From NCBI GenBank assembly GCA_965263035.1, contig OZ253580.1, positions 896,001 to 960,000 of the forward strand: 64,000 bases of DNA, in the 5' to 3' direction. Of the stretch, positions 1-64,000 are shown piece by piece. Under the pieces are notes generated by a model. That model had not been told where the DNA came from. It saw only the letters and a program-made list of their open reading frames with translations, and did not search any database. Each line of letters begins with the position of its first letter. Within the stretch, counting starts at the first letter, position 1. The position numbers and the translations under genes were made by a program. This DNA is from Acidobacteriota bacterium. GTDB lineage: Bacteria; Acidobacteriota; UBA6911; RPQK01; JAJDTT01.

Positions 1-120
1 AATTGCCCCGGACCCGGCTTCCAGGACCTGAGGCATGGGAATCACGCGGGGCGTGGCCCAAAGCGCAGGGACCAGGAAGAAAAATGAGAGGACGAACGAC
101 GTTCTTCTGAGGAAACACAT
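1..120 (-). CDS. 5' end of a secreted protein, runs off the window
   Basis: Not in the ORF track. ATG at 120 with AGGAG upstream; reads MCFLRRTSFVLSFFFLVPALWA-TPRV, a signal-peptide pattern, open to position 1. Confidence 0.6.
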   Translation of the reverse strand, partial: MCFLRRTSFVLSFFFLVPALWATPRVIPMPQVLEAGSGAI

Positions 121-401
121 AAATCTTTCTTCTCCTATTATGCGTCGCGACCGCTTCGCTCGACCTGCCTCCCCACTCCGCTCCGAGTTACAAGTCGAAT
201 CCGCATCTCCAGAATAAAGTTCCCGAAGTCGGCATACCGCCGACGGTCCATCCAACTCCGGTAGCTGCGAAGTGAAACCCGTGGCCGGCGCGACGACAAC
301 TTGCCGCACTCGCTGAGAGGGGAGTCGGGAACGCCCCTACTCTTCGGGCTCCGGGGCCACACCCCGGACTACGCGAATCTCAGGCCCTTGAGCCGGCACC
401 C

Positions 402-415
402 TGAAGTGGACTTCA
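402..415. promoter_or_regulatory. Palindrome, possible operator between divergent genes
   Basis: TGAAGT-GG-ACTTCA perfect inverted repeat about 70 bp upstream of the phosphotriesterase-like start. Confidence 0.3.
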
Positions 416-482
416 CTTGGCCCCCAGTCTATCATTGGTGAAAGATCTTGTTGGTTTGAGGGCAGGTTATGGAGAAGAAGAG

Positions 483-1430
483 ATGATGTCAAGCCAGGGT
501 GAAATTGTTACCGTTTTGGGCTCCATTCCCCAGGAAGACGCTGGTTTCACCCTCTGTCATGAACACCTGATCTGCGACCTCTGGCCACTTTTCCCCAGTT
601 ACAACAACATCTTGGATGAAGAGAAGCTCGCGGTACAGGAATTGGCCGAATTCAGGAAGGCGTCCGGTGGCACCCTGGTGGATTGCACCAGCATCGGACT
701 CGGCCGAGATCCCCAAGCCCTGAAACGTATCGCCCAGTCGACCGGTGTGAACATCGTCATGGGAACCGGCTGGTATCGTGAGGAGGTCTATCCGCCGGAA
801 ATCAGGGAGAAGTCGACTGAGGAACTCGCCGATCTGATGGTTCAAGAGATTCGGGAAGGTGTCGATGGAAGTGGTATACGGGCGGGCATAATCGGAGAAA
901 TCGGGACCGAGCGTTATTCCATCACACCTGCCCAGGAAAAGGTGTTTCGTGCTTCAGCTCGAGCACAGAAGCGGACCGGCGTCAGCATTTGGACTCACAC
1001 CACTTATTTTGGAGAATTAGCGCTTGAGCAGATCGATCTACTTCAAGAGGAAGGCGTGCCTTGCGACCGTATCGTCATCAGTCACTTGGGAGACCGTCCG
1101 GTACCGGACCGGTTTCTGGCTATTGCCGAAAGGGGGGTGTTCCTGGGAATCGACAATATCGGATATGTCGGTGATGGTTATCCTGATGACGGCATCCGCA
1201 TTGCCAACATACTGGAATTGATATCAGCTGGACATCTGAACCAGCTCATGCTTTCGCTGGATATTTGCATGAAGGGCCATCTTCTTGCTTACGGAGGCAA
1301 AGGATACGCATATTTGCAAAGAGAATTCTTGCCTCGGCTGAAGCGGGCGGGCGTAACGGATGAACATATCCGATGCCTGACCGTAAGCAACCCCCGCCGT
1401 GCCCTGGGTATGCAGAGGGCGCAGGGTTGA
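483..1430 (+). CDS. Phosphotriesterase-related (Php-type) amidohydrolase
   Basis: TLCHEHL metal motif, VDCT..GLGRD, GIIGEIG (Glu bridging ligand as in Php), HT and ISHL histidines, LSLD, NPRRAL. Start placed at ATG 483 after GGAG. Confidence 0.9.
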   Translation: MMSSQGEIVTVLGSIPQEDAGFTLCHEHLICDLWPLFPSYNNILDEEKLAVQELAEFRKASGGTLVDCTSIGLGRDPQALKRIAQSTGVNIVMGTGWYREEVYPPEIREKSTEELADLMVQEIREGVDGSGIRAGIIGEIGTERYSITPAQEKVFRASARAQKRTGVSIWTHTTYFGELALEQIDLLQEEGVPCDRIVISHLGDRPVPDRFLAIAERGVFLGIDNIGYVGDGYPDDGIRIANILELISAGHLNQLMLSLDICMKGHLLAYGGKGYAYLQREFLPRLKRAGVTDEHIRCLTVSNPRRALGMQRAQG

Positions 1431-2623
1431 TGGGTGCAAAGAGAAACCCCATTTATCAACGGCTGGGCGTCCGTGAAGTGATCAATGGCCGAAGTTTCAG
1501 CACCAAAGTCGGTGGCTGCATCATGGATCCTCAGGTGATCCAGGCCATGCAGAAAGCAAGCCGGTCCTTTGTTCGCATTGAAGATCTGGAGGAGGCGGCA
1601 AGCAGGACCATCTCGCAGATCACAGGCGCCGAAGCAGGTTACGTCACTTCAGGCGCGGCAGCGGGACTCACCTTGGCCATGGCTGCTTGTATGACGGGAC
1701 TCGATCCCGAAAAGATGAATCGCTTGCCCGATACGACGGGGATGAAGAACGAAGTGATCATTCAGCGGGGTCATCGCAACGATTATGACCACGCGTTGAG
1801 AGCGGCAGGAGCAAGGGTCAAGGAGATCGGTTACAACTACGCCACATTCCCCTATGAGCTGGAGCGGGCCATCGATGAGAAAACCGCTGCCGTCTTTTAC
1901 TTGGCTGGAATCGCTGACGGCAGCTTACCCATCGCCCGGGTCACCGAAATCGCCGGAGAAAAAGGGGTCCCCGTCATCGTAGACGCGAGCGCAGAACTGC
2001 CGCCACGAGAGAACCTCCGCAGATTTATCGGCCACGGAGCCGATCTCGTCGTCTTCAGCGGCGGAAAACACATCCGCGGACCCCAGTCGAGCGGCTTCAT
2101 TTGCGGTCGAAAGGAACTGATTCTAGCCGCCGCACTGCAGCATCAGGACATGGACGTATTCCCCGAAACCTGGAGTTCCCGCAATTTGATCGATGAGGGC
2201 ATTCTTCCCGGCCCCCCACACCACGGGATCGGACGGGGCTTCAAGGTCGGCAAGGAGGAAATCGTCGGTCTCGTGACAGCCTTGACCCGTTATGTTGAAA
2301 GGGATCTGGAGGCAGAGCTACAGCACTGGAAGGAAACCACTCATGCCATCGTGGAGGGCGTGAATCAGATTGACGGTCTGAGTGGAGCATTCCAGTTTCC
2401 GAAACCAAGCGGCAGGATCGTCCCGGCGGCCCATATCCGAGTAGACCCGATGAAGTACGGCCTGGACGCCCATGGCCTCATTAACGCGCTCCAGGATGGT
2501 GACCCCATCATCGCCGTTTATGAGAGCTTCGCCGCTAAGGGTAAAGTGATCATCTTTCCCGAGAATCTGCGGCCGGGCGACGTTCCTCTGATCTTGGATC
2601 GTCTACGGGAGATCAAGGCGTGA
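1430..2623 (+). CDS. SelA-like / DgaE-family PLP-dependent enzyme
   Basis: Y..LGVREVING, VTSGAAAGL, VIVDASAE, FSGGKHIRGPQSSG (PLP lysine), IGRGFKVGKEEI. ATG overlaps the upstream TGA. Confidence 0.85.
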   Translation: MGAKRNPIYQRLGVREVINGRSFSTKVGGCIMDPQVIQAMQKASRSFVRIEDLEEAASRTISQITGAEAGYVTSGAAAGLTLAMAACMTGLDPEKMNRLPDTTGMKNEVIIQRGHRNDYDHALRAAGARVKEIGYNYATFPYELERAIDEKTAAVFYLAGIADGSLPIARVTEIAGEKGVPVIVDASAELPPRENLRRFIGHGADLVVFSGGKHIRGPQSSGFICGRKELILAAALQHQDMDVFPETWSSRNLIDEGILPGPPHHGIGRGFKVGKEEIVGLVTALTRYVERDLEAELQHWKETTHAIVEGVNQIDGLSGAFQFPKPSGRIVPAAHIRVDPMKYGLDAHGLINALQDGDPIIAVYESFAAKGKVIIFPENLRPGDVPLILDRLREIKA

Positions 2624-4178
2624 AGATTCGAAACTCCTTATCGACGTTCTTGGATTGGAGTTCGCGGTAGGTCTTGAGTTCCGTTTGCGCCTCTTCTCGC
2701 CGGCCTAGTCTGGCTAATACCTGAGCGGCTTGGAAGTGAGCCTGGGGGAACCCGGGATCCAATTCGATCGCCCGGTGACTATCTCGCAACGACGCCAAAA
2801 GGTTTCCTCGCATGAGGAGGATTTTGGCTCGCTGAACGAGGGCGTGAACAAAGGCGGGATTGAACGTAAGGCATTGATCGAAAAGCGCCAGAGCCCGATC
2901 TTCTTCGCCCCGTTGGGAGTGGATCAGACCCTGAAGATAGTGGATGCGCCCGTCCTCTGGAGACAGCCGGAGCGCCTTCTCGAAATACGAGAGTGCTTGA
3001 TCCGGCTGTCCGGCTTCCAGAAATGAACTGGCGAGATAAAGCATGCCGGAGCTGTCTGAAGGCCGAATCTCAACCAATCTTGAAAAGGTCCGCTGAGCGT
3101 CCTCAAACCTCCCTTTGAGCTGCTGCGCGAATCCCATTGCCCTCAGCAATTGTGGAGACTCTGGAAAGTGCACCAATGATTGATCGAGTACCGTAATCGC
3201 TTCGTCGTAGGCGTCGGCCCTCAAGAGCAGGAGCGCTAAATTGTAGTGGGCCTCCAGATTTCCGGGTTGCAGTTCGATGGCCTTTTCAAAAGACTTCCCG
3301 GCTTCTACGACTTGCCCCAACTTGGCGTTGGCCGCCCCCATGAGGTTGAAGTACTCTGCGTTTTTCTTGGATTCGGGCCAACGCCGCAGTTCCGCCAGAC
3401 AGCTCTCATCCGCCCCCTGCTTGAACAGCCCCGAGGCCAACGAAAACCTCAAGTCCCAGTTGCCAGGATTGAGCGCCAGGGCTTTCTTGAGACTGGCAAC
3501 CGACTTATCCAAGCGTCCCGTCTGTTCGTAGGCCGTTGCCAGGGCGGCCCAGAGTCCATAGCTGTCGTCGCCCAGTCTGTTCGCCCGCTCCAGACTGGCA
3601 GCCGCGGCCTCCGGTTTTTCCAAGGCCACATAACACTCTCCGAGTAGTCGATAGTATTGGCGACTGTGGAATTGAGGATCTTTTCCTACCTCTTCCAAAT
3701 GGTTGACCGCACTTTTGAATTGCCCCTGTTCAGCGTAGATAACACCCAATCGATAATGGATTTCCGACGAATCGGGACTTAAATCCAGCAACTCTTGGAA
3801 CTGCTGGAGCGCCTGCTCCAACCTGCCTAGACGGACCCAGTGAAGAGCCAAATTCCTTCGGGCCTCAACGTAATCGGGCCTGAGCGCAATGGCCTTCTGG
3901 AGGGATTCTTCAAATAGTTGAGGCCGATTCATCTTCTGGTAGATGATCCCCATCAGGTTGTGAGCCTCGGCAACTTGCGGCGCCAACTCCAAAAGCTCCG
4001 TCAGGCTGGAAAGAGCCGACTGGAACTGTCCCTTTTGGAATGCGTTGAGCGCCTCCGAATAGTGGTGGCGAATGAGTTCGGCCGTAGTCCCTTGGTTTCC
4101 AGCGAGACTCCATGGAACAGCAAGGAGGTTGAGGAGGAGCCAGATGAGCGCAAATGACGGCCGTGATCCTTGTGCCAT
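2613..4178 (-). CDS. Secreted tetratricopeptide-repeat protein
   Basis: Signal peptide followed by many TPR-like units (AHNLMG, AHYNLA, AIELDP). Confidence 0.9.
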   Translation of the reverse strand: MAQGSRPSFALIWLLLNLLAVPWSLAGNQGTTAELIRHHYSEALNAFQKGQFQSALSSLTELLELAPQVAEAHNLMGIIYQKMNRPQLFEESLQKAIALRPDYVEARRNLALHWVRLGRLEQALQQFQELLDLSPDSSEIHYRLGVIYAEQGQFKSAVNHLEEVGKDPQFHSRQYYRLLGECYVALEKPEAAAASLERANRLGDDSYGLWAALATAYEQTGRLDKSVASLKKALALNPGNWDLRFSLASGLFKQGADESCLAELRRWPESKKNAEYFNLMGAANAKLGQVVEAGKSFEKAIELQPGNLEAHYNLALLLLRADAYDEAITVLDQSLVHFPESPQLLRAMGFAQQLKGRFEDAQRTFSRLVEIRPSDSSGMLYLASSFLEAGQPDQALSYFEKALRLSPEDGRIHYLQGLIHSQRGEEDRALALFDQCLTFNPAFVHALVQRAKILLMRGNLLASLRDSHRAIELDPGFPQAHFQAAQVLARLGRREEAQTELKTYRELQSKNVDKEFRIFTP

Positions 4179-4355
4179 GGCCAGTTCAGTTTGCCATAGA
4201 CGGATTTCCGCTTCACGGCTACGCGGTCACCACGACGCGAGGTCTGTTTCTTGGACGACCGGACAGATCACGTGTCAAGAAACGTTCGCTCGTGCCAGGC
4301 GGCCCGGAGGAGTAGCGCCTTGCACGTGAGGCGTCTTGGGACCTATTCTCGGCCT

Positions 4356-6359
4356 ATGATGGGATTACTGACTATTGCCGCATGGGCCGTCATCAATTCG
4401 AGCGCCACCATCTCTACAACTGCCGGGGCTGCGAGTTCGGAAACCCCCTTCGCCGTCAGTGCGCGGGCCTGGACACCGGGGGAAGAAACCCTGGACGGAC
4501 CAGACTTCAACGTGGACGCGCCCTACTGCCGATCCATCTGGGACACCGCCGGATGCACGACGGCGGCGACTCTACCCCAGATCGTGATGGGACCCTTGGG
4601 ACAGAATATCTCCCGGACCGAGATCGTCGTCACCAACGCGGGGCCGGTTGGGCGTGCATGTGACTTGGCGCTGCTCTTTCACCGGGGCTCTTCCCAGGCT
4701 CCGGAAGCCCTATTCAACGGCCGGGCAGCAGAGGGGAATCTCATCCGGACGACACTGTCCGCCGGGGGAGCCCGAATCTTTACCCTGACTCCCGCCGATC
4801 CGGCGGAATTGGCGGTCGGAGCGGTATCGATCTTCACCAAGTCTCCCTGCTCCTCCGACTCATTGCACGTTCAAGGCCGGTATCTACTGGAACACGAATC
4901 CACCGGAGAGATCGACGAGATCTTTTCCGTTGCGGGTCAGCGGCCCGAGGAGTGGCTTTCCGACGGTGACTGCCGAGTCCTGACCGGGGTCTTCGGCCCC
5001 GGCCGGGACGTGGGTTTTGCGGTGGTGGCCGGGGAGCCGGGACAAGCCGCGCCACCCGGCACTGAACTACGCTACCGATCCTTCGACCTGGATGGGAACC
5101 TCATCGGCGAACCTGGCGGACTGCCCGTTTCCGGACGGCACCAACCCCAGTTTCCTTGGGATTTCAGCGAACCCACCATTATCGAGATGTGTCTGCAGGT
5201 CCCGGAGGACCCGAGCGACTTCCACGCCTCCGTCATCGCCGTCGGGATCACCGAGACCGACAACAACATACAGTGGAGCGACGAGATCCTGGTGGACAGT
5301 TTGAAGCCGTATGACCGGATCGAAAGTGCTCTGGTCTACGATCACGATCCGGAAACGCGCCTGGGGGACGAGATCTTCGGCGACGTCATCGTCGATTTCG
5401 AGAACGACGATCCGGGGCGCAACTCCCATGGGGGTCCCGTCTGCATGCAGTACGCCGACGGCCGAATCGTGGCCTTCCATTCCAATGCCAGCGACCACAA
5501 CCTGGACGGCTGGAGTGAGTATGCCTTCAGCGACGACGGAGCAACGAGTTGGCAGAGATACAACAAATTCCAGTATTCCTACGACCAATACAGGCGAGAT
5601 CCGGAGCATCCGGTCTGGGTTGAAGAGGGCCTGGTCACGGAACAGGGCACCGCCGTCCTGTTCCTGACCCATTTCCTTCTGGACAACACCCGGACCGGCA
5701 GCGGGACCATGGTCAGCCGAGACAATGGGTCAAGCTGGACCGAGTACGCGCCCATCGACGGCGACTTTACCGGGTATCCGTGCGCGGTGGCGGTGGACGG
5801 CCGGAACAACTACGTCCTCTTCGACAGCAACTCGGGTCACCACGTGCTGTACGTCAGCACCGACGACGGGCAGACCTGGACCAGGCGGAGTACGTTGGCG
5901 CTGGACCGTGACAAGTGGTATGGCGCCATGTGCATCATGGAGGATGGCCGCTTCCTTGCCGGAGCCTACACCCACCACGACGAATACCATTTCTACTACA
6001 CCATCAGCGGGGATCAGGGAAAGACCTGGAGCCCCCAGGAAAGGGCCTATGTGGACCAGAAGATCCGCGATCCGGAGCTGGCCTATCTGGGAGGCAAATA
6101 TTACCTGCACGGGCGGTCCGGAAGCGTCGGAGAGGGACGAGGCCGTTTCGTTCTCTACCAGTCCGACGACGGGATCAACTGGGGTGAGGGGATTATCGTC
6201 AGCAGTGACGCCCGGCATCTCGACGGGTACAGCCACAACTGCATCATCAATCGGCCAAACGGCGCGCCGAACGAGTTGATGGTCCAATACAGCATCATTT
6301 ACGACGGCCGCGACACCAACACCTACGCTTTTTTCATCCAGCCCGACTCGGCACCTTGA
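4356..6359 (+). CDS. Secreted BNR/Asp-box (sialidase-like) protein with an unassigned N-terminal domain
   Basis: Five Asp boxes (SDDGATSW, SRDNGSSW, STDDGQTW, SGDQGKTW, SDDGINW) in the C-terminal half. Start uncertain; the ORF is open from 4251. Confidence 0.75.
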   Translation: MMGLLTIAAWAVINSSATISTTAGAASSETPFAVSARAWTPGEETLDGPDFNVDAPYCRSIWDTAGCTTAATLPQIVMGPLGQNISRTEIVVTNAGPVGRACDLALLFHRGSSQAPEALFNGRAAEGNLIRTTLSAGGARIFTLTPADPAELAVGAVSIFTKSPCSSDSLHVQGRYLLEHESTGEIDEIFSVAGQRPEEWLSDGDCRVLTGVFGPGRDVGFAVVAGEPGQAAPPGTELRYRSFDLDGNLIGEPGGLPVSGRHQPQFPWDFSEPTIIEMCLQVPEDPSDFHASVIAVGITETDNNIQWSDEILVDSLKPYDRIESALVYDHDPETRLGDEIFGDVIVDFENDDPGRNSHGGPVCMQYADGRIVAFHSNASDHNLDGWSEYAFSDDGATSWQRYNKFQYSYDQYRRDPEHPVWVEEGLVTEQGTAVLFLTHFLLDNTRTGSGTMVSRDNGSSWTEYAPIDGDFTGYPCAVAVDGRNNYVLFDSNSGHHVLYVSTDDGQTWTRRSTLALDRDKWYGAMCIMEDGRFLAGAYTHHDEYHFYYTISGDQGKTWSPQERAYVDQKIRDPELAYLGGKYYLHGRSGSVGEGRGRFVLYQSDDGINWGEGIIVSSDARHLDGYSHNCIINRPNGAPNELMVQYSIIYDGRDTNTYAFFIQPDSAP

Positions 6360-6420
6360 TTTCGGAGAGTGTCGGGGAGATCCCTTGCCGGTGCGCCGTC
6401 AGACGGCGGCCTTCAACCCG

Positions 6421-7131
6421 TTACGAAAATATCTGCCACACGGCGGACCCCACCATGGCGATCGCGATGGCGGGAAGCAGAAAAGCCAGCGTGGCGCCGA
6501 CCCGCCCCAGATCCTTGTCGATGCAGGTGGCTCCGATGCCCAGAACGATAGACTCCCAGATGGTGAAGAGGCCGATCGCGTTCATCCAGGTCCTAAAAAA
6601 CCCTTCGCCCAAGAATGGCAGAAGCGTTCCCACGCTGAGGTTCGCAAGAAGATCACCCGATTGAATCTGAAGCGGAATGCTGACCAGTCCACCGGCGTAG
6701 GCGACGAAGCCGGCGATCAGGACCATGGAGAAATATTGCCTGAAACGGCCTTCGCCCCCCAATATGCCTCGAAACAGGAGCAGGGCCCAAAGAGCGGTCA
6801 TCAACGCGGCGACGATCACGCCAACGGCCCCGGTAAGGAGATTCGTCACGCTGGTCGGGCTGAAGTCGTGAGAGTCCAGTTCAGCCGCGGCCGCGCCACC
6901 CATTCCCGGCATCTTGGAGAGCATCCTGCGAGTCGACTGTTCCACGACCTCCCCGGGGATCAGGAATGCGGCCAACACTCCCAACCCCAACAGCAAGAGC
7001 AACGGTCCCACCCAGGTGGGATTCTCGGCCACCGACTCCATCACGGCCCGTGGCTGGTGGAACACGCCGGTGACGCGCTGAAGAAGCGGCATCGGCTCGG
7101 GATTGGACGAATCGGTCTCGAAGTCGTTCAC
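6421..7131 (-). CDS. YIP1-family membrane protein
   Basis: GVFHQPRAVM..VAENPTW N-terminal pattern and about five hydrophobic segments. Confidence 0.75.
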   Translation of the reverse strand: MNDFETDSSNPEPMPLLQRVTGVFHQPRAVMESVAENPTWVGPLLLLLGLGVLAAFLIPGEVVEQSTRRMLSKMPGMGGAAAAELDSHDFSPTSVTNLLTGAVGVIVAALMTALWALLLFRGILGGEGRFRQYFSMVLIAGFVAYAGGLVSIPLQIQSGDLLANLSVGTLLPFLGEGFFRTWMNAIGLFTIWESIVLGIGATCIDKDLGRVGATLAFLLPAIAIAMVGSAVWQIFS

Positions 7132-7165
7132 TGGCTTTACCTCCTCTTTTTCGAACCCTTCGAAC

Positions 7166-8125
7166 TCATTTCCAAGCCGCCCACTTCTCCAGGTGCAGGT
7201 ACCGGTCCACCTCCTTCGGGGCCAGCAGCCACATCAGCAGCGCCTTCTGGACGTGGAGCCGGTTCTCCGCCTGCTCGAACACCAGCGAGTAGGGAGCGTC
7301 GATGACCGCGTCGGTCACCTCCTGATTCCGGTGCGCCGGAAGGCAGTGCATGAAGAAGGAATCCTTGCCGGTCCGCGCCATCAATTCAGGTGTCACCTGA
7401 TAGGGCTTGAATTCGGCCAGTCTCTCCTGAGCCTCGGTTTCCTGGCCCATGCTGACCCAGGTGTCGGTATAGACGGCATCGGCTCCCCGGATTCCGTCGG
7501 GGGAATCGCTCCATTGACAGGAGGCGCGAGCGTTGGTGGACAGTTTCCGAAAATCCTCTTCCCAACCCGCATAGGGCTGCCGGTTTCGGGGAGTCACCGC
7601 CGTAAAGCACATGCCCGACAGGGCGGCCGCATGAACCAGGGACGCGCACACGTTGTTTCCGTCCCCGATGTAGGCCAGGGTCCGCCCTTCCACATTCGAC
7701 CACTTCTCCGTCAGGGTGAAGATGTCGGCCAAGGCCTGACAGGGATGTTCCGCGTCGGTGAGGGCGTTGATCACCGAGCAGCGGGCATACTCCGAGAGCT
7801 GGATCAGCACCTGGTGGGAGAAGGTGCGGGCCACCAGGCAGTCGAACCAGCGCTCCAGGTTCTTGGCCACGTCCCGCAGCGCCTCCCGCTCTCCCAGATT
7901 GGCCTCCTGATAGTCGAGATAGACGGCATCGCCTCCCAATTGTTGGATGCCCAGCTCGAAAGTCAGCCGGGTTCGCAGCGACGGCTTCTCGAAGATCAGG
8001 ACGATGCTCTTCCCCGGAATCATGCGTCTGAAATTGGGCGGGCGTGACTTGACCTCCCGGCTCAGATGCAGGAGTTGGTTCCACTGCCTGGGGTTCAGGT
8101 CCGCCAGAGAGATGAAGTCCCTCAT
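7166..8125 (-). CDS. argF: Ornithine carbamoyltransferase
   Basis: FEKPSLRT, HPCQALAD, GDGNNV, YTDTWVSMGQE, MHCLPAHR, QAENRLH. Confidence 0.95.
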   Translation of the reverse strand: MRDFISLADLNPRQWNQLLHLSREVKSRPPNFRRMIPGKSIVLIFEKPSLRTRLTFELGIQQLGGDAVYLDYQEANLGEREALRDVAKNLERWFDCLVARTFSHQVLIQLSEYARCSVINALTDAEHPCQALADIFTLTEKWSNVEGRTLAYIGDGNNVCASLVHAAALSGMCFTAVTPRNRQPYAGWEEDFRKLSTNARASCQWSDSPDGIRGADAVYTDTWVSMGQETEAQERLAEFKPYQVTPELMARTGKDSFFMHCLPAHRNQEVTDAVIDAPYSLVFEQAENRLHVQKALLMWLLAPKEVDRYLHLEKWAAWK

Positions 8126-9537
8126 GGCTGTTCCTCCCTTGAAATACTTCCGTTCCCGTGGGTCCGGAGCCGGTCCTCCCAGCGGGCGATCTGTTCGCGA
8201 ATGGAGGCCAGTCCGGTGCTCCCCGAGTGGATCTTGTGATCGAGAGCGCCCTCCGGCTTCAAGACACCCTGGACGTCAGAACCGCACTGGGGTGCAAGCT
8301 CGCGGATCTCCTGCAGGGATAGTTGCCGGAGGGTGAGGTCATGCTTCACGCAGTAAGCCACCAGCCGCCCCACTTGTTCGTGTGCGGTTCGGAATGGAAC
8401 CCCTTGGGACACCAGGTGTTCCGCCAAGTCGGTGGCGGTGAGGAACCCCCTTTCCAGCGCCGGCCCGGTCCGACTCGAAACCACACGCATCCGGCTCACC
8501 ACCAGTCTCAATATCTCCAGCGTCTCTCCGACCGTGTCCACGGCGGGGAAAAGGTGTTCCTTGTCCTGCTGCAGATCGCGGTGGTAGGAACTGGGCAGAC
8601 CCTTCAAAAGCGTCGCCAGAGCCGTCGCGTGCCCCAGGACCGTGGCCGTTTTTCCCCGGCACAGCTCCAGGAGATCCGGGTTTTTCTTCTGGGGCATCAT
8701 GCTGCTGCCGGTGCAGAGGGACTCGGGAAGCTCCACCCATCCCACCGGTGTGCTGGAGAAATAGATCAGGTCTTCGGCCATCCGGCTGGCGTGGAGCATG
8801 ATCTGGGTGGCGATCTGCAGCAGCTCCAGCAGGAAATCGCGATCTCCCACGACGTCGTAGCTGTTCCCGAAGCTGGAGGCGAATCCCAGGTCCCGGGCGG
8901 TCTGGCCCGGGTCCAGCGGCAAGGTGCTGCCGGCCAGGGCGCCGGCGCCCAGGGGGCTGACGCTGTGGAGGCGCCGGTAGCCGGCCAGCCTCTGGTGGTC
9001 CCGGTCGAACATCTCGCAATAGGCCAGCAGATAGTGCGCCCAGGAGATGGGCTGGGCCGCCTGGAGGTGCGTCCATCCCGGAAAGAGTTCCCGCTCCAGC
9101 TTCAGGGTCCGGGACAGGAGTGTCTCTTGAGCCCGCCGGATCATCTCCTGCCATCCCAGCGCCGCGTCCAGGCAGAACAGCTTCAGATCCACGGCCACCT
9201 GGTCGTTGCGGCTTCGCCCAGTGTGGAGCCGGCGTCCCTCCTCCCCCACCAGTTCGCAGAGGCGGACCTCGATGTTCATGTGAATGTCTTCCAATTCGTC
9301 CCGGTATGGAAACCGTCCGGAGCGGATCTCCTCCTGAACCTGGTCCAGTCCCTGGAGGATCCGGTCCCGGTCCCGCTGGCTGAGGATCCCCTGCCGGAAC
9401 AACATTCTGACGTGGGCCCGGCTGCCCTGGATGTCGTAGCGGGCCAATCGCCGGTCCAGATGGAGAGACCGGGTATAGTCCTGGACTGCCTTGTCCGGAT
9501 CTTCCGTGAAACGGCCTGCCCAGGGGGATCGGGTCAT
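8122..9537 (-). CDS. argH: Argininosuccinate lyase
   Basis: WAGRF, EDIHMNIE, HTGRSRNDQV, THLQAAQP, TGSSMMPQKKNPD. Confidence 0.97.
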   Translation of the reverse strand: MTRSPWAGRFTEDPDKAVQDYTRSLHLDRRLARYDIQGSRAHVRMLFRQGILSQRDRDRILQGLDQVQEEIRSGRFPYRDELEDIHMNIEVRLCELVGEEGRRLHTGRSRNDQVAVDLKLFCLDAALGWQEMIRRAQETLLSRTLKLERELFPGWTHLQAAQPISWAHYLLAYCEMFDRDHQRLAGYRRLHSVSPLGAGALAGSTLPLDPGQTARDLGFASSFGNSYDVVGDRDFLLELLQIATQIMLHASRMAEDLIYFSSTPVGWVELPESLCTGSSMMPQKKNPDLLELCRGKTATVLGHATALATLLKGLPSSYHRDLQQDKEHLFPAVDTVGETLEILRLVVSRMRVVSSRTGPALERGFLTATDLAEHLVSQGVPFRTAHEQVGRLVAYCVKHDLTLRQLSLQEIRELAPQCGSDVQGVLKPEGALDHKIHSGSTGLASIREQIARWEDRLRTHGNGSISREEQP

Positions 9538-9560
9538 GGTGTGCCCTCTTCCTCCGATCC

Positions 9561-10799
9561 TCAGGATCCGGCTGCGACCGGCTCCCGGCCCCGGCGTGTC
9601 CGGTCGTCCCGCAGAGAGGCGATCCGGAGACGAAGCCCGTTGAGGCGGATGAACCCTTCCGCATCCGCCTGGCTGTAGACCTCGTCGGTCTCGAACGTGG
9701 CGTAGTCCGGATCGTAGAGGCTCAGGGGAGACCGGCGCCCCAACAGAGTGCAGTTTCCCTTGTAGAGCCGGACCTTGACCTCCCCGGTCACCCGCTGCTG
9801 GGATTCCCGTACCAGACCCAGCAGCATCTTCATCTCGGGCGAAAACCAGAACCCGTTGTAAATCAGGGTGGCCATGCGGCTAGAGAGCTCCCCCTTCAGG
9901 TGCGCCGCCTCCCGATCCAGCGTCAACGACTCAAGAGCCCGATGGGCCTTGTGAAGAACGGTCGCGCCCGGCGTCTCGTAGACTCCCCGGGACTTCATGC
10001 CCACCATGCGGTTCTCCACCAGGTCGACCCGTCCGATCCCATGGCCGCCCCCCAGCCGGTTCAACTCCTCCAGCATCCGGATCGGACCCAGTTCCCGGTC
10101 GTCAAGACGGACGGGAACTCCCCGGTGGAAGCCGATGATCAGGTCCTGGGGCATGTCGGGAGCTTCACCGACCGCCACGGTTCTCAGGAAGATGTCCTCG
10201 GGAGGCGCGCTCCACGGATCTTCCAGGATGCCTCCCTCGTATGAGGTGTGCATCAGGTTCTGGTCGATGCTGTACGGCTTCTCCTCCGTCGAAGTGATGG
10301 GGATTCCATTTTCCCGCGAATAGCGGATCAGGTCCCGCCGACCCCGAAACTCCCAGGTGCGCCATGGAGCCAGGATTCGGATACCTGGGGCCAGCGCCTG
10401 GTAGGTCAGCTCGAAGCGGACCTGGTCGTTGCCCTTGCCCGTGGCGCCGTGAGCGACGCAGTCGGCCCCCCATTCCTGGGCGACCCGAACCTGCTCTCGA
10501 GCGATCACGGGCCGGGCCAACGAGGTTCCCAACAGGTATTCTCCCTCGTAGACGGCGTGGGCTTGGACCGCCGGAAAGACGAACTCTTCGACGAAGGAGC
10601 GCCTCAGGTCCGAGACCACCACCTCGTCGGCCCCGGTTCGGCGCGCTTTCCCCTTGATCTCCTCCAGGTCCTCCCCCTGCCCCACGTCGGCCAGGAAAGC
10701 CAGAACCGGACATCCATACTTCGCCTTCAGCCAATGGAGCATGGCGGACGTATCCAATCCACCCGAATAGGCCAGGACGATCTTCTTTACCTCTTGCAC
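9561..10799 (-). CDS. argG: Argininosuccinate synthase
   Basis: VLAYSGGLDTS, YLLGTSLARP, HGATGKGNDQVRFE, ENRMVGMKSRGVYETPG. Start placed at GTG 10799 after GAAAGGG. Confidence 0.97.
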   Translation of the reverse strand: MQEVKKIVLAYSGGLDTSAMLHWLKAKYGCPVLAFLADVGQGEDLEEIKGKARRTGADEVVVSDLRRSFVEEFVFPAVQAHAVYEGEYLLGTSLARPVIAREQVRVAQEWGADCVAHGATGKGNDQVRFELTYQALAPGIRILAPWRTWEFRGRRDLIRYSRENGIPITSTEEKPYSIDQNLMHTSYEGGILEDPWSAPPEDIFLRTVAVGEAPDMPQDLIIGFHRGVPVRLDDRELGPIRMLEELNRLGGGHGIGRVDLVENRMVGMKSRGVYETPGATVLHKAHRALESLTLDREAAHLKGELSSRMATLIYNGFWFSPEMKMLLGLVRESQQRVTGEVKVRLYKGNCTLLGRRSPLSLYDPDYATFETDEVYSQADAEGFIRLNGLRLRIASLRDDRTRRGREPVAAGS

Positions 10800-10840
10800 C
10801 AGCTTGACCCTTTCTCTGTCTCGCTTCGTCTCCGGAGGCG

Positions 10841-11284
10841 TCACCGGTCTCGCCGCGAGCCGGGATCTCCACCCCGAGCTCCCAGCTCGCGCTTCACCTG
10901 ACAGGCGTCGTGGCCGTCGGCGACGACTGCCAGGAGGGTGTCCTCTCCCGCCACGGTGCCCAGAACCCCCGCCAGACCCATCTCGTCGATCCGGTAGGCG
11001 ACTGCCGGAGCCATCCCTGCCTCCGTACGCACCACGAGGAGATTGCCGCTGACCTCGCAACTCCAAAAGAGCGGAGCGCTTCGATTCTCCCGGAACGCAT
11101 ATTTATACCCACCCTCATCGTCCACGGTCTTGATCACGCCCAGTTCCTTCAGATCCCTGGAGAGCGTGGCCTGGGTGACACTCAAACCCTTGACTATTAA
11201 TGCCTTTCTCAAAGACTTCTGGCTGGAAACGGTTTCGGTTTCCAGGATTCGGACGATGGCATCCTGTCTCAGTTTTTTATTCAT
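10841..11284 (-). CDS. argR: Arginine repressor
   Basis: VTQATLSRDLKELG DNA-binding motif and GTVAGEDT; first gene of the arg operon. Confidence 0.92.
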   Translation of the reverse strand: MNKKLRQDAIVRILETETVSSQKSLRKALIVKGLSVTQATLSRDLKELGVIKTVDDEGGYKYAFRENRSAPLFWSCEVSGNLLVVRTEAGMAPAVAYRIDEMGLAGVLGTVAGEDTLLAVVADGHDACQVKRELGARGGDPGSRRDR

Positions 11285-11294
11285 TTCCAGGGAG

Positions 11295-11329
11295 AATGCA
11301 ATTTTATTCACAATTTCCCCCGGAGTCAA
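11295..11329 (-). promoter_or_regulatory. Sigma70 promoter overlapped by an ARG box
   Basis: Minus strand TTGACT (11329-11324), 17-bp spacer, TAAAAT (11306-11301). The 18-mer TGTGAATAAAATTGCATT (11312-11295) fits the ARG box pattern and covers the -10. Confidence 0.8.
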
Positions 11330-11365
11330 GGTGACGGGAGTGAGCAGCCGGGCGGTCGCCCGGAA

Positions 11366-12448
11366 TCAGGCGATTTTCTTGAAGGAACTGTAGACGGAGT
11401 TTCTCTGAGCGGGAACGAAGCCGGCGTCGAGGATCAACCGAATCAGGTCCGAGCGCCGAGCCGAGTAGTGGGCGCCGGCAGTGCTGATCACGTTCTCCTC
11501 GATCATGATGCTGCCCACGTCATTGGCGCCGAAGTGGAGCGCGATCTGGCCCACCTGCAGGCCCTGGGTCAACCAGGAGACCTGGAGGTTGAGGATGTTG
11601 TCCAGATATATCCGCGCAACCGCCAGCAGAGTGAGGTATTCCACCGCCGGAACCTCCCGCCGGATGGACTCCTGCATGGGGGTCCCGTCCAGCTGGACGT
11701 TCCATGGGATGAAGGCCACGAACCCTCCCGTCTCATCCTGGAGACTGCGGAGGGCTTCCAGATGTTCGATCCGCTCCTGGAGGGTTTCGCCACCTCCGAT
11801 CATCATGGTGGCGGTGGTGGGGAGGCCCTCTTCATGGCCGATGCGCATCACCTCCAACCACTGCCGGGCGGTACACTTTCCGGGACTGATATCCCGGCGC
11901 ATCCTCTCGGTCAGGATCTCGGCGCCGCCGCCGGGAATGGATCGGAGTCCCGCCGCCTTCAACCTCCGAATCGATTCCCGGAGGGAGAGCCGGCTGAGCC
12001 GGGCCAGGACGACGATCTCCGGTGGCGAAAAACAGTGAAGGTGGATGGCGGGGTAGCGCTCCCGTATGGAGCTGAGCAGTTCTTCGTAATAATCGATCTT
12101 GAGATCAGGATGCATGCCCCCCTGCATCAAGATCCCGGTCCCGCCCAGCGCCAGAGTCTCCTCGACCTTCCTGAAGATGGTCTCATTGGACAGGACATAG
12201 CCCTCGTCGTGACCGGGGCGCCGGTAGAAGTTGCAGAAGGTGCAACGGGCGACGCACACATTGGTGTAGTTGATGTTCCGGTCCACCAGGAAGGAGACCA
12301 CCCCGTCCGAATGGAGTCGGCGGCGCATCCAGTCGGCGGCCTGACCCAACTGCTGAAGCTCACCGGACTTCAATAGGAGGAGAGCGTCGGACGGCTCCAG
12401 CCGCTTTCCCCGATACACCCCGTCCAAGATGCTCTCAGGCGTCTTCAT
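11366..12448 (-). CDS. mqnC: Cyclic dehypoxanthinyl futalosine synthase (radical SAM)
   Basis: DRNINYTNVCVARCTFCNFYR (CxxxCxxC), LMQGGMHP, PGGGAEIL, AFIPW, FGANDVGSIMIEENV. Confidence 0.92.
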   Translation of the reverse strand: MKTPESILDGVYRGKRLEPSDALLLLKSGELQQLGQAADWMRRRLHSDGVVSFLVDRNINYTNVCVARCTFCNFYRRPGHDEGYVLSNETIFRKVEETLALGGTGILMQGGMHPDLKIDYYEELLSSIRERYPAIHLHCFSPPEIVVLARLSRLSLRESIRRLKAAGLRSIPGGGAEILTERMRRDISPGKCTARQWLEVMRIGHEEGLPTTATMMIGGGETLQERIEHLEALRSLQDETGGFVAFIPWNVQLDGTPMQESIRREVPAVEYLTLLAVARIYLDNILNLQVSWLTQGLQVGQIALHFGANDVGSIMIEENVISTAGAHYSARRSDLIRLILDAGFVPAQRNSVYSSFKKIA

Positions 12449-12639
12449 GACGAACGTATTTTAGCAGCCCGTTCCGAAACTCGCCGTGGCGCCCGACCGA
12501 CCCGCCCAGCGGCCGGAGAGCCATGTTTTCCCTATTTCCTCTTTACTCTTTCCCCATTCTCTCTCCGCCCTCTGCTACAATCGCGCGAATCGGCAATTTG
12601 CCCGGAAACCAGTTGGACGGTCCCACACAGGGCAACATC

Positions 12640-12837
12640 ATGATCTGGACACCTCTGGCTTATCTCGACCCTGGATCGGGGAGTCTTTTTCTTCAACTGC
12701 TGTTAGGGGGCATCGCGGGGGTGGCCGTCTTGGGTAAACTCCTCTGGCAGCGGATTATTGCGGCCTTCGGGATCCGGCCCGGTTCCCCGGACAGAAACGC
12801 CGCTTCCCTGCAGCAGACCGACCGGAAGAAGAAATAG
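12640..12837 (+). CDS. Small membrane protein with AYLDPGSGS motif
   Basis: 65 aa: AYLDPGSGSLFLQ, one hydrophobic helix, basic tail. Extended -10 TGCTACAAT at 12573-12581. Confidence 0.75.
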   Translation: MIWTPLAYLDPGSGSLFLQLLLGGIAGVAVLGKLLWQRIIAAFGIRPGSPDRNAASLQQTDRKKK

Positions 12838-12880
12838 CGGATCCCGACGCCTCCGGTCTGACGCTTGATGTTCCCTTCTC

Positions 12881-14281
12881 ATGTCTGAAGTTCGAAGCGA
12901 GCCGGGATCGTTCCGTGATCGTCATGGGCGCGTCTTCTACAAGGACGGCGCCGTCTACCGCGCCCTCAGCCGTCATTCCCTTACGGCTTGGCACACACTG
13001 GAGAAGACCCGGTTCTTTCCGCGATTGGTGGAGGAGGGTCTGATCGTCAAGACCGGTCTGGCGGACGCCGCCGCGTTGGCGTCCTCGGCAGCGCCGCCCG
13101 GAGACTGGGCGGGAATTTTGCGCCACGAGACCATCCCCTACGTCTCCTATCCCTACGAGTGGTCGTTCCCAATGCTGCAGGACGCCGCCCTGCTGCAACT
13201 GCGCCTCATTTCCGAGTCTCTGGCCGAAGGGATGATCCTCAAGGACGCCACCCCCTACAACGTTCAATGGAACGGGGTCCGGCCCGTCTTCATTGACATT
13301 CCGTCCTTTGAGCCGTGGCCCCCGGGCGGAGCCTGGACCGGATACCGGCAGTTCTGCAGCCTCTACTTGTACCCGCTGATGTTGCAGGCTTATCGAAATC
13401 TGCCGTTCCAACCGTGGCTGAGAGGAAGTCTGGACGGAATCTCTCCCCGGGAATGCCGCGACCTGCTTTCGAGCCGGGACCTGTTCCGCTCCGGAGTCCT
13501 GCTCCACGTCTGGCTCCAGAGCCGTTTCCAGGAAAAATACGGCGCCCGTCGGGAGAGCGCCAGCCAGCTTCTCAAGGACGCCGGGTTCAACCGGAAGGCG
13601 ATTCTCTCCAACGTCGGGCGTCTGACTCGGCTGGTCTCACGACTGAGATGGACGCCTTCCGCCTCCCAGTGGACCGGATACGCCGGGGACAACACCTATT
13701 CCGGGCTCGACCGGGAGGCCAAACGGGAATTCGTTCGCTGGGCGGTGGGTCGAAAGCGATGGAAGATGTCGTGGGACCTGGGGGCCAACACGGGTGACTA
13801 CTCGCGTCTGGCGGCCGCCGGCTCCGATACCGTCCTGGCCATGGATCGAGATTCGGCCTCGGTGGACCTCCTCTACCGGGACCTGCGCCGGGAGGGTCCC
13901 GCCAACATACTGCCACTGGTGGTCAACTTGGCCGACCCCTCACCGTCCCTGGGGTGGCGCTGCTTGGAACGAACCTCCCTGACCGAGCGCGGGTCCCCCG
14001 AGTTGGTCCTCTGCCTCGCTCTGATCCATCACATGGTCATCGACGCCAACATTCCCCTGGCCGAGTTCGTCCAATGGCTCTCGGGGCTGGGTTGCTCTCT
14101 GGTCATCGAATTCGTGCGGCGGGACGACCCCATGGTCAAGATGCTGCTGCGAAACAAGGAAGATCAGTACACCGACTACCGGATGGACTACTTCGAGGAG
14201 TGCCTGGGAAAATGCTTCCGAGTCCACCGGCGCCAGGAGCTTCCCTCCGGGTCCAGAGTCCTCTACTTCGCGGAGGCGTGA
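12881..14281 (+). CDS. NoeA-like SAM-dependent methyltransferase with kinase-like N-terminal half
   Basis: GSFRD, SYPYEW, LKDATPYNVQ, FIDIPSF in the N-terminal half; WDLGANTG SAM motif and LALIHH in the C-terminal half. Confidence 0.85.
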   Translation: MSEVRSEPGSFRDRHGRVFYKDGAVYRALSRHSLTAWHTLEKTRFFPRLVEEGLIVKTGLADAAALASSAAPPGDWAGILRHETIPYVSYPYEWSFPMLQDAALLQLRLISESLAEGMILKDATPYNVQWNGVRPVFIDIPSFEPWPPGGAWTGYRQFCSLYLYPLMLQAYRNLPFQPWLRGSLDGISPRECRDLLSSRDLFRSGVLLHVWLQSRFQEKYGARRESASQLLKDAGFNRKAILSNVGRLTRLVSRLRWTPSASQWTGYAGDNTYSGLDREAKREFVRWAVGRKRWKMSWDLGANTGDYSRLAAAGSDTVLAMDRDSASVDLLYRDLRREGPANILPLVVNLADPSPSLGWRCLERTSLTERGSPELVLCLALIHHMVIDANIPLAEFVQWLSGLGCSLVIEFVRRDDPMVKMLLRNKEDQYTDYRMDYFEECLGKCFRVHRRQELPSGSRVLYFAEA

Positions 14282-14309
14282 CCGGGAAGGGCGATGCCTT
14301 CCAACTCCA
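14165..14309 (+). repeat. Left copy of a 145-bp diverged direct repeat
   Basis: Aligns without gaps to 51288-51432 with 30 mismatches by hand count. Minus strand carries an ogt-like tail LELEGIALPGHASAK* ending at TAG 14265-14263. Confidence 0.9.
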
Positions 14310-14450
14310 GCAGCCGGTCGCTGCGCCTACCGGGCCTTCGCGTATGGCTGGTTCGCCCGGTTTCCGAACACACGACTGGCTTTCGAGTAGCGTGTGAAGG
14401 GAATAGAATGAGGTCAAATCGCCTGTTTCCTCACTGCTCAGGAGTATCCA

Positions 14451-16247
14451 ATGCCAAACCAGTGTCGATTGCCATCCGTCTCGATCCCGCTGACCATCCT
14501 CCTGCTCGCCGGCGCCGCGCTGGCGGCAGGCAATGCACTCCAGGGTGCAAAGGAACCCAGGTCCCAGCCCGAGTATCGCATCAGGACTCAAATCAACCTG
14601 AAGGTTCCCATGCGCGACGGTGTGAATCTGGCGGCCGATGTCTTTCGTCCTGACGCACCCGGAAAATTTCCGACACTGCTCCTGCGCAGCTATCACGGGA
14701 CGCAGGGGTATATGAAGATGGCCCTGTACTTCGCCCGAAGAGGCTATGCAGTGGTCATGGTGGACGTCCGAGGCCGCTACGATTCGGACGGAGAATTCGA
14801 ATTCTACGTGTACGAACCGGAGGACGGCTACGATACCCAGCAGTGGGTGGGGAAACAGAGCTGGTGCAATGGAAAAATCGGCACCTTCGGCCATTCCTAC
14901 AACGGCTTCACCCAGCTGATGCCGGCGCCATTGCAGAGTCCTCATGTCCTGTGCATGATCCCCAGCTCCTGCCAGCAGACCAATTTCGGACATATCTACA
15001 ACGATGGCGTGCTCCAGCTCAACGTCGTGATCACGGCCGGTCTCTTCGGTTCCGGAAGAGTGCTGCAGCCCACCATCGCCGGTGTCTACTCGGGAGATCC
15101 CTTTCTCGACTATGACGAGATCTATCGGCGATTGCCGTTGATTACGGCCCTGGATGACATTGTGGATTTACCCAACGTCAAGAAATGGATTGAGCATTCC
15201 ACCTATGACGAGTACTGGAAGGCGCACGGAATCAGGGACAAGTACCATCTCATCCAGGCCCCTGCCTATTTCGTCAACGGCTGGTACGGCAATCTCCTGC
15301 TCGAAGGCTGGAGAAACCTGAATGGGTTTCGCCAACACGGAGGATCTGCCGCCGCCCGGGAGGGAACCAAGATCATCGTCGGGCCCTGGACCCACGCGGT
15401 AAATCGCGTGGACCCGGACTGGCCCGTAGACTTCGGCGAGAACGCAACCTACGACAGTCTTGATTTTCATGTGCGCTGGTATGACTTCTGGCTCAAGGGG
15501 ATGGAAAACGGCATTGGGGAGCAGCCGCCCATCAAGATCTTCGTGATGGGAGCGAACCAGTGGCGCTTCGAGAATGAATGGCCTCTGGAGCGAACCCGAT
15601 TCACGCCGTTCTATCTGCACAGTGGCGGAAAGGCCAATTCGCTCCGCGGTGACGGATCTCTGACGACCGAAGAACCCGGCCTGAATCCTCCTGCGGACGG
15701 CTTTGGCTACGATCCGAAGAATCCCGTCCCCACCTTGGGCGGGCGGATCTCCACGAATCCCGAGCTCCAGGGCCCGCAGGATCGGCAAGCGATACAGGAG
15801 CGTCAGGATATTCTCGTCTACACCTCGGAACCCCTGGAGGAGGACCTGGAAGTCACCGGGCCAGTGGAGCTCAAATTGTATGCCGCGTCGAGTGCCGTGG
15901 ACACGGACTTCACCGCAGCCCTGACCGATGTCTACCCGGACGGTCGAGCCATCCTCATCTGTGAGGGAATCCGGAGAGCCAGCTTTCGGGAGTCACTGGA
16001 GCATCCGACTCCGATCGAACCTGGTAAGGTCTATGAATACGCCATCAGCCTGTGGGAGACCAGCAACGTCTTCAAGGCGGGTCACCGGATTCGCGTCGAG
16101 GTCTCGAGCAGTGACTTTCCCCGCTATGCCCGGAATCTGAACACAGGGAACCGGTCCGGGATGAGTGCCGAGATGTTGAAGGCCCGCCAGACCATCCATC
16201 ACAGCGGGCGGTATCCGTCCCGTCTGGTGCTGCCGGTTATTCCGTAA
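14451..16247 (+). CDS. CocE/NonD-family hydrolase, secreted
   Basis: VPMRDGVNLAAD, DVRGRYDSDG, GHSYNG nucleophile, GPWTH, SSSDFPRYARNLNTG. The usual GWYD reads GWYG. Confidence 0.9.
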   Translation: MPNQCRLPSVSIPLTILLLAGAALAAGNALQGAKEPRSQPEYRIRTQINLKVPMRDGVNLAADVFRPDAPGKFPTLLLRSYHGTQGYMKMALYFARRGYAVVMVDVRGRYDSDGEFEFYVYEPEDGYDTQQWVGKQSWCNGKIGTFGHSYNGFTQLMPAPLQSPHVLCMIPSSCQQTNFGHIYNDGVLQLNVVITAGLFGSGRVLQPTIAGVYSGDPFLDYDEIYRRLPLITALDDIVDLPNVKKWIEHSTYDEYWKAHGIRDKYHLIQAPAYFVNGWYGNLLLEGWRNLNGFRQHGGSAAAREGTKIIVGPWTHAVNRVDPDWPVDFGENATYDSLDFHVRWYDFWLKGMENGIGEQPPIKIFVMGANQWRFENEWPLERTRFTPFYLHSGGKANSLRGDGSLTTEEPGLNPPADGFGYDPKNPVPTLGGRISTNPELQGPQDRQAIQERQDILVYTSEPLEEDLEVTGPVELKLYAASSAVDTDFTAALTDVYPDGRAILICEGIRRASFRESLEHPTPIEPGKVYEYAISLWETSNVFKAGHRIRVEVSSSDFPRYARNLNTGNRSGMSAEMLKARQTIHHSGRYPSRLVLPVIP

Positions 16248-16304
16248 GGCCGGTCTCCTGCCGAGAGGCGGTGAATATCCGCGGCTTCCGCCTCTTTGGC
16301 TTGG

Positions 16305-16463
16305 CAGCCCGTGGCAAAAGTCGTCACGGCATTCGACTGTCCCTGCATCGTGCGCGGACTGCGTTGCTATCGGCTCACATACTCCCGGTATGCTCCCTCA
16401 TCGCGCCTTGTCCGGCGGGCGCAGGAACGGTCTCGGTGCTCGCGGGATTTTCACCACGGACTG
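16305..16463 (+). mobile_element. MITE copy 1 (159 bp)
   Basis: Ends CAGCCCGTGGCAAAAGTC ... TTTTCACCACGGACTG; flanks TTGG/TTAG; abuts the TAA of the symporter. Confidence 0.9.
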
Positions 16464-17906
16464 TTAGCGGACGGCAGGGCTGAAATGCGATTGCTCCCTG
16501 CCTTCCCAGCGGCTGCCCACCACCAGCACGACCAGTGAAACGAGCACCCCGACCAGGACCGGATCCATAAACCCCCAGACAAAGAAGCTGGTTCCTGCTT
16601 TGAGCTCCCGGGGACTTAGGATCTGACACAGGATGACAGCCACGCCGCTGATGGTCATGGACGCCAGCACTGTGCGGCCCTTTCTGCGCATGGACGGAAA
16701 CAGGAGGATCGCAATCAGGACAGGTGCAAGTGAGCCGCCGACAATACGGCCCCCGACCAGGAAAAGCTCCATGAGAAAGGGAATGTAGTAATAGGTGACG
16801 CAGGCCAAGACCGAGGTCAAGAGGATGCTGACGCGTGAGATCCAGAGCATCCTGCCGGAACCGGCATCCGGATCGATGAACCGCTGATAGATGTCGACCG
16901 TGACGTTGGATCCCATGGTGCTGATGGTTGAACTCAAGGTGGACATGTTGGCGCTCATGAGGGACACAAAGATGATGCTTCCAAGGACGGGGCCGGCCAC
17001 TTCGTTGGTCAGGTTGATAAAAACCTGATCGGCCTCCACCTCTTTCCCGAAGAAGGCGATCCCGGTCAATCCCAACAGGGCGGGAGTGATGTACCAGAAA
17101 ACACAGACGATCCCCCCGTAGATGAAACCGCGGCGCGCCGCTTCGCGACTGCGAGCGGAAAACGCTCTCTGGGCCAGAGTCTGGTAACCGCTGGCCAGAA
17201 AAAATGCCACTGAAAACCATCCCATGATCTCAAGAGCTTCGAAGTTTCCGGTCAGCGAAAAAAGGGTCGGATCGTCCACCTTCGCAAACACCCCACCAAG
17301 GCCACCGGCACCCTGAATTGAGAATATGAGCAGCAGGCCCGTACCCAGCACAATGATGAAGAACTGGATCGTGTCGGTGACAAGGACGGCCCACATTCCA
17401 CCGAGCGTGACATAGAGCACGGTCACGAAGTAGGTTAGAATCAGAGCCTGGAAAATGCTGATTCCGAGTGCGGTAGAGGCCACGAGTGCGGTCACTCCGA
17501 TGGTCCCTGCGGTAGCCGCGAAATCGCGTAGCATTGCCAGTATCAAGGCCACGACGCGATGAGTCGGACCGAAGAAACGTTCCAGGATCTGGGGGGTCGT
17601 GATGACCTGGAGTTTCCACATCCGGGGGACAAGATAGATCCCGGCCCAAAGGGTTCCAATTCCCACAGCGCCCATGTGCCAGTAGCCGCTCAAACCGAAG
17701 CTCTTCCCAAAGCCGGTCACCGTGATCAGGGTAACGCCGTTGATCCACGTGGCTGCCACCGAACACCCGATCAGAAAGGGTCCGACGCCCCGGCCGGCGA
17801 CGGTCATGTCTTCATAGGTCGTGACGCGCTTTCGGGCGCTCCAAACTCCAATACCGATGACCACGACGAGGTAGACGGCGACCAGGGGCCAGAGAATTTC
17901 GTTCAT
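16464..17906 (-). CDS. Sodium:solute symporter
   Basis: VAGR, SVAATW, LGGMWAVLVTDTIQF, QRAFSARS, SANMSTLSS; highly hydrophobic. ATG 17906 overlaps the upstream TGA. Confidence 0.92.
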   Translation of the reverse strand: MNEILWPLVAVYLVVVIGIGVWSARKRVTTYEDMTVAGRGVGPFLIGCSVAATWINGVTLITVTGFGKSFGLSGYWHMGAVGIGTLWAGIYLVPRMWKLQVITTPQILERFFGPTHRVVALILAMLRDFAATAGTIGVTALVASTALGISIFQALILTYFVTVLYVTLGGMWAVLVTDTIQFFIIVLGTGLLLIFSIQGAGGLGGVFAKVDDPTLFSLTGNFEALEIMGWFSVAFFLASGYQTLAQRAFSARSREAARRGFIYGGIVCVFWYITPALLGLTGIAFFGKEVEADQVFINLTNEVAGPVLGSIIFVSLMSANMSTLSSTISTMGSNVTVDIYQRFIDPDAGSGRMLWISRVSILLTSVLACVTYYYIPFLMELFLVGGRIVGGSLAPVLIAILLFPSMRRKGRTVLASMTISGVAVILCQILSPRELKAGTSFFVWGFMDPVLVGVLVSLVVLVVGSRWEGREQSHFSPAVR

Positions 17907-18067
17907 GGGGAGGAAAATCGAAAAAGTCCCACCCACAAGAGAAAGAAGAGACCGACCGTGAGGAAAATAACTACGAAACCGATCAGGGCGCTTTGCCAGG
18001 AGGGTTCATTCTGATCGAGTTGAGTCCAATCTTCGAAGGAGTGTTGGTCGTTTCCGGGATGGTCCAT
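17903..18067 (-). CDS. 54-aa membrane peptide coupled to the symporter
   Basis: MDHPGNDQHSFEDWTQLDQNEPSWQSALIGFVVIFLTVGLFFLLWVGLFRFSSP*: acidic N-terminus plus one helix; ATGA overlap with the symporter start. Confidence 0.65.
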   Translation of the reverse strand: MDHPGNDQHSFEDWTQLDQNEPSWQSALIGFVVIFLTVGLFFLLWVGLFRFSSP

Positions 18068-18159
18068 AGAGTGAGCTACATCATGGGTGTCAAATTCACT
18101 TTGAGATCTTCTCGCACTCCGCGGCCTGCACAGGAACCGTCGCGTCGGCAACGCTCAGT

Positions 18160-18300
18160 TGCCGCATCGACCGTCTCTCCGACAAGCTCGACCCCGATCC
18201 CGGGACCGTGGGCAGCGACACGAAACCGTTGACGACTCCGGGGAGGCCGTCCCTCATGATATCGTGTTCCGGCATCACCAGACAGCTCTTGCGAAACCAG
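18160..18300 (-). pseudogene. Frameshifted C-terminal relic of a mandelate racemase/enolase-superfamily gene
   Basis: HDIMRDGLPGVVNGFVSLPT in one frame continues as GPGIGVELVGE in another, matching the typical G..lP..PGlGvel ending. Confidence 0.5.
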
Positions 18301-20028
18301 GTGTCGGAAAAAGTCGATCCCATCCTTTTTGAGGTGATCCGCGCCGCTCTGGTCGAGGCGACCGAAGAGATGTCGGTCTCCCTGCAACGGACCGCATATT
18401 CGACCAATATCAAGACCCGGCTCGATTATTCCTGTGCCTTTGTGGACCGCAGAGGAAGAATGGTGGCCCAGGCTTTCTGCCAGCCTGCTCACCTGGTGAC
18501 GATCGGCAGGCTGGTGCCGCGGGCCGTGGCCGAGTATGGAGCGGAGAACCTCAACCCCGGCGACATGCTTGTGGTGAACGATCCCCATCGGCAGGCCAGT
18601 CACCTCAACGACATTTTTCTGGTCGCCCCTTTTTTTCACGCTGGAGAACTCTTGGGTTACGTTACGAATACCTGCCACCACGTCGACGTCGGAGGAGGGG
18701 CTCCGGCCAGTATCGGAGCTTTCCGGGAGATCTACCAGGAAGGGCTCATTCTGCCCGTGGTCAAGCTGGTCTCCCGGGAAGAAGTCGATCCCGAAATCTG
18801 GAAGATGGTGTTGGCGAATGTGCGGGCGGCACGGGAGGTGTCCGGTGACCTGCGGGCACAGATCGCGGCCAACAAGATGGGCATGCGCCGCTTGGCGGCT
18901 CTGGTGGAACGCTATGGAATCGAGCAGCTCAAACTCTATATGGACAGGCTGCTTGAATACACGGAGCAGCGCACGCGCAGCGAATTGGAGAAGCTGCCAC
19001 GGGGAAGCTACGAGGCCGAAGGATGGCTGGACGACGACGGGATCACCGACCAGCCGGTGCATTTGAAGGCGCGGGCGACCCTGGACGGAGAAACCATCAC
19101 CTTTGACTTCACCGGCTCGGACCAGCAGCGCTGGGCACCCATGAACAGCAATTTGACTCAGACCTTTACGGCCTGTGTCTACGTGTTGAAATGCCTGGTG
19201 GATCCGGACATTCCGGTCAACGACGGTTTTTACCAGCCGATCCGGGTGATCGCCCCGAAAGGTTCGGTCGTGAACTCCCGGCATCCGGCAGCCATCGTAG
19301 GCGGCTGGGAAGTCTCAGTGCGCCTTTGCGAGATTCTATTCCAGGCGCTCTCCCAAGTTCTGCCCAATGCGGTTCCGGCTGGAACCAAGGGCATGATGTG
19401 CCAGGTCGGATTCGGGGGTAGAGATCCGAAAAGCGGCGAATACTACACCTATTACGAGAGTCTGGCGGGAGGATACGGCGGCCGCGTTGGTTCGGACGGG
19501 CCGGACGCCGTGCAAACCCACATGCAGAACACCCAGAACGCCCCCATCGAGGAGACGGAGCTCAACTACCCGGTTCGCATTACACGTTACAGCCTGATCC
19601 CTGATTCGGAGGGCCCGGGCCAGTTCCGGGGCGGCCTGGGGCTGTGTCGCGAATATCTCTTTCCCGACCACAAAGCGGTCTTCACCTCGCTCTCCGACCG
19701 GGCCAGGTTCGCGCCACACGGACTTTTCGGGGGAGAGGAAGGCAAACTGGCTCGCTATCTCGTGATTTCCGATGGGCAGGAACGGAAATTCTCATCAAAA
19801 GCCACGGTGCACCTTGCAGAGGGAGAAACCGCCCGCATCGAGACCTGTGGAGGTGGGGGCTACGGACCTCCCCTGGCCCGCGACGCGGAACTCGTCCTGC
19901 GGGATGTCAGGGAGGGGAAGATCAGCCGGCAGCGAGCCAGGGACCGATACGGAGTCGCGATCGCCCCTGACGGCTCGATTGAACCGGCTGAAACGGATCA
20001 GTTGCGGTCGTGTCGCGGGTCCCCTTGA
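18301..20028 (+). CDS. Hydantoinase B / 5-oxoprolinase subunit B
   Basis: DPILFEVI, RTAYSTNIK..LDYSCA, NDP..SHLND, HHVDVGG, DSEGPGQFRGG, TCGGGGYG. Start placed at GTG 18301. Confidence 0.92.
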   Translation: MSEKVDPILFEVIRAALVEATEEMSVSLQRTAYSTNIKTRLDYSCAFVDRRGRMVAQAFCQPAHLVTIGRLVPRAVAEYGAENLNPGDMLVVNDPHRQASHLNDIFLVAPFFHAGELLGYVTNTCHHVDVGGGAPASIGAFREIYQEGLILPVVKLVSREEVDPEIWKMVLANVRAAREVSGDLRAQIAANKMGMRRLAALVERYGIEQLKLYMDRLLEYTEQRTRSELEKLPRGSYEAEGWLDDDGITDQPVHLKARATLDGETITFDFTGSDQQRWAPMNSNLTQTFTACVYVLKCLVDPDIPVNDGFYQPIRVIAPKGSVVNSRHPAAIVGGWEVSVRLCEILFQALSQVLPNAVPAGTKGMMCQVGFGGRDPKSGEYYTYYESLAGGYGGRVGSDGPDAVQTHMQNTQNAPIEETELNYPVRITRYSLIPDSEGPGQFRGGLGLCREYLFPDHKAVFTSLSDRARFAPHGLFGGEEGKLARYLVISDGQERKFSSKATVHLAEGETARIETCGGGGYGPPLARDAELVLRDVREGKISRQRARDRYGVAIAPDGSIEPAETDQLRSCRGSP

Positions 20029-20146
20029 ACGAGTCGAATTACAGGTGACCAGATCGGAGTGGGATCTCTCTCCCATCCTGAAGAGCTTCTCTTGTCGCAG
20101 CCTCCGCTCTTGAGAGATCAGCCCGGGGCACTCATCGATCCTGGAG

Positions 20147-21172
20147 GTGACGGTGCGTATCAGGAACAGCTCGTTTTTGAGCATAGTCCTGGCTGCTTTC
20201 CTGCTCCCGTGCCTCGATTGTCGAGATTCCGAAGAATTGAGACCGTCCACCTTGGAGCAAGTGCAACCCTCCACTCAGGACGGCAATTCCTCAGACCTTT
20301 CCCTGATTGCTTTCGACACCGGCATCTTGAGAGGTCACTTCCGCTTCGGGCACGGGGGGAAACCGGGGAGGAGTGATTTTCCGGGTGTGGGGCAATGCAT
20401 CTTTGCGCCGTTGAACGTTTCCCTGGTGAATGCGACACGCCCCAATGCTTTGCTGATGCCGGAATGGATCCTCAGGCCCGGCGGGCCCAGGGATGTCACA
20501 CCGTGGCGGCTCGCCAGTTCAGTCAAACCGGAGCCGATCCCGGATGGAGTTCGTCTCTCCTACCCCGATGAAGAGCTGGCAGACCAGGGTTTGCGTGTAA
20601 CGCTGGAGTACCGGGTCGTGGATGACGTGATTTTCCTGGATGGCCACATCGAAGCCATCCGCCGGCAAGATGATCTGGAACTGCTTTTTGCTTCCTACCT
20701 TCCCAACAGGCTCAATGCCACATATGTACCCTCCCGGTCGGAGAGTGGGATTTCGTGGCAACCGGTCACCCGGGGTGAGCCCTGGAAGAGTTCTTATTTC
20801 ATTTCCTCCTCGCCGGAGACCCGCCGCTGGCGTCGCGACGGGCGTGTGGCGGATGCCAAGGAAGTAGACTGGAGCATGGCTTTTGATCCGGACTGGTTCT
20901 TCGCTGACCCCATTCTGGTCGGCATTGAGGACTCCAGCGGTTTGACGGCTGTCCATTTCGTGGATGACAACTGCACCGCTCTGGTGGGCCAACCCCACGA
21001 CCATGACACGGCCCATGACTTCACTTGGGGCTGGTCGGTCTTGGAATCGGGGCAAAAGGTCCATGCCCGCGCCGCCGTGTGGATTACTCAGCTGCAGGGA
21101 ACCCATGATCAGAGAATGGCGCAGGTCTACGAAAAATATCGGGAGTGGAGACACTCCTGGACGGGGAGCTGA
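20147..21172 (+). CDS. Hypothetical exported protein
   Basis: 341-aa ORF with an N-terminal hydrophobic stretch followed by Cys; no family recognised. Confidence 0.55.
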   Translation: MTVRIRNSSFLSIVLAAFLLPCLDCRDSEELRPSTLEQVQPSTQDGNSSDLSLIAFDTGILRGHFRFGHGGKPGRSDFPGVGQCIFAPLNVSLVNATRPNALLMPEWILRPGGPRDVTPWRLASSVKPEPIPDGVRLSYPDEELADQGLRVTLEYRVVDDVIFLDGHIEAIRRQDDLELLFASYLPNRLNATYVPSRSESGISWQPVTRGEPWKSSYFISSSPETRRWRRDGRVADAKEVDWSMAFDPDWFFADPILVGIEDSSGLTAVHFVDDNCTALVGQPHDHDTAHDFTWGWSVLESGQKVHARAAVWITQLQGTHDQRMAQVYEKYREWRHSWTGS

Positions 21173-21251
21173 CCAGGCTTCACCGTTTTTTCTGGTGCGA
21201 TTTCTTGCCACCTGCACAACAGAATGACAAGGCATACGCCTGCCGTTGCAT

Positions 21252-22949
21252 TCAGCGGCTGCCCATCGATTCCCCCTCGATGATGGTCAGAATCTGGCCG
21301 GCTTTGATTTTTTCCAGGGTTTCCCGCCCGCCGCCGGGCCAGTTGATCTCGATTCGATCCACCTGCCGACTCTTCCCCAGGCCGAAATGCAAACGAAGGT
21401 CGTTGTGGGACAAGTAGTTTCCGCCGCTCCTTATTCGACGATTCCGGACCCCTTCGCCCGTCACCACCCTAACTGTGGCCCCAATTGCTGAACGGTTCCC
21501 GGGTCGGCCAACCAGACGAAGCTGGAGCCATTGTCGACGATTTCCTCCATTGTTTCGCAAGAGGGCAGGAGTGTCGTCAATGGCGAGGACGACTAAATCG
21601 AGGTCCCCATCATTGTCATAGTCACAAGCCGCAGCCCCACGGCTCGATTTGGGAGACAGACGCGTGAGTCCGGCCGCCCCGGAAACATCCTCAAACTGGA
21701 AGCCCCCAGCACCGCGAAACAAAAGATCCTGTTGCTTGTAGCTGAGACTCTCGATTTCCGAGGCCTGCGGATAGAGGTGCCCGTTGGCCATGAACAGATC
21801 CAAGGCGCCGTCGTTGTCAAAGTCACCCGAAATGGCGGCCCAGCCCAGGTAGGGGATTGTGATTTTTCCCAGTCTGGCTTGAAACGATATCTCTTCGAAA
21901 TTGAAGTTCCCCAAACTTCGAAACAAGGGGTAGTAGTCTTCTGAGAACGTCGTCACAAATAAATCGGTGAATCCGTCATCTCCTATGTCTCCCATAGCCA
22001 CGCCCATGTTGGCCTGAGCCCTGCCTTCGCGGTTGTAGGCGACGCCCGCCAGCAGAGCAAGCTCCTGGAAGGTCCCGTCCTTCCGGTTCTGATAGAGATA
22101 ATTCTGTCCGGCGTCGTTGGTGACGAAAAGCTCAGGAAACCCGTCATTGTCCAGGTCCTCGAAGACAGCAGAAAACCCATACCCCAATTGCTTGTCCTCG
22201 ACGCCGGCCGCTGCCGTAACCTCACGAAAGGTCCCGTCCCCCAGGTTCCGGTAAAGCACATCGGGAGCTCCCTTCAGGCCCAGGGGGCCACACATGACCG
22301 GCAGCCCGCGGTAATTGCAGGACGCTCCGCCGGTGGGAGGATTTTGCAGATCGAAATCGACATAGCGGCTAACATAAAGATCGACCCAGCCGTCGCGATC
22401 ATAATCGCCGAAGGTCGCTCCGGTACTCCACCATCTGCCTCCGCCAACGTTGGCGCTTCCGGCTACATTAGTGAATGTTCCATTGCCATTATTTCGATAA
22501 AGGAGGTCCTCACCGTAATTGGTGACGAACAGGTCAATAAAACCGTCGTTGTCGTAATCGGCGGCCACCACCCCGTTCCCAAGGCCCGATCCAAGAATTC
22601 CGGCCTTTTGAGTGACCTCGGTAAAGGTGCCGTCTGCGTTGTTTTGGAACAGGAAATTGGGAGCCCGGGAAGCATCCGTCTCACCGTTGAAGAGATTCTC
22701 GGGTGAGATCCCATTGATAATGTAAAGGTCCATCCACCCGTCGTTGTTGTAGTCGATCCAGGCACAACCACTACCGTTTCCCTCCACAATGAACTTTTTT
22801 TCAATAGTTCCACAAGTGGTGGTTACATTCAGTCCGGCTGCCTCGGTCACGTCTTCGAAACTCACTTGGAAGTCCTGTGAAACGGCTCGGACGCTGGATC
22901 CTGAGAGCAGCAGAACTCCGGTGAGCAGTATCCGCAATGACAAGGTCAT
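21252..22949 (-). CDS. CRTAC1-family protein (FG-GAP/VCBS repeats plus ASPIC/UnbV)
   Basis: Repeated DYNNDG/DYDNDG motifs, NRSAIGA, LHFGLG, WPGG. Confidence 0.92.
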   Translation of the reverse strand: MTLSLRILLTGVLLLSGSSVRAVSQDFQVSFEDVTEAAGLNVTTTCGTIEKKFIVEGNGSGCAWIDYNNDGWMDLYIINGISPENLFNGETDASRAPNFLFQNNADGTFTEVTQKAGILGSGLGNGVVAADYDNDGFIDLFVTNYGEDLLYRNNGNGTFTNVAGSANVGGGRWWSTGATFGDYDRDGWVDLYVSRYVDFDLQNPPTGGASCNYRGLPVMCGPLGLKGAPDVLYRNLGDGTFREVTAAAGVEDKQLGYGFSAVFEDLDNDGFPELFVTNDAGQNYLYQNRKDGTFQELALLAGVAYNREGRAQANMGVAMGDIGDDGFTDLFVTTFSEDYYPLFRSLGNFNFEEISFQARLGKITIPYLGWAAISGDFDNDGALDLFMANGHLYPQASEIESLSYKQQDLLFRGAGGFQFEDVSGAAGLTRLSPKSSRGAAACDYDNDGDLDLVVLAIDDTPALLRNNGGNRRQWLQLRLVGRPGNRSAIGATVRVVTGEGVRNRRIRSGGNYLSHNDLRLHFGLGKSRQVDRIEINWPGGGRETLEKIKAGQILTIIEGESMGSR

Positions 22950-22955
22950 GTCTAT

Positions 22956-25900
22956 TTGCATTCCCTACGGGTTTCCTGTGCAGAAACACCGTTTCAATTT
23001 TTTCGCAAGTGGAGCCGGGGGCACTTGACCGCTCGTCGGCTTAATAGTATCAATCTCGTAACCTTGTTGAGCCCCAGGTCCTCTCTTTTATTTATTTTTC
23101 CGCTTTGTCTTTTCTGGGTCGTGAGCTGCGGGCACCCGGTTCCGCCCTACACGCCTGCAGAGGCTCTGACCACCTTCACCATCGAAGAGGGCTTTCGAAT
23201 CGAGGTCTTCGCCTCCGAACCGATGATTCTCGACCCTGTAGCGATGGAATTTGATGAGCATGGTCGGGTGTTCGTAGTCGAGATGCCCGGCTATCCTTTA
23301 AACGTCGGGGCGACCGGGCGCGTGAAGCTGTTGGAAGACACCAACCAGGACGGTTTCCCCGATCAGGCTACGGTATTTGCAGACGGACTCGTGCTTCCCA
23401 CGGGGGTTCTGCGATGGAAGGAAGGTATTCTGGTTACCGATCCGCCCAACGTCTGGTACTTCGAAGACACGGACGGCGACAACCGTGCCGATCTCCGGCA
23501 GGCCGTGCTGACCGGATTCGCCCTCTCCAACCCTCAGCACACGGTCAGCAGTCCTCTTTATGGACTGGACAACTGGATCCATCTCGCCCACGAGCCGGCG
23601 ATCAAGACGATTGTCTTCAAAGACAGGTTCGGTGATCCAGGTTCCAAGAAGAGGTTTCCCAACCGCAACGACGGGCCCCAACTGGACAGTTCCACCGGCA
23701 ATCTCCGCTTCCGCCCGGACACTTTCGAGTTGGAGGCTCTTTCCGGCATCTCTCAATTCGGACTGAGCTTCGATCGATGGGGACACCAATTCCTGGTCAC
23801 CAGCGGTCGACATATACGCCAGGAGGTCATCGCGGCCGCTTACCTGAGGCGCAACCCGTCCTTGCGCGCCGCTTCCCCGGTAGCAGACATTTCAGATCAC
23901 ACCACTCGCGTCTATCCCATCACCCAGAACCCGGAGCACCGAATTCTCACAGGTCCGGGCAGCTTTACCTCTGCTTGTGGGATTTCGATCTATTTGGGAG
24001 GACTCTTCCCCCCTCCATTCAGTCAAGTTTCTTTTGTAGCCGAACCGGCCCACAACCTGGTTCACTGCGATGTTCTGAAAGAAAACGGGGTCACCCTGCA
24101 GGCCAGTCGAAGTGGCGAAGAGACGGAATTCCTGGCCTCCACGGACAGTTGGTTCCGACCGGTCAATTTGTATACCGGACCGGACGGAGCTCTTTACGTC
24201 GTGGACTACTATCGCCGGATCGTTGAGCACCCGGAGTGGATGTCCGACGAGTTCCACAGCCAGGACACCGGGCCTCGGATTCTTTACGAAGGCAGTCAAC
24301 AGGGCCGAATCTACCGCATTACTCCCGCCTCCGAGGAGCCTGTTCCTTTGGTGCGGAACTTCCCGCTCGGTAAGGCCTCGGATCCGGACTTGGTCGAATA
24401 TTTGAACCATCCAAACCTGTGGTGGAGGATGCACGCCCAGCGACTCCTCGTTGGCCGTCAGAACGTACACGCAATCGACCGTCTGATGGAGATCGCCACA
24501 GAAGGTCGCAGGCCCGAATCGCGGGTGCATGCTTTGTGGACACTGGAAGGCCTGGGAAAACTGGACGCCTCTCTCATCCGGAAAGCCCTGGGAGATCCGG
24601 AACCAGGCGTCCGGGAGAACGCGATCCGGCTGGCAGAGTCGCGATTGGCGACGGCTCCCGGGCTGGCGGACAAGTTGCTGGCATTGACCGGGGATGCTCA
24701 TCCCAGAGTGCGCTTCCAACTCCTTTGCACGCTGGGGTGGGTGGACTCGCCCGGAGCCCGCAATGCTCGCCGCCAATTGCTGATGCGGGACATTGACGAC
24801 GAGTGGATGCAAATGGCGGCTTTCAGCGCCTCTGACGTCCGGCCGCTCAATCTGTTCGACACTGGCGTGACCGAGTTTGGTGACGCAGCGTCAAAGGAGA
24901 GAATCGCATTCTTTCGCCGGATCGCTGCCATGGTCGCCGCCGGTTCCGGCCCGTCGGGGGTCAGACAACTCTTGCGCAAGGTAGCGAACGCCAAGAAACG
25001 AGGATCCGATTGGTGGCGTGCGGCCGCTCTGGAGGGGCTGGCCCAGGGAATCGGGCAAGGCTCGAAAAGCGTCACGGAAGGGCTTTCATCCAACCGACTC
25101 CTCGCCTTGTACCAGGCATCGGCCCCACCGGTGCAAAGGGCAACGCTGCAGTTGCTGGAGCTCATGGAGAAACCCCTCGGTCCAGCTCCGGAACCCCTCA
25201 TAAGGGTCCTCCTGGACAGAATCGAAGATCGAGCTGCAGACCCTGCTCTGAGAGCCGGCTCGGTACGCCTTCTGGCCCTCTTCGGTGTGAACTCGAGATT
25301 CGCCCTGCTGAGCTCACTGCTCGATCCACAGGAGCCCCCAGAGGTGCAGACCGCAGCGGTGCGCGCTCTGGGGCAGATCGAGGGGATCGAGTCTGGCCGA
25401 TTGTTCATCTCCAAATGGAGGGAACTGACTCCTCCGGTCCGTCTGGCGGCCACCGTAGCTCTTCTATCCAGGCCGGAGCACGTAGAGCTGTTGGTGACTG
25501 GGATCGAAAATGATGAGGTCCCATTTTGGACGATCAATCAAGGTCACAAAATTCGCCTTGTAATGCAGCAAGATGCCTCCATACGGTTCCGCGTCCATGA
25601 GCTTTTGCGCAAGCTGGAGGGGGAACGACTCCGGATTCTGGAACGCTACCGGGCGGCCCTGAGTCTTTCCGGGGATGCAGTCCAGGGAGCTCAGGTGTTC
25701 AAGAAAAGCTGTGACAAGTGCCATCAGGTCGAGGGGGTGGGAGGCCGCTTCGGCCCTGATCTTGGGACGGTTCGGAATCGGTCGCGGGAGGAGTTGCTCA
25801 CCAACATCATGTTGCCCAGTCAATCGATCTCGGACAACTATGAGCTGTACGTGGTCGAGTTGAACAATCGGGTTCTACAGGAGGGAGTCATCGGCTCGCA

Positions 25901-26090
25901 AACTCCTGTGTCCGTGACCTTGCTGCGTGAAGATGGCACTGAGGCCGTGATTGCCAGAGAGAATATTCGACGGATGTATTCGTCGACCGTTTCGGGAATG
26001 CCGGAAGGCTTGGAGGAGGAGATCAGCGTCCAGGAAATGGCCCATCTGCTGAGTTTTCTCACCACCTCGGCGGTTCCCCCGATTCAATAG
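22956..26090 (+). CDS. PVC-type membrane-bound dehydrogenase with HEAT repeats and cytochrome c
   Basis: FASEPMILDPVAMEFDE, EDTNQDG, WFRPVN..GPDGALYVVD, HALWTLEGLG, CDKCH, GPDL, SGMPEGLE. True start probably further downstream. Confidence 0.9.
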   Translation: MHSLRVSCAETPFQFFRKWSRGHLTARRLNSINLVTLLSPRSSLLFIFPLCLFWVVSCGHPVPPYTPAEALTTFTIEEGFRIEVFASEPMILDPVAMEFDEHGRVFVVEMPGYPLNVGATGRVKLLEDTNQDGFPDQATVFADGLVLPTGVLRWKEGILVTDPPNVWYFEDTDGDNRADLRQAVLTGFALSNPQHTVSSPLYGLDNWIHLAHEPAIKTIVFKDRFGDPGSKKRFPNRNDGPQLDSSTGNLRFRPDTFELEALSGISQFGLSFDRWGHQFLVTSGRHIRQEVIAAAYLRRNPSLRAASPVADISDHTTRVYPITQNPEHRILTGPGSFTSACGISIYLGGLFPPPFSQVSFVAEPAHNLVHCDVLKENGVTLQASRSGEETEFLASTDSWFRPVNLYTGPDGALYVVDYYRRIVEHPEWMSDEFHSQDTGPRILYEGSQQGRIYRITPASEEPVPLVRNFPLGKASDPDLVEYLNHPNLWWRMHAQRLLVGRQNVHAIDRLMEIATEGRRPESRVHALWTLEGLGKLDASLIRKALGDPEPGVRENAIRLAESRLATAPGLADKLLALTGDAHPRVRFQLLCTLGWVDSPGARNARRQLLMRDIDDEWMQMAAFSASDVRPLNLFDTGVTEFGDAASKERIAFFRRIAAMVAAGSGPSGVRQLLRKVANAKKRGSDWWRAAALEGLAQGIGQGSKSVTEGLSSNRLLALYQASAPPVQRATLQLLELMEKPLGPAPEPLIRVLLDRIEDRAADPALRAGSVRLLALFGVNSRFALLSSLLDPQEPPEVQTAAVRALGQIEGIESGRLFISKWRELTPPVRLAATVALLSRPEHVELLVTGIENDEVPFWTINQGHKIRLVMQQDASIRFRVHELLRKLEGERLRILERYRAALSLSGDAVQGAQVFKKSCDKCHQVEGVGGRFGPDLGTVRNRSREELLTNIMLPSQSISDNYELYVVELNNRVLQEGVIGSQTPVSVTLLREDGTEAVIARENIRRMYSSTVSGMPEGLEEEISVQEMAHLLSFLTTSAVPPIQ

Positions 26091-26280
26091 TCCCCCGACT
26101 GGAAGCACGGTTCAGGAGCCGCTTCCATGCGGCCGACGGGAAGAGGCAGCCATAGAGTGGGAGCGGCCTCCACGCCGTGAATCTGTTCGGACCACGGAGA
26201 GTCCTCCCCCATTGGGAAACTCCACGCCCGGGCCATGGAAGGCCCTCCCACACTCAGGAAGGATGCAAGAGGATCGTTTA

Positions 26281-27822
26281 ATGCCAAGTGTGAGACCGTC
26301 CGGACACATCAGAAGACCCTCGGTGGAAGAAATTCGATCTCTGGCCGCCAGGGAATACATCAACCTGTCCGAACAAGAGGCTGCCGACCTCGGGTCCCTC
26401 ATGAATGGAATGCTAGTGGACGTGGGTCGCCTCGATGATCTGCCTGTTGCCGGGTTGCAGGTCAGATACCAGGATCGCGACAGAGGCTACCGCCCGTCAC
26501 CGGAGGAGGACCCCTACAACGTCTTCATTCGAAAATGCCGGGTGAAGGGTGCGCCCAAGGGGAGGCTGGCCGGAAAGACTGTTGGACTCAAAGACAACAT
26601 AAGGGTGGCAGGTGTTCCCATGACCAACGGCTCGCGCCTCCTTGCCGAGTACGTCCCCAGCGTCGACGCGACGGTTACCGAGCGCCTTTTGGATGCCGGT
26701 GCGACCATTGTCGGCAAGTTGAACATGGATAGTTTTGGCATGGGCGGCACCAACGAGACCAGCGACTTCGGCCCTGTCCGCAACCCCCACAACATCGAGT
26801 ACTCCGCCGGCGGTTCTTCGGGCGGCAGCGGGGCGGCCCTGGCGGCCGGTGAGGTCGATATCGCCTTAGGCGTCGACGAGGGAGGCAGTGCGCGTATCCC
26901 GGCCTCCTGGTGTGGAGTCGTAAGCATCAAGCCCACCCATGGACTGGTTCCAGCCTTCGGTCTTTCCTATCTTGACCACACCCTGGATGAGATCTGCCCC
27001 ATGGCCAGGTCGGTACAGGAGGTGGCGCTGACCCTGGAAGCCATAGCGGGAGAGGATCCCAGAGACCCGCAGTGGGTTCGAGGGCCGATTCAAGTCGAGA
27101 GCTACAGCAAGGCCCTCCAAGAGGATGTCTCCGGTCTTCGGCTGGGGGTCATCAAAGAGTCGATGGAATGGGATCAATCCGAGCATGAGGTCAGCCAGGC
27201 GGTATGGGAAGCAGCGAGAAAACTGCAGGCCTGCGGCGCCTCGGTCGAAGAAGTATCCATCCCCTGGTGGCCGGACGCCTGGCCGGTTCTGTTGTCGATC
27301 CTCGGACATTCGCTGTCGGCCATGGTCGAGTCGAATCTGGAAGGCTATTGGAGGGGGGGCAGGTGCGACCCGGATTGGCAGGAGGCTTTCGGCAAGGCCC
27401 GCAGAGCCGGCAGCGACGGATTCCCTCCCCTCCTCAAAGTCTGGATGGTCATGGGCAAATATCTCAGACGCGAGTATTGCAGCGTCTATTTCTCCAAAGC
27501 CCAGAATCTGAGGCATGCCATGACGCAGAAGCTGGACGAAGTGTTTGAAGCCTGTGACGTCCTGGTCACTCCCACCACGCCCCTGAAGGCCGTCAAGTTG
27601 GCTCAGTCGAGCCGGGCAGGATCCTGGGAAGGGAGAGGTTCGATTGAAATGAACCGCAACACCTGCCCTCTGAACGTCACGGGCTATCCGGCTTTGTCGG
27701 TTCCCTGTGGTTTTGGCGACAATGGCCTGCCCATAGGACTGCAGCTCGTCGCCCGGCGTTTTCGCGAGAGCTTGCTCTTTCGGGTGGCTTCTCAGGTTGA
27801 GCGAGGAGACTCCGATCGCTGA
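26281..27822 (+). CDS. Amidase-signature family amidase
   Basis: GLKDNI, AGGSSGGS, GVDEGGSARIPASWCG, GLPIGLQL. Confidence 0.92.
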   Translation: MPSVRPSGHIRRPSVEEIRSLAAREYINLSEQEAADLGSLMNGMLVDVGRLDDLPVAGLQVRYQDRDRGYRPSPEEDPYNVFIRKCRVKGAPKGRLAGKTVGLKDNIRVAGVPMTNGSRLLAEYVPSVDATVTERLLDAGATIVGKLNMDSFGMGGTNETSDFGPVRNPHNIEYSAGGSSGGSGAALAAGEVDIALGVDEGGSARIPASWCGVVSIKPTHGLVPAFGLSYLDHTLDEICPMARSVQEVALTLEAIAGEDPRDPQWVRGPIQVESYSKALQEDVSGLRLGVIKESMEWDQSEHEVSQAVWEAARKLQACGASVEEVSIPWWPDAWPVLLSILGHSLSAMVESNLEGYWRGGRCDPDWQEAFGKARRAGSDGFPPLLKVWMVMGKYLRREYCSVYFSKAQNLRHAMTQKLDEVFEACDVLVTPTTPLKAVKLAQSSRAGSWEGRGSIEMNRNTCPLNVTGYPALSVPCGFGDNGLPIGLQLVARRFRESLLFRVASQVERGDSDR

Positions 27823-27930
27823 CCCTCGCGGCTCCGTTTAGGGACCACCGAAATCAAGGCGGAGCCCCAAGTGTGAGCGCGGGGAGAAACACTGCGCCCG
27901 ACGATCCGGGATCAGACAATCCTGTCTTAA

Positions 27931-28088
27931 CAGTCCGTGGTGAAAGTCCCGCGAGCACCGAGACCGTTCCTGCGCCCGCCGGACAAGGCGCGATGAGGGA
28001 GCATACCGGGAGTATGTGACCGAATCGCAACGCAGTCCGCCGGGATGCAGGGACGGTCGAATGCCGTGACGACTTTTGCCACGGGCTG
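27931..28088 (-). mobile_element. MITE copy 2 (158 bp)
   Basis: Reverse orientation to copy 1; flanked by TTAA on both sides; abuts the TAA of the symporter. Confidence 0.92.
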
Positions 28089-29495
28089 TTAAGTGGGAGG
28101 CCTTTCCATCCTTGCTCCAACCAGAAGCGCAAGTACCGTCGCGGCCGTCCCGGGGATACAGGGATGCCACTGCCAGACATAGGCGATCCCTCTGATCTCG
28201 CCGGCGCTGTGCTGGCCCACCCAGGTGAACAGAATGGTGACACCTGCGCCGATGACCATGGCGGACAGCACTGTGACGGGCATTCGCCGCAACGGCCTGT
28301 GGAACATCAGGCCGACCAGGACAGGAGCAAGCGCCGAACCCAGAACTCGCTGGCCCACCAGGAAGACTTCGATCGTCATGGGCAGGGCATAGGCGAACAG
28401 GCCCCCCAGGAGTGCGCTTCCGGCCACCGCGATGCGCGCCGCGGTGACCATTTCGCCCTGGGTTGCGGCCGGCTTGATATGCCGTTGGTACAGGTCGATT
28501 GTCAGGTAGGAGGCCACCGACATCAGGGCGCTGTCCAACGTGGACATGGCACCGGCGATGGCGCCGGAGAGCACGAAGCTCACCAGCAAGTCGGGCAGTC
28601 CCTCAGACATGAGACGGAGGAAAACGTGGTTGGGCTCCGTTCCAACTCCAAAGGAGGCCCTTCCCAAGAGGCCCAAAGCGTGAGGGAGGATGTAAAAGAA
28701 GGTACACAGTATGCCGCCGTACAGAAAGCCGAGCTGTGCCTCCCGGGTGCTCCTGGCCGACAAACCACGGACGAACAGGGCGTGGTAGACCATCGCGATC
28801 ACGATTCCCTCTACGACCCAGCCTGCCATCGTACTGAATTCCAGCGTCCCGGTGACTGAGACCATCTCCGGGGGAAGCCGCCCCACGAATCCGGTCCAGC
28901 CACCCAGCCTTGTCACTCCGATGACGAAGATCGAAATGCCCGTTGCGGTCAGCATCAGGGCCTGGATGGAGTCGGTCCAGAGGACCGCCCACTGCCCCCC
29001 CAGTAAGACGTAGATGATCGTGACCCCCAGGACCATCATCAGCGCCGGAACAAAACCAATACCCAGAAAAAAAGTAACCAGGATCACACTGGCAAGAATG
29101 GTTCCGGCAATCGCACCCATATCCCCAATGAACACGAGTATCAACGTCACCAGCTTGTGTCTTGCGCCGAAGAGCCTGTCGATCAGCTGTGGCACGGTCA
29201 AAACACCGGTGCGCCGGACCTTGGGGATGATATAGAGGCCCAGCCAAGCGGTGGCTCCCATATAGGAAAAATGGATCCAATAGAATGAGATACCGAGGTC
29301 GTAGGCGCCGCCCGCGCCGCTGACGAAGGTGCCGACACCGACCCACGTGGCCAGAATGGAGAGGCTGATCATCCACCGGTTCGCCCTCCGGCCCGCTACC
29401 AGGAAATCCTCCACGTCCCGGATCCTTCTGGACAGGACGGCCCCGAGAACCATGAGGCCTCCGATGTAGAGAAGTACGAGTGACCAGAGAAGCAT
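28089..29495 (-). CDS. Sodium:solute symporter
   Basis: DFLVAGR, SILATW, LGGQWAVLWTDSIQ, AGAMSTLDS. Confidence 0.92.
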   Translation of the reverse strand: MLLWSLVLLYIGGLMVLGAVLSRRIRDVEDFLVAGRRANRWMISLSILATWVGVGTFVSGAGGAYDLGISFYWIHFSYMGATAWLGLYIIPKVRRTGVLTVPQLIDRLFGARHKLVTLILVFIGDMGAIAGTILASVILVTFFLGIGFVPALMMVLGVTIIYVLLGGQWAVLWTDSIQALMLTATGISIFVIGVTRLGGWTGFVGRLPPEMVSVTGTLEFSTMAGWVVEGIVIAMVYHALFVRGLSARSTREAQLGFLYGGILCTFFYILPHALGLLGRASFGVGTEPNHVFLRLMSEGLPDLLVSFVLSGAIAGAMSTLDSALMSVASYLTIDLYQRHIKPAATQGEMVTAARIAVAGSALLGGLFAYALPMTIEVFLVGQRVLGSALAPVLVGLMFHRPLRRMPVTVLSAMVIGAGVTILFTWVGQHSAGEIRGIAYVWQWHPCIPGTAATVLALLVGARMERPPT

Positions 29496-29522
29496 CTACG
29501 TCACCACCCGTGTGATCTTCGG

Positions 29523-29690
29523 TCACCCACCGAGGGCCTTCGAACATAGGAAGAGCCACGCTACACCCAGCAACTGCAGGATCAGGAATGTGAGGATGGG
29601 GCTCAAGCGTGGGACCCGAGCCTCGTCGGCGGCTTTCATCAGTTCCTCGGGTTCCGAGCCGGTTTCGAAGTCACTATCAGGTGAAATCAT
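29523..29690 (-). CDS. 55-aa membrane peptide upstream of the symporter
   Basis: Not in the ORF track. GAGG RBS, then MISPDSDFETGSEPEELMKAADEARVPRLSPILTFLILQLLGVAWLFLCSKALGG*. Confidence 0.65.
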   Translation of the reverse strand: MISPDSDFETGSEPEELMKAADEARVPRLSPILTFLILQLLGVAWLFLCSKALGG

Positions 29691-29809
29691 AGTTTCCTCT
29701 CGACCGATTCCGCAGCGGCTCTACCCATTTCGCCGGATTGTACATCGGAACTCCCGGCAAAGGCCGGAGGTCACGAAGGTGGGAAACCTGGAACGGGGCG
29801 TGATTCTAG

Positions 29810-29970
29810 CAGTCCGTGGTGAAAGTCCCGCGAGCACCGAAACCGGTCCTGCGCCCGCCGGACAAGGCGCAACGGAGGGAGCATGCCGGGAGTATGTGAG
29901 CCGAGTCGCAACGCAGTCCGCGCACGATGCAGGGACGGTCGAATGCCGTGACGACTTTTGCCACGGACTG
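29810..29970 (-). mobile_element. MITE copy 3 (161 bp)
   Basis: Flanks CTAG/CCAG; lies 6 bp past the GWxTD gene stop. Confidence 0.9.
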
Positions 29971-29976
29971 CCAGAG

Positions 29977-31623
29977 TTAACCTGGACTGGCCTGAGGGCT
30001 CTTCACGACGACAAAGGAATCTTCCGCAGTGACCGTCTCGTCGCTGATGCGGTCCTGAACCAGAACCTGGACACGGTACCTGCCGGCCTTCAGATGTCTC
30101 AGAGGCAGCCCTTTGATCAGCACCACTCGCCGAGGGGAATAAAACTGGATCGATTGTCCATTCTGATCCAAAGTTTCCGTAAAGATCTCGCCGTTCTGGG
30201 ACGAGATCTTGTAACTGATCTCGAGTGAGGGCGTCTGGTCCGTCTGATCCAGCGCCGCATTGTAGATCTGCAGGTAAACTCCCAGGCGACCGTCGCTGGA
30301 GAATACCTTCTTCAGGCTGGGATGAATCCAGACATCTCCCAGTACGAACATCTGGTCGTCCTTGGGGATTTCGCCGAGCGGCCGGATAAACTGGGACAGA
30401 ATCAACGAACTGCCGACGAGCTTCTCTTTTGGAAAGGACGGCGAAACGATGGCCTGGCGGACGGCGCCAACCTTCGTGCCCTGGAGATCCTTGACCACCA
30501 GATCGATCTTGTAACGGATCTTGGGGTCCAGAATAAGGTGCTTCTGATACAGGGAATGCGTCTGAAGGGCCTCCTGAAAGACTTCCGGCGGGTAGGAAAT
30601 GATCAAGTCATTTTCAAACTCTGCGACAACCTGGTTGGCGATACTGGTGACCAGGCCATAGACTGCCACCTCTGCAACGTAGCCGCTCTCATTCTGCTTG
30701 AAAGTCAGGTTCTTGTTCTCCACCTGAATTGTGATCGGCACCAGAACCTGTTGCGGGTTCAGTCTGAAGTAGTCCTGACGAGTCGCTAAGGGAAGCGTCT
30801 CGTAAGAGATACCGACTTCGACCAACTCCTGTAGATCCTTGTACTTGATCTGCAGGGGCCGCTGCACCCTCGCGTAGGTCTCATAACGAACGAAAGGGTT
30901 GTCCTTGGCACGCTGGTTCATGAAGGGATAGCGCTGCGAATTCCCTGGACTGAAGTAGGGGCGATCCTTTTTGGTGGCCAAGCGCATCTGTTCGGCGACC
31001 GTCTTTCCGGATCCGGGGACGCGTAGAAAAGCATCCTTTTCGTCCGGGACCATGGTTAGCCGGTATTCGCCCGTTAGGCTCTTGTCGACGAACTCCAACT
31101 CGACGTCGTTTCCAATCCCTTCAATATGGCGATAGCGCCAGATTTCAAATGGAAAGGTGCTGGTGGTGCCTCCCCCTTCATAAAAGGGGCGTTGGTACAC
31201 TCCCCCTGACGGATAACGTTCAATCTCAGCGGGTGGGCCGTGGATGATGTAGATACGGCCCCGGTCTACCTTCCATCCCGATAGGCCACTTGAGAAATTG
31301 TCGTTTGCATAGGCGATTCGACGATAATGTTCTTCTTTGAATTCATTCTCGGCCGTGGTCCGGTCCGCATCGCGCCGCAGCCAGAACTGCTCAATAAATT
31401 GTTCTTTTTCCTCCGGGGTCGTCAGTTTGTCAAAAACAGTCCTCTCTTCTTCCAGAATGATGTGAATGACATCCTCGTTGAGCCACCGCTCGAAATGGTC
31501 CTGCCGCTCTTCACGCGCTTGCCTCTCCTGCTCTTTCTTACCCTGAACAGGTACGAGACCACCAGAAAAACCAGGAGTCAGCAGGGAGCAGGCCACCAAC
31601 GCCGTCAGACAGATAACTCTCAT
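29977..31623 (-). CDS. GWxTD domain-containing protein
   Basis: WLNEDV..II, FIEQFWLRRD, EEHYRRIAYAN, GWKVDRGRIYI.HGPP, FEIWRYR. Confidence 0.92.
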   Translation of the reverse strand: MRVICLTALVACSLLTPGFSGGLVPVQGKKEQERQAREERQDHFERWLNEDVIHIILEEERTVFDKLTTPEEKEQFIEQFWLRRDADRTTAENEFKEEHYRRIAYANDNFSSGLSGWKVDRGRIYIIHGPPAEIERYPSGGVYQRPFYEGGGTTSTFPFEIWRYRHIEGIGNDVELEFVDKSLTGEYRLTMVPDEKDAFLRVPGSGKTVAEQMRLATKKDRPYFSPGNSQRYPFMNQRAKDNPFVRYETYARVQRPLQIKYKDLQELVEVGISYETLPLATRQDYFRLNPQQVLVPITIQVENKNLTFKQNESGYVAEVAVYGLVTSIANQVVAEFENDLIISYPPEVFQEALQTHSLYQKHLILDPKIRYKIDLVVKDLQGTKVGAVRQAIVSPSFPKEKLVGSSLILSQFIRPLGEIPKDDQMFVLGDVWIHPSLKKVFSSDGRLGVYLQIYNAALDQTDQTPSLEISYKISSQNGEIFTETLDQNGQSIQFYSPRRVVLIKGLPLRHLKAGRYRVQVLVQDRISDETVTAEDSFVVVKSPQASPG

Positions 31624-32081
31624 GGGGAAACCGACTTAAAGCCTAATTGCCATCGATTTTATCCACTATTCACCAGGTTGTCAATGGCCCGATCCGGCCC
31701 GATCCCGGTGGGGTCTCGGACCGCAGGGCTGGTTCCTTGTCAGCCCGCGGCCAAGCATTGCCCGCCTTGCGATTCAGTTGGCCCCAGCTCCAGGATGACC
31801 GGCAAGCCAGACCGCTCGGTAAGCCGAACCCATCCCGCAGCCACTGCCCCGTTACCCCAGATTGAACATTTTCGACGGCCAGACCTGTAGCCGTTCAGGT
31901 GGCCGCCGGCACTCGTGACCCAAGTGGCAAAGTGTCGCCTCTGCGACACCGCTCGAGCTGACTCTCTTCGCACCGTGGTTTCTCTGATTTTTTCCTTTTC
32001 ATCTTGGCGGCAGGAGGAGTAGTATCCTACTAACGGTACGGTCTTGGCCTCCTGAAGCACATTCACGAAGGAGGGTCTTCG

Positions 32082-33296
32082 ATGCTCAAACGCTCCTTTA
32101 TTGCCGTTTGTCTGGTCTCTTTCCTGGTGGCGTCTGCAACGGCCCAACAACAGGGAGATCCGGGAAAAAAGAAACCGCCCGAGTTTCACAGGGAGGAACA
32201 GCCTGTTCATCAGGGCCGCCGCCAAAGGCCGGTCTTTATTCAGGGAAAAGTTGTGACGGACGATGGAATGGCGCCGACCGAGCAAGTTCTCGTCGACCTG
32301 GTTTGCAACGGTTCGGTGTACCGGCAAAGCTACACCTCGGCCGGGGGCTCTTTCAGTTTCGAAGTAGGAACTTCAAGGCAGGTTGTTCCAACAGCCTCGA
32401 TGGACGCCAGTGTTTCGACGCCTCCGTCCAATCTCTTCGGCTCCAATGCCAGAAAGATCAGCGCCAAGGAACAGAACTTCGGCGGTGGTCATCCGTTGAG
32501 CTTTGATTCGCTGAACTTGGCGACCTGCGAGTTGCAAGCCAATTTGCCGGGATTCCGATCCGAAGTCGTTTCCCTGGGAGTCCGCAAGTCGTTGGACAAT
32601 CCGGACGTGGGGCTGATCGTTCTGTATCGTCTCGGGAGCGGTCACGGGACAGTCGTCAGCAGGAGCACTCTGCAAGCGCCGAAAAAGGCCAGACGAGCAT
32701 TTGACAAGGCGGTGAAAGAGCTCACGAAAAAAAAGACCGACTATTCGAAGGCGGCACGGAATCTGGAACGAGCCGTGCAACTGTATCCCCAGTTTGCAGA
32801 GGCCTGGAATCTTCTGGGTGAAGTCCGATTGGCACTTCGGGATTGGTCCGGAGCCCGTGAGGCATTCCGGCGTTCAGTGGCCGAGGAGCCGAACTACATT
32901 ACTCCCTATCTCATCCTTGCCAAGATTCAGGTGAGAAGACAGGAGTGGGAGGATGTGGCCCAGCTCACGAGTCGAGTCATCGAACTCAGCCCCGATATGA
33001 CACAAGCTTATTACTTTAACGCCGTGGCGGGTGTTTCATTGGGACAGTTCGATTTGGCAGAAGAGAGAATCCGTCATGTAAAGGAGAGTAGTGAGGCCGC
33101 AAACTACCCCGTCGCTCATTACCTTTTGGGAATGATCATGGTCAAGAAAGGGGATGTTGCCGCGGCCGCCAGTGAGTTCCGTCAGTTCTTGAAGGTGAAT
33201 CGCAATCCGCAAATGGTGGAACCCGTAAGAAAGCAGCTGCAGGAATGGGAGGCACTGGGTCTGATCGGGAACACTACGAGTGGAGAACTCAACTGA
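32082..33296 (+). CDS. Secreted TPR protein with N-terminal beta-sandwich
   Basis: Signal peptide, IQGKVVTDDG, L.AP.KAR.AF, AVQLYPQFAEAW followed by TPR units. Confidence 0.85.
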   Translation: MLKRSFIAVCLVSFLVASATAQQQGDPGKKKPPEFHREEQPVHQGRRQRPVFIQGKVVTDDGMAPTEQVLVDLVCNGSVYRQSYTSAGGSFSFEVGTSRQVVPTASMDASVSTPPSNLFGSNARKISAKEQNFGGGHPLSFDSLNLATCELQANLPGFRSEVVSLGVRKSLDNPDVGLIVLYRLGSGHGTVVSRSTLQAPKKARRAFDKAVKELTKKKTDYSKAARNLERAVQLYPQFAEAWNLLGEVRLALRDWSGAREAFRRSVAEEPNYITPYLILAKIQVRRQEWEDVAQLTSRVIELSPDMTQAYYFNAVAGVSLGQFDLAEERIRHVKESSEAANYPVAHYLLGMIMVKKGDVAAAASEFRQFLKVNRNPQMVEPVRKQLQEWEALGLIGNTTSGELN

Positions 33297-33305
33297 GTCT
33301 ATTGA

Positions 33306-33465
33306 CAGTCCGTGGTGAAAGTCCCGCGAGCACCGAGACCGTTCCTGTGCCCGCCGGACCAGGCGCAACGGAGGGAGCATACCGGGAGTATGTGAGCCGA
33401 TAGCAACGCAGTCCGCGCACGATGCTGGGACGGTCGAATGCCGTGACGACTTTTGCCGCGGGCTG
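33306..33465 (-). mobile_element. MITE copy 4 (160 bp)
   Basis: Flanked by TTGA on both sides; lies 9 bp past the TPR gene stop. Confidence 0.92.
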
Positions 33466-33552
33466 TTGAGGTGGTCCCAATTTTTGATCGGCTGTTTCGG
33501 TGTATTCCAAGGTCAGAGCAGGGCACTGGGACGGCCGGGATACGGCGTCGAT

Positions 33553-34641
33553 TTACGGTCCGTCGATTCCGAACAGCTTCATCGCATTTCCCCCCAGGAT
33601 CTTTCCCATGTCGCCCGGGGCGATGAAGTCGCAGTGGCAGCGCAGATAGTCTAAAGACTGGCGGTAAGTGCAAACGCGCTCGACTGCCGGCATATCCGAT
33701 CCCCACATGATCTTGTCGGCGCCGATTTCAGCATAGAGTTGCTTGATGATTTCCTGCGCCTGGGGATACGGATACTCCCAGCGCCCGCCGTTCATGATCG
33801 GGAACAGAAGCTCCAAATGGATATTGGGAAGGCGGCAGATCTCCAGCGCGAGGCTGCTGAGCCTGTCGTTCTCGAAGTGGTTCATCTCGAAACAGTGAGT
33901 GACGACGAAGTTGATGTCCGGCCATTCTTCGACAAATGCTCTGAATATCTGCAACTCATTGGCAAAATCAGGCGGACTGAGTTCGATTCGACACCGCAGG
34001 TGCCATAGGACCGGAATCTCCAGCCTGGCGACTTGTTGCCAAAACGTCCTGAATTCGGGTTGGTCGTAATACGTCTTGTAATCGACCATGAAGAAAGACT
34101 CGGTGCCGTCGAAATACAGCGCCCGCATACCGAGGCTTTCCACGCATCGGCTCAATTCCGCTATCTGGCTGTCTTCATAGGCCCGCCATTCATCGATCTC
34201 GGCTGCACCCACGAAGCGGCCGGGAAATCGATTGATCGCGTCCGCCACCAGGTCATTGAGGCGACCGTAGATGTGGGCCCGCGAAATGACGCCGACGTCG
34301 ACACCGAGTCCGTCCATCTGAGCGATCATCAGCTCGGCCGGCGCCTCGAATGCCTGTAAGGCGGCGGGCATCCATTGCACGAAGTAGTCCTCGCCCTCAT
34401 AGGTCCAGACCAGACGGCCATGCTCTCCCGGCCGGAAGTTCACATCCGACATGTTGGTCAGGCCGGATCCCAGACCGTCATGCAAGGTTCGTCTGTTCAC
34501 CAGATATTGGTCGGAAAGACGGCGAATTCCCTGCATATGCCAGAGCATATGCCGCTGTTGGAATCGCATCCGCTCCTTGACCGTTCCATGTTCATCACGA
34601 CCAGGATGCGGCCACACATGAGCGTGAGTGTCGATAATCAT
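33553..34641 (-). CDS. Amidohydrolase_2-family metallohydrolase
   Basis: MIIDTHAH, PVLWH, MWGSDMP, ILGGNA. Start placed at ATG 34641. Confidence 0.88.
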   Translation of the reverse strand: MIIDTHAHVWPHPGRDEHGTVKERMRFQQRHMLWHMQGIRRLSDQYLVNRRTLHDGLGSGLTNMSDVNFRPGEHGRLVWTYEGEDYFVQWMPAALQAFEAPAELMIAQMDGLGVDVGVISRAHIYGRLNDLVADAINRFPGRFVGAAEIDEWRAYEDSQIAELSRCVESLGMRALYFDGTESFFMVDYKTYYDQPEFRTFWQQVARLEIPVLWHLRCRIELSPPDFANELQIFRAFVEEWPDINFVVTHCFEMNHFENDRLSSLALEICRLPNIHLELLFPIMNGGRWEYPYPQAQEIIKQLYAEIGADKIMWGSDMPAVERVCTYRQSLDYLRCHCDFIAPGDMGKILGGNAMKLFGIDGP

Positions 34642-34661
34642 CGTGTTGACCGAATGCGTCG

Positions 34662-35993
34662 CTACCGAGGCATCCCCTGAAGATAGGTGCTCACGCCCTG
34701 GGTAAAATCGTCCTCGACCTGCTCGGTGAAGGGAGAGACGCGTCCCGGTTCGTAGCCTCCTTCCGCGAATGCCTGCCGAGTGGGCAGATACCCCAGAAAA
34801 CCATTCGTGTAGCCGGCAAAGAAGGTGTTGGGAAAGGGAGAATGGTTGCGCACGTTGATGGCGACCTCGCAGAAGAGCTCGACCGGCGCCGTCCACAGGA
34901 CAAGATCCTGGTTGATCTTCAGGAAGCGTACCGGTATGCGAACCAGGCTCGCTCCGCTTTCCGTCACTCGAAGGTAATGTGCCAGTTCCTCGACCCAGCT
35001 AAAGTCCGCCTTGCGGGGAGTCTCGATGACCGTTTCTCCAGTCCACAAAATGACCTTTGAAGTGCCGCTCTTCAGTGAGCGGTTGGCCTGCAGGATTCGA
35101 TCCCCCAACAACACGTTGAACTGGGTAATGTGACCTTTTTTGAAATCCGGATAGGTGCTGTAGAGAGGTGAGATATTCCCGGCCGCACCGTTGACGTACA
35201 GCATCGGCGCACCCAGTTTTTCCTCCACGTACTCCGCCACAATCCCCTGAGCATCTCCACTGATCAAAAGATTTTCGGGCCCGAGAACGGTCCCGTGCAT
35301 GGCATAGTTGGCGATCAGACCCAGCGGCGACCCGTCCAACCGGTCCAGCCGTATCAGCCCGATCTGACGGTCCACCGCTCCCTCCGGGTTCATTCCATAG
35401 GAGGCCCGTCCGTCAACGTCGATGGCGCGCCGGTTTATATTGGCCATCGAATGACCGGTCGTCACTGCCAGACGCGCCGGTTCCAGTTTCGATCGAGCCT
35501 CCCGAATGCCCTCGATCAATCTGGTTTTCACCCACTCGGAATACTCCGGGTTGGACTTATGAAGGAACCTCTCAGGCTGCATGCTTCGGATGAGGCCCGG
35601 CGAGCCCACCTCGGGAGCCGAGTGGGTGTGAGTCAGAGTCCACCACACCTGCTCGGACTGGATACCGGTCTCCTTCTCCAGTTCTCTGGAAAACTCCTCG
35701 TAGAAGGCAGGAGATATGGCGGCCAGATCCGAGGAGACGAGAAAGAACTGCATCTTTCCATCATCCATTGCGGCGATTCGATGATAGATGCGGTCGTGTA
35801 CGCCCTCAGACTGTCTTGGGCCATAACCCAATAGCCACAGAGATTCTTCCGGAGTGATATCCACTTTCACACAGGAGGCCCGAAAATCCCCGGAGGCCGC
35901 TCCATGGAGCGTTCCTGCGACAGCCACGACCAGGAAAAGAACGAAGGTTTTAAAGCCATGAAAAAGTTTCACTATCGGATCCTGTCCCGGCAT
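34662..35993 (-). CDS. Neutral/alkaline ceramidase-like protein
   Basis: KVDITP, GVHD, THTHSAP, NRR, NYAMHGT, NGAAGNI, GYLPT..A..EGGYE. Confidence 0.85.
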   Translation of the reverse strand: MPGQDPIVKLFHGFKTFVLFLVVAVAGTLHGAASGDFRASCVKVDITPEESLWLLGYGPRQSEGVHDRIYHRIAAMDDGKMQFFLVSSDLAAISPAFYEEFSRELEKETGIQSEQVWWTLTHTHSAPEVGSPGLIRSMQPERFLHKSNPEYSEWVKTRLIEGIREARSKLEPARLAVTTGHSMANINRRAIDVDGRASYGMNPEGAVDRQIGLIRLDRLDGSPLGLIANYAMHGTVLGPENLLISGDAQGIVAEYVEEKLGAPMLYVNGAAGNISPLYSTYPDFKKGHITQFNVLLGDRILQANRSLKSGTSKVILWTGETVIETPRKADFSWVEELAHYLRVTESGASLVRIPVRFLKINQDLVLWTAPVELFCEVAINVRNHSPFPNTFFAGYTNGFLGYLPTRQAFAEGGYEPGRVSPFTEQVEDDFTQGVSTYLQGMPR

Positions 35994-36340
35994 TTTACAC
36001 CCCCGTGTCAGAGATCTCTTGAACGAGTTTATATCACGATGAGAACGGAACTGCAGCGTAACCATCCTCGAATGAACGGCAGGACGAGGCGCGAGGGCAA
36101 TGCTCTACCGGCCTCATAGTTGGGAGCTATACTTGGGCGCATTGCTCAAGACGAAACCCGCAAACCGGAACTGGGAAAGCGGGAGAGTGGGAGGAGCGTC
36201 GGGCCGTAACCGGCGGTCTTGTAGGTTCAAGCGCGCAGAGGCGCCGCCAGAGACCCTTTCCAGGTTTGAATTCTGACCTCATACTGACTTCGAAATCGTA
36301 GTGCCCTCGCCGCAGTCGGCGAGTTCGAGACGGATGGCTC

Positions 36341-37978
36341 ATGGCGGGAATCGACTGGTTCATAGTGATCGCTCTCAATCTCCTGATCTTCGGCTACGCG
36401 TCCATCCGTTCGCTCAAGACGCACTCCGATGTGGACTGGTTCCTGGGCGGTCGCAGCCTGCCCTTCTGGCTGATTGGCCTCTCGATGTTCGCTACCTCGG
36501 TTGATGGTGGCGAGTACGTCGCCATCAATGGTGCGACCTACCAGGATGGCTTGGTGATGTTCACCGGCGTTGTGTTCGGAGTCGGCGTCGGGGGCATGAT
36601 CGCCGCCTTTGTCGTCGTGCCGAGCATGTACCGGGCGGGGCTGTTCACCAACGCGGAATACCTCGAACACCGCTTCGGCATCTCGGCGAGGATCATCAGT
36701 GTTCTGGTTCAAGTCCAGTACCGGACGGCCACCCTGGCAACGATTGCGGTGGCCTTGCATCTCATGCTGACCGAAGTGGTTCCTCTCCCTTCCCACAGCG
36801 CTTGGATTCTGATTGTCGGGTTGATCGCGGCAACGACTTTCTACGCTGCCTGGGGCGGATTGAAAACGATTGCCGCCGCAGATGTTCTGCTCGGCGCACT
36901 CATGCTTTTCTCGACCCTGGTGCTCTGGTCCGTCATTTGGCAGGAAGCAGGAGGTTGGGCCGGCACCCAGGCCGCACTGGTCGGGCAGCTCGGTGAGCGA
37001 GAAGCACAGACGTTACTGCACATTGGGAGTGGGCGTGATGCGAGCAGTCATCCAGTTGTGGTCGTGATCGGATGGTGCCTGATCGCGACCGGTTATTTTG
37101 TCGTGAATCACACTCAGACCATGAAGATGTTCGGCGCCCGATCCATGTGGGATCTGAAGATGTCCGTCGTAGCGGGCACCGGGCTGATCATACTTTCGGG
37201 TTACTTCAGCAGCTCACTGGGACTGCTTGGGCGTGCACTGGTTCCCGACCTGGCCAACCCGGACCTGATCTATCCACGGCTGGTCGATCAATACCTCGTC
37301 TCCGGACTGAAAGGTATCGTCATCGCCGGAATGATCGCATCCGCCATCAGTACCTTCGAAGGCATTGGAGTCGCCCTGTCTGCAGTTTTCACCCGTGACA
37401 TCTACGCTCGTCTGCTGGTGCCGGACAGAAACGATTCTCACTATGTGATTGTGAGCCGGATTGCCACCGTTGTCATCGTGGGTATCACGTTTCTCTACAT
37501 CCCATTTATCCTGCGTGCTCAGAACATCGTGGAGTTCTTCGTCGGTATCACCAGCGTCTTTGTGACGCCTTTGATGACCGTATATCTGGTGGGCTCGATG
37601 ACAAAAGTGGACAGACGCACCGGCCTTGCCGGTCTGATCGCCGGACCCGCATTCCGACTGTCGGTAGTCGCTCTGGAAGCGGACCTTCCGTTGTGGTTGA
37701 CGGACCGATTCGCGGCTTACCTTTGGACTACCGGAGTAACTGCCGCCTCGATGTTTTGCGTATCGATGATCCTGGGCGTCATTTCTCCGTCGGCTACTCA
37801 GCAAACCATCCGAATGACAACTCAGCCCTCTGGTTGGCTGGCACGCTCCCAAGGAACGGTCAAGCAGGTTGTCCTGTCGCCGTTTCCGAACGGCGTTCCC
37901 TGGTGGGCATCCCCTGCCCTGTGGGCGGTCGCAGTTCTGAGCACGTCGGGCTATTTGGTATTCGTGGTCCTCTGGTAG
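36341..37978 (+). CDS. Sodium:solute symporter (sugar/polyol-like branch)
   Basis: WFLGGRSLP, SMFAT, EYLEHRFG, WGGLK, ASAIST. Confidence 0.88.
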   Translation: MAGIDWFIVIALNLLIFGYASIRSLKTHSDVDWFLGGRSLPFWLIGLSMFATSVDGGEYVAINGATYQDGLVMFTGVVFGVGVGGMIAAFVVVPSMYRAGLFTNAEYLEHRFGISARIISVLVQVQYRTATLATIAVALHLMLTEVVPLPSHSAWILIVGLIAATTFYAAWGGLKTIAAADVLLGALMLFSTLVLWSVIWQEAGGWAGTQAALVGQLGEREAQTLLHIGSGRDASSHPVVVVIGWCLIATGYFVVNHTQTMKMFGARSMWDLKMSVVAGTGLIILSGYFSSSLGLLGRALVPDLANPDLIYPRLVDQYLVSGLKGIVIAGMIASAISTFEGIGVALSAVFTRDIYARLLVPDRNDSHYVIVSRIATVVIVGITFLYIPFILRAQNIVEFFVGITSVFVTPLMTVYLVGSMTKVDRRTGLAGLIAGPAFRLSVVALEADLPLWLTDRFAAYLWTTGVTAASMFCVSMILGVISPSATQQTIRMTTQPSGWLARSQGTVKQVVLSPFPNGVPWWASPALWAVAVLSTSGYLVFVVLW

Positions 37979-38133
37979 CGATCGGCGGTCGCGACCGGAG
38001 ACTTCTCCCCTCTTCAAATTAAGATTACTGAAGATCCCGCAGATAATTGCGGAAGGACCACCTTGATCCGGATTCGGCCAAAGACCCCTCAGGGTACAAT
38101 TTCGCCGCGAGGAACAATCTTCCCTCAACAAGT

Positions 38134-38157
38134 AAGGGGGCGGAAAACCGCCCCCTT
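38134..38157. terminator. Hairpin between convergent genes, likely intrinsic terminator
   Basis: AAGGGGGCGG-AAAA-CCGCCCCCTT followed by CTTGTTT. Confidence 0.7.
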
Positions 38158-38181
38158 CTTGTTTCCAATATTCTCCCGGGA

Positions 38182-41100
38182 CTAGAACTCCAAGCGAAGT
38201 CCCAACTGGATGTTCCTTGGTGGACGGGATGCGGAGATTACTCCGAAGTTGCTCGATCCTACAGAATTGCCAAAGCCAAAGAACTGCGTGTGGTTGAAGG
38301 CGTTGTAGAATTCGGCACGGAATTGTACTCGGGCCCTTTCTCCGAAATAAAAACTCTTGGACACATTGAGATCCCAGTTGTTGATTCCAGGCTCCAAGAC
38401 CTCACCGCGGCCCGTATTGCCGAACGTTCCCAACTCTGGATTCGCAAAGTAGTTCGTGTCAAACCAGCGCAGGTTGTTGGCACGAGGATTGAGGGTCTTC
38501 ACCTTACCTGTCCGGACTTTATTCGGTCTGGTTGCCCACCAGAACTGACCCGTGTTACTGAAGTCCCGAGGAAACGGTCGAATAATCCTGGGGCTCCCGG
38601 ACTGGAATGTGGTGATTCCGCTGACCTGCCAGCCGCCGAAAATTCCATCAATCACCGGGTGCATACCGGATGCGAAGCGTTTGCCGCGACCAACCGGAAG
38701 CTCCCAGATGTACCCGACGCTGAGCCGGTGTTTGGCGTGGAACTGGGATAAGCCCTTCTCGGCCTTCTTGTCATACGAATTTTGGGCCCAGAATCCGGTG
38801 GCATCGTTGAGGTTGCCGTAATCATCAAGCGTCCTGGCAAAGGTGTAAGAGGAGATGAACGAGAGGCCCTGGTTAAACCTCCGCTCCAGGCGCACCAGAC
38901 CCGCATTGTAATTGTTCTGAGCGCTGTGCTCCATGATGAAGGTGAAATTCGACAGGTCCGGATAAGGCTGTCGAGTCGAAAAGGGTGTCGTGACTCCCGG
39001 GGGATCCAGGTGAGACTGATTGTAATTGATGCGGCGCTGGCCATGGTATCCATGTGAACCCACGTAACCCACTTCCACCAGCAAGTTTCTGACGACTTCC
39101 CGCTGCACGGTCAACTGCCAGTGTTGGATGATGGCATCGTCGAACTTCCGGGTTACCGAATGCAGGGTGGCGCCGGCCAGGGAGGGATGCCAGGTGGGTC
39201 CGGTGACCTGGGGGAAATCTGCACGAGTGATATCGGCAACCGGGAACAATTTGGACAAGTCATTGGTCTCCAGATCGGTATACAAGGTCTTGGGGTTGAT
39301 GAACCGCAGGACGTTGGACGGCGGATTCAGGGCCCCATTGACCTGGTCGGTGGCATCCGGTGGAGAGTAGAAGATGCCATATGCGGCGCGAATTACCGTC
39401 CTGTTGTCTCCGAAGGGGGAGTAAGCAAGACCGATTCGTGGGCCCCAGTTGTTTCGGTCGGCATTGTAGTAACTCTCGCCCGGCTCGGCGGCGTCCAAGG
39501 GAGTGGGTGGGCAGGGAGTCGTATCCCGAAAACAGCTTCCCGGAGGAGCTACAAAATCGAAAACCGAGTAATCTCCGCGTATCGCATTCCAAGGCTCATA
39601 GTACTCATAGCGCAGCCCCAGGTTCACGGTTAGCTCAGAAGAGACTCTCCAGTCATCCTGCAGGTAGAGCCCCCACAGCTTCTGATTGAAGTAACCGGTG
39701 CCATTGCCGGCCAATCCCCAGGTTTCTTGTGCCTGTCCCACCATGAAATCCGCGAATGGACTTCCCGTCGCAGTATCTCCCGGGAATTGCGTGAAAATCC
39801 CGTTGAAGGTGAAGTTCCCTCGGATGCCGGCCTGAGCCAGCCAGCGCATGCGAATCTCCCGTATATCGAAGCCCACCTTCACCGAATGGTTTCCAGACTT
39901 CACCATCAGGTTATCGGAGATCTGGTAGGTGTTGTTCAAAGCACCAAAAGGTGCGTCAGGGGTTGGCCCGAGGCCCGTGTAGTTGCTCCAGCCGAAGCGG
40001 GGTAGGCCAAAACCGAGGGGCGAGCCGCCGATGTTCTTGAATCCAAAAACTTCTGACGAATAGTCCATATCCCCTGATCCGTCCTGTCCTCCGAACCAGT
40101 TGCCCCGGTTGAAGCCGACGCGCAGCTCATTGACGGTCGTGGGCGAAAACGTATGGATCTCCGACATCATCGCATTGTGCATATTGTTGTCGTTGTTGGT
40201 GCCGGAGAGAGGCACCAGGCTGCCTCTTCTCTTGCGGTCGATCGACTCCATGTAGCGCCCGTAGATCTGATCGCTATCGGAGATAACGTGATCGATGCGT
40301 ACGGTCCAGAAGTTGATATCCTCCGGGCTCGACGTGGTTCCGAGGAAATTGCTGTTTCCAGGCAGCGTCGTCCCCTCCTCGTGGTTGGGGCTCGGAAGCA
40401 GCCCTAAACCGATCAGGGTCTTGGCCTGAGGATTGAAGCGGCTGCTGGGGATCTGGTTTCCCGGGAAGGGTTGCCGGGTGTATCCCCCAGGTGCACTTGC
40501 ATCCTCGACTGTCGTCCAGGGATCGTAAATGGTAGACCCCAGAGTGGAGAAATCCCCTTGGAGCCACCGGGGATCAGGAAATCGCCCAAAGCTGGTTGCA
40601 CTCTGCCGAAAACGGGTTCCTTCGTAGGCGAAAAAGAAGAAGGTCTGGTCTCGGCCATCATAGCCCGGTACGCGAATGGGTCCCCCGACGTTGGCACCAA
40701 ACTGATTGTAGTTAAATGCGTTTTTGTCCGCCCCGGCGCGATTGCTGAAAAAGCTGTTGGCGTTGAAGACGTCGTTTCGATTGTAGTCGTAAATCGCGCC
40801 ATGAAATTCGTTGGTGCCGCTTTTGGTGGTGGTTATAAACTGGACGGATCCCCGACCCTGTTCAGCTGAAAAATTATGACTCTTGACTTTGAATTCCTGA
40901 AGCGCATCCAAGGATGGAGTGGCTGACTGAGTTTGAATCCAAACCGTATTCGAGTCAATTCCGTCGATGGTGTAGGAGGTATACGCCCCCCGCTGGCCGG
41001 CAAGCTGGTAGTAATTACCCCGGTTCTGGTTGGGTATGTAACCGGTGGCGCTGGGAACGGGAGTGACGGCGGTGGGCAATAAAGTCGCCAATGCCTGGTA

Positions 41101-41589
41101 GTTGCGGGTCAGCAGCGGCAACTCGCGCATCTGCTCTTCTTTGATAGTCCCCCCGACTTCCGAGGTCTCAATCTCGACCAGCGGCACCGCTGCCCGGACT
41201 TCCACCTCCTCCCGGGTCTCCCCCACCTGCAGTGTCAAATCAACGCGAAGCTTGGTGGCAAGGTCCAGTTCGGCACCCGGTTCGACAGCCGTCTTGAAAC
41301 CCGCCATCTCAGCCGTGACTCGATAAGTTCCAGGATCCAAAAAAGGAATTTCGAAGCTACCCGTATCGCCGGTAACAACCGAACGGGTGATATTGGTCCC
41401 CAGATTGGTGGCCGTTACACCGACGCCGGGCACCACCCCACCGGTGTCATCCCTTATCGTCCCTGAGATGGTGCTCTTGACTTGGCCTTGGGCACCGGCG
41501 GTGGCAAGCGCCAGCAAACCAAACAGCAGAAGGGTGTTCTTGGCAGAAAAAAGAGAAGTCTGCATCGTCGCGTCCTCCCTGGCGGGCAT
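38182..41589 (-). CDS. Oar-like TonB-dependent receptor
   Basis: N-terminal carboxypeptidase-regulatory-like domain (ISGTIRDDTG), TKSGTNEFHG, YLQDDWRV..LTVNLGLRYEY, C-terminal QLGLRLEF. Confidence 0.95.
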   Translation of the reverse strand: MPAREDATMQTSLFSAKNTLLLFGLLALATAGAQGQVKSTISGTIRDDTGGVVPGVGVTATNLGTNITRSVVTGDTGSFEIPFLDPGTYRVTAEMAGFKTAVEPGAELDLATKLRVDLTLQVGETREEVEVRAAVPLVEIETSEVGGTIKEEQMRELPLLTRNYQALATLLPTAVTPVPSATGYIPNQNRGNYYQLAGQRGAYTSYTIDGIDSNTVWIQTQSATPSLDALQEFKVKSHNFSAEQGRGSVQFITTTKSGTNEFHGAIYDYNRNDVFNANSFFSNRAGADKNAFNYNQFGANVGGPIRVPGYDGRDQTFFFFAYEGTRFRQSATSFGRFPDPRWLQGDFSTLGSTIYDPWTTVEDASAPGGYTRQPFPGNQIPSSRFNPQAKTLIGLGLLPSPNHEEGTTLPGNSNFLGTTSSPEDINFWTVRIDHVISDSDQIYGRYMESIDRKRRGSLVPLSGTNNDNNMHNAMMSEIHTFSPTTVNELRVGFNRGNWFGGQDGSGDMDYSSEVFGFKNIGGSPLGFGLPRFGWSNYTGLGPTPDAPFGALNNTYQISDNLMVKSGNHSVKVGFDIREIRMRWLAQAGIRGNFTFNGIFTQFPGDTATGSPFADFMVGQAQETWGLAGNGTGYFNQKLWGLYLQDDWRVSSELTVNLGLRYEYYEPWNAIRGDYSVFDFVAPPGSCFRDTTPCPPTPLDAAEPGESYYNADRNNWGPRIGLAYSPFGDNRTVIRAAYGIFYSPPDATDQVNGALNPPSNVLRFINPKTLYTDLETNDLSKLFPVADITRADFPQVTGPTWHPSLAGATLHSVTRKFDDAIIQHWQLTVQREVVRNLLVEVGYVGSHGYHGQRRINYNQSHLDPPGVTTPFSTRQPYPDLSNFTFIMEHSAQNNYNAGLVRLERRFNQGLSFISSYTFARTLDDYGNLNDATGFWAQNSYDKKAEKGLSQFHAKHRLSVGYIWELPVGRGKRFASGMHPVIDGIFGGWQVSGITTFQSGSPRIIRPFPRDFSNTGQFWWATRPNKVRTGKVKTLNPRANNLRWFDTNYFANPELGTFGNTGRGEVLEPGINNWDLNVSKSFYFGERARVQFRAEFYNAFNHTQFFGFGNSVGSSNFGVISASRPPRNIQLGLRLEF

Positions 41590-41871
41590 TTTGGAGCGTG
41601 TGGAAGAAATCTCCCACTAGCTGTAACGGACCCTATACGAATTTGTCAGCAGGGGTCAAGAACAAATTCAGGCTGATCAATCGTGGGGTGCCCTCCACGA
41701 CGTGAGGGGACGGGTGACAGGTTCTCCGGGGTCCGCGGCGTAGCGCCCCAATGCCCACCTCCGCCTCCGGAGCTCACCTTGACGACCAGTCCACTAAGTG
41801 GGACCAACTCATGTGCTGTGCTACGCTTACATGTACTTTGGAATTTCAAGCAATTGGATCAGCTCACCCAC

Positions 41872-43587
41872 ATGAGCTTTGAGAAGACGATCCTGATTCC
41901 GACAGTAATCTGCCTTCTCTGGGTGTCCGCCTGGGCGCAAAATGAGTCCAGCTCAAGCCAACTCGGGGTTCGTTTTGTGGATATTGCAGCAGGAGCTGGA
42001 CTGGATGAATTCTTCTGCTATTCGGGAGGAACTGAGCGAAAAGAATACATACTGGAAACGACTGGAGCTGGCTGTGCTTTTCTAGACTACGACAACGACC
42101 GCGACCTTGACATTTTCCTGATGACGGCCAGCCGGAGTGAGGGGTTCGAGGAGGGCGCCGAGCCTTCCAACCGCTTGTATCGGAATGAGGGGAACGGCCG
42201 GTTCAGTGACGTAACCCGCCAGGCAGGACTGGTGCGATCCGGCTGGGGCCAGGGGCTGTGTGCCGGAGATTACGACAATGACGGCTGGATTGATCTCTAC
42301 CTGACTTACTACGGACACAACGTTCTTTACCGAAACACCGGAGATGGCTCCTTTGTGGATGTCACCCGAAAGGCAGGACTCTACACGAATCACCGATTGT
42401 GGGGCGTGGGCTGCTCGTTCCTGGACTACGACCGGGATTCGGACCTCGACCTGTTTGTCTCCAACTACATCGATTTCGATCTGGAGTCCGCTCCCCGTCC
42501 GGGAGAGAATTCCAACTGCCTGTGGAAAGGGATTCCCGTCATGTGCGGTCCTCGAGGTCTGAAAGGTCTGCCCGCTAATCTCTATCGGAACGATGGCGCT
42601 GGGACATTTACCGATGTGAGTGAGCAGGCTGGGATCAGTGCCCCAGGAGAAAGATACGGATTAGGGGTTTTAGTGGCGGATTTTGACAACGACGGCTGGC
42701 CCGACATCTACGTCGCTTGTGACTCAACACCCAGTCTTCTGTTTCACAACAACCGCGACGGATCCTTCTCCGAGATGGGCCTGCTGGCGGGAGTGGCATA
42801 CAGCGGTGATGGAAAGGAGCAGGCCGGCATGGGCGTCGATGCCGGAGATTACGACAACGATGGTGATCTGGATATCGTGAAGACGAATTTTTCGGACGAC
42901 AAATCGAGTCTCTACAAGAACCATGGCGACGGCACATTCAGTGACGCAACATCTGAGGCCGGGTTAGGCGTAAACCTGGCATATCTTGGCTGGGGCGTCG
43001 GCTTTCTTGACTATGATCACGATGGTTTTGACGACATCTTCATTGCCAACGGTCATGTCTACCCGGAAATCGACGGCCACGGTTTCCGGTCCCGATACAG
43101 GCAGCGGAAAGTCCTTTACCGGAACACGGGCAGAAGCACTTTTGTCGACGTCACTGCGTCATCCGGAGCGGATCTGCTGCAGCCACAAACCAGTCGCGGT
43201 ATTGCTCTCGGAGACTTCGATAACGATGGGACGCTCGAAATCTTGGTGAATAACGAAAACGGAAGACCCAGCCTTTACAAGAACCTTGGGCCACATGGGA
43301 ATTGGATCGTATTTCTGGCCATTGGCAGCCGCTCGAACCGGAGTGCGATTGGCACGCGTGTCTCGGTGGTCGTGGACGGAGGGAGACGACAGATCAAGGA
43401 AGTGCACAGTGGCGGGACTTACGCTTCACAGAGCGACCTGCGACTGCATTTCGGCCTGGGAAGCGCAAGCAAGACGGATGTAGAAGTCCGATGGCCCGAT
43501 GGCTCAGTGGAAAAGTTCGCCGGGGTGGCAGCCAATCAGTTCCTCACCATCACGGAGGGCGTTGGGATTGAGGGCGCGAAGAACTGA
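41872..43587 (+). CDS. CRTAC1-family protein
   Basis: DYDND repeats, VMCGPRGLKG, NRSAIG, LHFGLG, VRWPDG. Start placed at ATG 41872. Confidence 0.92.
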   Translation: MSFEKTILIPTVICLLWVSAWAQNESSSSQLGVRFVDIAAGAGLDEFFCYSGGTERKEYILETTGAGCAFLDYDNDRDLDIFLMTASRSEGFEEGAEPSNRLYRNEGNGRFSDVTRQAGLVRSGWGQGLCAGDYDNDGWIDLYLTYYGHNVLYRNTGDGSFVDVTRKAGLYTNHRLWGVGCSFLDYDRDSDLDLFVSNYIDFDLESAPRPGENSNCLWKGIPVMCGPRGLKGLPANLYRNDGAGTFTDVSEQAGISAPGERYGLGVLVADFDNDGWPDIYVACDSTPSLLFHNNRDGSFSEMGLLAGVAYSGDGKEQAGMGVDAGDYDNDGDLDIVKTNFSDDKSSLYKNHGDGTFSDATSEAGLGVNLAYLGWGVGFLDYDHDGFDDIFIANGHVYPEIDGHGFRSRYRQRKVLYRNTGRSTFVDVTASSGADLLQPQTSRGIALGDFDNDGTLEILVNNENGRPSLYKNLGPHGNWIVFLAIGSRSNRSAIGTRVSVVVDGGRRQIKEVHSGGTYASQSDLRLHFGLGSASKTDVEVRWPDGSVEKFAGVAANQFLTITEGVGIEGAKN

Positions 43588-45145
43588 GGCCGGCACTCTG
43601 CGCCTGAAGAAGAAGGGCACTTTCCGCCAGGCACACTGCATCCCGGGTCCTCGTCTACTGACAATTTTTCTGGTGGCTCTTTTCCTGCAGGGCGAGGCTG
43701 CCGGGCAGAGTCCGCAGCAAGCATATCGCCTGCTCCAGGAAGGCAAACTCGCAGCGGCCGAAAAAGCTTTCCGGGCTCTGCTCGACACGTACCCCAATGA
43801 ACCCTCCCTGCACGGCGGCTTGGGCATGGTCTATTCGAGAATGAAGCGCTATGCCGAAGCCGTCCACGAATTCGAGCGTGTTCTCGAGTTGAAGCCCGGA
43901 GATTTGAGAGCCCACAACAACCTGGGCGTCACCTACCTGCGTCTCGACAACCAGGAGAAGGCGATCGAGCAGTTTGAGCAAGTGACCAAGCTGGACTCCG
44001 ACAGCGCCTCCGCCTTCTACAACCTGGGCCTGCTTTACCTCAGGAAGGCAAACTTGCCCCGTGCCCTGGCGACTCTGGAGCGGGCTCATCGTCTGCGACC
44101 GCATGACCCTGCGATTCTCGTTTACCTGGTCGAAATCTACCTCGACCTGGGGCGGACACGTGAGGCTGTCCCCCTGGCTTCTCGACTCAGACAGATCCTG
44201 CCTGCCGATACCGCTATCCACAAGCGCGTGGGGGCATGGATGCTGGAACGGGGTCTGGCTTCCGAAGCCATCGCCCAGTTCGAACTGGTTCGGCGCCGGG
44301 AGTCTTCGTTCCCGGTGAACTATTGGCTGGCCTATGCCTGCTATCTGGAGGCGAACTATGCACGAGTCGTTCAGCTTCTGGAACCGTACATCCCCAGCGC
44401 AGCGAAAACGCCCGTCAAGCTCCATGGACTCCTGAGCGTCGCCTACCTGAAGCAGGGGCTAGAGGAGGAGGCTTCCAATACCCTCAAGCGGGGAATGCCT
44501 GCGGCGGGCCGCGAACCAAAGTTTCTCTACGATATTTCGATGGAGTTGCTGAAGGAGAACCTTTTACCGCTGGCCAGGGATCTTCTCAGCTATGCCGCCG
44601 CCCGATTCCCGGATGACCCGGATCTGCTCCTGGCCCAGGCCCGGAATCATCATGCCGCAAATCGTTACGAGGAGGCGCGAGACGCCTCGGCGTCGGCAGT
44701 GAAGATCAGACCCGATTTTTATGCCGGCTATCTAGCCCTGGGAAACAGCCTATTGGAGCTGGGCGCCTACGACGAGGCATTGCAGGCCTATGATCAGGCG
44801 CTGAGTCTCAATTCCCGAGATCCTTTCCTCTATTACGTCTATGCTACCGCGCTGGAACGCCACAACCAGCTCGAGCCGGCGCTCCTGATGGCTCAGCGAG
44901 GCATCGCAGTCGATGCCAACGATGCCGCCTGCCGCTTCATCCTGGGAAAGGTTCTGGAAAGAAGCGGAAGACTGGAGGATGCAAGCCGGGAATACGAGCT
45001 AAGTTCCAAACTCCAACCGCTCGAGGAGGAAGTCCACTATCGTCTCGGGCTCCTCTATAAGAGGCTCCAGCAGCACCAGAAGGCAGAAGAACATCTGAGT
45101 AGGTTCGAAGAACTGAAGGCAAAAGCCAAGTACTCCCGTCACTAA
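43499..45145 (+). CDS. Secreted TPR protein
   Basis: Many TPR units (AHNNLG, AFYNLG, VHYRLG). True start probably after 43587. Confidence 0.85.
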   Translation: MAQWKSSPGWQPISSSPSRRALGLRARRTEAGTLRLKKKGTFRQAHCIPGPRLLTIFLVALFLQGEAAGQSPQQAYRLLQEGKLAAAEKAFRALLDTYPNEPSLHGGLGMVYSRMKRYAEAVHEFERVLELKPGDLRAHNNLGVTYLRLDNQEKAIEQFEQVTKLDSDSASAFYNLGLLYLRKANLPRALATLERAHRLRPHDPAILVYLVEIYLDLGRTREAVPLASRLRQILPADTAIHKRVGAWMLERGLASEAIAQFELVRRRESSFPVNYWLAYACYLEANYARVVQLLEPYIPSAAKTPVKLHGLLSVAYLKQGLEEEASNTLKRGMPAAGREPKFLYDISMELLKENLLPLARDLLSYAAARFPDDPDLLLAQARNHHAANRYEEARDASASAVKIRPDFYAGYLALGNSLLELGAYDEALQAYDQALSLNSRDPFLYYVYATALERHNQLEPALLMAQRGIAVDANDAACRFILGKVLERSGRLEDASREYELSSKLQPLEEEVHYRLGLLYKRLQQHQKAEEHLSRFEELKAKAKYSRH

Positions 45146-45194
45146 GGCGTTGGATCAGGAGAAAAATCCTCGGGTCGATAAGGGGGGCCATTGG

Positions 45195-46115
45195 ATGTCG
45201 TATTTGCGATTACTTTGCTCGGCCGCGATCACACCGGGATTGGTCGCCTTGCAGGTGCTGAGCCTGGAAACAGCTGCTCAAGACCAGGAGGAAGAGCTGA
45301 CCATAACCAGGCTTTCGATCCCGCTCGAAAAAGACGCCAAACCCTTTTGTGCCAGTGGCACTGAAGATGGGAGGCTATTGGCCTTTCAAGTGGACCATCC
45401 GGAGGGTCTGGGAAAGCTCGATATCTGGTTCTCCCGCCTGGAGAATGGGCGTTGGTCCGTACCCTTCAACGCGGGCCCGCAGATCAACACCGGGTCCCAC
45501 GAAGCCGATGCCAAACTGTCGGCTGACGGGACCGTTGTGGTTTTCCTGCGCAGCGACGATTTCAGCAAATCCTCCGGCGTCTATGTCTCCCATTTTCGCG
45601 ACGGCTCCTGGTCCACGGGCCAGTTGCTGGGTCCGCCCGTCAGTCTTCCCGACACGGTCCAATTCGGAGCCATGCTCTCCAAGGACCTGAGAAGACTGTA
45701 CTTTTCCAGCAATCGGTCGGGTGGACAGGGTGGGTTCGATGTTTACTACAGTGATCGTATCGGATCAGGCTGGGACCAGTGGGGAGAGCCCGTCAACCTG
45801 GGCCCCGTCGTCAACAGCGCCGGCGACGAAAACGACGTGGCTGTCAGTTCCGACGAAACCACGATCATCCTTCCACTGCGGAGGAATGATTCTCCAAGCG
45901 AAAGTGTGGATCTCTACATCAGCAGAAGAATCGACGCCCAATGGACTCCCCTCCAGAACCTGGGCCCGCGGATCAACACTCCTGGAACCGACACCTGCCC
46001 CTGGCTCGGCTACGATGGTCGGACTCTGTATCTGAACTCCACCTGGGATGGACTGGTCGGAGGAAAAGAGGCCGCCACCTGGATCTGGGCCATTCGCCAT
46101 TCCAAGGGCTTTTGA
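45195..46115 (+). CDS. PD40/TolB-like beta-propeller protein
   Basis: LYFSSNRSGGQGGFDVY and repeated NLGP.(V/I)N motifs; signal peptide. Confidence 0.85.
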   Translation: MSYLRLLCSAAITPGLVALQVLSLETAAQDQEEELTITRLSIPLEKDAKPFCASGTEDGRLLAFQVDHPEGLGKLDIWFSRLENGRWSVPFNAGPQINTGSHEADAKLSADGTVVVFLRSDDFSKSSGVYVSHFRDGSWSTGQLLGPPVSLPDTVQFGAMLSKDLRRLYFSSNRSGGQGGFDVYYSDRIGSGWDQWGEPVNLGPVVNSAGDENDVAVSSDETTIILPLRRNDSPSESVDLYISRRIDAQWTPLQNLGPRINTPGTDTCPWLGYDGRTLYLNSTWDGLVGGKEAATWIWAIRHSKGF

Positions 46116-46146
46116 AAAAGGGGACAAACCAAACTGTCCCCTTTTT
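46115..46146. terminator. Bidirectional terminator-like palindrome
   Basis: AAAAAGGGGACA-N8-TGTCCCCTTTTT between convergent genes. Confidence 0.7.
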
Positions 46147-46183
46147 CCGTCCTTCCATTCGAGTCGGACCTGACCGGGCACAA

Positions 46184-48232
46184 TCAGTTCAAGAGTCGGG
46201 GCACGGTACGAGACCAGCTCTTGTTGAAGTGAAGCTTCCCATTGACCGTTACCGTCAGTTGCACCAGGTGGCGAAAAGCCGATGCATTACTGGTGGTCAG
46301 TTCACTGGACTCTATGCGTATGTCCGAACCCGCCTGCTTGAGCGTGTAGGCGCAATAGGCCTTCAGCACTGCCTCCGCAGGATTGACCGAGGAAACCGTC
46401 AGGCTCGAATGCTGTTGCAGGTCAAAATCAGCCGATTCGGGCACGTGCACCGGTGCGATGCGAAAAATCGTCTCCTGATTCACAAGGTCGTGGGTGATCG
46501 AGTACTCCTCCGGTGTGGACAGGTCTTGCGGGTCGGCATTGGACAATTGCACCAGATCGGGCTGGGGCAGCTCTGCATTCTGCTCGGGGATCACCGGTAA
46601 AACGATACGTGACGGATAGCGGCTGCCTCGATGGATCGTATTGACGGCAGGTTCGGCTGTGGGCCAGGCATTCTGGATGTCGGCGCTGGCAATGGCCACA
46701 CGGATCCGGTGACCTGTCCCGAAAACATAGGACATCGTTTCCAGGTCAATCTTGAGTTCATACACCTGCCCGGGTGAAAGGGGCTCGGGTTCGATGTGGG
46801 AGTCGCGGTGGGTGGCATTCAGACCTCCATAGCGAACCAGTTTGGAAGTGCCGTCCGAAGCCACATCGATAAGCTTGACCCGAAAGTAGGCCACCTTGGC
46901 CGTGGAGGAGACGTAGATGACAGCCGTGGGGGTCCCCGTCACCTCCAGATCTCCTTTCAGTGGAGGCGTTGTATAGGTCACCGAATAGGCCTCGTCCCAG
47001 CGCTGGTCGATGGGCATTCCCCAAGGGAGGATGCCTCCCCCCCAGTGCATCCCGGAAGTGATTCCCACAGCAGGGTTGTAAGGGTACTCGTCTCGCTCCT
47101 CAACGGCCGCCTCGCAAGGCTCTCGGCTCAGCTTCCCGTGGGAGCGAAAGTAGAGGGGCGTGCGCCGGGTCCGGGCGATCGGCCACTCTCGCTCCGATCG
47201 CCAGAAGCCTTTCTCTTCGAGGGGCATGCGCGCAGAAGGCGGGCCATACCGCTTGACGAAAAAAGTGACCGGAGGCTCGTCCATCACCCCGTTGTCAATC
47301 CCTTTGAGCCAGCGGTCGAACCACTTCCGGTACAGGGGGCGGGTATCAATCCTGGGGCCGGGTACGGCGCATTTTTCTTCGCCATACCAGTGCCCCCAGG
47401 GTCCCACCAGCGCTCGCTTGTGGGGAACCTCCAGCTTTGAGAAAGCACGCAGCAGCGCCGTGGGATAGCAGTCAGACCAGCCGGCAATTACGAAAACGGC
47501 ACACTGGACCGCGCCGTAATTCGTCGATAGCGACCGGTCCTGCCAATAGGGCCCGTCCAGAGGGTTCGAAATGTAACCGATGCCCCAGGGTTCGCTGTTT
47601 TCCAGACGCTGTTGCCAGATCTCGCTCCATTTCTCTCCTACGAGATCCGGGTCAGGAGGCGAGAAATTGTAGGCGTTCATCAAGGCGGAGTAGCTATCGA
47701 ACATGTAGGGGCGAAGGACACCTCCCGGATAGGTCCACTCCGTATAGACATTGTCATTGGCCGACCGCACTATGATCGCTTTCAGATGGGGGGGAGCCTG
47801 CACCGCTACTTGCCACTGTACGACTGCACTGTAAGATTTCCCGAGCATCCCCACATTGCCGTTGCACCAGGGCTGGGCAGCGGTCCACTCCACCATGTCG
47901 TACCCGTCCTGCCTCTCTTCTGCGGAGTAAATGTCCTTGGTCCATCCGCTGGAATTGCCCGTACCACGCACGTCGAATTGGACGATGACATATCCGCGCT
48001 CGGCCAGGTATGGGACGACGGGGGGGTACTCCTCTCGATAATCGGCCAAGGGCTTTTTTATGCGACGGTAAGGATTGTATTCCAGGATCGCCGGGAATCG
48101 ACCTTCCGCGTCCGGCCGCGTAATTTTCAACGCCAACTCCACTCCGTCGCGCATCGGCACGCGCGTGTAAAGGATTTTCACCTGGTATTGAGAGTGGGAG
48201 CGGTCTCTATGGCTTGAATCCATTCGGTCCAC
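46184..48232 (-). CDS. CocE/NonD-family hydrolase, no signal peptide
   Basis: VPMRDGVEL, DVRGTGNS, GKSYSA, GWSD, GPWGH, with a C-terminal extension. Confidence 0.9.
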   Translation of the reverse strand: MDRMDSSHRDRSHSQYQVKILYTRVPMRDGVELALKITRPDAEGRFPAILEYNPYRRIKKPLADYREEYPPVVPYLAERGYVIVQFDVRGTGNSSGWTKDIYSAEERQDGYDMVEWTAAQPWCNGNVGMLGKSYSAVVQWQVAVQAPPHLKAIIVRSANDNVYTEWTYPGGVLRPYMFDSYSALMNAYNFSPPDPDLVGEKWSEIWQQRLENSEPWGIGYISNPLDGPYWQDRSLSTNYGAVQCAVFVIAGWSDCYPTALLRAFSKLEVPHKRALVGPWGHWYGEEKCAVPGPRIDTRPLYRKWFDRWLKGIDNGVMDEPPVTFFVKRYGPPSARMPLEEKGFWRSEREWPIARTRRTPLYFRSHGKLSREPCEAAVEERDEYPYNPAVGITSGMHWGGGILPWGMPIDQRWDEAYSVTYTTPPLKGDLEVTGTPTAVIYVSSTAKVAYFRVKLIDVASDGTSKLVRYGGLNATHRDSHIEPEPLSPGQVYELKIDLETMSYVFGTGHRIRVAIASADIQNAWPTAEPAVNTIHRGSRYPSRIVLPVIPEQNAELPQPDLVQLSNADPQDLSTPEEYSITHDLVNQETIFRIAPVHVPESADFDLQQHSSLTVSSVNPAEAVLKAYCAYTLKQAGSDIRIESSELTTSNASAFRHLVQLTVTVNGKLHFNKSWSRTVPRLLN

Positions 48233-48266
48233 GGAGGGTCCTCCTTCAACTGTGACTTGCTCTTAA

Positions 48267-48426
48267 CAGTCCGTGGTGAAAGTCCCACGCAGCACCGAGA
48301 CCGGGGCTGCGCCCGCCGGACAAGGCGCTCTGAGGAAGCATACCGGGAGTATGTGACCGAGGAGCAACGCAGTCCGCGCACGATGCAGACCCGGTCAAAT
48401 GCCGTGACGACTTTTGCCACGGGCTG
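48267..48426 (-). mobile_element. MITE copy 5 (160 bp, most diverged)
   Basis: Flanked by TTAA on both sides; 34 bp upstream of the CocE start. Confidence 0.92.
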
Positions 48427-48566
48427 TTAACCCAAGCTGGCCTGCCGAGCTCCCGCCGTAATTCCTATAACCGATGACTAACAAAGGAGATAAGATCTTC
48501 CGGTGGTCAGCACGGGAGTCGGCCTGATTGACTGCCAGTTGGCTGCCTTGGTAGATTCTTGCTGCA

Positions 48567-49709
48567 ATGCTGGTCGGCCTCTTGCTCTCGGGGCTCTTGT
48601 TTTCAGGTCTTCAGGTTCAAGCCCAGCAGCAGCGACTTGAGCAATACTACCAACAGGCTTCCGAGGCAACAAGACGCCAGGATTGGGTTTCAGCCGAGCA
48701 GGCCTACCTGGGCATATTGAGGCTCTCACCCGAGAGAGCCGATGCCACTTATGGTTTGGGTCTTGCCCATCACTTTCAGGGGAAATATGAAAAGGCCACA
48801 AGAGCCTTCGAAAAAACCTTGCAGCTCGATCCTGAAATGATCGAGGCGAACCTTTTTCTGGGCCTCGACTACTATCTTCTTTACGAATACGAGAAAGCAC
48901 TCGGTCCTCTCGGGCGGGCCATCGCCGTTCGTCCCGGGGACATCAGCCTTCAGCTGTGCCTGGCAGGATCTTATCTGGCTTTGAAGCGTTTCGATGAAGC
49001 GATCGGCATGCTCGCTGAGGTGGCCCGAAAGAATCCCAAGCATGTCCAGGTCCTTCACCTGCAGGCACAGGCCTACCTCAACTCCGGAAAGTTTGCCGAG
49101 TTCGAGAAGACTTACGAACGGCTCCGTGAACTCGACTCCGGATCCTACCGAACCTATCAGATGCGGGCTGAAGCCTACGTTTTCCAGGGCCGGGCGGAGG
49201 AGGCACTGAGCGAGTACCGGAAAGCACTTTCCCTCGATCCGAATGTAGCTGGACTCAACCAGGCTGTGGGAATTCTCTATGTGGAGAAGGGGCTGTACGA
49301 AGCAGGCCGACCCTATCTGAAGAAGGCGCTCGAATTGGAATCGGACCTTCCAATCGCTCATCTGAACCTGGCTGTCATCAAAAACATGGAGCAGGAGTTT
49401 GACGAGGCGATCCGGCATCTCAATGAAGTTCTGCGTGCCAATGACCAGATGCCGCAGGCATTTATGGAACTGTCGAAAGCTTATTCCGGAAAGGGGCGTT
49501 GGGAGGAGGCGGCAGCAGCTGTCGGACGTGCCATCGCCCTGGACCCCGACGAACCTGCTCCTCACTATCAGTTGGCCCAGATCTACAAGAAATTGGGAAA
49601 CACGGGAAAAGCGCTGGAGGAACTTCGGCGCTTTGAGGCGATTCAACAAAAACTGCGGCGAGAAAAACATCTCGCCATCGAGAGTGGTATTCAAAAAGAA
49701 CCTCAATAG
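48567..49709 (+). CDS. Secreted TPR protein
   Basis: Signal peptide plus TPR units (YGLGLA, AHLNLA, PHYQLAQIY). Confidence 0.88.
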   Translation: MLVGLLLSGLLFSGLQVQAQQQRLEQYYQQASEATRRQDWVSAEQAYLGILRLSPERADATYGLGLAHHFQGKYEKATRAFEKTLQLDPEMIEANLFLGLDYYLLYEYEKALGPLGRAIAVRPGDISLQLCLAGSYLALKRFDEAIGMLAEVARKNPKHVQVLHLQAQAYLNSGKFAEFEKTYERLRELDSGSYRTYQMRAEAYVFQGRAEEALSEYRKALSLDPNVAGLNQAVGILYVEKGLYEAGRPYLKKALELESDLPIAHLNLAVIKNMEQEFDEAIRHLNEVLRANDQMPQAFMELSKAYSGKGRWEEAAAAVGRAIALDPDEPAPHYQLAQIYKKLGNTGKALEELRRFEAIQQKLRREKHLAIESGIQKEPQ

Positions 49710-49839
49710 ACGTCAGCTCACCATTGGGGAAACAGGCAGACTCAGGTCTTGCCGTTCTGCTATTTCAGGACTTGAATACACTGTTAATGGGGCTGAGACG
49801 AAGTCTCTTTTGTAACTGCTTACGCTCGAGGAGAATCCA

Positions 49840-51222
49840 ATGGCGAGTCTGACCAAGCTTGGCATTTGTATATGTCTATTGGGCCTGACGGTGATCCCGT
49901 GGGTCCGGGGCTCCAACCTCAAAGCCGGAGTGGCCAAGGTTGACATTACTCCGGCTCCGGGAAAATACATGCTCGGTTCCGGGACCACGCTGGCAACCGG
50001 AGCCAATGATCCACTGTACGCACGCGTCCTGGTGCTGGAAGTTGATCAAACACGGCTGGCGCTGATCACAGTCGATCTCTGCCGGGTCTTTCAGGCACCC
50101 TTGATGGAGCGTCTACGCCAACAAGTAAAGGAATCAAGCGGTATCTCCTTTGTGCTCATGGTCGCGACCCACACTCACTCCGCTCCCATTATTCCCATCA
50201 ATGAGAATCATCCCTTAACCGGCATGGTGGCTTGGCAGGAGGACGCCGTCACTAAAATCGCAAGAGCCGTTGAAAAAGCTCACCGGCAGGCGGCAGAGGC
50301 ATGGGTAGGTACAGGTTACGGAGTGGCCTACATCGGCCACAACCGGAGAAAACTGAACCCGGACGGCACCGTGACTATGATGTTCAGGAACCCGACCAAG
50401 ATTCCTACGGCCCCCTTCGATCCCACGGTGGCAGTCCTGCGCATAGACACCGAAAACCGAAAGCCATTGGCCATTCTCGTGAACTACGCCTGCCACCCTG
50501 TGGTGGTGATGGCAAACCTCAAGCAGTATTCGGCTGATTTTCCTGGAGTCATGTGCAATACCGTGGAAGAGGCTTTCGGCCCTCAGACCATGGCCTTCTT
50601 CCTGAACGGCGGCGCCGGCGACATCGACACCTATTACACGGGTGTGCCTCTTGAAGAAGACCCGGTCGCAAGAATGGAGTGGAGTGGAGAGACTCTAGGC
50701 AAGGAAGCCGTTCGCGTGGCCAAGAAGATCGAAACCGAACCGTCCCCTGAGGCGAGTCTCGATTTCTCGGAGGATTGGCTGACCTTCGGTTTTCGCTGGG
50801 ACCTGGAGAAGTACATGAAAGCCTTTGATAAGAGTGTGGAACCCGAACTCCGCGAGTACTATCTGCCCGAGATCAAGCCGGAAAAGCAAGTTCCCGTCAC
50901 GACCGTTCTCGTCAACAAGAAAATTGCATTCATGGGGATGCCGGGCGAGCCCTTTATTGAGTTCCAGATGAACTGGCGCGAGCGGTCTCCTGTCTCCGAC
51001 AGTTTCTTCCTGGGGTACGCGAACGGCTTTTTCAGCTACTTTCCCACCATTCGTGCGGCGACCGAAGGCGGCCACGGAGCAAAGAATATCTGGGCTCGGA
51101 TCGAACCGGGCGCCGGTGAACGGATCGTGGATCATTGCATCATTCGAATCTATGAAATGTTGGGGCGTTTGACCGATGACCCGGCGGTGCCGGCGCCTGC
51201 GCAGGACGTTGAGGAGCAATAG
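49840..51222 (+). CDS. Neutral/alkaline ceramidase-like protein, secreted
   Basis: AGVAKVDITP, DPLYARVLVL, ATHTHSAP, NYACHP, SADFPG, PGEPF. Confidence 0.88.
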   Translation: MASLTKLGICICLLGLTVIPWVRGSNLKAGVAKVDITPAPGKYMLGSGTTLATGANDPLYARVLVLEVDQTRLALITVDLCRVFQAPLMERLRQQVKESSGISFVLMVATHTHSAPIIPINENHPLTGMVAWQEDAVTKIARAVEKAHRQAAEAWVGTGYGVAYIGHNRRKLNPDGTVTMMFRNPTKIPTAPFDPTVAVLRIDTENRKPLAILVNYACHPVVVMANLKQYSADFPGVMCNTVEEAFGPQTMAFFLNGGAGDIDTYYTGVPLEEDPVARMEWSGETLGKEAVRVAKKIETEPSPEASLDFSEDWLTFGFRWDLEKYMKAFDKSVEPELREYYLPEIKPEKQVPVTTVLVNKKIAFMGMPGEPFIEFQMNWRERSPVSDSFFLGYANGFFSYFPTIRAATEGGHGAKNIWARIEPGAGERIVDHCIIRIYEMLGRLTDDPAVPAPAQDVEEQ

Positions 51223-51287
51223 CACCGACCTGCGGGCATGCTCGGCACCGTTTCCGTTGCCAGCAGGCGCTGCTCCCGTAGCAGCTC

Positions 51288-51432
51288 CAGTACACCGACT
51301 ATTGGATGCCGGATTTCGAAGAGTGCCAGGGGAAGTCCTTCCGAGACCATCGGGGACGGGAGTTGGCCTCCGGATCCAGGGTCCTCTACCTGACGGTGGC
51401 GTGACCCGGAACGGTGACGCCTTCCAACTCCA
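51288..51432 (+). repeat. Right copy of the 145-bp diverged direct repeat
   Basis: Plus strand reads QYTDYWMPDFEECQGKSFRDHRGRELASGSRVLYLTVA*, a relic of the methyltransferase tail QYTDYRMDYFEECLGKCFRVHRRQELPSGSRVLYFAEA*. Confidence 0.9.
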
Positions 51433-51907
51433 ATAGGCACCGCTTCAGATCCAGGCCGCCCGCATAACCCACCAGGCGTCCATTGGAGCCGATGACCCGG
51501 TGGCATGGAACCACCAGGGGTAGGGGGTTGCGGCCCGTTGCCGCACCCACCGCCCGAAAGGAGCCGGGACGCCCGATACCGGCCGCCACCTCGCCATAGC
51601 TTCGCGTCTCGCCGAAGGGGATCGATCGCAGCCGGGTCCAGACCTCAATCTGGAACGGCGTTCCCCTCAGATCCAGCTCCAGATCGAAATCCCGTCTCTC
51701 TCCCGCCAGGAACTGCCCCAACTGCGACGTTGCGCGCCGTAGAGCGGGGTTCCATCCCGGAGACGCGGCCCCCCCGAAATGCCGGTCGAACCATCCGGAA
51801 CAGTCCGCTTCGCCGGGGAGGAGCAACCGGCAGAGCCCCTGATCGGAGGCGGCCAGGAGAAAGGTGCCCAGAGAGGTGTTCAAAGGCTGGCAGCAGAGAG
51901 TTCGCAT
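51386..51907 (-). CDS. ogt: Methylated-DNA-protein-cysteine methyltransferase
   Basis: GTPFQ..VW, IPFGETRSYGEVA, RAVGAA, VVPCHRVIG, GYAGG. Confidence 0.93.
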   Translation of the reverse strand: MRTLCCQPLNTSLGTFLLAASDQGLCRLLLPGEADCSGWFDRHFGGAASPGWNPALRRATSQLGQFLAGERRDFDLELDLRGTPFQIEVWTRLRSIPFGETRSYGEVAAGIGRPGSFRAVGAATGRNPLPLVVPCHRVIGSNGRLVGYAGGLDLKRCLLELEGVTVPGHATVR

Positions 51908-51971
51908 GGATCAGATTCCTTTCGCGCCGAAATCCGTGGTCCCGCCATGGTACGTGGTTCGTGAGCCGGAT

Positions 51972-52871
51972 TCAGGCCCGGGGATGGAACTTGTTGTAGA
52001 CCTTCTTCAGGCGCTCCCGGCTGACGTGGGTATAGATCTGGGTGGTGGAGATGTCGGCATGCCCCAGCATCACCTGGACCGCTCTCAAGTCGGCTCCATT
52101 TTCCAGCAGGTGAGTGGCAAAGCTGTGGCGCAGCACGTGAGGACTCAGCTTTCCGTCGATTGCCGCCCTCTTGCCGTAGTTCCGGGTCAATTTCCAGAAA
52201 TTCTGACGGGTCATGGGCCCGCCCCGCCGGGTCAGGAAGAGGAAGGGACTCGAGAAACGCTTGCGGAGAAAATAGGGCCTTGCCTCTCTCTGATAAGCAT
52301 CGACGAAATCCGCGGCCTCGTTCCCCAGGGGAACCAGTCGCTCCTTGCTCCCCTTTCCCATGGTCCGCAAGAAGCCCGCCTCCAGACTCACCTCGCGGAC
52401 CCGGATCTGGACCAGTTCCGTGACCCGCAGACCCGTGGCATAGAGGACCTCCAGCATGGTGCGGTCCCGCAAGCCGTACGGAGTGGAGAGATCCGGACCT
52501 TCCAGAAGGCGTTCGACCTCATCCGGCTCCAGATAGACCGGCAGTCTCCTCCAGAGCTTGGGCGATTCCAGGGTCTCTGTGGGATCCTTATCCACGTAGC
52601 CGTCCAAGAGTAGAAAACGGTAGAAGGACCGAAGGCTGACGATCTTACGCATGATGGAGGAGACCGAGAGCCGCTGGTGCAGGCGGCGCACAAAATCGAA
52701 CAGGTCCTGTCTTTCGGCCTGGTTCAACTCCAGTTCACGTTCTTCCAGGAAAGCGAGGAACCCCAGGAGATCCCGGCGATAGGCTTCGACCGTGTTGGGA
52801 GAGAGTCCCCGCTCCACGACCAGATAGTTGATATAGCTCTCGAAAGCCCGCCGGCGCGTTTCGTCCTTCAT
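51972..52871 (-). CDS. xerD: Tyrosine recombinase XerD
   Basis: ERGLSPNTVEAYRRDL, LYATGLRVTEL, GKGSKERLVP, PHVLRHSFATHLL, LGHADISTTQIY, FHPRA. ATGA overlap with murJ. Confidence 0.92.
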   Translation of the reverse strand: MKDETRRRAFESYINYLVVERGLSPNTVEAYRRDLLGFLAFLEERELELNQAERQDLFDFVRRLHQRLSVSSIMRKIVSLRSFYRFLLLDGYVDKDPTETLESPKLWRRLPVYLEPDEVERLLEGPDLSTPYGLRDRTMLEVLYATGLRVTELVQIRVREVSLEAGFLRTMGKGSKERLVPLGNEAADFVDAYQREARPYFLRKRFSSPFLFLTRRGGPMTRQNFWKLTRNYGKRAAIDGKLSPHVLRHSFATHLLENGADLRAVQVMLGHADISTTQIYTHVSRERLKKVYNKFHPRA

Positions 52872-54475
52872 TTTCGCAGTCGGGCAAATAAGTGTCCGAC
52901 CTCCTCGACACCCAGGAGGCGGCAACAGACAAAATAGAAGAGAGCTCCGGCGCCGATGCATCCGAAGAGGGCCGCCGCGTCCCCCAGCCACGTGCTTCGT
53001 GCCATATCCAGTTGGAAATAGCTCCCCAGAAATCCGACCAGGATCCCCATGAGGATCGACGCCCCCAGGTTCTTGGCCACGGTGGAAGCCACTCGATGCG
53101 ACGCCGACGAGCCCACCCTGCGACCGAACGTACGGACCAGGAGAGCCAGATTCACCCAGACCGAAGCGGCCGTCCCCAGAGCCAGACCCAGATACTTGTG
53201 GTCGGGGGGAAGCAGCCAGATCAGGAGCAGGTTCACCGCCAGATTCGTGGCGACTGCGATCAGGCTGCTCCGCACCGGCGTCCGCGTGTCTCCCAGGGCG
53301 TAGAAGGTGGGGGCGTAGACCTTGATGCAGCTGTAGGCGAACAGCCCGAAGGAGTAGCAGATCAAGGCGGCAGCGGTCCTTTGCGTGGCCTCGGCGGTGA
53401 ACTCGCCGGTTTCGAAGAGCAGCCGGACGATGGGTCCGGCCAGGATCAGGAGCCCGACACCGGCGGGCAGAGCAATCAGCGAGACGGTCTTGACCGAATG
53501 GGCCACCATCGCCTTGAGCCCGTCCCACTCCTCGCGGGCGGCCGAAATCGACACCTCGCGAAGATTCACCACGCCCACCGCTACTCCGCAGAGGCCTATG
53601 GGCAGGTACATGATCCGAAAAGCGAAGTTGAGCCAGGAGATGGGTCCGTCGCCGCCCAGCCACGAGGCCAACTGCGTGTTGATCAGAACGTTGATCTGAA
53701 GCGCGCTGACTCCGAGCAGAGCCGGCGCTACCAGCCGCCCGATCCGGCGCAGCGCCGGGTGGCGGAAGTCGAGACCCAATCGGAATCGGTATCCCCGCCG
53801 GTAGAGGAGGGGGAACTGGACGGCACACTGGAGACCCCCACCCACCAGGGCCCCCAGAGCTACGGCATAGATGGCCAGGATCCCTTCGTACTCAAACCAG
53901 GGAACGACGAATATACAGAAAAAAATCAGAGCCAGATTGAACAGCGCCGGTGCCAGCGCGGGGACGAAATACCGATTCAGCGCGTTCAGCATCCCCATCA
54001 GGATTGAGGCCACGGAGACGAAGATCAGGAAGGGGGATAGAATCCGAACCAAGTGGGAGGTGACCTCGAGCTTGCCTGGATCGCTGGCAAATCCCGCCGC
54101 CAGCAGGTAGACCCAATAATCGGACAGGGCGAAGAACACGACCGCCAGCAGCCCCAGAACGAAGAGCAGTGTGCTGACCACCAGATTGGCCAGGCGCCAT
54201 GCTTCTGCTTGGCCCTGCTTGCGAAGGATCTCCGTGAAGGTAGGGACGAACGCCGAGCTCAATGCTCCTTCGGCGACGAGGTCGCGGAAGAGATTGGGTA
54301 TCCGGAACGCCACGTTGTAGGCGTCCATGTAGGCCCCGGCTCCGAAGAGCCGCGCCAAGAACCGGTCCCGGACCAGACCCAGTATCCGGCTGAGTAGAAC
54401 GGCGGCGCTGATGCTCCGGGCGGCTCGAGTCGACCGAATCCTTCGTTGGGACTCCTGATTGTCGGCTTGGACCAT
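52868..54475 (-). CDS. murJ: Lipid II flippase
   Basis: SRILGLVRD, AFRIPNLFRDLVAEGALSSAFVP, FYALGDTRTP. Confidence 0.95.
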   Translation of the reverse strand: MVQADNQESQRRIRSTRAARSISAAVLLSRILGLVRDRFLARLFGAGAYMDAYNVAFRIPNLFRDLVAEGALSSAFVPTFTEILRKQGQAEAWRLANLVVSTLLFVLGLLAVVFFALSDYWVYLLAAGFASDPGKLEVTSHLVRILSPFLIFVSVASILMGMLNALNRYFVPALAPALFNLALIFFCIFVVPWFEYEGILAIYAVALGALVGGGLQCAVQFPLLYRRGYRFRLGLDFRHPALRRIGRLVAPALLGVSALQINVLINTQLASWLGGDGPISWLNFAFRIMYLPIGLCGVAVGVVNLREVSISAAREEWDGLKAMVAHSVKTVSLIALPAGVGLLILAGPIVRLLFETGEFTAEATQRTAAALICYSFGLFAYSCIKVYAPTFYALGDTRTPVRSSLIAVATNLAVNLLLIWLLPPDHKYLGLALGTAASVWVNLALLVRTFGRRVGSSASHRVASTVAKNLGASILMGILVGFLGSYFQLDMARSTWLGDAAALFGCIGAGALFYFVCCRLLGVEEVGHLFARLRK

Positions 54476-54586
54476 CCCGCGGTCACTTGATTGAGGGAAT
54501 CGAAACCGGCGCTACAAAACGCGCCATCCCGCGGTTACGCTATCATTCTCATCTGACCCGCAAGTTCGGATATCACGGAGTCCGGA

Positions 54587-55618
54587 ATGAAGCTTGGAGA
54601 TCTCGCCCGGGAACTGAACTGCGAGCTCCGGGGATCGCCTGAAACCGAGATCGACGGGGTAGCCGGAATCGAGGAGGCGACGCCGACCCAACTCACGTTC
54701 GTCTCCAATCCCAAGTACTACTCCAAGATCCCGTCGACTCGAGCCGGAGCCATCATCGTGTCGCGGGACGCGCCCGATACCGGGCATCCGACCCTTCTCA
54801 GCGACAATCCTTACCTGGCATTCGCTCGTGCCATCCCCCTCTTCTACCGGCCCCCTTCCGTCACTCCGGGAATCCACCCCACGGCCATCATCGCCGAGAC
54901 CGCCAAACTGGGAGAGGACCACTCCATTGGAGCCCACACGGTCATCGGCGACGGAGTCCGAGTGGGCCGCAACGCCGTAATCTACCCCAACGTGGTCATC
55001 TATCCCCACACCCGAATCGGCGACGACTTCGTGGCCCATTCCAACGCCGTGGTCCGCGAGCATTGCCGGCTGGGGGACCGGGTGATCCTCCAGAACGGGG
55101 CCGTCATCGGAGGCGATGGATTCGGGTTCGCTCCCCGGGCCGACGGCAGCTATTTCAAGATGGTCCAGTCGGGGGTGGTGATTCTGGAAAACGACGTGGA
55201 GGTGGGCGCCAACGCCTGCATCGACCGGGGAACCGTGGGTGAGACCCGAATCGGGAAAGGGACGAAAATCGACAATCTGGTCCAGATCGGACACGGTTCG
55301 ACCCTCGGGTCCCACAATATCCTAGCGTCCCAGACCGGACTCGCCGGGACCACCACCATCGGGAACCACGTGACCCTGGCGGGGCAGGTGGGCGTGGCCG
55401 GCCATCTGAAGATCGGAGACCGGGTCGTGGCGACGGCGCAGACCGGAATCGGGCGGGACGTTGCCCCGGGGAGCGTCGTCTCCGGATCACCGGAGATGGA
55501 GACCACACTCTGGAAACGGAACTACATCCTGATGCACCGTTTCCCCGAGCTGGTGAAGACGGTCAGACGGATTCAGAAGGAACTGGCGGAACTCCGCAAG
55601 TCCCTGATCGGCCGGTAG
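54587..55618 (+). CDS. lpxD: UDP-3-O-acylglucosamine N-acyltransferase
   Basis: Hexapeptide repeats, IGGDGFGF, GANACIDRG, TKIDNLVQIGH, GQVGVAGH. Confidence 0.95.
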   Translation: MKLGDLARELNCELRGSPETEIDGVAGIEEATPTQLTFVSNPKYYSKIPSTRAGAIIVSRDAPDTGHPTLLSDNPYLAFARAIPLFYRPPSVTPGIHPTAIIAETAKLGEDHSIGAHTVIGDGVRVGRNAVIYPNVVIYPHTRIGDDFVAHSNAVVREHCRLGDRVILQNGAVIGGDGFGFAPRADGSYFKMVQSGVVILENDVEVGANACIDRGTVGETRIGKGTKIDNLVQIGHGSTLGSHNILASQTGLAGTTTIGNHVTLAGQVGVAGHLKIGDRVVATAQTGIGRDVAPGSVVSGSPEMETTLWKRNYILMHRFPELVKTVRRIQKELAELRKSLIGR

Positions 55619-55657
55619 TGTGGACCCTCTCAGGCAGTCAATTGCCGAAACCGCGGG

Positions 55658-55921
55658 TCAGTAATGATAGCGTGCCTGGAGGAACCGGACCTCGTTCTCC
55701 GAGACTTCGTAGACGACCCGGTGTTCTTGGGTCAAGCGGTGTGCCCACAATCCGGCCAGTTCACGCTTGAGTGGTTCCGGTTTGCCGCTGCCCCCAAAGG
55801 GGGACCTCAGGACCATGTGGACAAGGCGGAACAAACGGAGGGCGGTTCTGCGGTCGGTGCGCACCCAATATTCCATGTCCTGTAGGAAATGTGTTGCGAA
55901 GAGGGCTCGCCGGTCAGTCAT
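55658..55921 (-). CDS. yoeB: Txe/YoeB-family toxin
   Basis: GKPEPLK, EHRVVY, C-terminal ARYHY. Confidence 0.92.
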   Translation of the reverse strand: MTDRRALFATHFLQDMEYWVRTDRRTALRLFRLVHMVLRSPFGGSGKPEPLKRELAGLWAHRLTQEHRVVYEVSENEVRFLQARYHY

Positions 55922-56195
55922 CTAGAGCGAACTTGCTTCGGAGCTCCGCAACAGTCATCACGACACCATTCCCGGACCGAACTTCTTCAATCGAATCGAG
56001 TCGTCGTCGAGCATTCTCGGGGGACCGTAACAGATGAGCTGTTTCTTCCAGCCCGGCCAACTCTTCCAGACTGACCAGGGCCACATCGGCGCCCCTACGG
56101 CGCTTGATGATCAGCGGTTCTCCGGTTTCGGCGACCCGGTCACAGTGGTTCTTGAGGCGGGCACGGAGGTCGGAATAGGTGGTTACTCGAGGCAT
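55914..56195 (-). CDS. yefM: Phd/YefM-family antitoxin
   Basis: TYSDLRARL, LEETAHLLRSPENARR; overlaps the toxin gene. Alternative start at 56210. Confidence 0.9.
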   Translation of the reverse strand: MPRVTTYSDLRARLKNHCDRVAETGEPLIIKRRRGADVALVSLEELAGLEETAHLLRSPENARRRLDSIEEVRSGNGVVMTVAELRSKFALDD

Positions 56196-56288
56196 TTTAG
56201 GATTGCACAAGACTCCGTACAGATATGTGAACGAATCCGGAATCGTCGACCCCGGCGGGTGCGCCCGCGAGCCGATCTTGTGGCTTAA

Positions 56289-56446
56289 CAGCCCGTGGCA
56301 AAAGTCCTCACGGCATTCGACCGTCCCTGCATCCCGGCAGACTGCGTTGCGACTCGGTCACATACTCCCGGTATGCTCCCTCATCGCGTCTGGTCCGGCG
56401 GGCGCAGGAACGGTCTCGGTGCTCGCGGGACTTTCACCACGGACTG
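56289..56446 (+). mobile_element. MITE copy 6 (158 bp)
   Basis: Flanked by TTAA on both sides; the only copy outside the repeat-bounded region. Confidence 0.92.
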
Positions 56447-56628
56447 TTAACTTTGGAGATCCGAACTCAGAGCGAACCCGATCCTCTCGTGGAAGGACTC
56501 TATCTGCGGCGGGCATCGAGAAGATCCGTTCCTGTAACCCTTCGGCCAGACTTCGGATATGGGGTTCGCACTCGCCTTGGGCTGCGGGTTGCCGACCTCC
56601 AAAAATCCGGGTTAGACTGTGAAAAGTC

Positions 56629-57870
56629 ATGACTTATGCAGAATCGTTCCAGCGAAGAGAGTTTCTGAAACGAGGTGGCGCCGTGGCAGCGGTCCTCTCG
56701 GCGGCTCCGCTTGGAGCGCAGTACAACGGCGACCCCGGCGAGCCCAATTCCCACACCCAGCCGGCGCCGAATCGCCGGGACATCGTTATCTACCGCGACC
56801 CCTTCGCTTATTGCTCCCATGCCTCCATCGTGTGCCTGGCCAACGGGGAGTGGATCACTGCGTTCAACGAGTGCCAGAGAGTCACTCCGTACACCCACCC
56901 GCCCGGTGATCCCCATTTCCACAATCTGATCTCCCGTTCCGACGACGAGGGCCGCACCTGGAGCCCTCCGGAGGCGGCGCCCAACTGGGACTGGTACGGG
57001 GTCGAGTGCCCGGGCCTGGCCCAACTTCGGGACGGGACGGTGGTCCTGAACCAGTGGCAGTTCCTCTGGTATCCCCTGGCCCAGGGGAGGAAACTCGCAT
57101 CCCGGGGAGAGGAGATCTGGCTCAGAACCAGTCGGGAACGGGGTTGGCTACCGGCAGCTTCCGACTCCGATTTCAGCCGCAGCCTCTATCCCTGGGCCCG
57201 GGCCAACGGCGGCTGCTACGTCCACTTGAGCTCCGACGGAGGCCGGACCTGGGACCGAACGGTCCGGATCCCCACCGAACCCTACATGGGAGGCTACACG
57301 CCCCGGGGCGCGGCTCAACTGGAGGACGGAAGTGTCCTCATGGTCACTGCGGACCACCCGCGGAATCGTACGGCCTATGCGGTGCGATCCCGGGACGGCG
57401 GTTTGACCTGGAGCCGTCCGGTGGTCGTCGGAACGGTGGTCGAAGGTGATTTTTCCGAACCCACAGCGGCAGTCCTTCCCAGCGGGAAGGTGGTGGCCAT
57501 GATTCGCACCAGCACCCGCTACCTGCACCAGAGCGAGTCCTCGGACAATGGATCCACCTGGACCCCCGTCCGCAAGACCCGCGTCTGGGGCTATCCGGGG
57601 CATCTTCTGCACCTTTCCGACGGCCGGCTGTTGGTCACTTACGGCCATCGCCGCTCGCCCTTCGGGATCCGAGCCTGCCAGAGCCGAGACGGCGGTCAGA
57701 CCTGGGACTACGAGCAGGAGTTCCTGATCCGGGGCGATTTCCCGAACCGGAATCTGGGCTACCCGGTGACCATCGAATACCGGCCGGGGCATCTGTTCAC
57801 CATCTACTACGGTGAAGAACCAGACGGGGTCACCAGCATTCAGGGCTCCTACTGGGAGATTCCCGCTTAG
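56629..57870 (+). CDS. Tat-exported BNR/sialidase-family protein
   Basis: QRREFLK twin-arginine signal; Asp boxes SDDEGRTW, SSDGGRTW, SRDGGLTW, SSDNGSTW, SRDGGQTW; LGYP. Confidence 0.88.
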   Translation: MTYAESFQRREFLKRGGAVAAVLSAAPLGAQYNGDPGEPNSHTQPAPNRRDIVIYRDPFAYCSHASIVCLANGEWITAFNECQRVTPYTHPPGDPHFHNLISRSDDEGRTWSPPEAAPNWDWYGVECPGLAQLRDGTVVLNQWQFLWYPLAQGRKLASRGEEIWLRTSRERGWLPAASDSDFSRSLYPWARANGGCYVHLSSDGGRTWDRTVRIPTEPYMGGYTPRGAAQLEDGSVLMVTADHPRNRTAYAVRSRDGGLTWSRPVVVGTVVEGDFSEPTAAVLPSGKVVAMIRTSTRYLHQSESSDNGSTWTPVRKTRVWGYPGHLLHLSDGRLLVTYGHRRSPFGIRACQSRDGGQTWDYEQEFLIRGDFPNRNLGYPVTIEYRPGHLFTIYYGEEPDGVTSIQGSYWEIPA

Positions 57871-57874
57871 CCTC

Positions 57875-60241
57875 ATGTCTGAAGTCCGCCCATTTCGGTT
57901 GCTGGCGGCGAGGCGTGTCACCGCCAGTTCCGTTGGCGCGGCGATGCGGACCGCTCTGGTGGCAGCTTTCATTCTGGGACACTCCCAACTTCTTCTGCCG
58001 GTCCAGACTTCGGATCCCAAGAAACCACACCATCACCATCCGAAACCGGCAATACAGGACAAGGGGGTCCACCCAGCGGTCGATCGGGATCTCTCCCCGG
58101 GACACCGGCGCATGCTCCAGGTTCTTCGGAAGATAGCCGTCGAGACGGCTAGCAAGAATCCCTACCAGGGAGACAGCGTCGTGCGCGACTACCGGCGCCA
58201 ACTGGAGGAGTTGGAACAGAGCGCCTCCGACCCGGACACTCCCTCCTATTGGAAGAACCTGAACCGCTGGGACATCCTGCTGGACCTGGGAGTCGCCGAG
58301 GTGCGGCTCGGCGAGGAGGAGGCAGGCGTTGAGCACCTGAAAGCCGCCTACGAACTCCTGCCCGAAGTCCGCACCCATCTCCAGCGGACCAAGGTGGACC
58401 AGACCATCTTCGAGTTGGGCGTGGCCTACATGCGAATGGGGGAGACCCAGAACTGCACCGTCCAGCACGGTCCCGAGCGCTGCATACTCCCTCTACGGGG
58501 AGAAGGAATCCACTCCCTCCCGCAGGGATCCACCCGGGCCATTCGGTATTTTACCGAGATGCTGGACAACTCTTCTCCGGAAGAGGGCTACGGCTACTAT
58601 TACCCGTCCCTTTGGCTCCTCAACATCGCCTACATGACGCTGGACCAGTACCCGGACGGCGTTCCGGCCCGCTATCGGATCCCCGAATCGACCTTCCAGT
58701 CCAAAGTCCCGTTCCGGCGCTTCCGCAACATCGCCCTGAAACTGGGAACCAGCAGCTTCAATCTGGCCGGTGGGGCCATCGTGGACGATTTCGACGGGGA
58801 CGGTTACCTGGACATCCTCACCTCTACTTGGGACGCCTCCGGCCCGATGCGCTACTTTCGCAACAGCGGAGACGGGACCTTTCGGGAGAGGTCTCGGGAG
58901 GCGGATCTGGAGGGACTCTGGGGAGGCCTCAATATGCTCCAGGCCGACTACGACAATGACGGGCACCTGGACGTCCTGGTCCTGCGCGGGGCCTGGTGCG
59001 GCGTGGAGGGGCAGCACCCCAACTCCCTCTTGAGGAACCGGGGGGACGGCAGTTTCCAGGACGTGACCTTCGATGCCGGCCTGGCGGAGGTCTCTTATCC
59101 AACCCAAGTGGCCGGCTGGGCCGACTACGACAACGACGGCGATCTGGACCTGTTCATCGGAAACGAATCTCTGAGGGATTACCAGGCCCCCTGGCAGTTG
59201 TTCCAAAACCAGGGGAACGGCACGTTTCAGGACGTGGCGGAGCAGGCCGGCGTCAAGGGCTACGCCTTTACCAAGGGAGTCTCCTGGGGAGATTACGATG
59301 GAGACCGCTATCCGGATCTGTACGTCTCCAACTACCGGGACCCGAACCGGCTTTACCGGAACCGGGGAGACGGAACCTTCGAAGACGTCACCAGGACGCT
59401 GGATGTCGGGCGTCCCAGCGAGAGCTTTCCGGCCTGGTTCTGGGACTACAACAACGACGGGCATCTGGACCTGTTCGTCTCCAGCTACGCGGGTCACATC
59501 GGTCACCAGGCCTCCTACCGTCTGGGACTCTCCCCGGATTTCGAAAAAGCCTGTCTCTACGAGGGAGACGGACGAGGCGGCTTTCGGGACGTGGTCCGAG
59601 AGCGGAACCTGACCGTACCCATGCAGCCCATGGGATCCAACTTCGGAGATCTCGACAACGACGGCTACCTGGACTTTTACCTGGGAACCGGGGATCCCAG
59701 TCTCGCCAGCATCGTCCCCAACCTCATGTTCCTGAACCAGGCGGGCCAGGGGTTCGAGGACGTGACCATAGCGGGGGGATTCGGTCATCTTCAGAAGGGT
59801 CACGGCGTCGCCTTCGCCGATCTGGACAACGACGGTGACCTGGACGTCTTCGAGCAGATGGGAGGCGCCTTCCCGGTGGACGCCTTCAGCGACGCCCTCT
59901 ACGAGAACCCCGGCAACGACAATCACTGGCTGGCCATCCAGCTGGTGGGCCGGGAGTCCAACGCTTCGGCCATCGGCGCTCGGATCCGGGTGCGGATCGA
60001 GGAATCGGGCGCCACCCGATTCATTTACCGTCACGTCAACAGCGGGGGAAGCTTCGGGGCCAACCCCTTGCGCCAGACCATCGGCCTGGGCCAGGCCAAC
60101 TCAGCCGCCGAGGTCGAGATCTTCTGGCCCCGGACCGGAAAGACCCAGCGTCTCGGCAAATTGAATTCGGGCCAACTGATCCGTGTCGTCGAGGGCAAGG
60201 AAGGATACGAGCAGCTACAGTTGAAGCGGCTGCGCTTCTGA
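57875..60241 (+). CDS. CRTAC1-family protein with N-terminal helical extension
   Basis: GETQNC..CILPL, many D(Y/F)DNDG repeats, HLQKGHG, SGGSFG, IFWP. Start uncertain. Confidence 0.88.
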   Translation: MSEVRPFRLLAARRVTASSVGAAMRTALVAAFILGHSQLLLPVQTSDPKKPHHHHPKPAIQDKGVHPAVDRDLSPGHRRMLQVLRKIAVETASKNPYQGDSVVRDYRRQLEELEQSASDPDTPSYWKNLNRWDILLDLGVAEVRLGEEEAGVEHLKAAYELLPEVRTHLQRTKVDQTIFELGVAYMRMGETQNCTVQHGPERCILPLRGEGIHSLPQGSTRAIRYFTEMLDNSSPEEGYGYYYPSLWLLNIAYMTLDQYPDGVPARYRIPESTFQSKVPFRRFRNIALKLGTSSFNLAGGAIVDDFDGDGYLDILTSTWDASGPMRYFRNSGDGTFRERSREADLEGLWGGLNMLQADYDNDGHLDVLVLRGAWCGVEGQHPNSLLRNRGDGSFQDVTFDAGLAEVSYPTQVAGWADYDNDGDLDLFIGNESLRDYQAPWQLFQNQGNGTFQDVAEQAGVKGYAFTKGVSWGDYDGDRYPDLYVSNYRDPNRLYRNRGDGTFEDVTRTLDVGRPSESFPAWFWDYNNDGHLDLFVSSYAGHIGHQASYRLGLSPDFEKACLYEGDGRGGFRDVVRERNLTVPMQPMGSNFGDLDNDGYLDFYLGTGDPSLASIVPNLMFLNQAGQGFEDVTIAGGFGHLQKGHGVAFADLDNDGDLDVFEQMGGAFPVDAFSDALYENPGNDNHWLAIQLVGRESNASAIGARIRVRIEESGATRFIYRHVNSGGSFGANPLRQTIGLGQANSAAEVEIFWPRTGKTQRLGKLNSGQLIRVVEGKEGYEQLQLKRLRF

Positions 60242-60310
60242 CGAGGGGCGGCCTGAAGCGGCGTCGCCCATTCTCCATCGGCCCGGCCACGGCCGTCGCA
60301 GACCCCAGGT

Positions 60311-62395
60311 TCAGAGCTGAATCACCACCAGGGTGTAGGTTTCCAGCCGGGGCAGCGTGAACCGGATCCGATTCCCCTCGGCTCGGAACTTGAGGTCGAG
60401 GATCTCTCCCCCGTCGGGGGACAGGGTGTAGACTTTCCGGACCTCCCCCTCCCCTGACTTGAGGTTGATCTGCAGGTCCCGGACCAGCGGATTCTCTTCC
60501 ATTCCGTAGTTGACCAGATGCAGGAGCAGGCGGTTCTCCCGCTCCTGGCTCAGCAACTCGGCGGTGACGGTCATCGGCCCCTCGATCTCCAAGAGCGGGT
60601 CGCCGCTGCCGGCCCATCGGACCGACTCCACCAGTTCCTTCCAGTTGACGGGAAGGTGCCAATACCGGCTGGTCATGGGCTCCGCGGCCGGTTTCTCGAC
60701 GACCGGTTTCACCTCGGGCAGGTAGACCACACGGCCTTCGCCTTCGCGGCGCCGCACCGGGTCGATCCGCAGAATCGACTCGGGCTGCCGGGGCCAGGGC
60801 ACGAACTCCGGAGCGTGGACCGCGAAGAGATCCGCCAACCCGAAGTCACGGCGGCGGCTTCTCCGGGGTGTCAACAGGGAGGTGTGCTCGGTGGCCACCA
60901 ATCCCCCTCCCCTCTTTACAAAAGCGCGGATCCGTTCCATCTGTTCATCGCCCAAGCACTCCTGATCCGCCAGGACCAGAACCCGGTAGCGGGAGAGATC
61001 GGAAAGATGGCGGTCGAAGATGATGTCGAAAGGGACCTTGGCCTGGATCAGGGCCTGTTCGAAGAGAAAAGTGCTCTGATAGGGCCGATCGTTGTTGAAG
61101 GCCATGGTGGCGTAGGAGTGGAGCACGGCCACGTCGGCGGCGCTCTCGGGCTTCCGGTAATAGTCGAACCGGTCGCGGTAGAAGCGAATATAGCGCCTCT
61201 GTGCCGGGGGTGGATCGGGGTACTCCTGGATGCCTCCCACCATCCCCAGGCAACCCCGGTTGTAGGCCATGGCTTCGGCCACCGTCAGTGGAGTCCGGAA
61301 GGTGTAGCTGAAGATCTTGTTCCCCAGGCCGGTGGCCGTCTTGTAGCTCCGGATCTTTGAGAGCAATACCCCTTCGGGGCTGATCCCGGCCTCGTTGCCC
61401 TCTTCCGTCCAGACGATGTCCGTATGCTCCAGGAGACGAGGGAAGTCCACCCCCTGCTCCCAGATGGTGTTCACGCCCGACATGCCGGAGTGAGGGTTGT
61501 TCTCCACCGCCACCAGAGGATTGAGACTGTGGACGTACTCCTTCATCTCCCGGTAGTAGTCGGTCAACTGATGGCAGCGGAAGTCGGCCCACTCCTGGAA
61601 CAGGGGATCGGTGATGGTGGAGAGAGGGGCCTCGTGCGCCGGCGGGGTGACGTAACGGAGATCGTTGAAACCCAGCCGCCGTTTCAGGTTCTCCGGGGAG
61701 TATTTGCTCTTGAGAAACTCCCGGAAGTCCTGGATGGCCATGGGATGGAAGAATATGGGCCTGCGGGCCTGGGTGCTGGTGTTGTCGAAGTGGATCAGGT
61801 CCACTTCGAAGTCCTCCACCGCCATGCGGACCACGTTGCGGATGTATTCCTTGTAGCCGGGATGGGCGAAGTAGACCCGTTTCCGGAAGGTCTGGGTGCG
61901 CCCGTAATGGACCGGTTGTCCCAGGTAGTCGGGCACGAACCAGGCTTCGGCCTCCGGCTTCTCCAGCAGGAAGGTCTCGTAGGCCACGGTGCTCCCCACG
62001 TACACGCCCACCCGGATGCCGCGCTTGCGGCACAGTTCGGCCAACTTGCGGGCGTAGGCCAGATGCTCAGCCTCGGCCTCGAGCCCGAAACCCTTGTAGA
62101 AGTGGATCACGGCCATGGTGACGCCCAGTTCCTTCAACTGGAGAACCCGCTCCTCGGTGTGGGCCTGCTCGTACGCCTCATCGTGCCAGGTCTTCAGGCT
62201 GCCCACCCGCCGCCGAAAGAGAGGCATGTCGTCCCAGCCCCCCACGATGATGATGGGCTCCTCGTCGAGCCAAGCGGGTCTTTCCGAACCTGCCGCCGAT
62301 GGCGGAGCCTCATCCGGCCCGTCTCCCGGTCCGCACGAACCGGCAAACAACAGAGCCAGAACCGCCATCAGCCCCGTCATCGCGCCAACTTCCAT
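60311..62395 (-). CDS. Glycoside-hydrolase-like lipoprotein with beta-galactosidase-trimerization-like domain
   Basis: Lipobox-like LFAGSC, VDLIHFDN, QEWADFR, VPFDII..YRVLVLADQECL..FVKRGGGLVAT. Start placed at ATG 62395 after GAGG. Confidence 0.7.
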   Translation of the reverse strand: MEVGAMTGLMAVLALLFAGSCGPGDGPDEAPPSAAGSERPAWLDEEPIIIVGGWDDMPLFRRRVGSLKTWHDEAYEQAHTEERVLQLKELGVTMAVIHFYKGFGLEAEAEHLAYARKLAELCRKRGIRVGVYVGSTVAYETFLLEKPEAEAWFVPDYLGQPVHYGRTQTFRKRVYFAHPGYKEYIRNVVRMAVEDFEVDLIHFDNTSTQARRPIFFHPMAIQDFREFLKSKYSPENLKRRLGFNDLRYVTPPAHEAPLSTITDPLFQEWADFRCHQLTDYYREMKEYVHSLNPLVAVENNPHSGMSGVNTIWEQGVDFPRLLEHTDIVWTEEGNEAGISPEGVLLSKIRSYKTATGLGNKIFSYTFRTPLTVAEAMAYNRGCLGMVGGIQEYPDPPPAQRRYIRFYRDRFDYYRKPESAADVAVLHSYATMAFNNDRPYQSTFLFEQALIQAKVPFDIIFDRHLSDLSRYRVLVLADQECLGDEQMERIRAFVKRGGGLVATEHTSLLTPRRSRRRDFGLADLFAVHAPEFVPWPRQPESILRIDPVRRREGEGRVVYLPEVKPVVEKPAAEPMTSRYWHLPVNWKELVESVRWAGSGDPLLEIEGPMTVTAELLSQERENRLLLHLVNYGMEENPLVRDLQINLKSGEGEVRKVYTLSPDGGEILDLKFRAEGNRIRFTLPRLETYTLVVIQL

Positions 62396-62469
62396 CACCT
62401 TCCTCACTTTCCAACGCGGATTGAACAAGAACAGCTTCGAATTCCTCTCGGACTGCCGCAATTCGATCG

Positions 62470-62700
62470 TCCGCAGGATCCGATAGCTTCCCGCCTCCGG
62501 GTCGTAAGACAGGATTCGGGCCATCTCGTCGCCGGCGCCACTAGTCCCGGAGGTCTTTCCATCCCTCGTTCGTACCAAGCCGCGGACCCGATACTGGAGT
62601 AGGGATTTGCTCAGTTTCCGGATGGTGAGACTCTTCGTGTTCAGCCGAAACAGATAGCCGTCGGACGTCCCGCCGTAGCGGATTTCCGCCGCTTCCGACC
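62470..62700 (-). pseudogene. Probable beta-propeller gene fragment
   Basis: Start-less frame YGGTSDGYLFRLNTKSL..QYRVRGLVRTRDGK..EMARILSYDPEAGSYRIL with a propeller-blade pattern, ending close to the IS boundary. Confidence 0.45.
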
Positions 62701-62739
62701 ATTACATCCCGCGTCGCCTCGTTCCGGAGCGGCTGCTAG

Positions 62740-63463
62740 GAGCCTGTGCCGTGGAAGATCTGTAGAACGACGCGGGCTGTTGGCCCTCGCTTCGACGAAT
62801 TGTGCCGGAGAAGTATCTTCTGGTCAGTACGAGGGAGGAACGCCCGAGGCTCCACAAAATCGACGGGAAGACCCGTTCCGACCGACGCTGACCGGGGTGA
62901 AGGGCTCTCCTTCGGTCCGTTTGTGGCCCATTTCCCGTGAAAAGCTTCCTCGTTACGCCGCCATCAGGGATTGGACGCGTTTCACTTTCGGCGCCAGACA
63001 CACCAGATCCCACTCCCCTTGCACCTTCCCCAGTCCCCGAACGCTGAAGCGCCGAAATCCCAGCCCCTCTTTGATCCAGCCGTGCCGCGCTTCCGAGATC
63101 CATTTGCGCCTGCCGTAGATGGCCCGACCCGTCTCCGTCGCCAGCTTCTTCGCCATTCGCCAAGTCGCCGGAGTCGTCTCCGGACCGCCCCGCTTGGTTG
63201 GCGTCTTCCCCTCTCGTCCGAGTGCGACACACCCCTCGATCCGCCGGTCTTCCAGTTCGGCCAAGTCCCGCTCGTTGCTGTAGTCCGAGTCTGCCAGATC
63301 GCTCACGTGGTGCGCTAGATGGCCCTCCGGTAACCAGTCCCGCAGGTCCGGCGGCAACAGCAGCTTCTGCTTCGGGCGGTAGGGGCGAAACGTCGTTGGC
63401 ATCCAGCACCTCCGTCGTCTATTCTCCCATCATCGTAAGACGCTGTTTCTCCGGCGCAGGCTT
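62740..63463 (-). mobile_element. Internally deleted IS1182-family element
   Basis: Imperfect terminal inverted repeats GAGCCTGTGCCG and (reverse complement) AAGCCTGCGCCG; flanks CTAG/CTAA; contains a transposase relic. Confidence 0.8.
62953..63402 (-). pseudogene. IS1182-family transposase with in-frame internal deletion
   Basis: N-terminus FRPY..Q..LLPP.L.DWLPE.HLAH joined directly to C-terminal ADSDYS..YGRRKWISE..GWIK..LGFRRFSVRG; only 149 aa. Confidence 0.85.
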
Positions 63464-63551
63464 CTAATCCGAGTCTTTCCTGCTCTGGGGCAAGGTCCGT
63501 TTCGATCCAGGGCAATGAATTGCGGAGTCCTGTCCCCCCCCATATCCTGGA

Positions 63552-64000
63552 TCAGCTCCAACGGCCGGGCGAAATGCCCGCGGCATGCCTCGCCATGTTG
63601 TCCGGGCGGTTCGGCAGATCGAAATCGATGTTCCTCGTGTTGAGGCTCCTGAAATATTTTTGGACGGCCTGAGGGAGACCGGCCACGTTCTCCGGATCGC
63701 GCTCCGGAACGTCTTCTATGGGACCCGCCCAAGTGGGCCGGTAGGCGATGGCCAACATGCGGCGAGTCCGGTCACTGTAGTTGGGAAAGTTGGCGTGAAA
63801 CACCTTCTGGTTGATGATCGCCGCCGAACCGGCCCGGCAGGTCACCATCAACTCATCGTCGTGGGAAAGATAGCGGTTGTAGGGGTTGGCATCGCGGTGG
63901 AGCGAAAGGTGGGAGCGCGGGATCACCTTGAACGGGGAGCACTCCGGAGTGAGATCGTCCAGGTAATAGAGGACGCGGACCAGACAGGGCGAGCTGGCCT
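63552..64000 (-). CDS. Phytanoyl-CoA dioxygenase-family protein, 3' part
   Basis: Frame open to the window edge: LYYLDDLTPE.SPFKVIPRSH, AGSA, FHAN.PN.SDRTRR. Confidence 0.85.
   Translation of the reverse strand, partial: ASSPCLVRVLYYLDDLTPECSPFKVIPRSHLSLHRDANPYNRYLSHDDELMVTCRAGSAAIINQKVFHANFPNYSDRTRRMLAIAYRPTWAGPIEDVPERDPENVAGLPQAVQKYFRSLNTRNIDFDLPNRPDNMARHAAGISPGRWS

Follow-up and report, generated by a model that had tools for sequence, protein, structure and literature searches.

Duplicated ends of two convergent genes flank an old, fixed 37-kb block in an Acidobacteriota genus

The 64,000-nucleotide stretch of DNA analysed here (the window) contains a 37-kb block flanked by two copies of a 145-bp segment, which we consider, with some reservation, to be the scars of a single old duplicative insertion that was then inherited vertically. 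On the best reading, the insertion dates to or just before the crown of the genus, and the block today is an old fixed scar, not a mobile element. Ungapped comparison, repeat search and BLAST delimit the left (attL-like) copy to 14165..14309 and the right (attR-like) copy to 51288..51432, neither being assigned a strand. As the initial annotation had reported, the two align without gaps at an offset of 37,123 bp and are identical at 115 of 145 positions. The repeat search recovered the junction as a two-copy family at 79%, and when the left copy served as a BLAST query on the complete genome of 6,198,070 bases, the sole hits were to itself and to the right copy (E 1e-29), so the objection that the segment might lie at many unrelated loci fails: it occupies two places in the 6.2-Mb genome.

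Both edges of the repeat are sharp. Outside them, identity is at the random level (2–9 matches per 20 positions), and a search by local alignment for an extension of the repeat past its edges found none; the adjoining 65 and 141 nt align to the neighbouring gene bodies no better than shuffles do, with the observed scores reached by 215/500 and 238/500 shuffles, respectively. The right edge of the left copy (..CTCCA) is identical in five copies, namely those of this genome (G000), G006, G004 and G001 and the middle copy of G007. Comparison with independent assemblies covered 12500–32499, and hence the left junction only, which is spanned by record 8 of assembly X11 (12500–16331) with 0 differences and by record 2 of assembly X1 (13284–16205) with 18. 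Misassembly can be ruled out because the same architecture is present in seven other genomes. A promoter and terminator scan of 14100–14500 found nothing.

Each copy joins the working end of one gene to the dead end of the other. The left copy contains the working 3′ end of gene A (12881..14281, plus strand; called as an ORF), a conserved methyltransferase-like protein of 466 aa. Gene A has no sequence match in Pfam, NCBIfam or PDB, while its homologues number more than 6,000, some of them named ‘SAM-dependent methyltransferase’ by their sources; homologues P0001, P0002 and P0004 stand at 98% and 88–89%, and orthologues at 88–93% are found in eight congeners. On the minus strand of this copy, translation reveals a dead ogt 3′ end of 15 codons and a stop (14263..14310), which shares 19 nt with the 3′ end of gene A. 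In the right copy, the working ogt (51386..51907, minus strand; PF01035, PF02870, TIGR00589), a methylated-DNA-protein-cysteine methyltransferase gene, meets a dead gene A 3′ end of 38 codons and a stop, recognised on the plus strand by sequence comparison (51288..51404). The minus-strand translations, each followed by a stop, read LELEGIALPGHASAK for the dead ogt end in the left copy and LELEGVTVPGHATVR for the working end in the right copy, in agreement with the initial annotation. The methyltransferase relic of the right copy is identical to the working protein at 26 of 38 aa, as originally counted, and our recount of that frame again gives 20 differing codons, eight of them synonymous. The stop codons of both genes sit at equivalent places in both copies, which implies a 19-nt tail-to-tail overlap at 14263–14281 and 51386–51404. 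The repeat is therefore supported as a true duplication of a junction where the convergent genes overlapped by 19 nt, and the relics suggest that gene A and ogt were once adjacent.

The genus set comprises nine genomes, among them seven congeners with gene A and ogt on one contig; G008, in which the two genes are on two contigs, was left out of the count of empty sites. A relic of the gene A end beside ogt and an ogt relic beside gene A are found in 7/7 congeners judged. The eight right-hand copies group in one clade, set apart from the left-hand ones (local support 0.91 in FastTree), and the right-hand relics have been shortened by different deletions in other genomes. Together, the shared relics, the single right-copy clade and the differing deletions point to one event before the species split. 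Within the block, gene order is kept for 20/20 genes in G006 and G007 and for 19/20 in G004 and G005, and in these four genomes the block proteins are 82–96% identical, compared with 92–97% for mqnC, 91–95% for xerD and 84–92% for ogt in the flanks. By these identities, the block diverges like the flanking core genes. The intervals of G001–G003 are short (4–10 kb), and these are deletions, not the ancestral state, because G002 retains an initial ~100 nt of the S15 peptidase gene fused to the amidase region and G001 keeps scraps of two TPR genes.

An empty site in which the two genes overlap by 19 bp, as had been predicted for related genomes, was present in 0/7 congeners, and gene A and ogt are never adjacent outside the genus; in the relatives examined they are either widely separated or placed on separate contigs. 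Among the genomes searched, the two are linked only in this genus. A metagenome scan for close gene A relatives yielded 45 loci with identities of up to 61%, none from this genus, and ogt was next to gene A in none of these 45 loci nor in 11 loci of relatives. Because no genome searched has an empty site, we can only infer the ancestral overlap.

The age of the event can be gauged from the decay of the dead gene A end. When substitutions were polarised with the seven orthologous left copies, 22/26 fell on the relic’s path, distributed 8/6/8 over codon positions 1/2/3; the relic decays neutrally. For this reason, the earlier hint that one copy had diverged as a coding sequence in a related lineage is unsupported. 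A Nei–Gojobori estimate on the 38 codons (pS 0.45, pN 0.16) was set aside, since multi-hit codons dominate it and the three codon positions show flat counts. Over the 117 nt of the relic, 22 substitutions amount to ~0.22 per site after correction, compared with a gene A dS of 0.24–0.46 between G000 and its congeners; the relic is therefore roughly as old as the root-to-tip depth of the genus.

The interior (14310..51287; 36,978 bp, unstranded) carries five MITE copies and 20 genes, assigned by Pfam as two S15 peptidases, three SSF symporters, a hydantoinase B, an amidase, an amidohydrolase, two ceramidase-like proteins, a TonB-dependent receptor, two FG-GAP/ASPIC proteins, a DUF7133-cytochrome c protein, a GWxTD protein, three TPR proteins, a PD40 protein and one unknown. 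A 165-nt MITE with 188 copies looks active. The composition of the interior is unlike that of the host genome, with a GC content of 57.7% versus 62.1%, placing it at the 0.9th percentile of 37-kb windows. The nearest relatives of its genes are paralogues in the same genome (76% identity for hydantoinase B, 77% for SSF and 85% for the ceramidase-like proteins), without a visibly foreign donor, and sister-genus proteins reach only 41–53%. We infer the source of the block from such comparisons, which accord with an internal origin no less than with a foreign one. Across the window, Rfam at gathering thresholds gave 0 matches and ARAGORN 0 tRNA or tmRNA genes.

No integrase had been noticed inside the block, and Pfam likewise finds no such domain in the 20 interior genes. 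A profile search of the genome with stops read through places 0/27 PF00589 matches and 0/5 PF00239 matches between the repeats, and the block thus holds neither a tyrosine or serine recombinase gene nor a remnant of one. The gene after ogt is indeed xerD (51972..52901, minus strand; TIGR02225 at 382 bits, cut-off 329.6), a housekeeping tyrosine recombinase that lies outside the feature, adjoins ogt in all seven congeners and is tied by nothing to the insertion event. A 16-nt dif core motif, which may not be that of this phylum, had 0 matches in the window with up to three mismatches.

These observations bring close to refutation the idea that the block is a recent integrative island still excisable as a 37,123-bp circle, which we regard as extremely improbable. 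Such an island would account for the direct repeats at both borders and for the low GC, but its repeats would hardly be only 79% identical, and it is at odds with the flank-like divergence of the block in four congeners, the deletion remnants in three, the missing recombinase and the absence of an empty site in 7/7 congeners. A recent or excisable element is unsupported because the block and relics are common to seven congeners, diverge like the flanks and come with no recombinase. The initial proposal of a circle integrated by single crossover survives in part, namely the duplication of the junction with one working end at each border; any suggestion that the 37,123-bp element is recent or can still excise is unsupported. 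The junction did not turn up on any other replicon; with no recombinase in the block either, a circular or att-type intermediate is unproven.

In G007 this junction has been duplicated once more, in a younger event, around 3.1 kb of defence-like cargo. The duplicated segment comprises 254 nt of the gene A end, the ogt relic and 157 nt of downstream DNA, at BLAST identities of 92% and 86%, and the copy begins abruptly inside gene A. In the 3′ third of its gene A, G007 switches from G000-like to G003-like sequence, and this third together with the left copy is donor-like (G002/G003 type, support 0.999). Insertion that duplicates the junction and is linked to recombination has thus occurred here at least twice, and the second duplication implies that the site stays insertion-prone. 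The slot after gene A spans 0.17 to 4.5 kb among congeners. This variable slot and the G007 duplication lend support to the insertion hotspot offered in the initial annotation as an alternative. It is a speculative and rather improbable extension that the gene A/ogt overlap serves as a recurrent, recombinase-free docking site at which each entry, by one homologous crossover in the gene end and either from a circle or with an illegitimate second joint, copies the junction. If true, the site could take up cargo again and again while both overlapping genes stay intact, and it would have received the 37-kb catabolic block when the genus arose and later the defence-like cassette of G007.

We favour the following course of events. 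Gene A and ogt would have stood tail to tail with a 19-nt overlap in the ancestral lineage, and incoming DNA that carried the junction, or copied it on entry, would have inserted at the overlap, most likely when a circular molecule recombined with it by a single crossover of the Campbell or att type. Copies of the junction would then have lain on both sides, leaving gene A whole at the left and ogt whole at the right, with each working end beside a dead copy of the other gene’s end. The insert would already have held roughly the present 37-kb transporter/hydrolase gene set, and vertical inheritance, neutral decay of the dead ends and deletion of most of the block in three species would have followed. 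Such a one-step duplicative insertion is the most economical origin; a multi-step route of duplication, insertion and trimming would lead to the same end state.

The younger G007 duplication repeats this one-step pattern, which counts against another scheme, in which the A/ogt pair or its junction was duplicated in tandem in the ancestor of the genus, genes accumulated between the copies and deletions trimmed the inner ogt to 46 nt and the inner gene A to 117 nt. We consider that scheme, the old local duplication and insertion hotspot of the initial annotation, unlikely. It draws on the proneness of the interval to insertion and deletion, evident in the variable slot, a 20-kb IS-rich insert in G007 and the deletions of G001–G003, and on the paralogy of interior genes to genes elsewhere in the same genome. 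However, it needs at least four events in place of one crossover, the block was complete already before the species split, and the shared right edge of the left copy in five copies and the sharpness of both edges argue against it. It also leads one to expect full-length paralogues in relatives, whereas gene A has no other full-length copy, and ogt no other close one, in any of the nine genus genomes: extra gene A matches are short relics only, and extra ogt matches are 37–45% paralogues elsewhere. Alternatively, linear DNA might have entered by illegitimate or homology-facilitated illegitimate recombination, one or both ends joining at staggered positions 145 nt apart in the recipient and so duplicating the target, with neither circle nor recombinase required. 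The mechanism has been described (PMC3240628), the block contains no recombinase, and the donor-like gene A end and abrupt duplicate of G007 are what one homologous and one illegitimate joint should leave. We nonetheless rate this route as quite improbable for the old event, for which neither microhomology nor a donor allele is recoverable and which would require a donor with the block already beside gene A or ogt.

The favoured one-step insertion makes of the locus an otherwise ordinary evolutionary scar, with neither new machinery nor current mobility. The scar would date the gain of a 37-kb uptake/hydrolase block that helps define the genus and delimit it with single-base precision, and it indicates how such a block can come to lie between overlapping genes while harming neither. 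It is also a worked example of why direct repeats together with low GC are not enough to diagnose a live island, and the slot after gene A emerges as a locus where congeners exchange small defence-like cargo.

Several known systems share parts of this architecture. Xer-exploiting integrative elements (IMEX) resemble it in the placement of an integrase-less insert next to xerD, but xerD here is a conserved housekeeping gene and the dif core motif searched for had no match in the window. Genomic islands that lie at the 3′ end of a tRNA or protein gene have border repeats, atypical GC and accessory cargo. The present block shares gene-end border repeats, atypical GC and accessory cargo with them, yet it has no integrase, tRNA or presence/absence polymorphism among relatives, and its cargo resembles the host’s own paralogue families. 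Campbell-type single crossover of a circle with a chromosomal segment, known mainly from laboratory plasmids, flanks the insert with a direct duplication of exactly the shared segment. The sharp-edged duplication on both sides and the two whole genes match that outcome, although no natural circle bearing the junction was found. Homology-facilitated illegitimate recombination inserts foreign DNA through one joint that is homologous and one that is illegitimate, and is described in PMC3240628 for experiments with small linear DNA; the recombinant gene A end and abrupt duplicate of G007 fit this, whereas the insert here is a 37-kb block. Prophage e14 in icd of E. coli K-12 (PMC13626634) has the working gene at one end, with its 3′ end in the repeat, and a C-terminal pseudogene fragment, icdC, at the other, the two icd copies being homologous but diverged; it carries a site-specific recombination system of its own and is excised upon SOS induction. 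Compared with islands of the e14–icd type, the block has border repeats derived from the target gene end and an atypical composition, but no recombinase inside or at the border and no presence/absence pattern with an empty site. With e14 it shares a working gene end in one repeat and a dead end in the other, and it differs from e14 in having no recombinase, no evidence of excision and far more diverged repeats, and in that one junction serves two genes and the insert is fixed in the whole genus.

The block at 14310–51287 (36,978 bp) is bordered by two copies of one sequence, 14165–14309 and 51288–51432, which align directly without gaps and with 115 of 145 positions identical. A repeat search of the window returns these as a two-copy family, and BLAST of the left copy and its flanks against the whole 6.2-Mb single-contig genome matched only these two places (right copy, E = 1e-29), in agreement with the repeat pair recognised by the initial annotation. 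Beyond both edges, identity drops to random level at once, and local alignment of the adjoining DNA to the neighbouring gene bodies found no extension of the repeat (scores equalled or bettered in 215 and 238 of 500 shuffles). Within the left copy lies the working 3′ end of gene A, a methyltransferase-like ORF of 466 aa (12881–14281), followed on the opposite strand by a dead end of the methylated-DNA-protein-cysteine methyltransferase gene ogt, which translates as LELEGIALPGHASAK and a stop. The right copy contains the working end of ogt (51386–51907; its end translates as LELEGVTVPGHATVR and a stop), ahead of which stands a dead gene A end of 38 codons plus stop (26/38 aa identical). The stops of both genes occupy equivalent positions in the two copies, which implies that the duplicated sequence held the two genes tail to tail with an overlap of 19 nt; the translations agree with the earlier claim that each copy pairs one working with one dead gene end. 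The left junction is also spanned by contigs from two further assemblies (X11, 0 differences; X1, 18 differences) and seven other genomes have the same repeat and relic architecture, which rules out an assembly artefact as the source of the duplication.

Gene A has no sequence match in Pfam, NCBIfam or PDB; its homologues number in the thousands, some being named 'SAM-dependent methyltransferase' by their sources. The identities of ogt and the adjoining xerD are clear from Pfam and NCBIfam, with xerD scoring above the equivalog cut-off. The longest ORF in the xerD frame (51972–53828, 618 aa) extends far into murJ (52868–54475), and since only its last ~309 codons match XerD the true start is near 52901. 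Twenty interior genes were counted with Pfam: two S15 peptidases, three sodium:solute symporters, a TonB-dependent receptor, hydantoinase B, an amidase, an amidohydrolase, two ceramidase-like proteins, two FG-GAP/ASPIC proteins, a DUF7133-cytochrome c protein, a GWxTD protein, three TPR proteins, a PD40 protein and one without a family. The hydantoinase B/oxoprolinase gene (18208–20028) has no hydantoinase A partner among its neighbours and is followed by a 341-aa ORF without family match. None of the genome's 27 tyrosine-recombinase or 5 serine-recombinase matches falls between the repeats, even with stops read through, and the initial observation that no integrase lies inside therefore holds. 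Neither tRNA genes (ARAGORN) nor Rfam families were found in the window, and a 16-nt dif core gave no match there with up to 3 mismatches, though the dif of this phylum may differ from it.

Among the genomes searched, linkage of gene A with ogt is confined to this genus. Measured from the end of one gene to the end of the other, they are separated by 37.1 kb here and, in congeneric genomes, by 37.3 kb (G004), 38.9 kb (G006), 40.4 kb (G005), 59.5 kb (G007), 9.8 kb (G001), 4.3 kb (G002) and 4.0 kb (G003); G008, with the genes on two contigs, was left out. Outside the genus, in its sister genus as in other families, they are far apart or on different contigs (tallies that include the unpublished genome G016 as presence/absence rows only). 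In none of 45 loci from metagenomes and 11 from relatives does ogt lie beside gene A, and the empty site hoped for at the outset was therefore found nowhere in these genomes and loci.

G006 and G007 have all 20 interior genes in unchanged order, and G004 and G005 have 19 of the 20; the interior proteins are 82–96% identical, those of the flanks 84–97%. G001–G003 are deletion derivatives of the block: in G002 the first S15 gene survives as ~100 nt abutting the amidase region, and in G001 scraps of two TPR genes are left. An 11.7-kb deletion in G002 (L036:3911–4147) and at the corresponding position in G003 fuses the first ~33 S15 peptidase codons to the amidase start region, such that the amidase may now be using the peptidase start and leader. 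A gene A-end relic beside ogt (44–121 nt) and an ogt relic beside gene A are present in all seven congeners that can be judged. In alignment, the right-hand relics have derived states in common and are truncated by different deletions, the longest being that of the present genome; a quick FastTree tree, subject to the caveat that some rows lack homology in their left parts, groups the eight right-hand copies in a single clade (local support 0.91). When substitutions were polarised with seven orthologous left copies, 22 of 26 in the 117-nt gene A frame fell on the relic's path, distributed flatly over codon positions 1, 2 and 3 (8/6/8). The gene A relic is thus a product of neutral decay, and the suggestion that one copy had diverged as a coding sequence in a related lineage is not upheld. 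The relic path amounts to ~0.22 substitutions per site (corrected by our own arithmetic) against a dS of 0.24–0.46 between this genome and its congeners, which dates the event to roughly the genus crown or shortly before it and makes an initial difference between the copies unnecessary.

The GC content of the block is 57.7%, the 0.9th percentile of 37-kb windows in a genome of 62.1%. Its genes belong to large in-genome paralogue families, and their nearest relatives are often in-genome paralogues (57–85%), with the sister genus at only 41–53%. The block may be of foreign or of internal origin. These families show a large lineage-specific expansion (27 S15 peptidase, 8 hydantoinase B and 9 ceramidase-like matches), and their members sit in clusters together with SSF transporters and TonB receptors, for example at 760–792 kb and 1.65–1.76 Mb of the genome.

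A younger duplication was found in G007, where a 3.1-kb cargo (G007:C2 about 346075–349196) lies between copies of the gene A end (254 nt), the junction and 157 nt of downstream DNA, with 92% and 86% identity; the second junction copy, comprising gene A end and ogt relic, is at about 345802–346074. The cargo encodes a 611-aa P-loop/TPR protein (L041:318–2153), which matches the candidate defence family PDC-M28B (3e-30), and a 186-aa ORF. G005 carries the same cargo as collinear DNA (85% identity to G007) without the duplication; its large cargo gene looks broken, and it is on its collinear 186-aa ORF (L045:4980–5540), not that of G007, that a Pfam MqsA_antitoxin match was scored. The left junction and last third of gene A in G007 are of the G002/G003 type (tree support 0.999; sliding identity). 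The slot right after gene A spans 0.17 kb in the present genome and 1.6–4.5 kb in G004–G007, where it holds small ORFs, some of them toxin-antitoxin-like by weak Pfam matches. Together, the G007 duplication and the variable slot indicate that the site is still recombination-prone and has received a junction-copying insertion at least twice, a pattern that speaks for a one-step mechanism rather than for duplication with later trimming. Within the block, G007 also has a 20-kb insert (G007:C2 about 308322–328503; L039) between the GWxTD and TPR genes, with transposase genes (IS1595, IS110, three DUF772/IS5-like and one DDE group-1) as well as a DNA methylase and an SMC-like ATPase.

The window also contains six copies of a MITE-like element of ~165 nt (16296–16467, 27927–28093, 29806–29975, 33302–33470, 48261–48435 and 56281–56450), bounded by terminal inverted repeats (CAGTCCGTGG ... 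CCACGGGCTG) and flanked by 4-nt duplications that are TTAA-like. No Rfam family matches it; BLAST matches it 188 times in the genome, with 162 of the matches at least 140 nt long. Congeners do not have it at the orthologous sites, and a ~99%-identical strain has a contig (X1 record 6) without the copy at 27929–28091, so the element looks recently active. Contigs from X3, a run labelled as sponge metagenome, differ from 12500–32499 at 0–3 positions in seven of eight listed pieces of about 260–390 nt, and a near-identical strain therefore occurs in that run.

Among described cases, prophage e14 comes nearest: in E. coli K-12 it has the working icd gene at one border and a diverged C-terminal fragment of that gene at the other (PMC13626634), and the present feature has this border anatomy in common with it. 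It departs from an integrative element in two defining respects, the recombinase and presence/absence among relatives, and is therefore treated as a fossil, left by an integrative-element event or by a single crossover without a recombinase, rather than as part of a live element family. The initial observation stands and its interpretation is supported in part: the duplicated junction of two overlapping gene ends is upheld, a recent or still excisable element and the hint of coding divergence are not supported, and no empty site was found in the genomes searched. The feature is the fixed scar of an old insertion, of an ordinary kind and with neat details.
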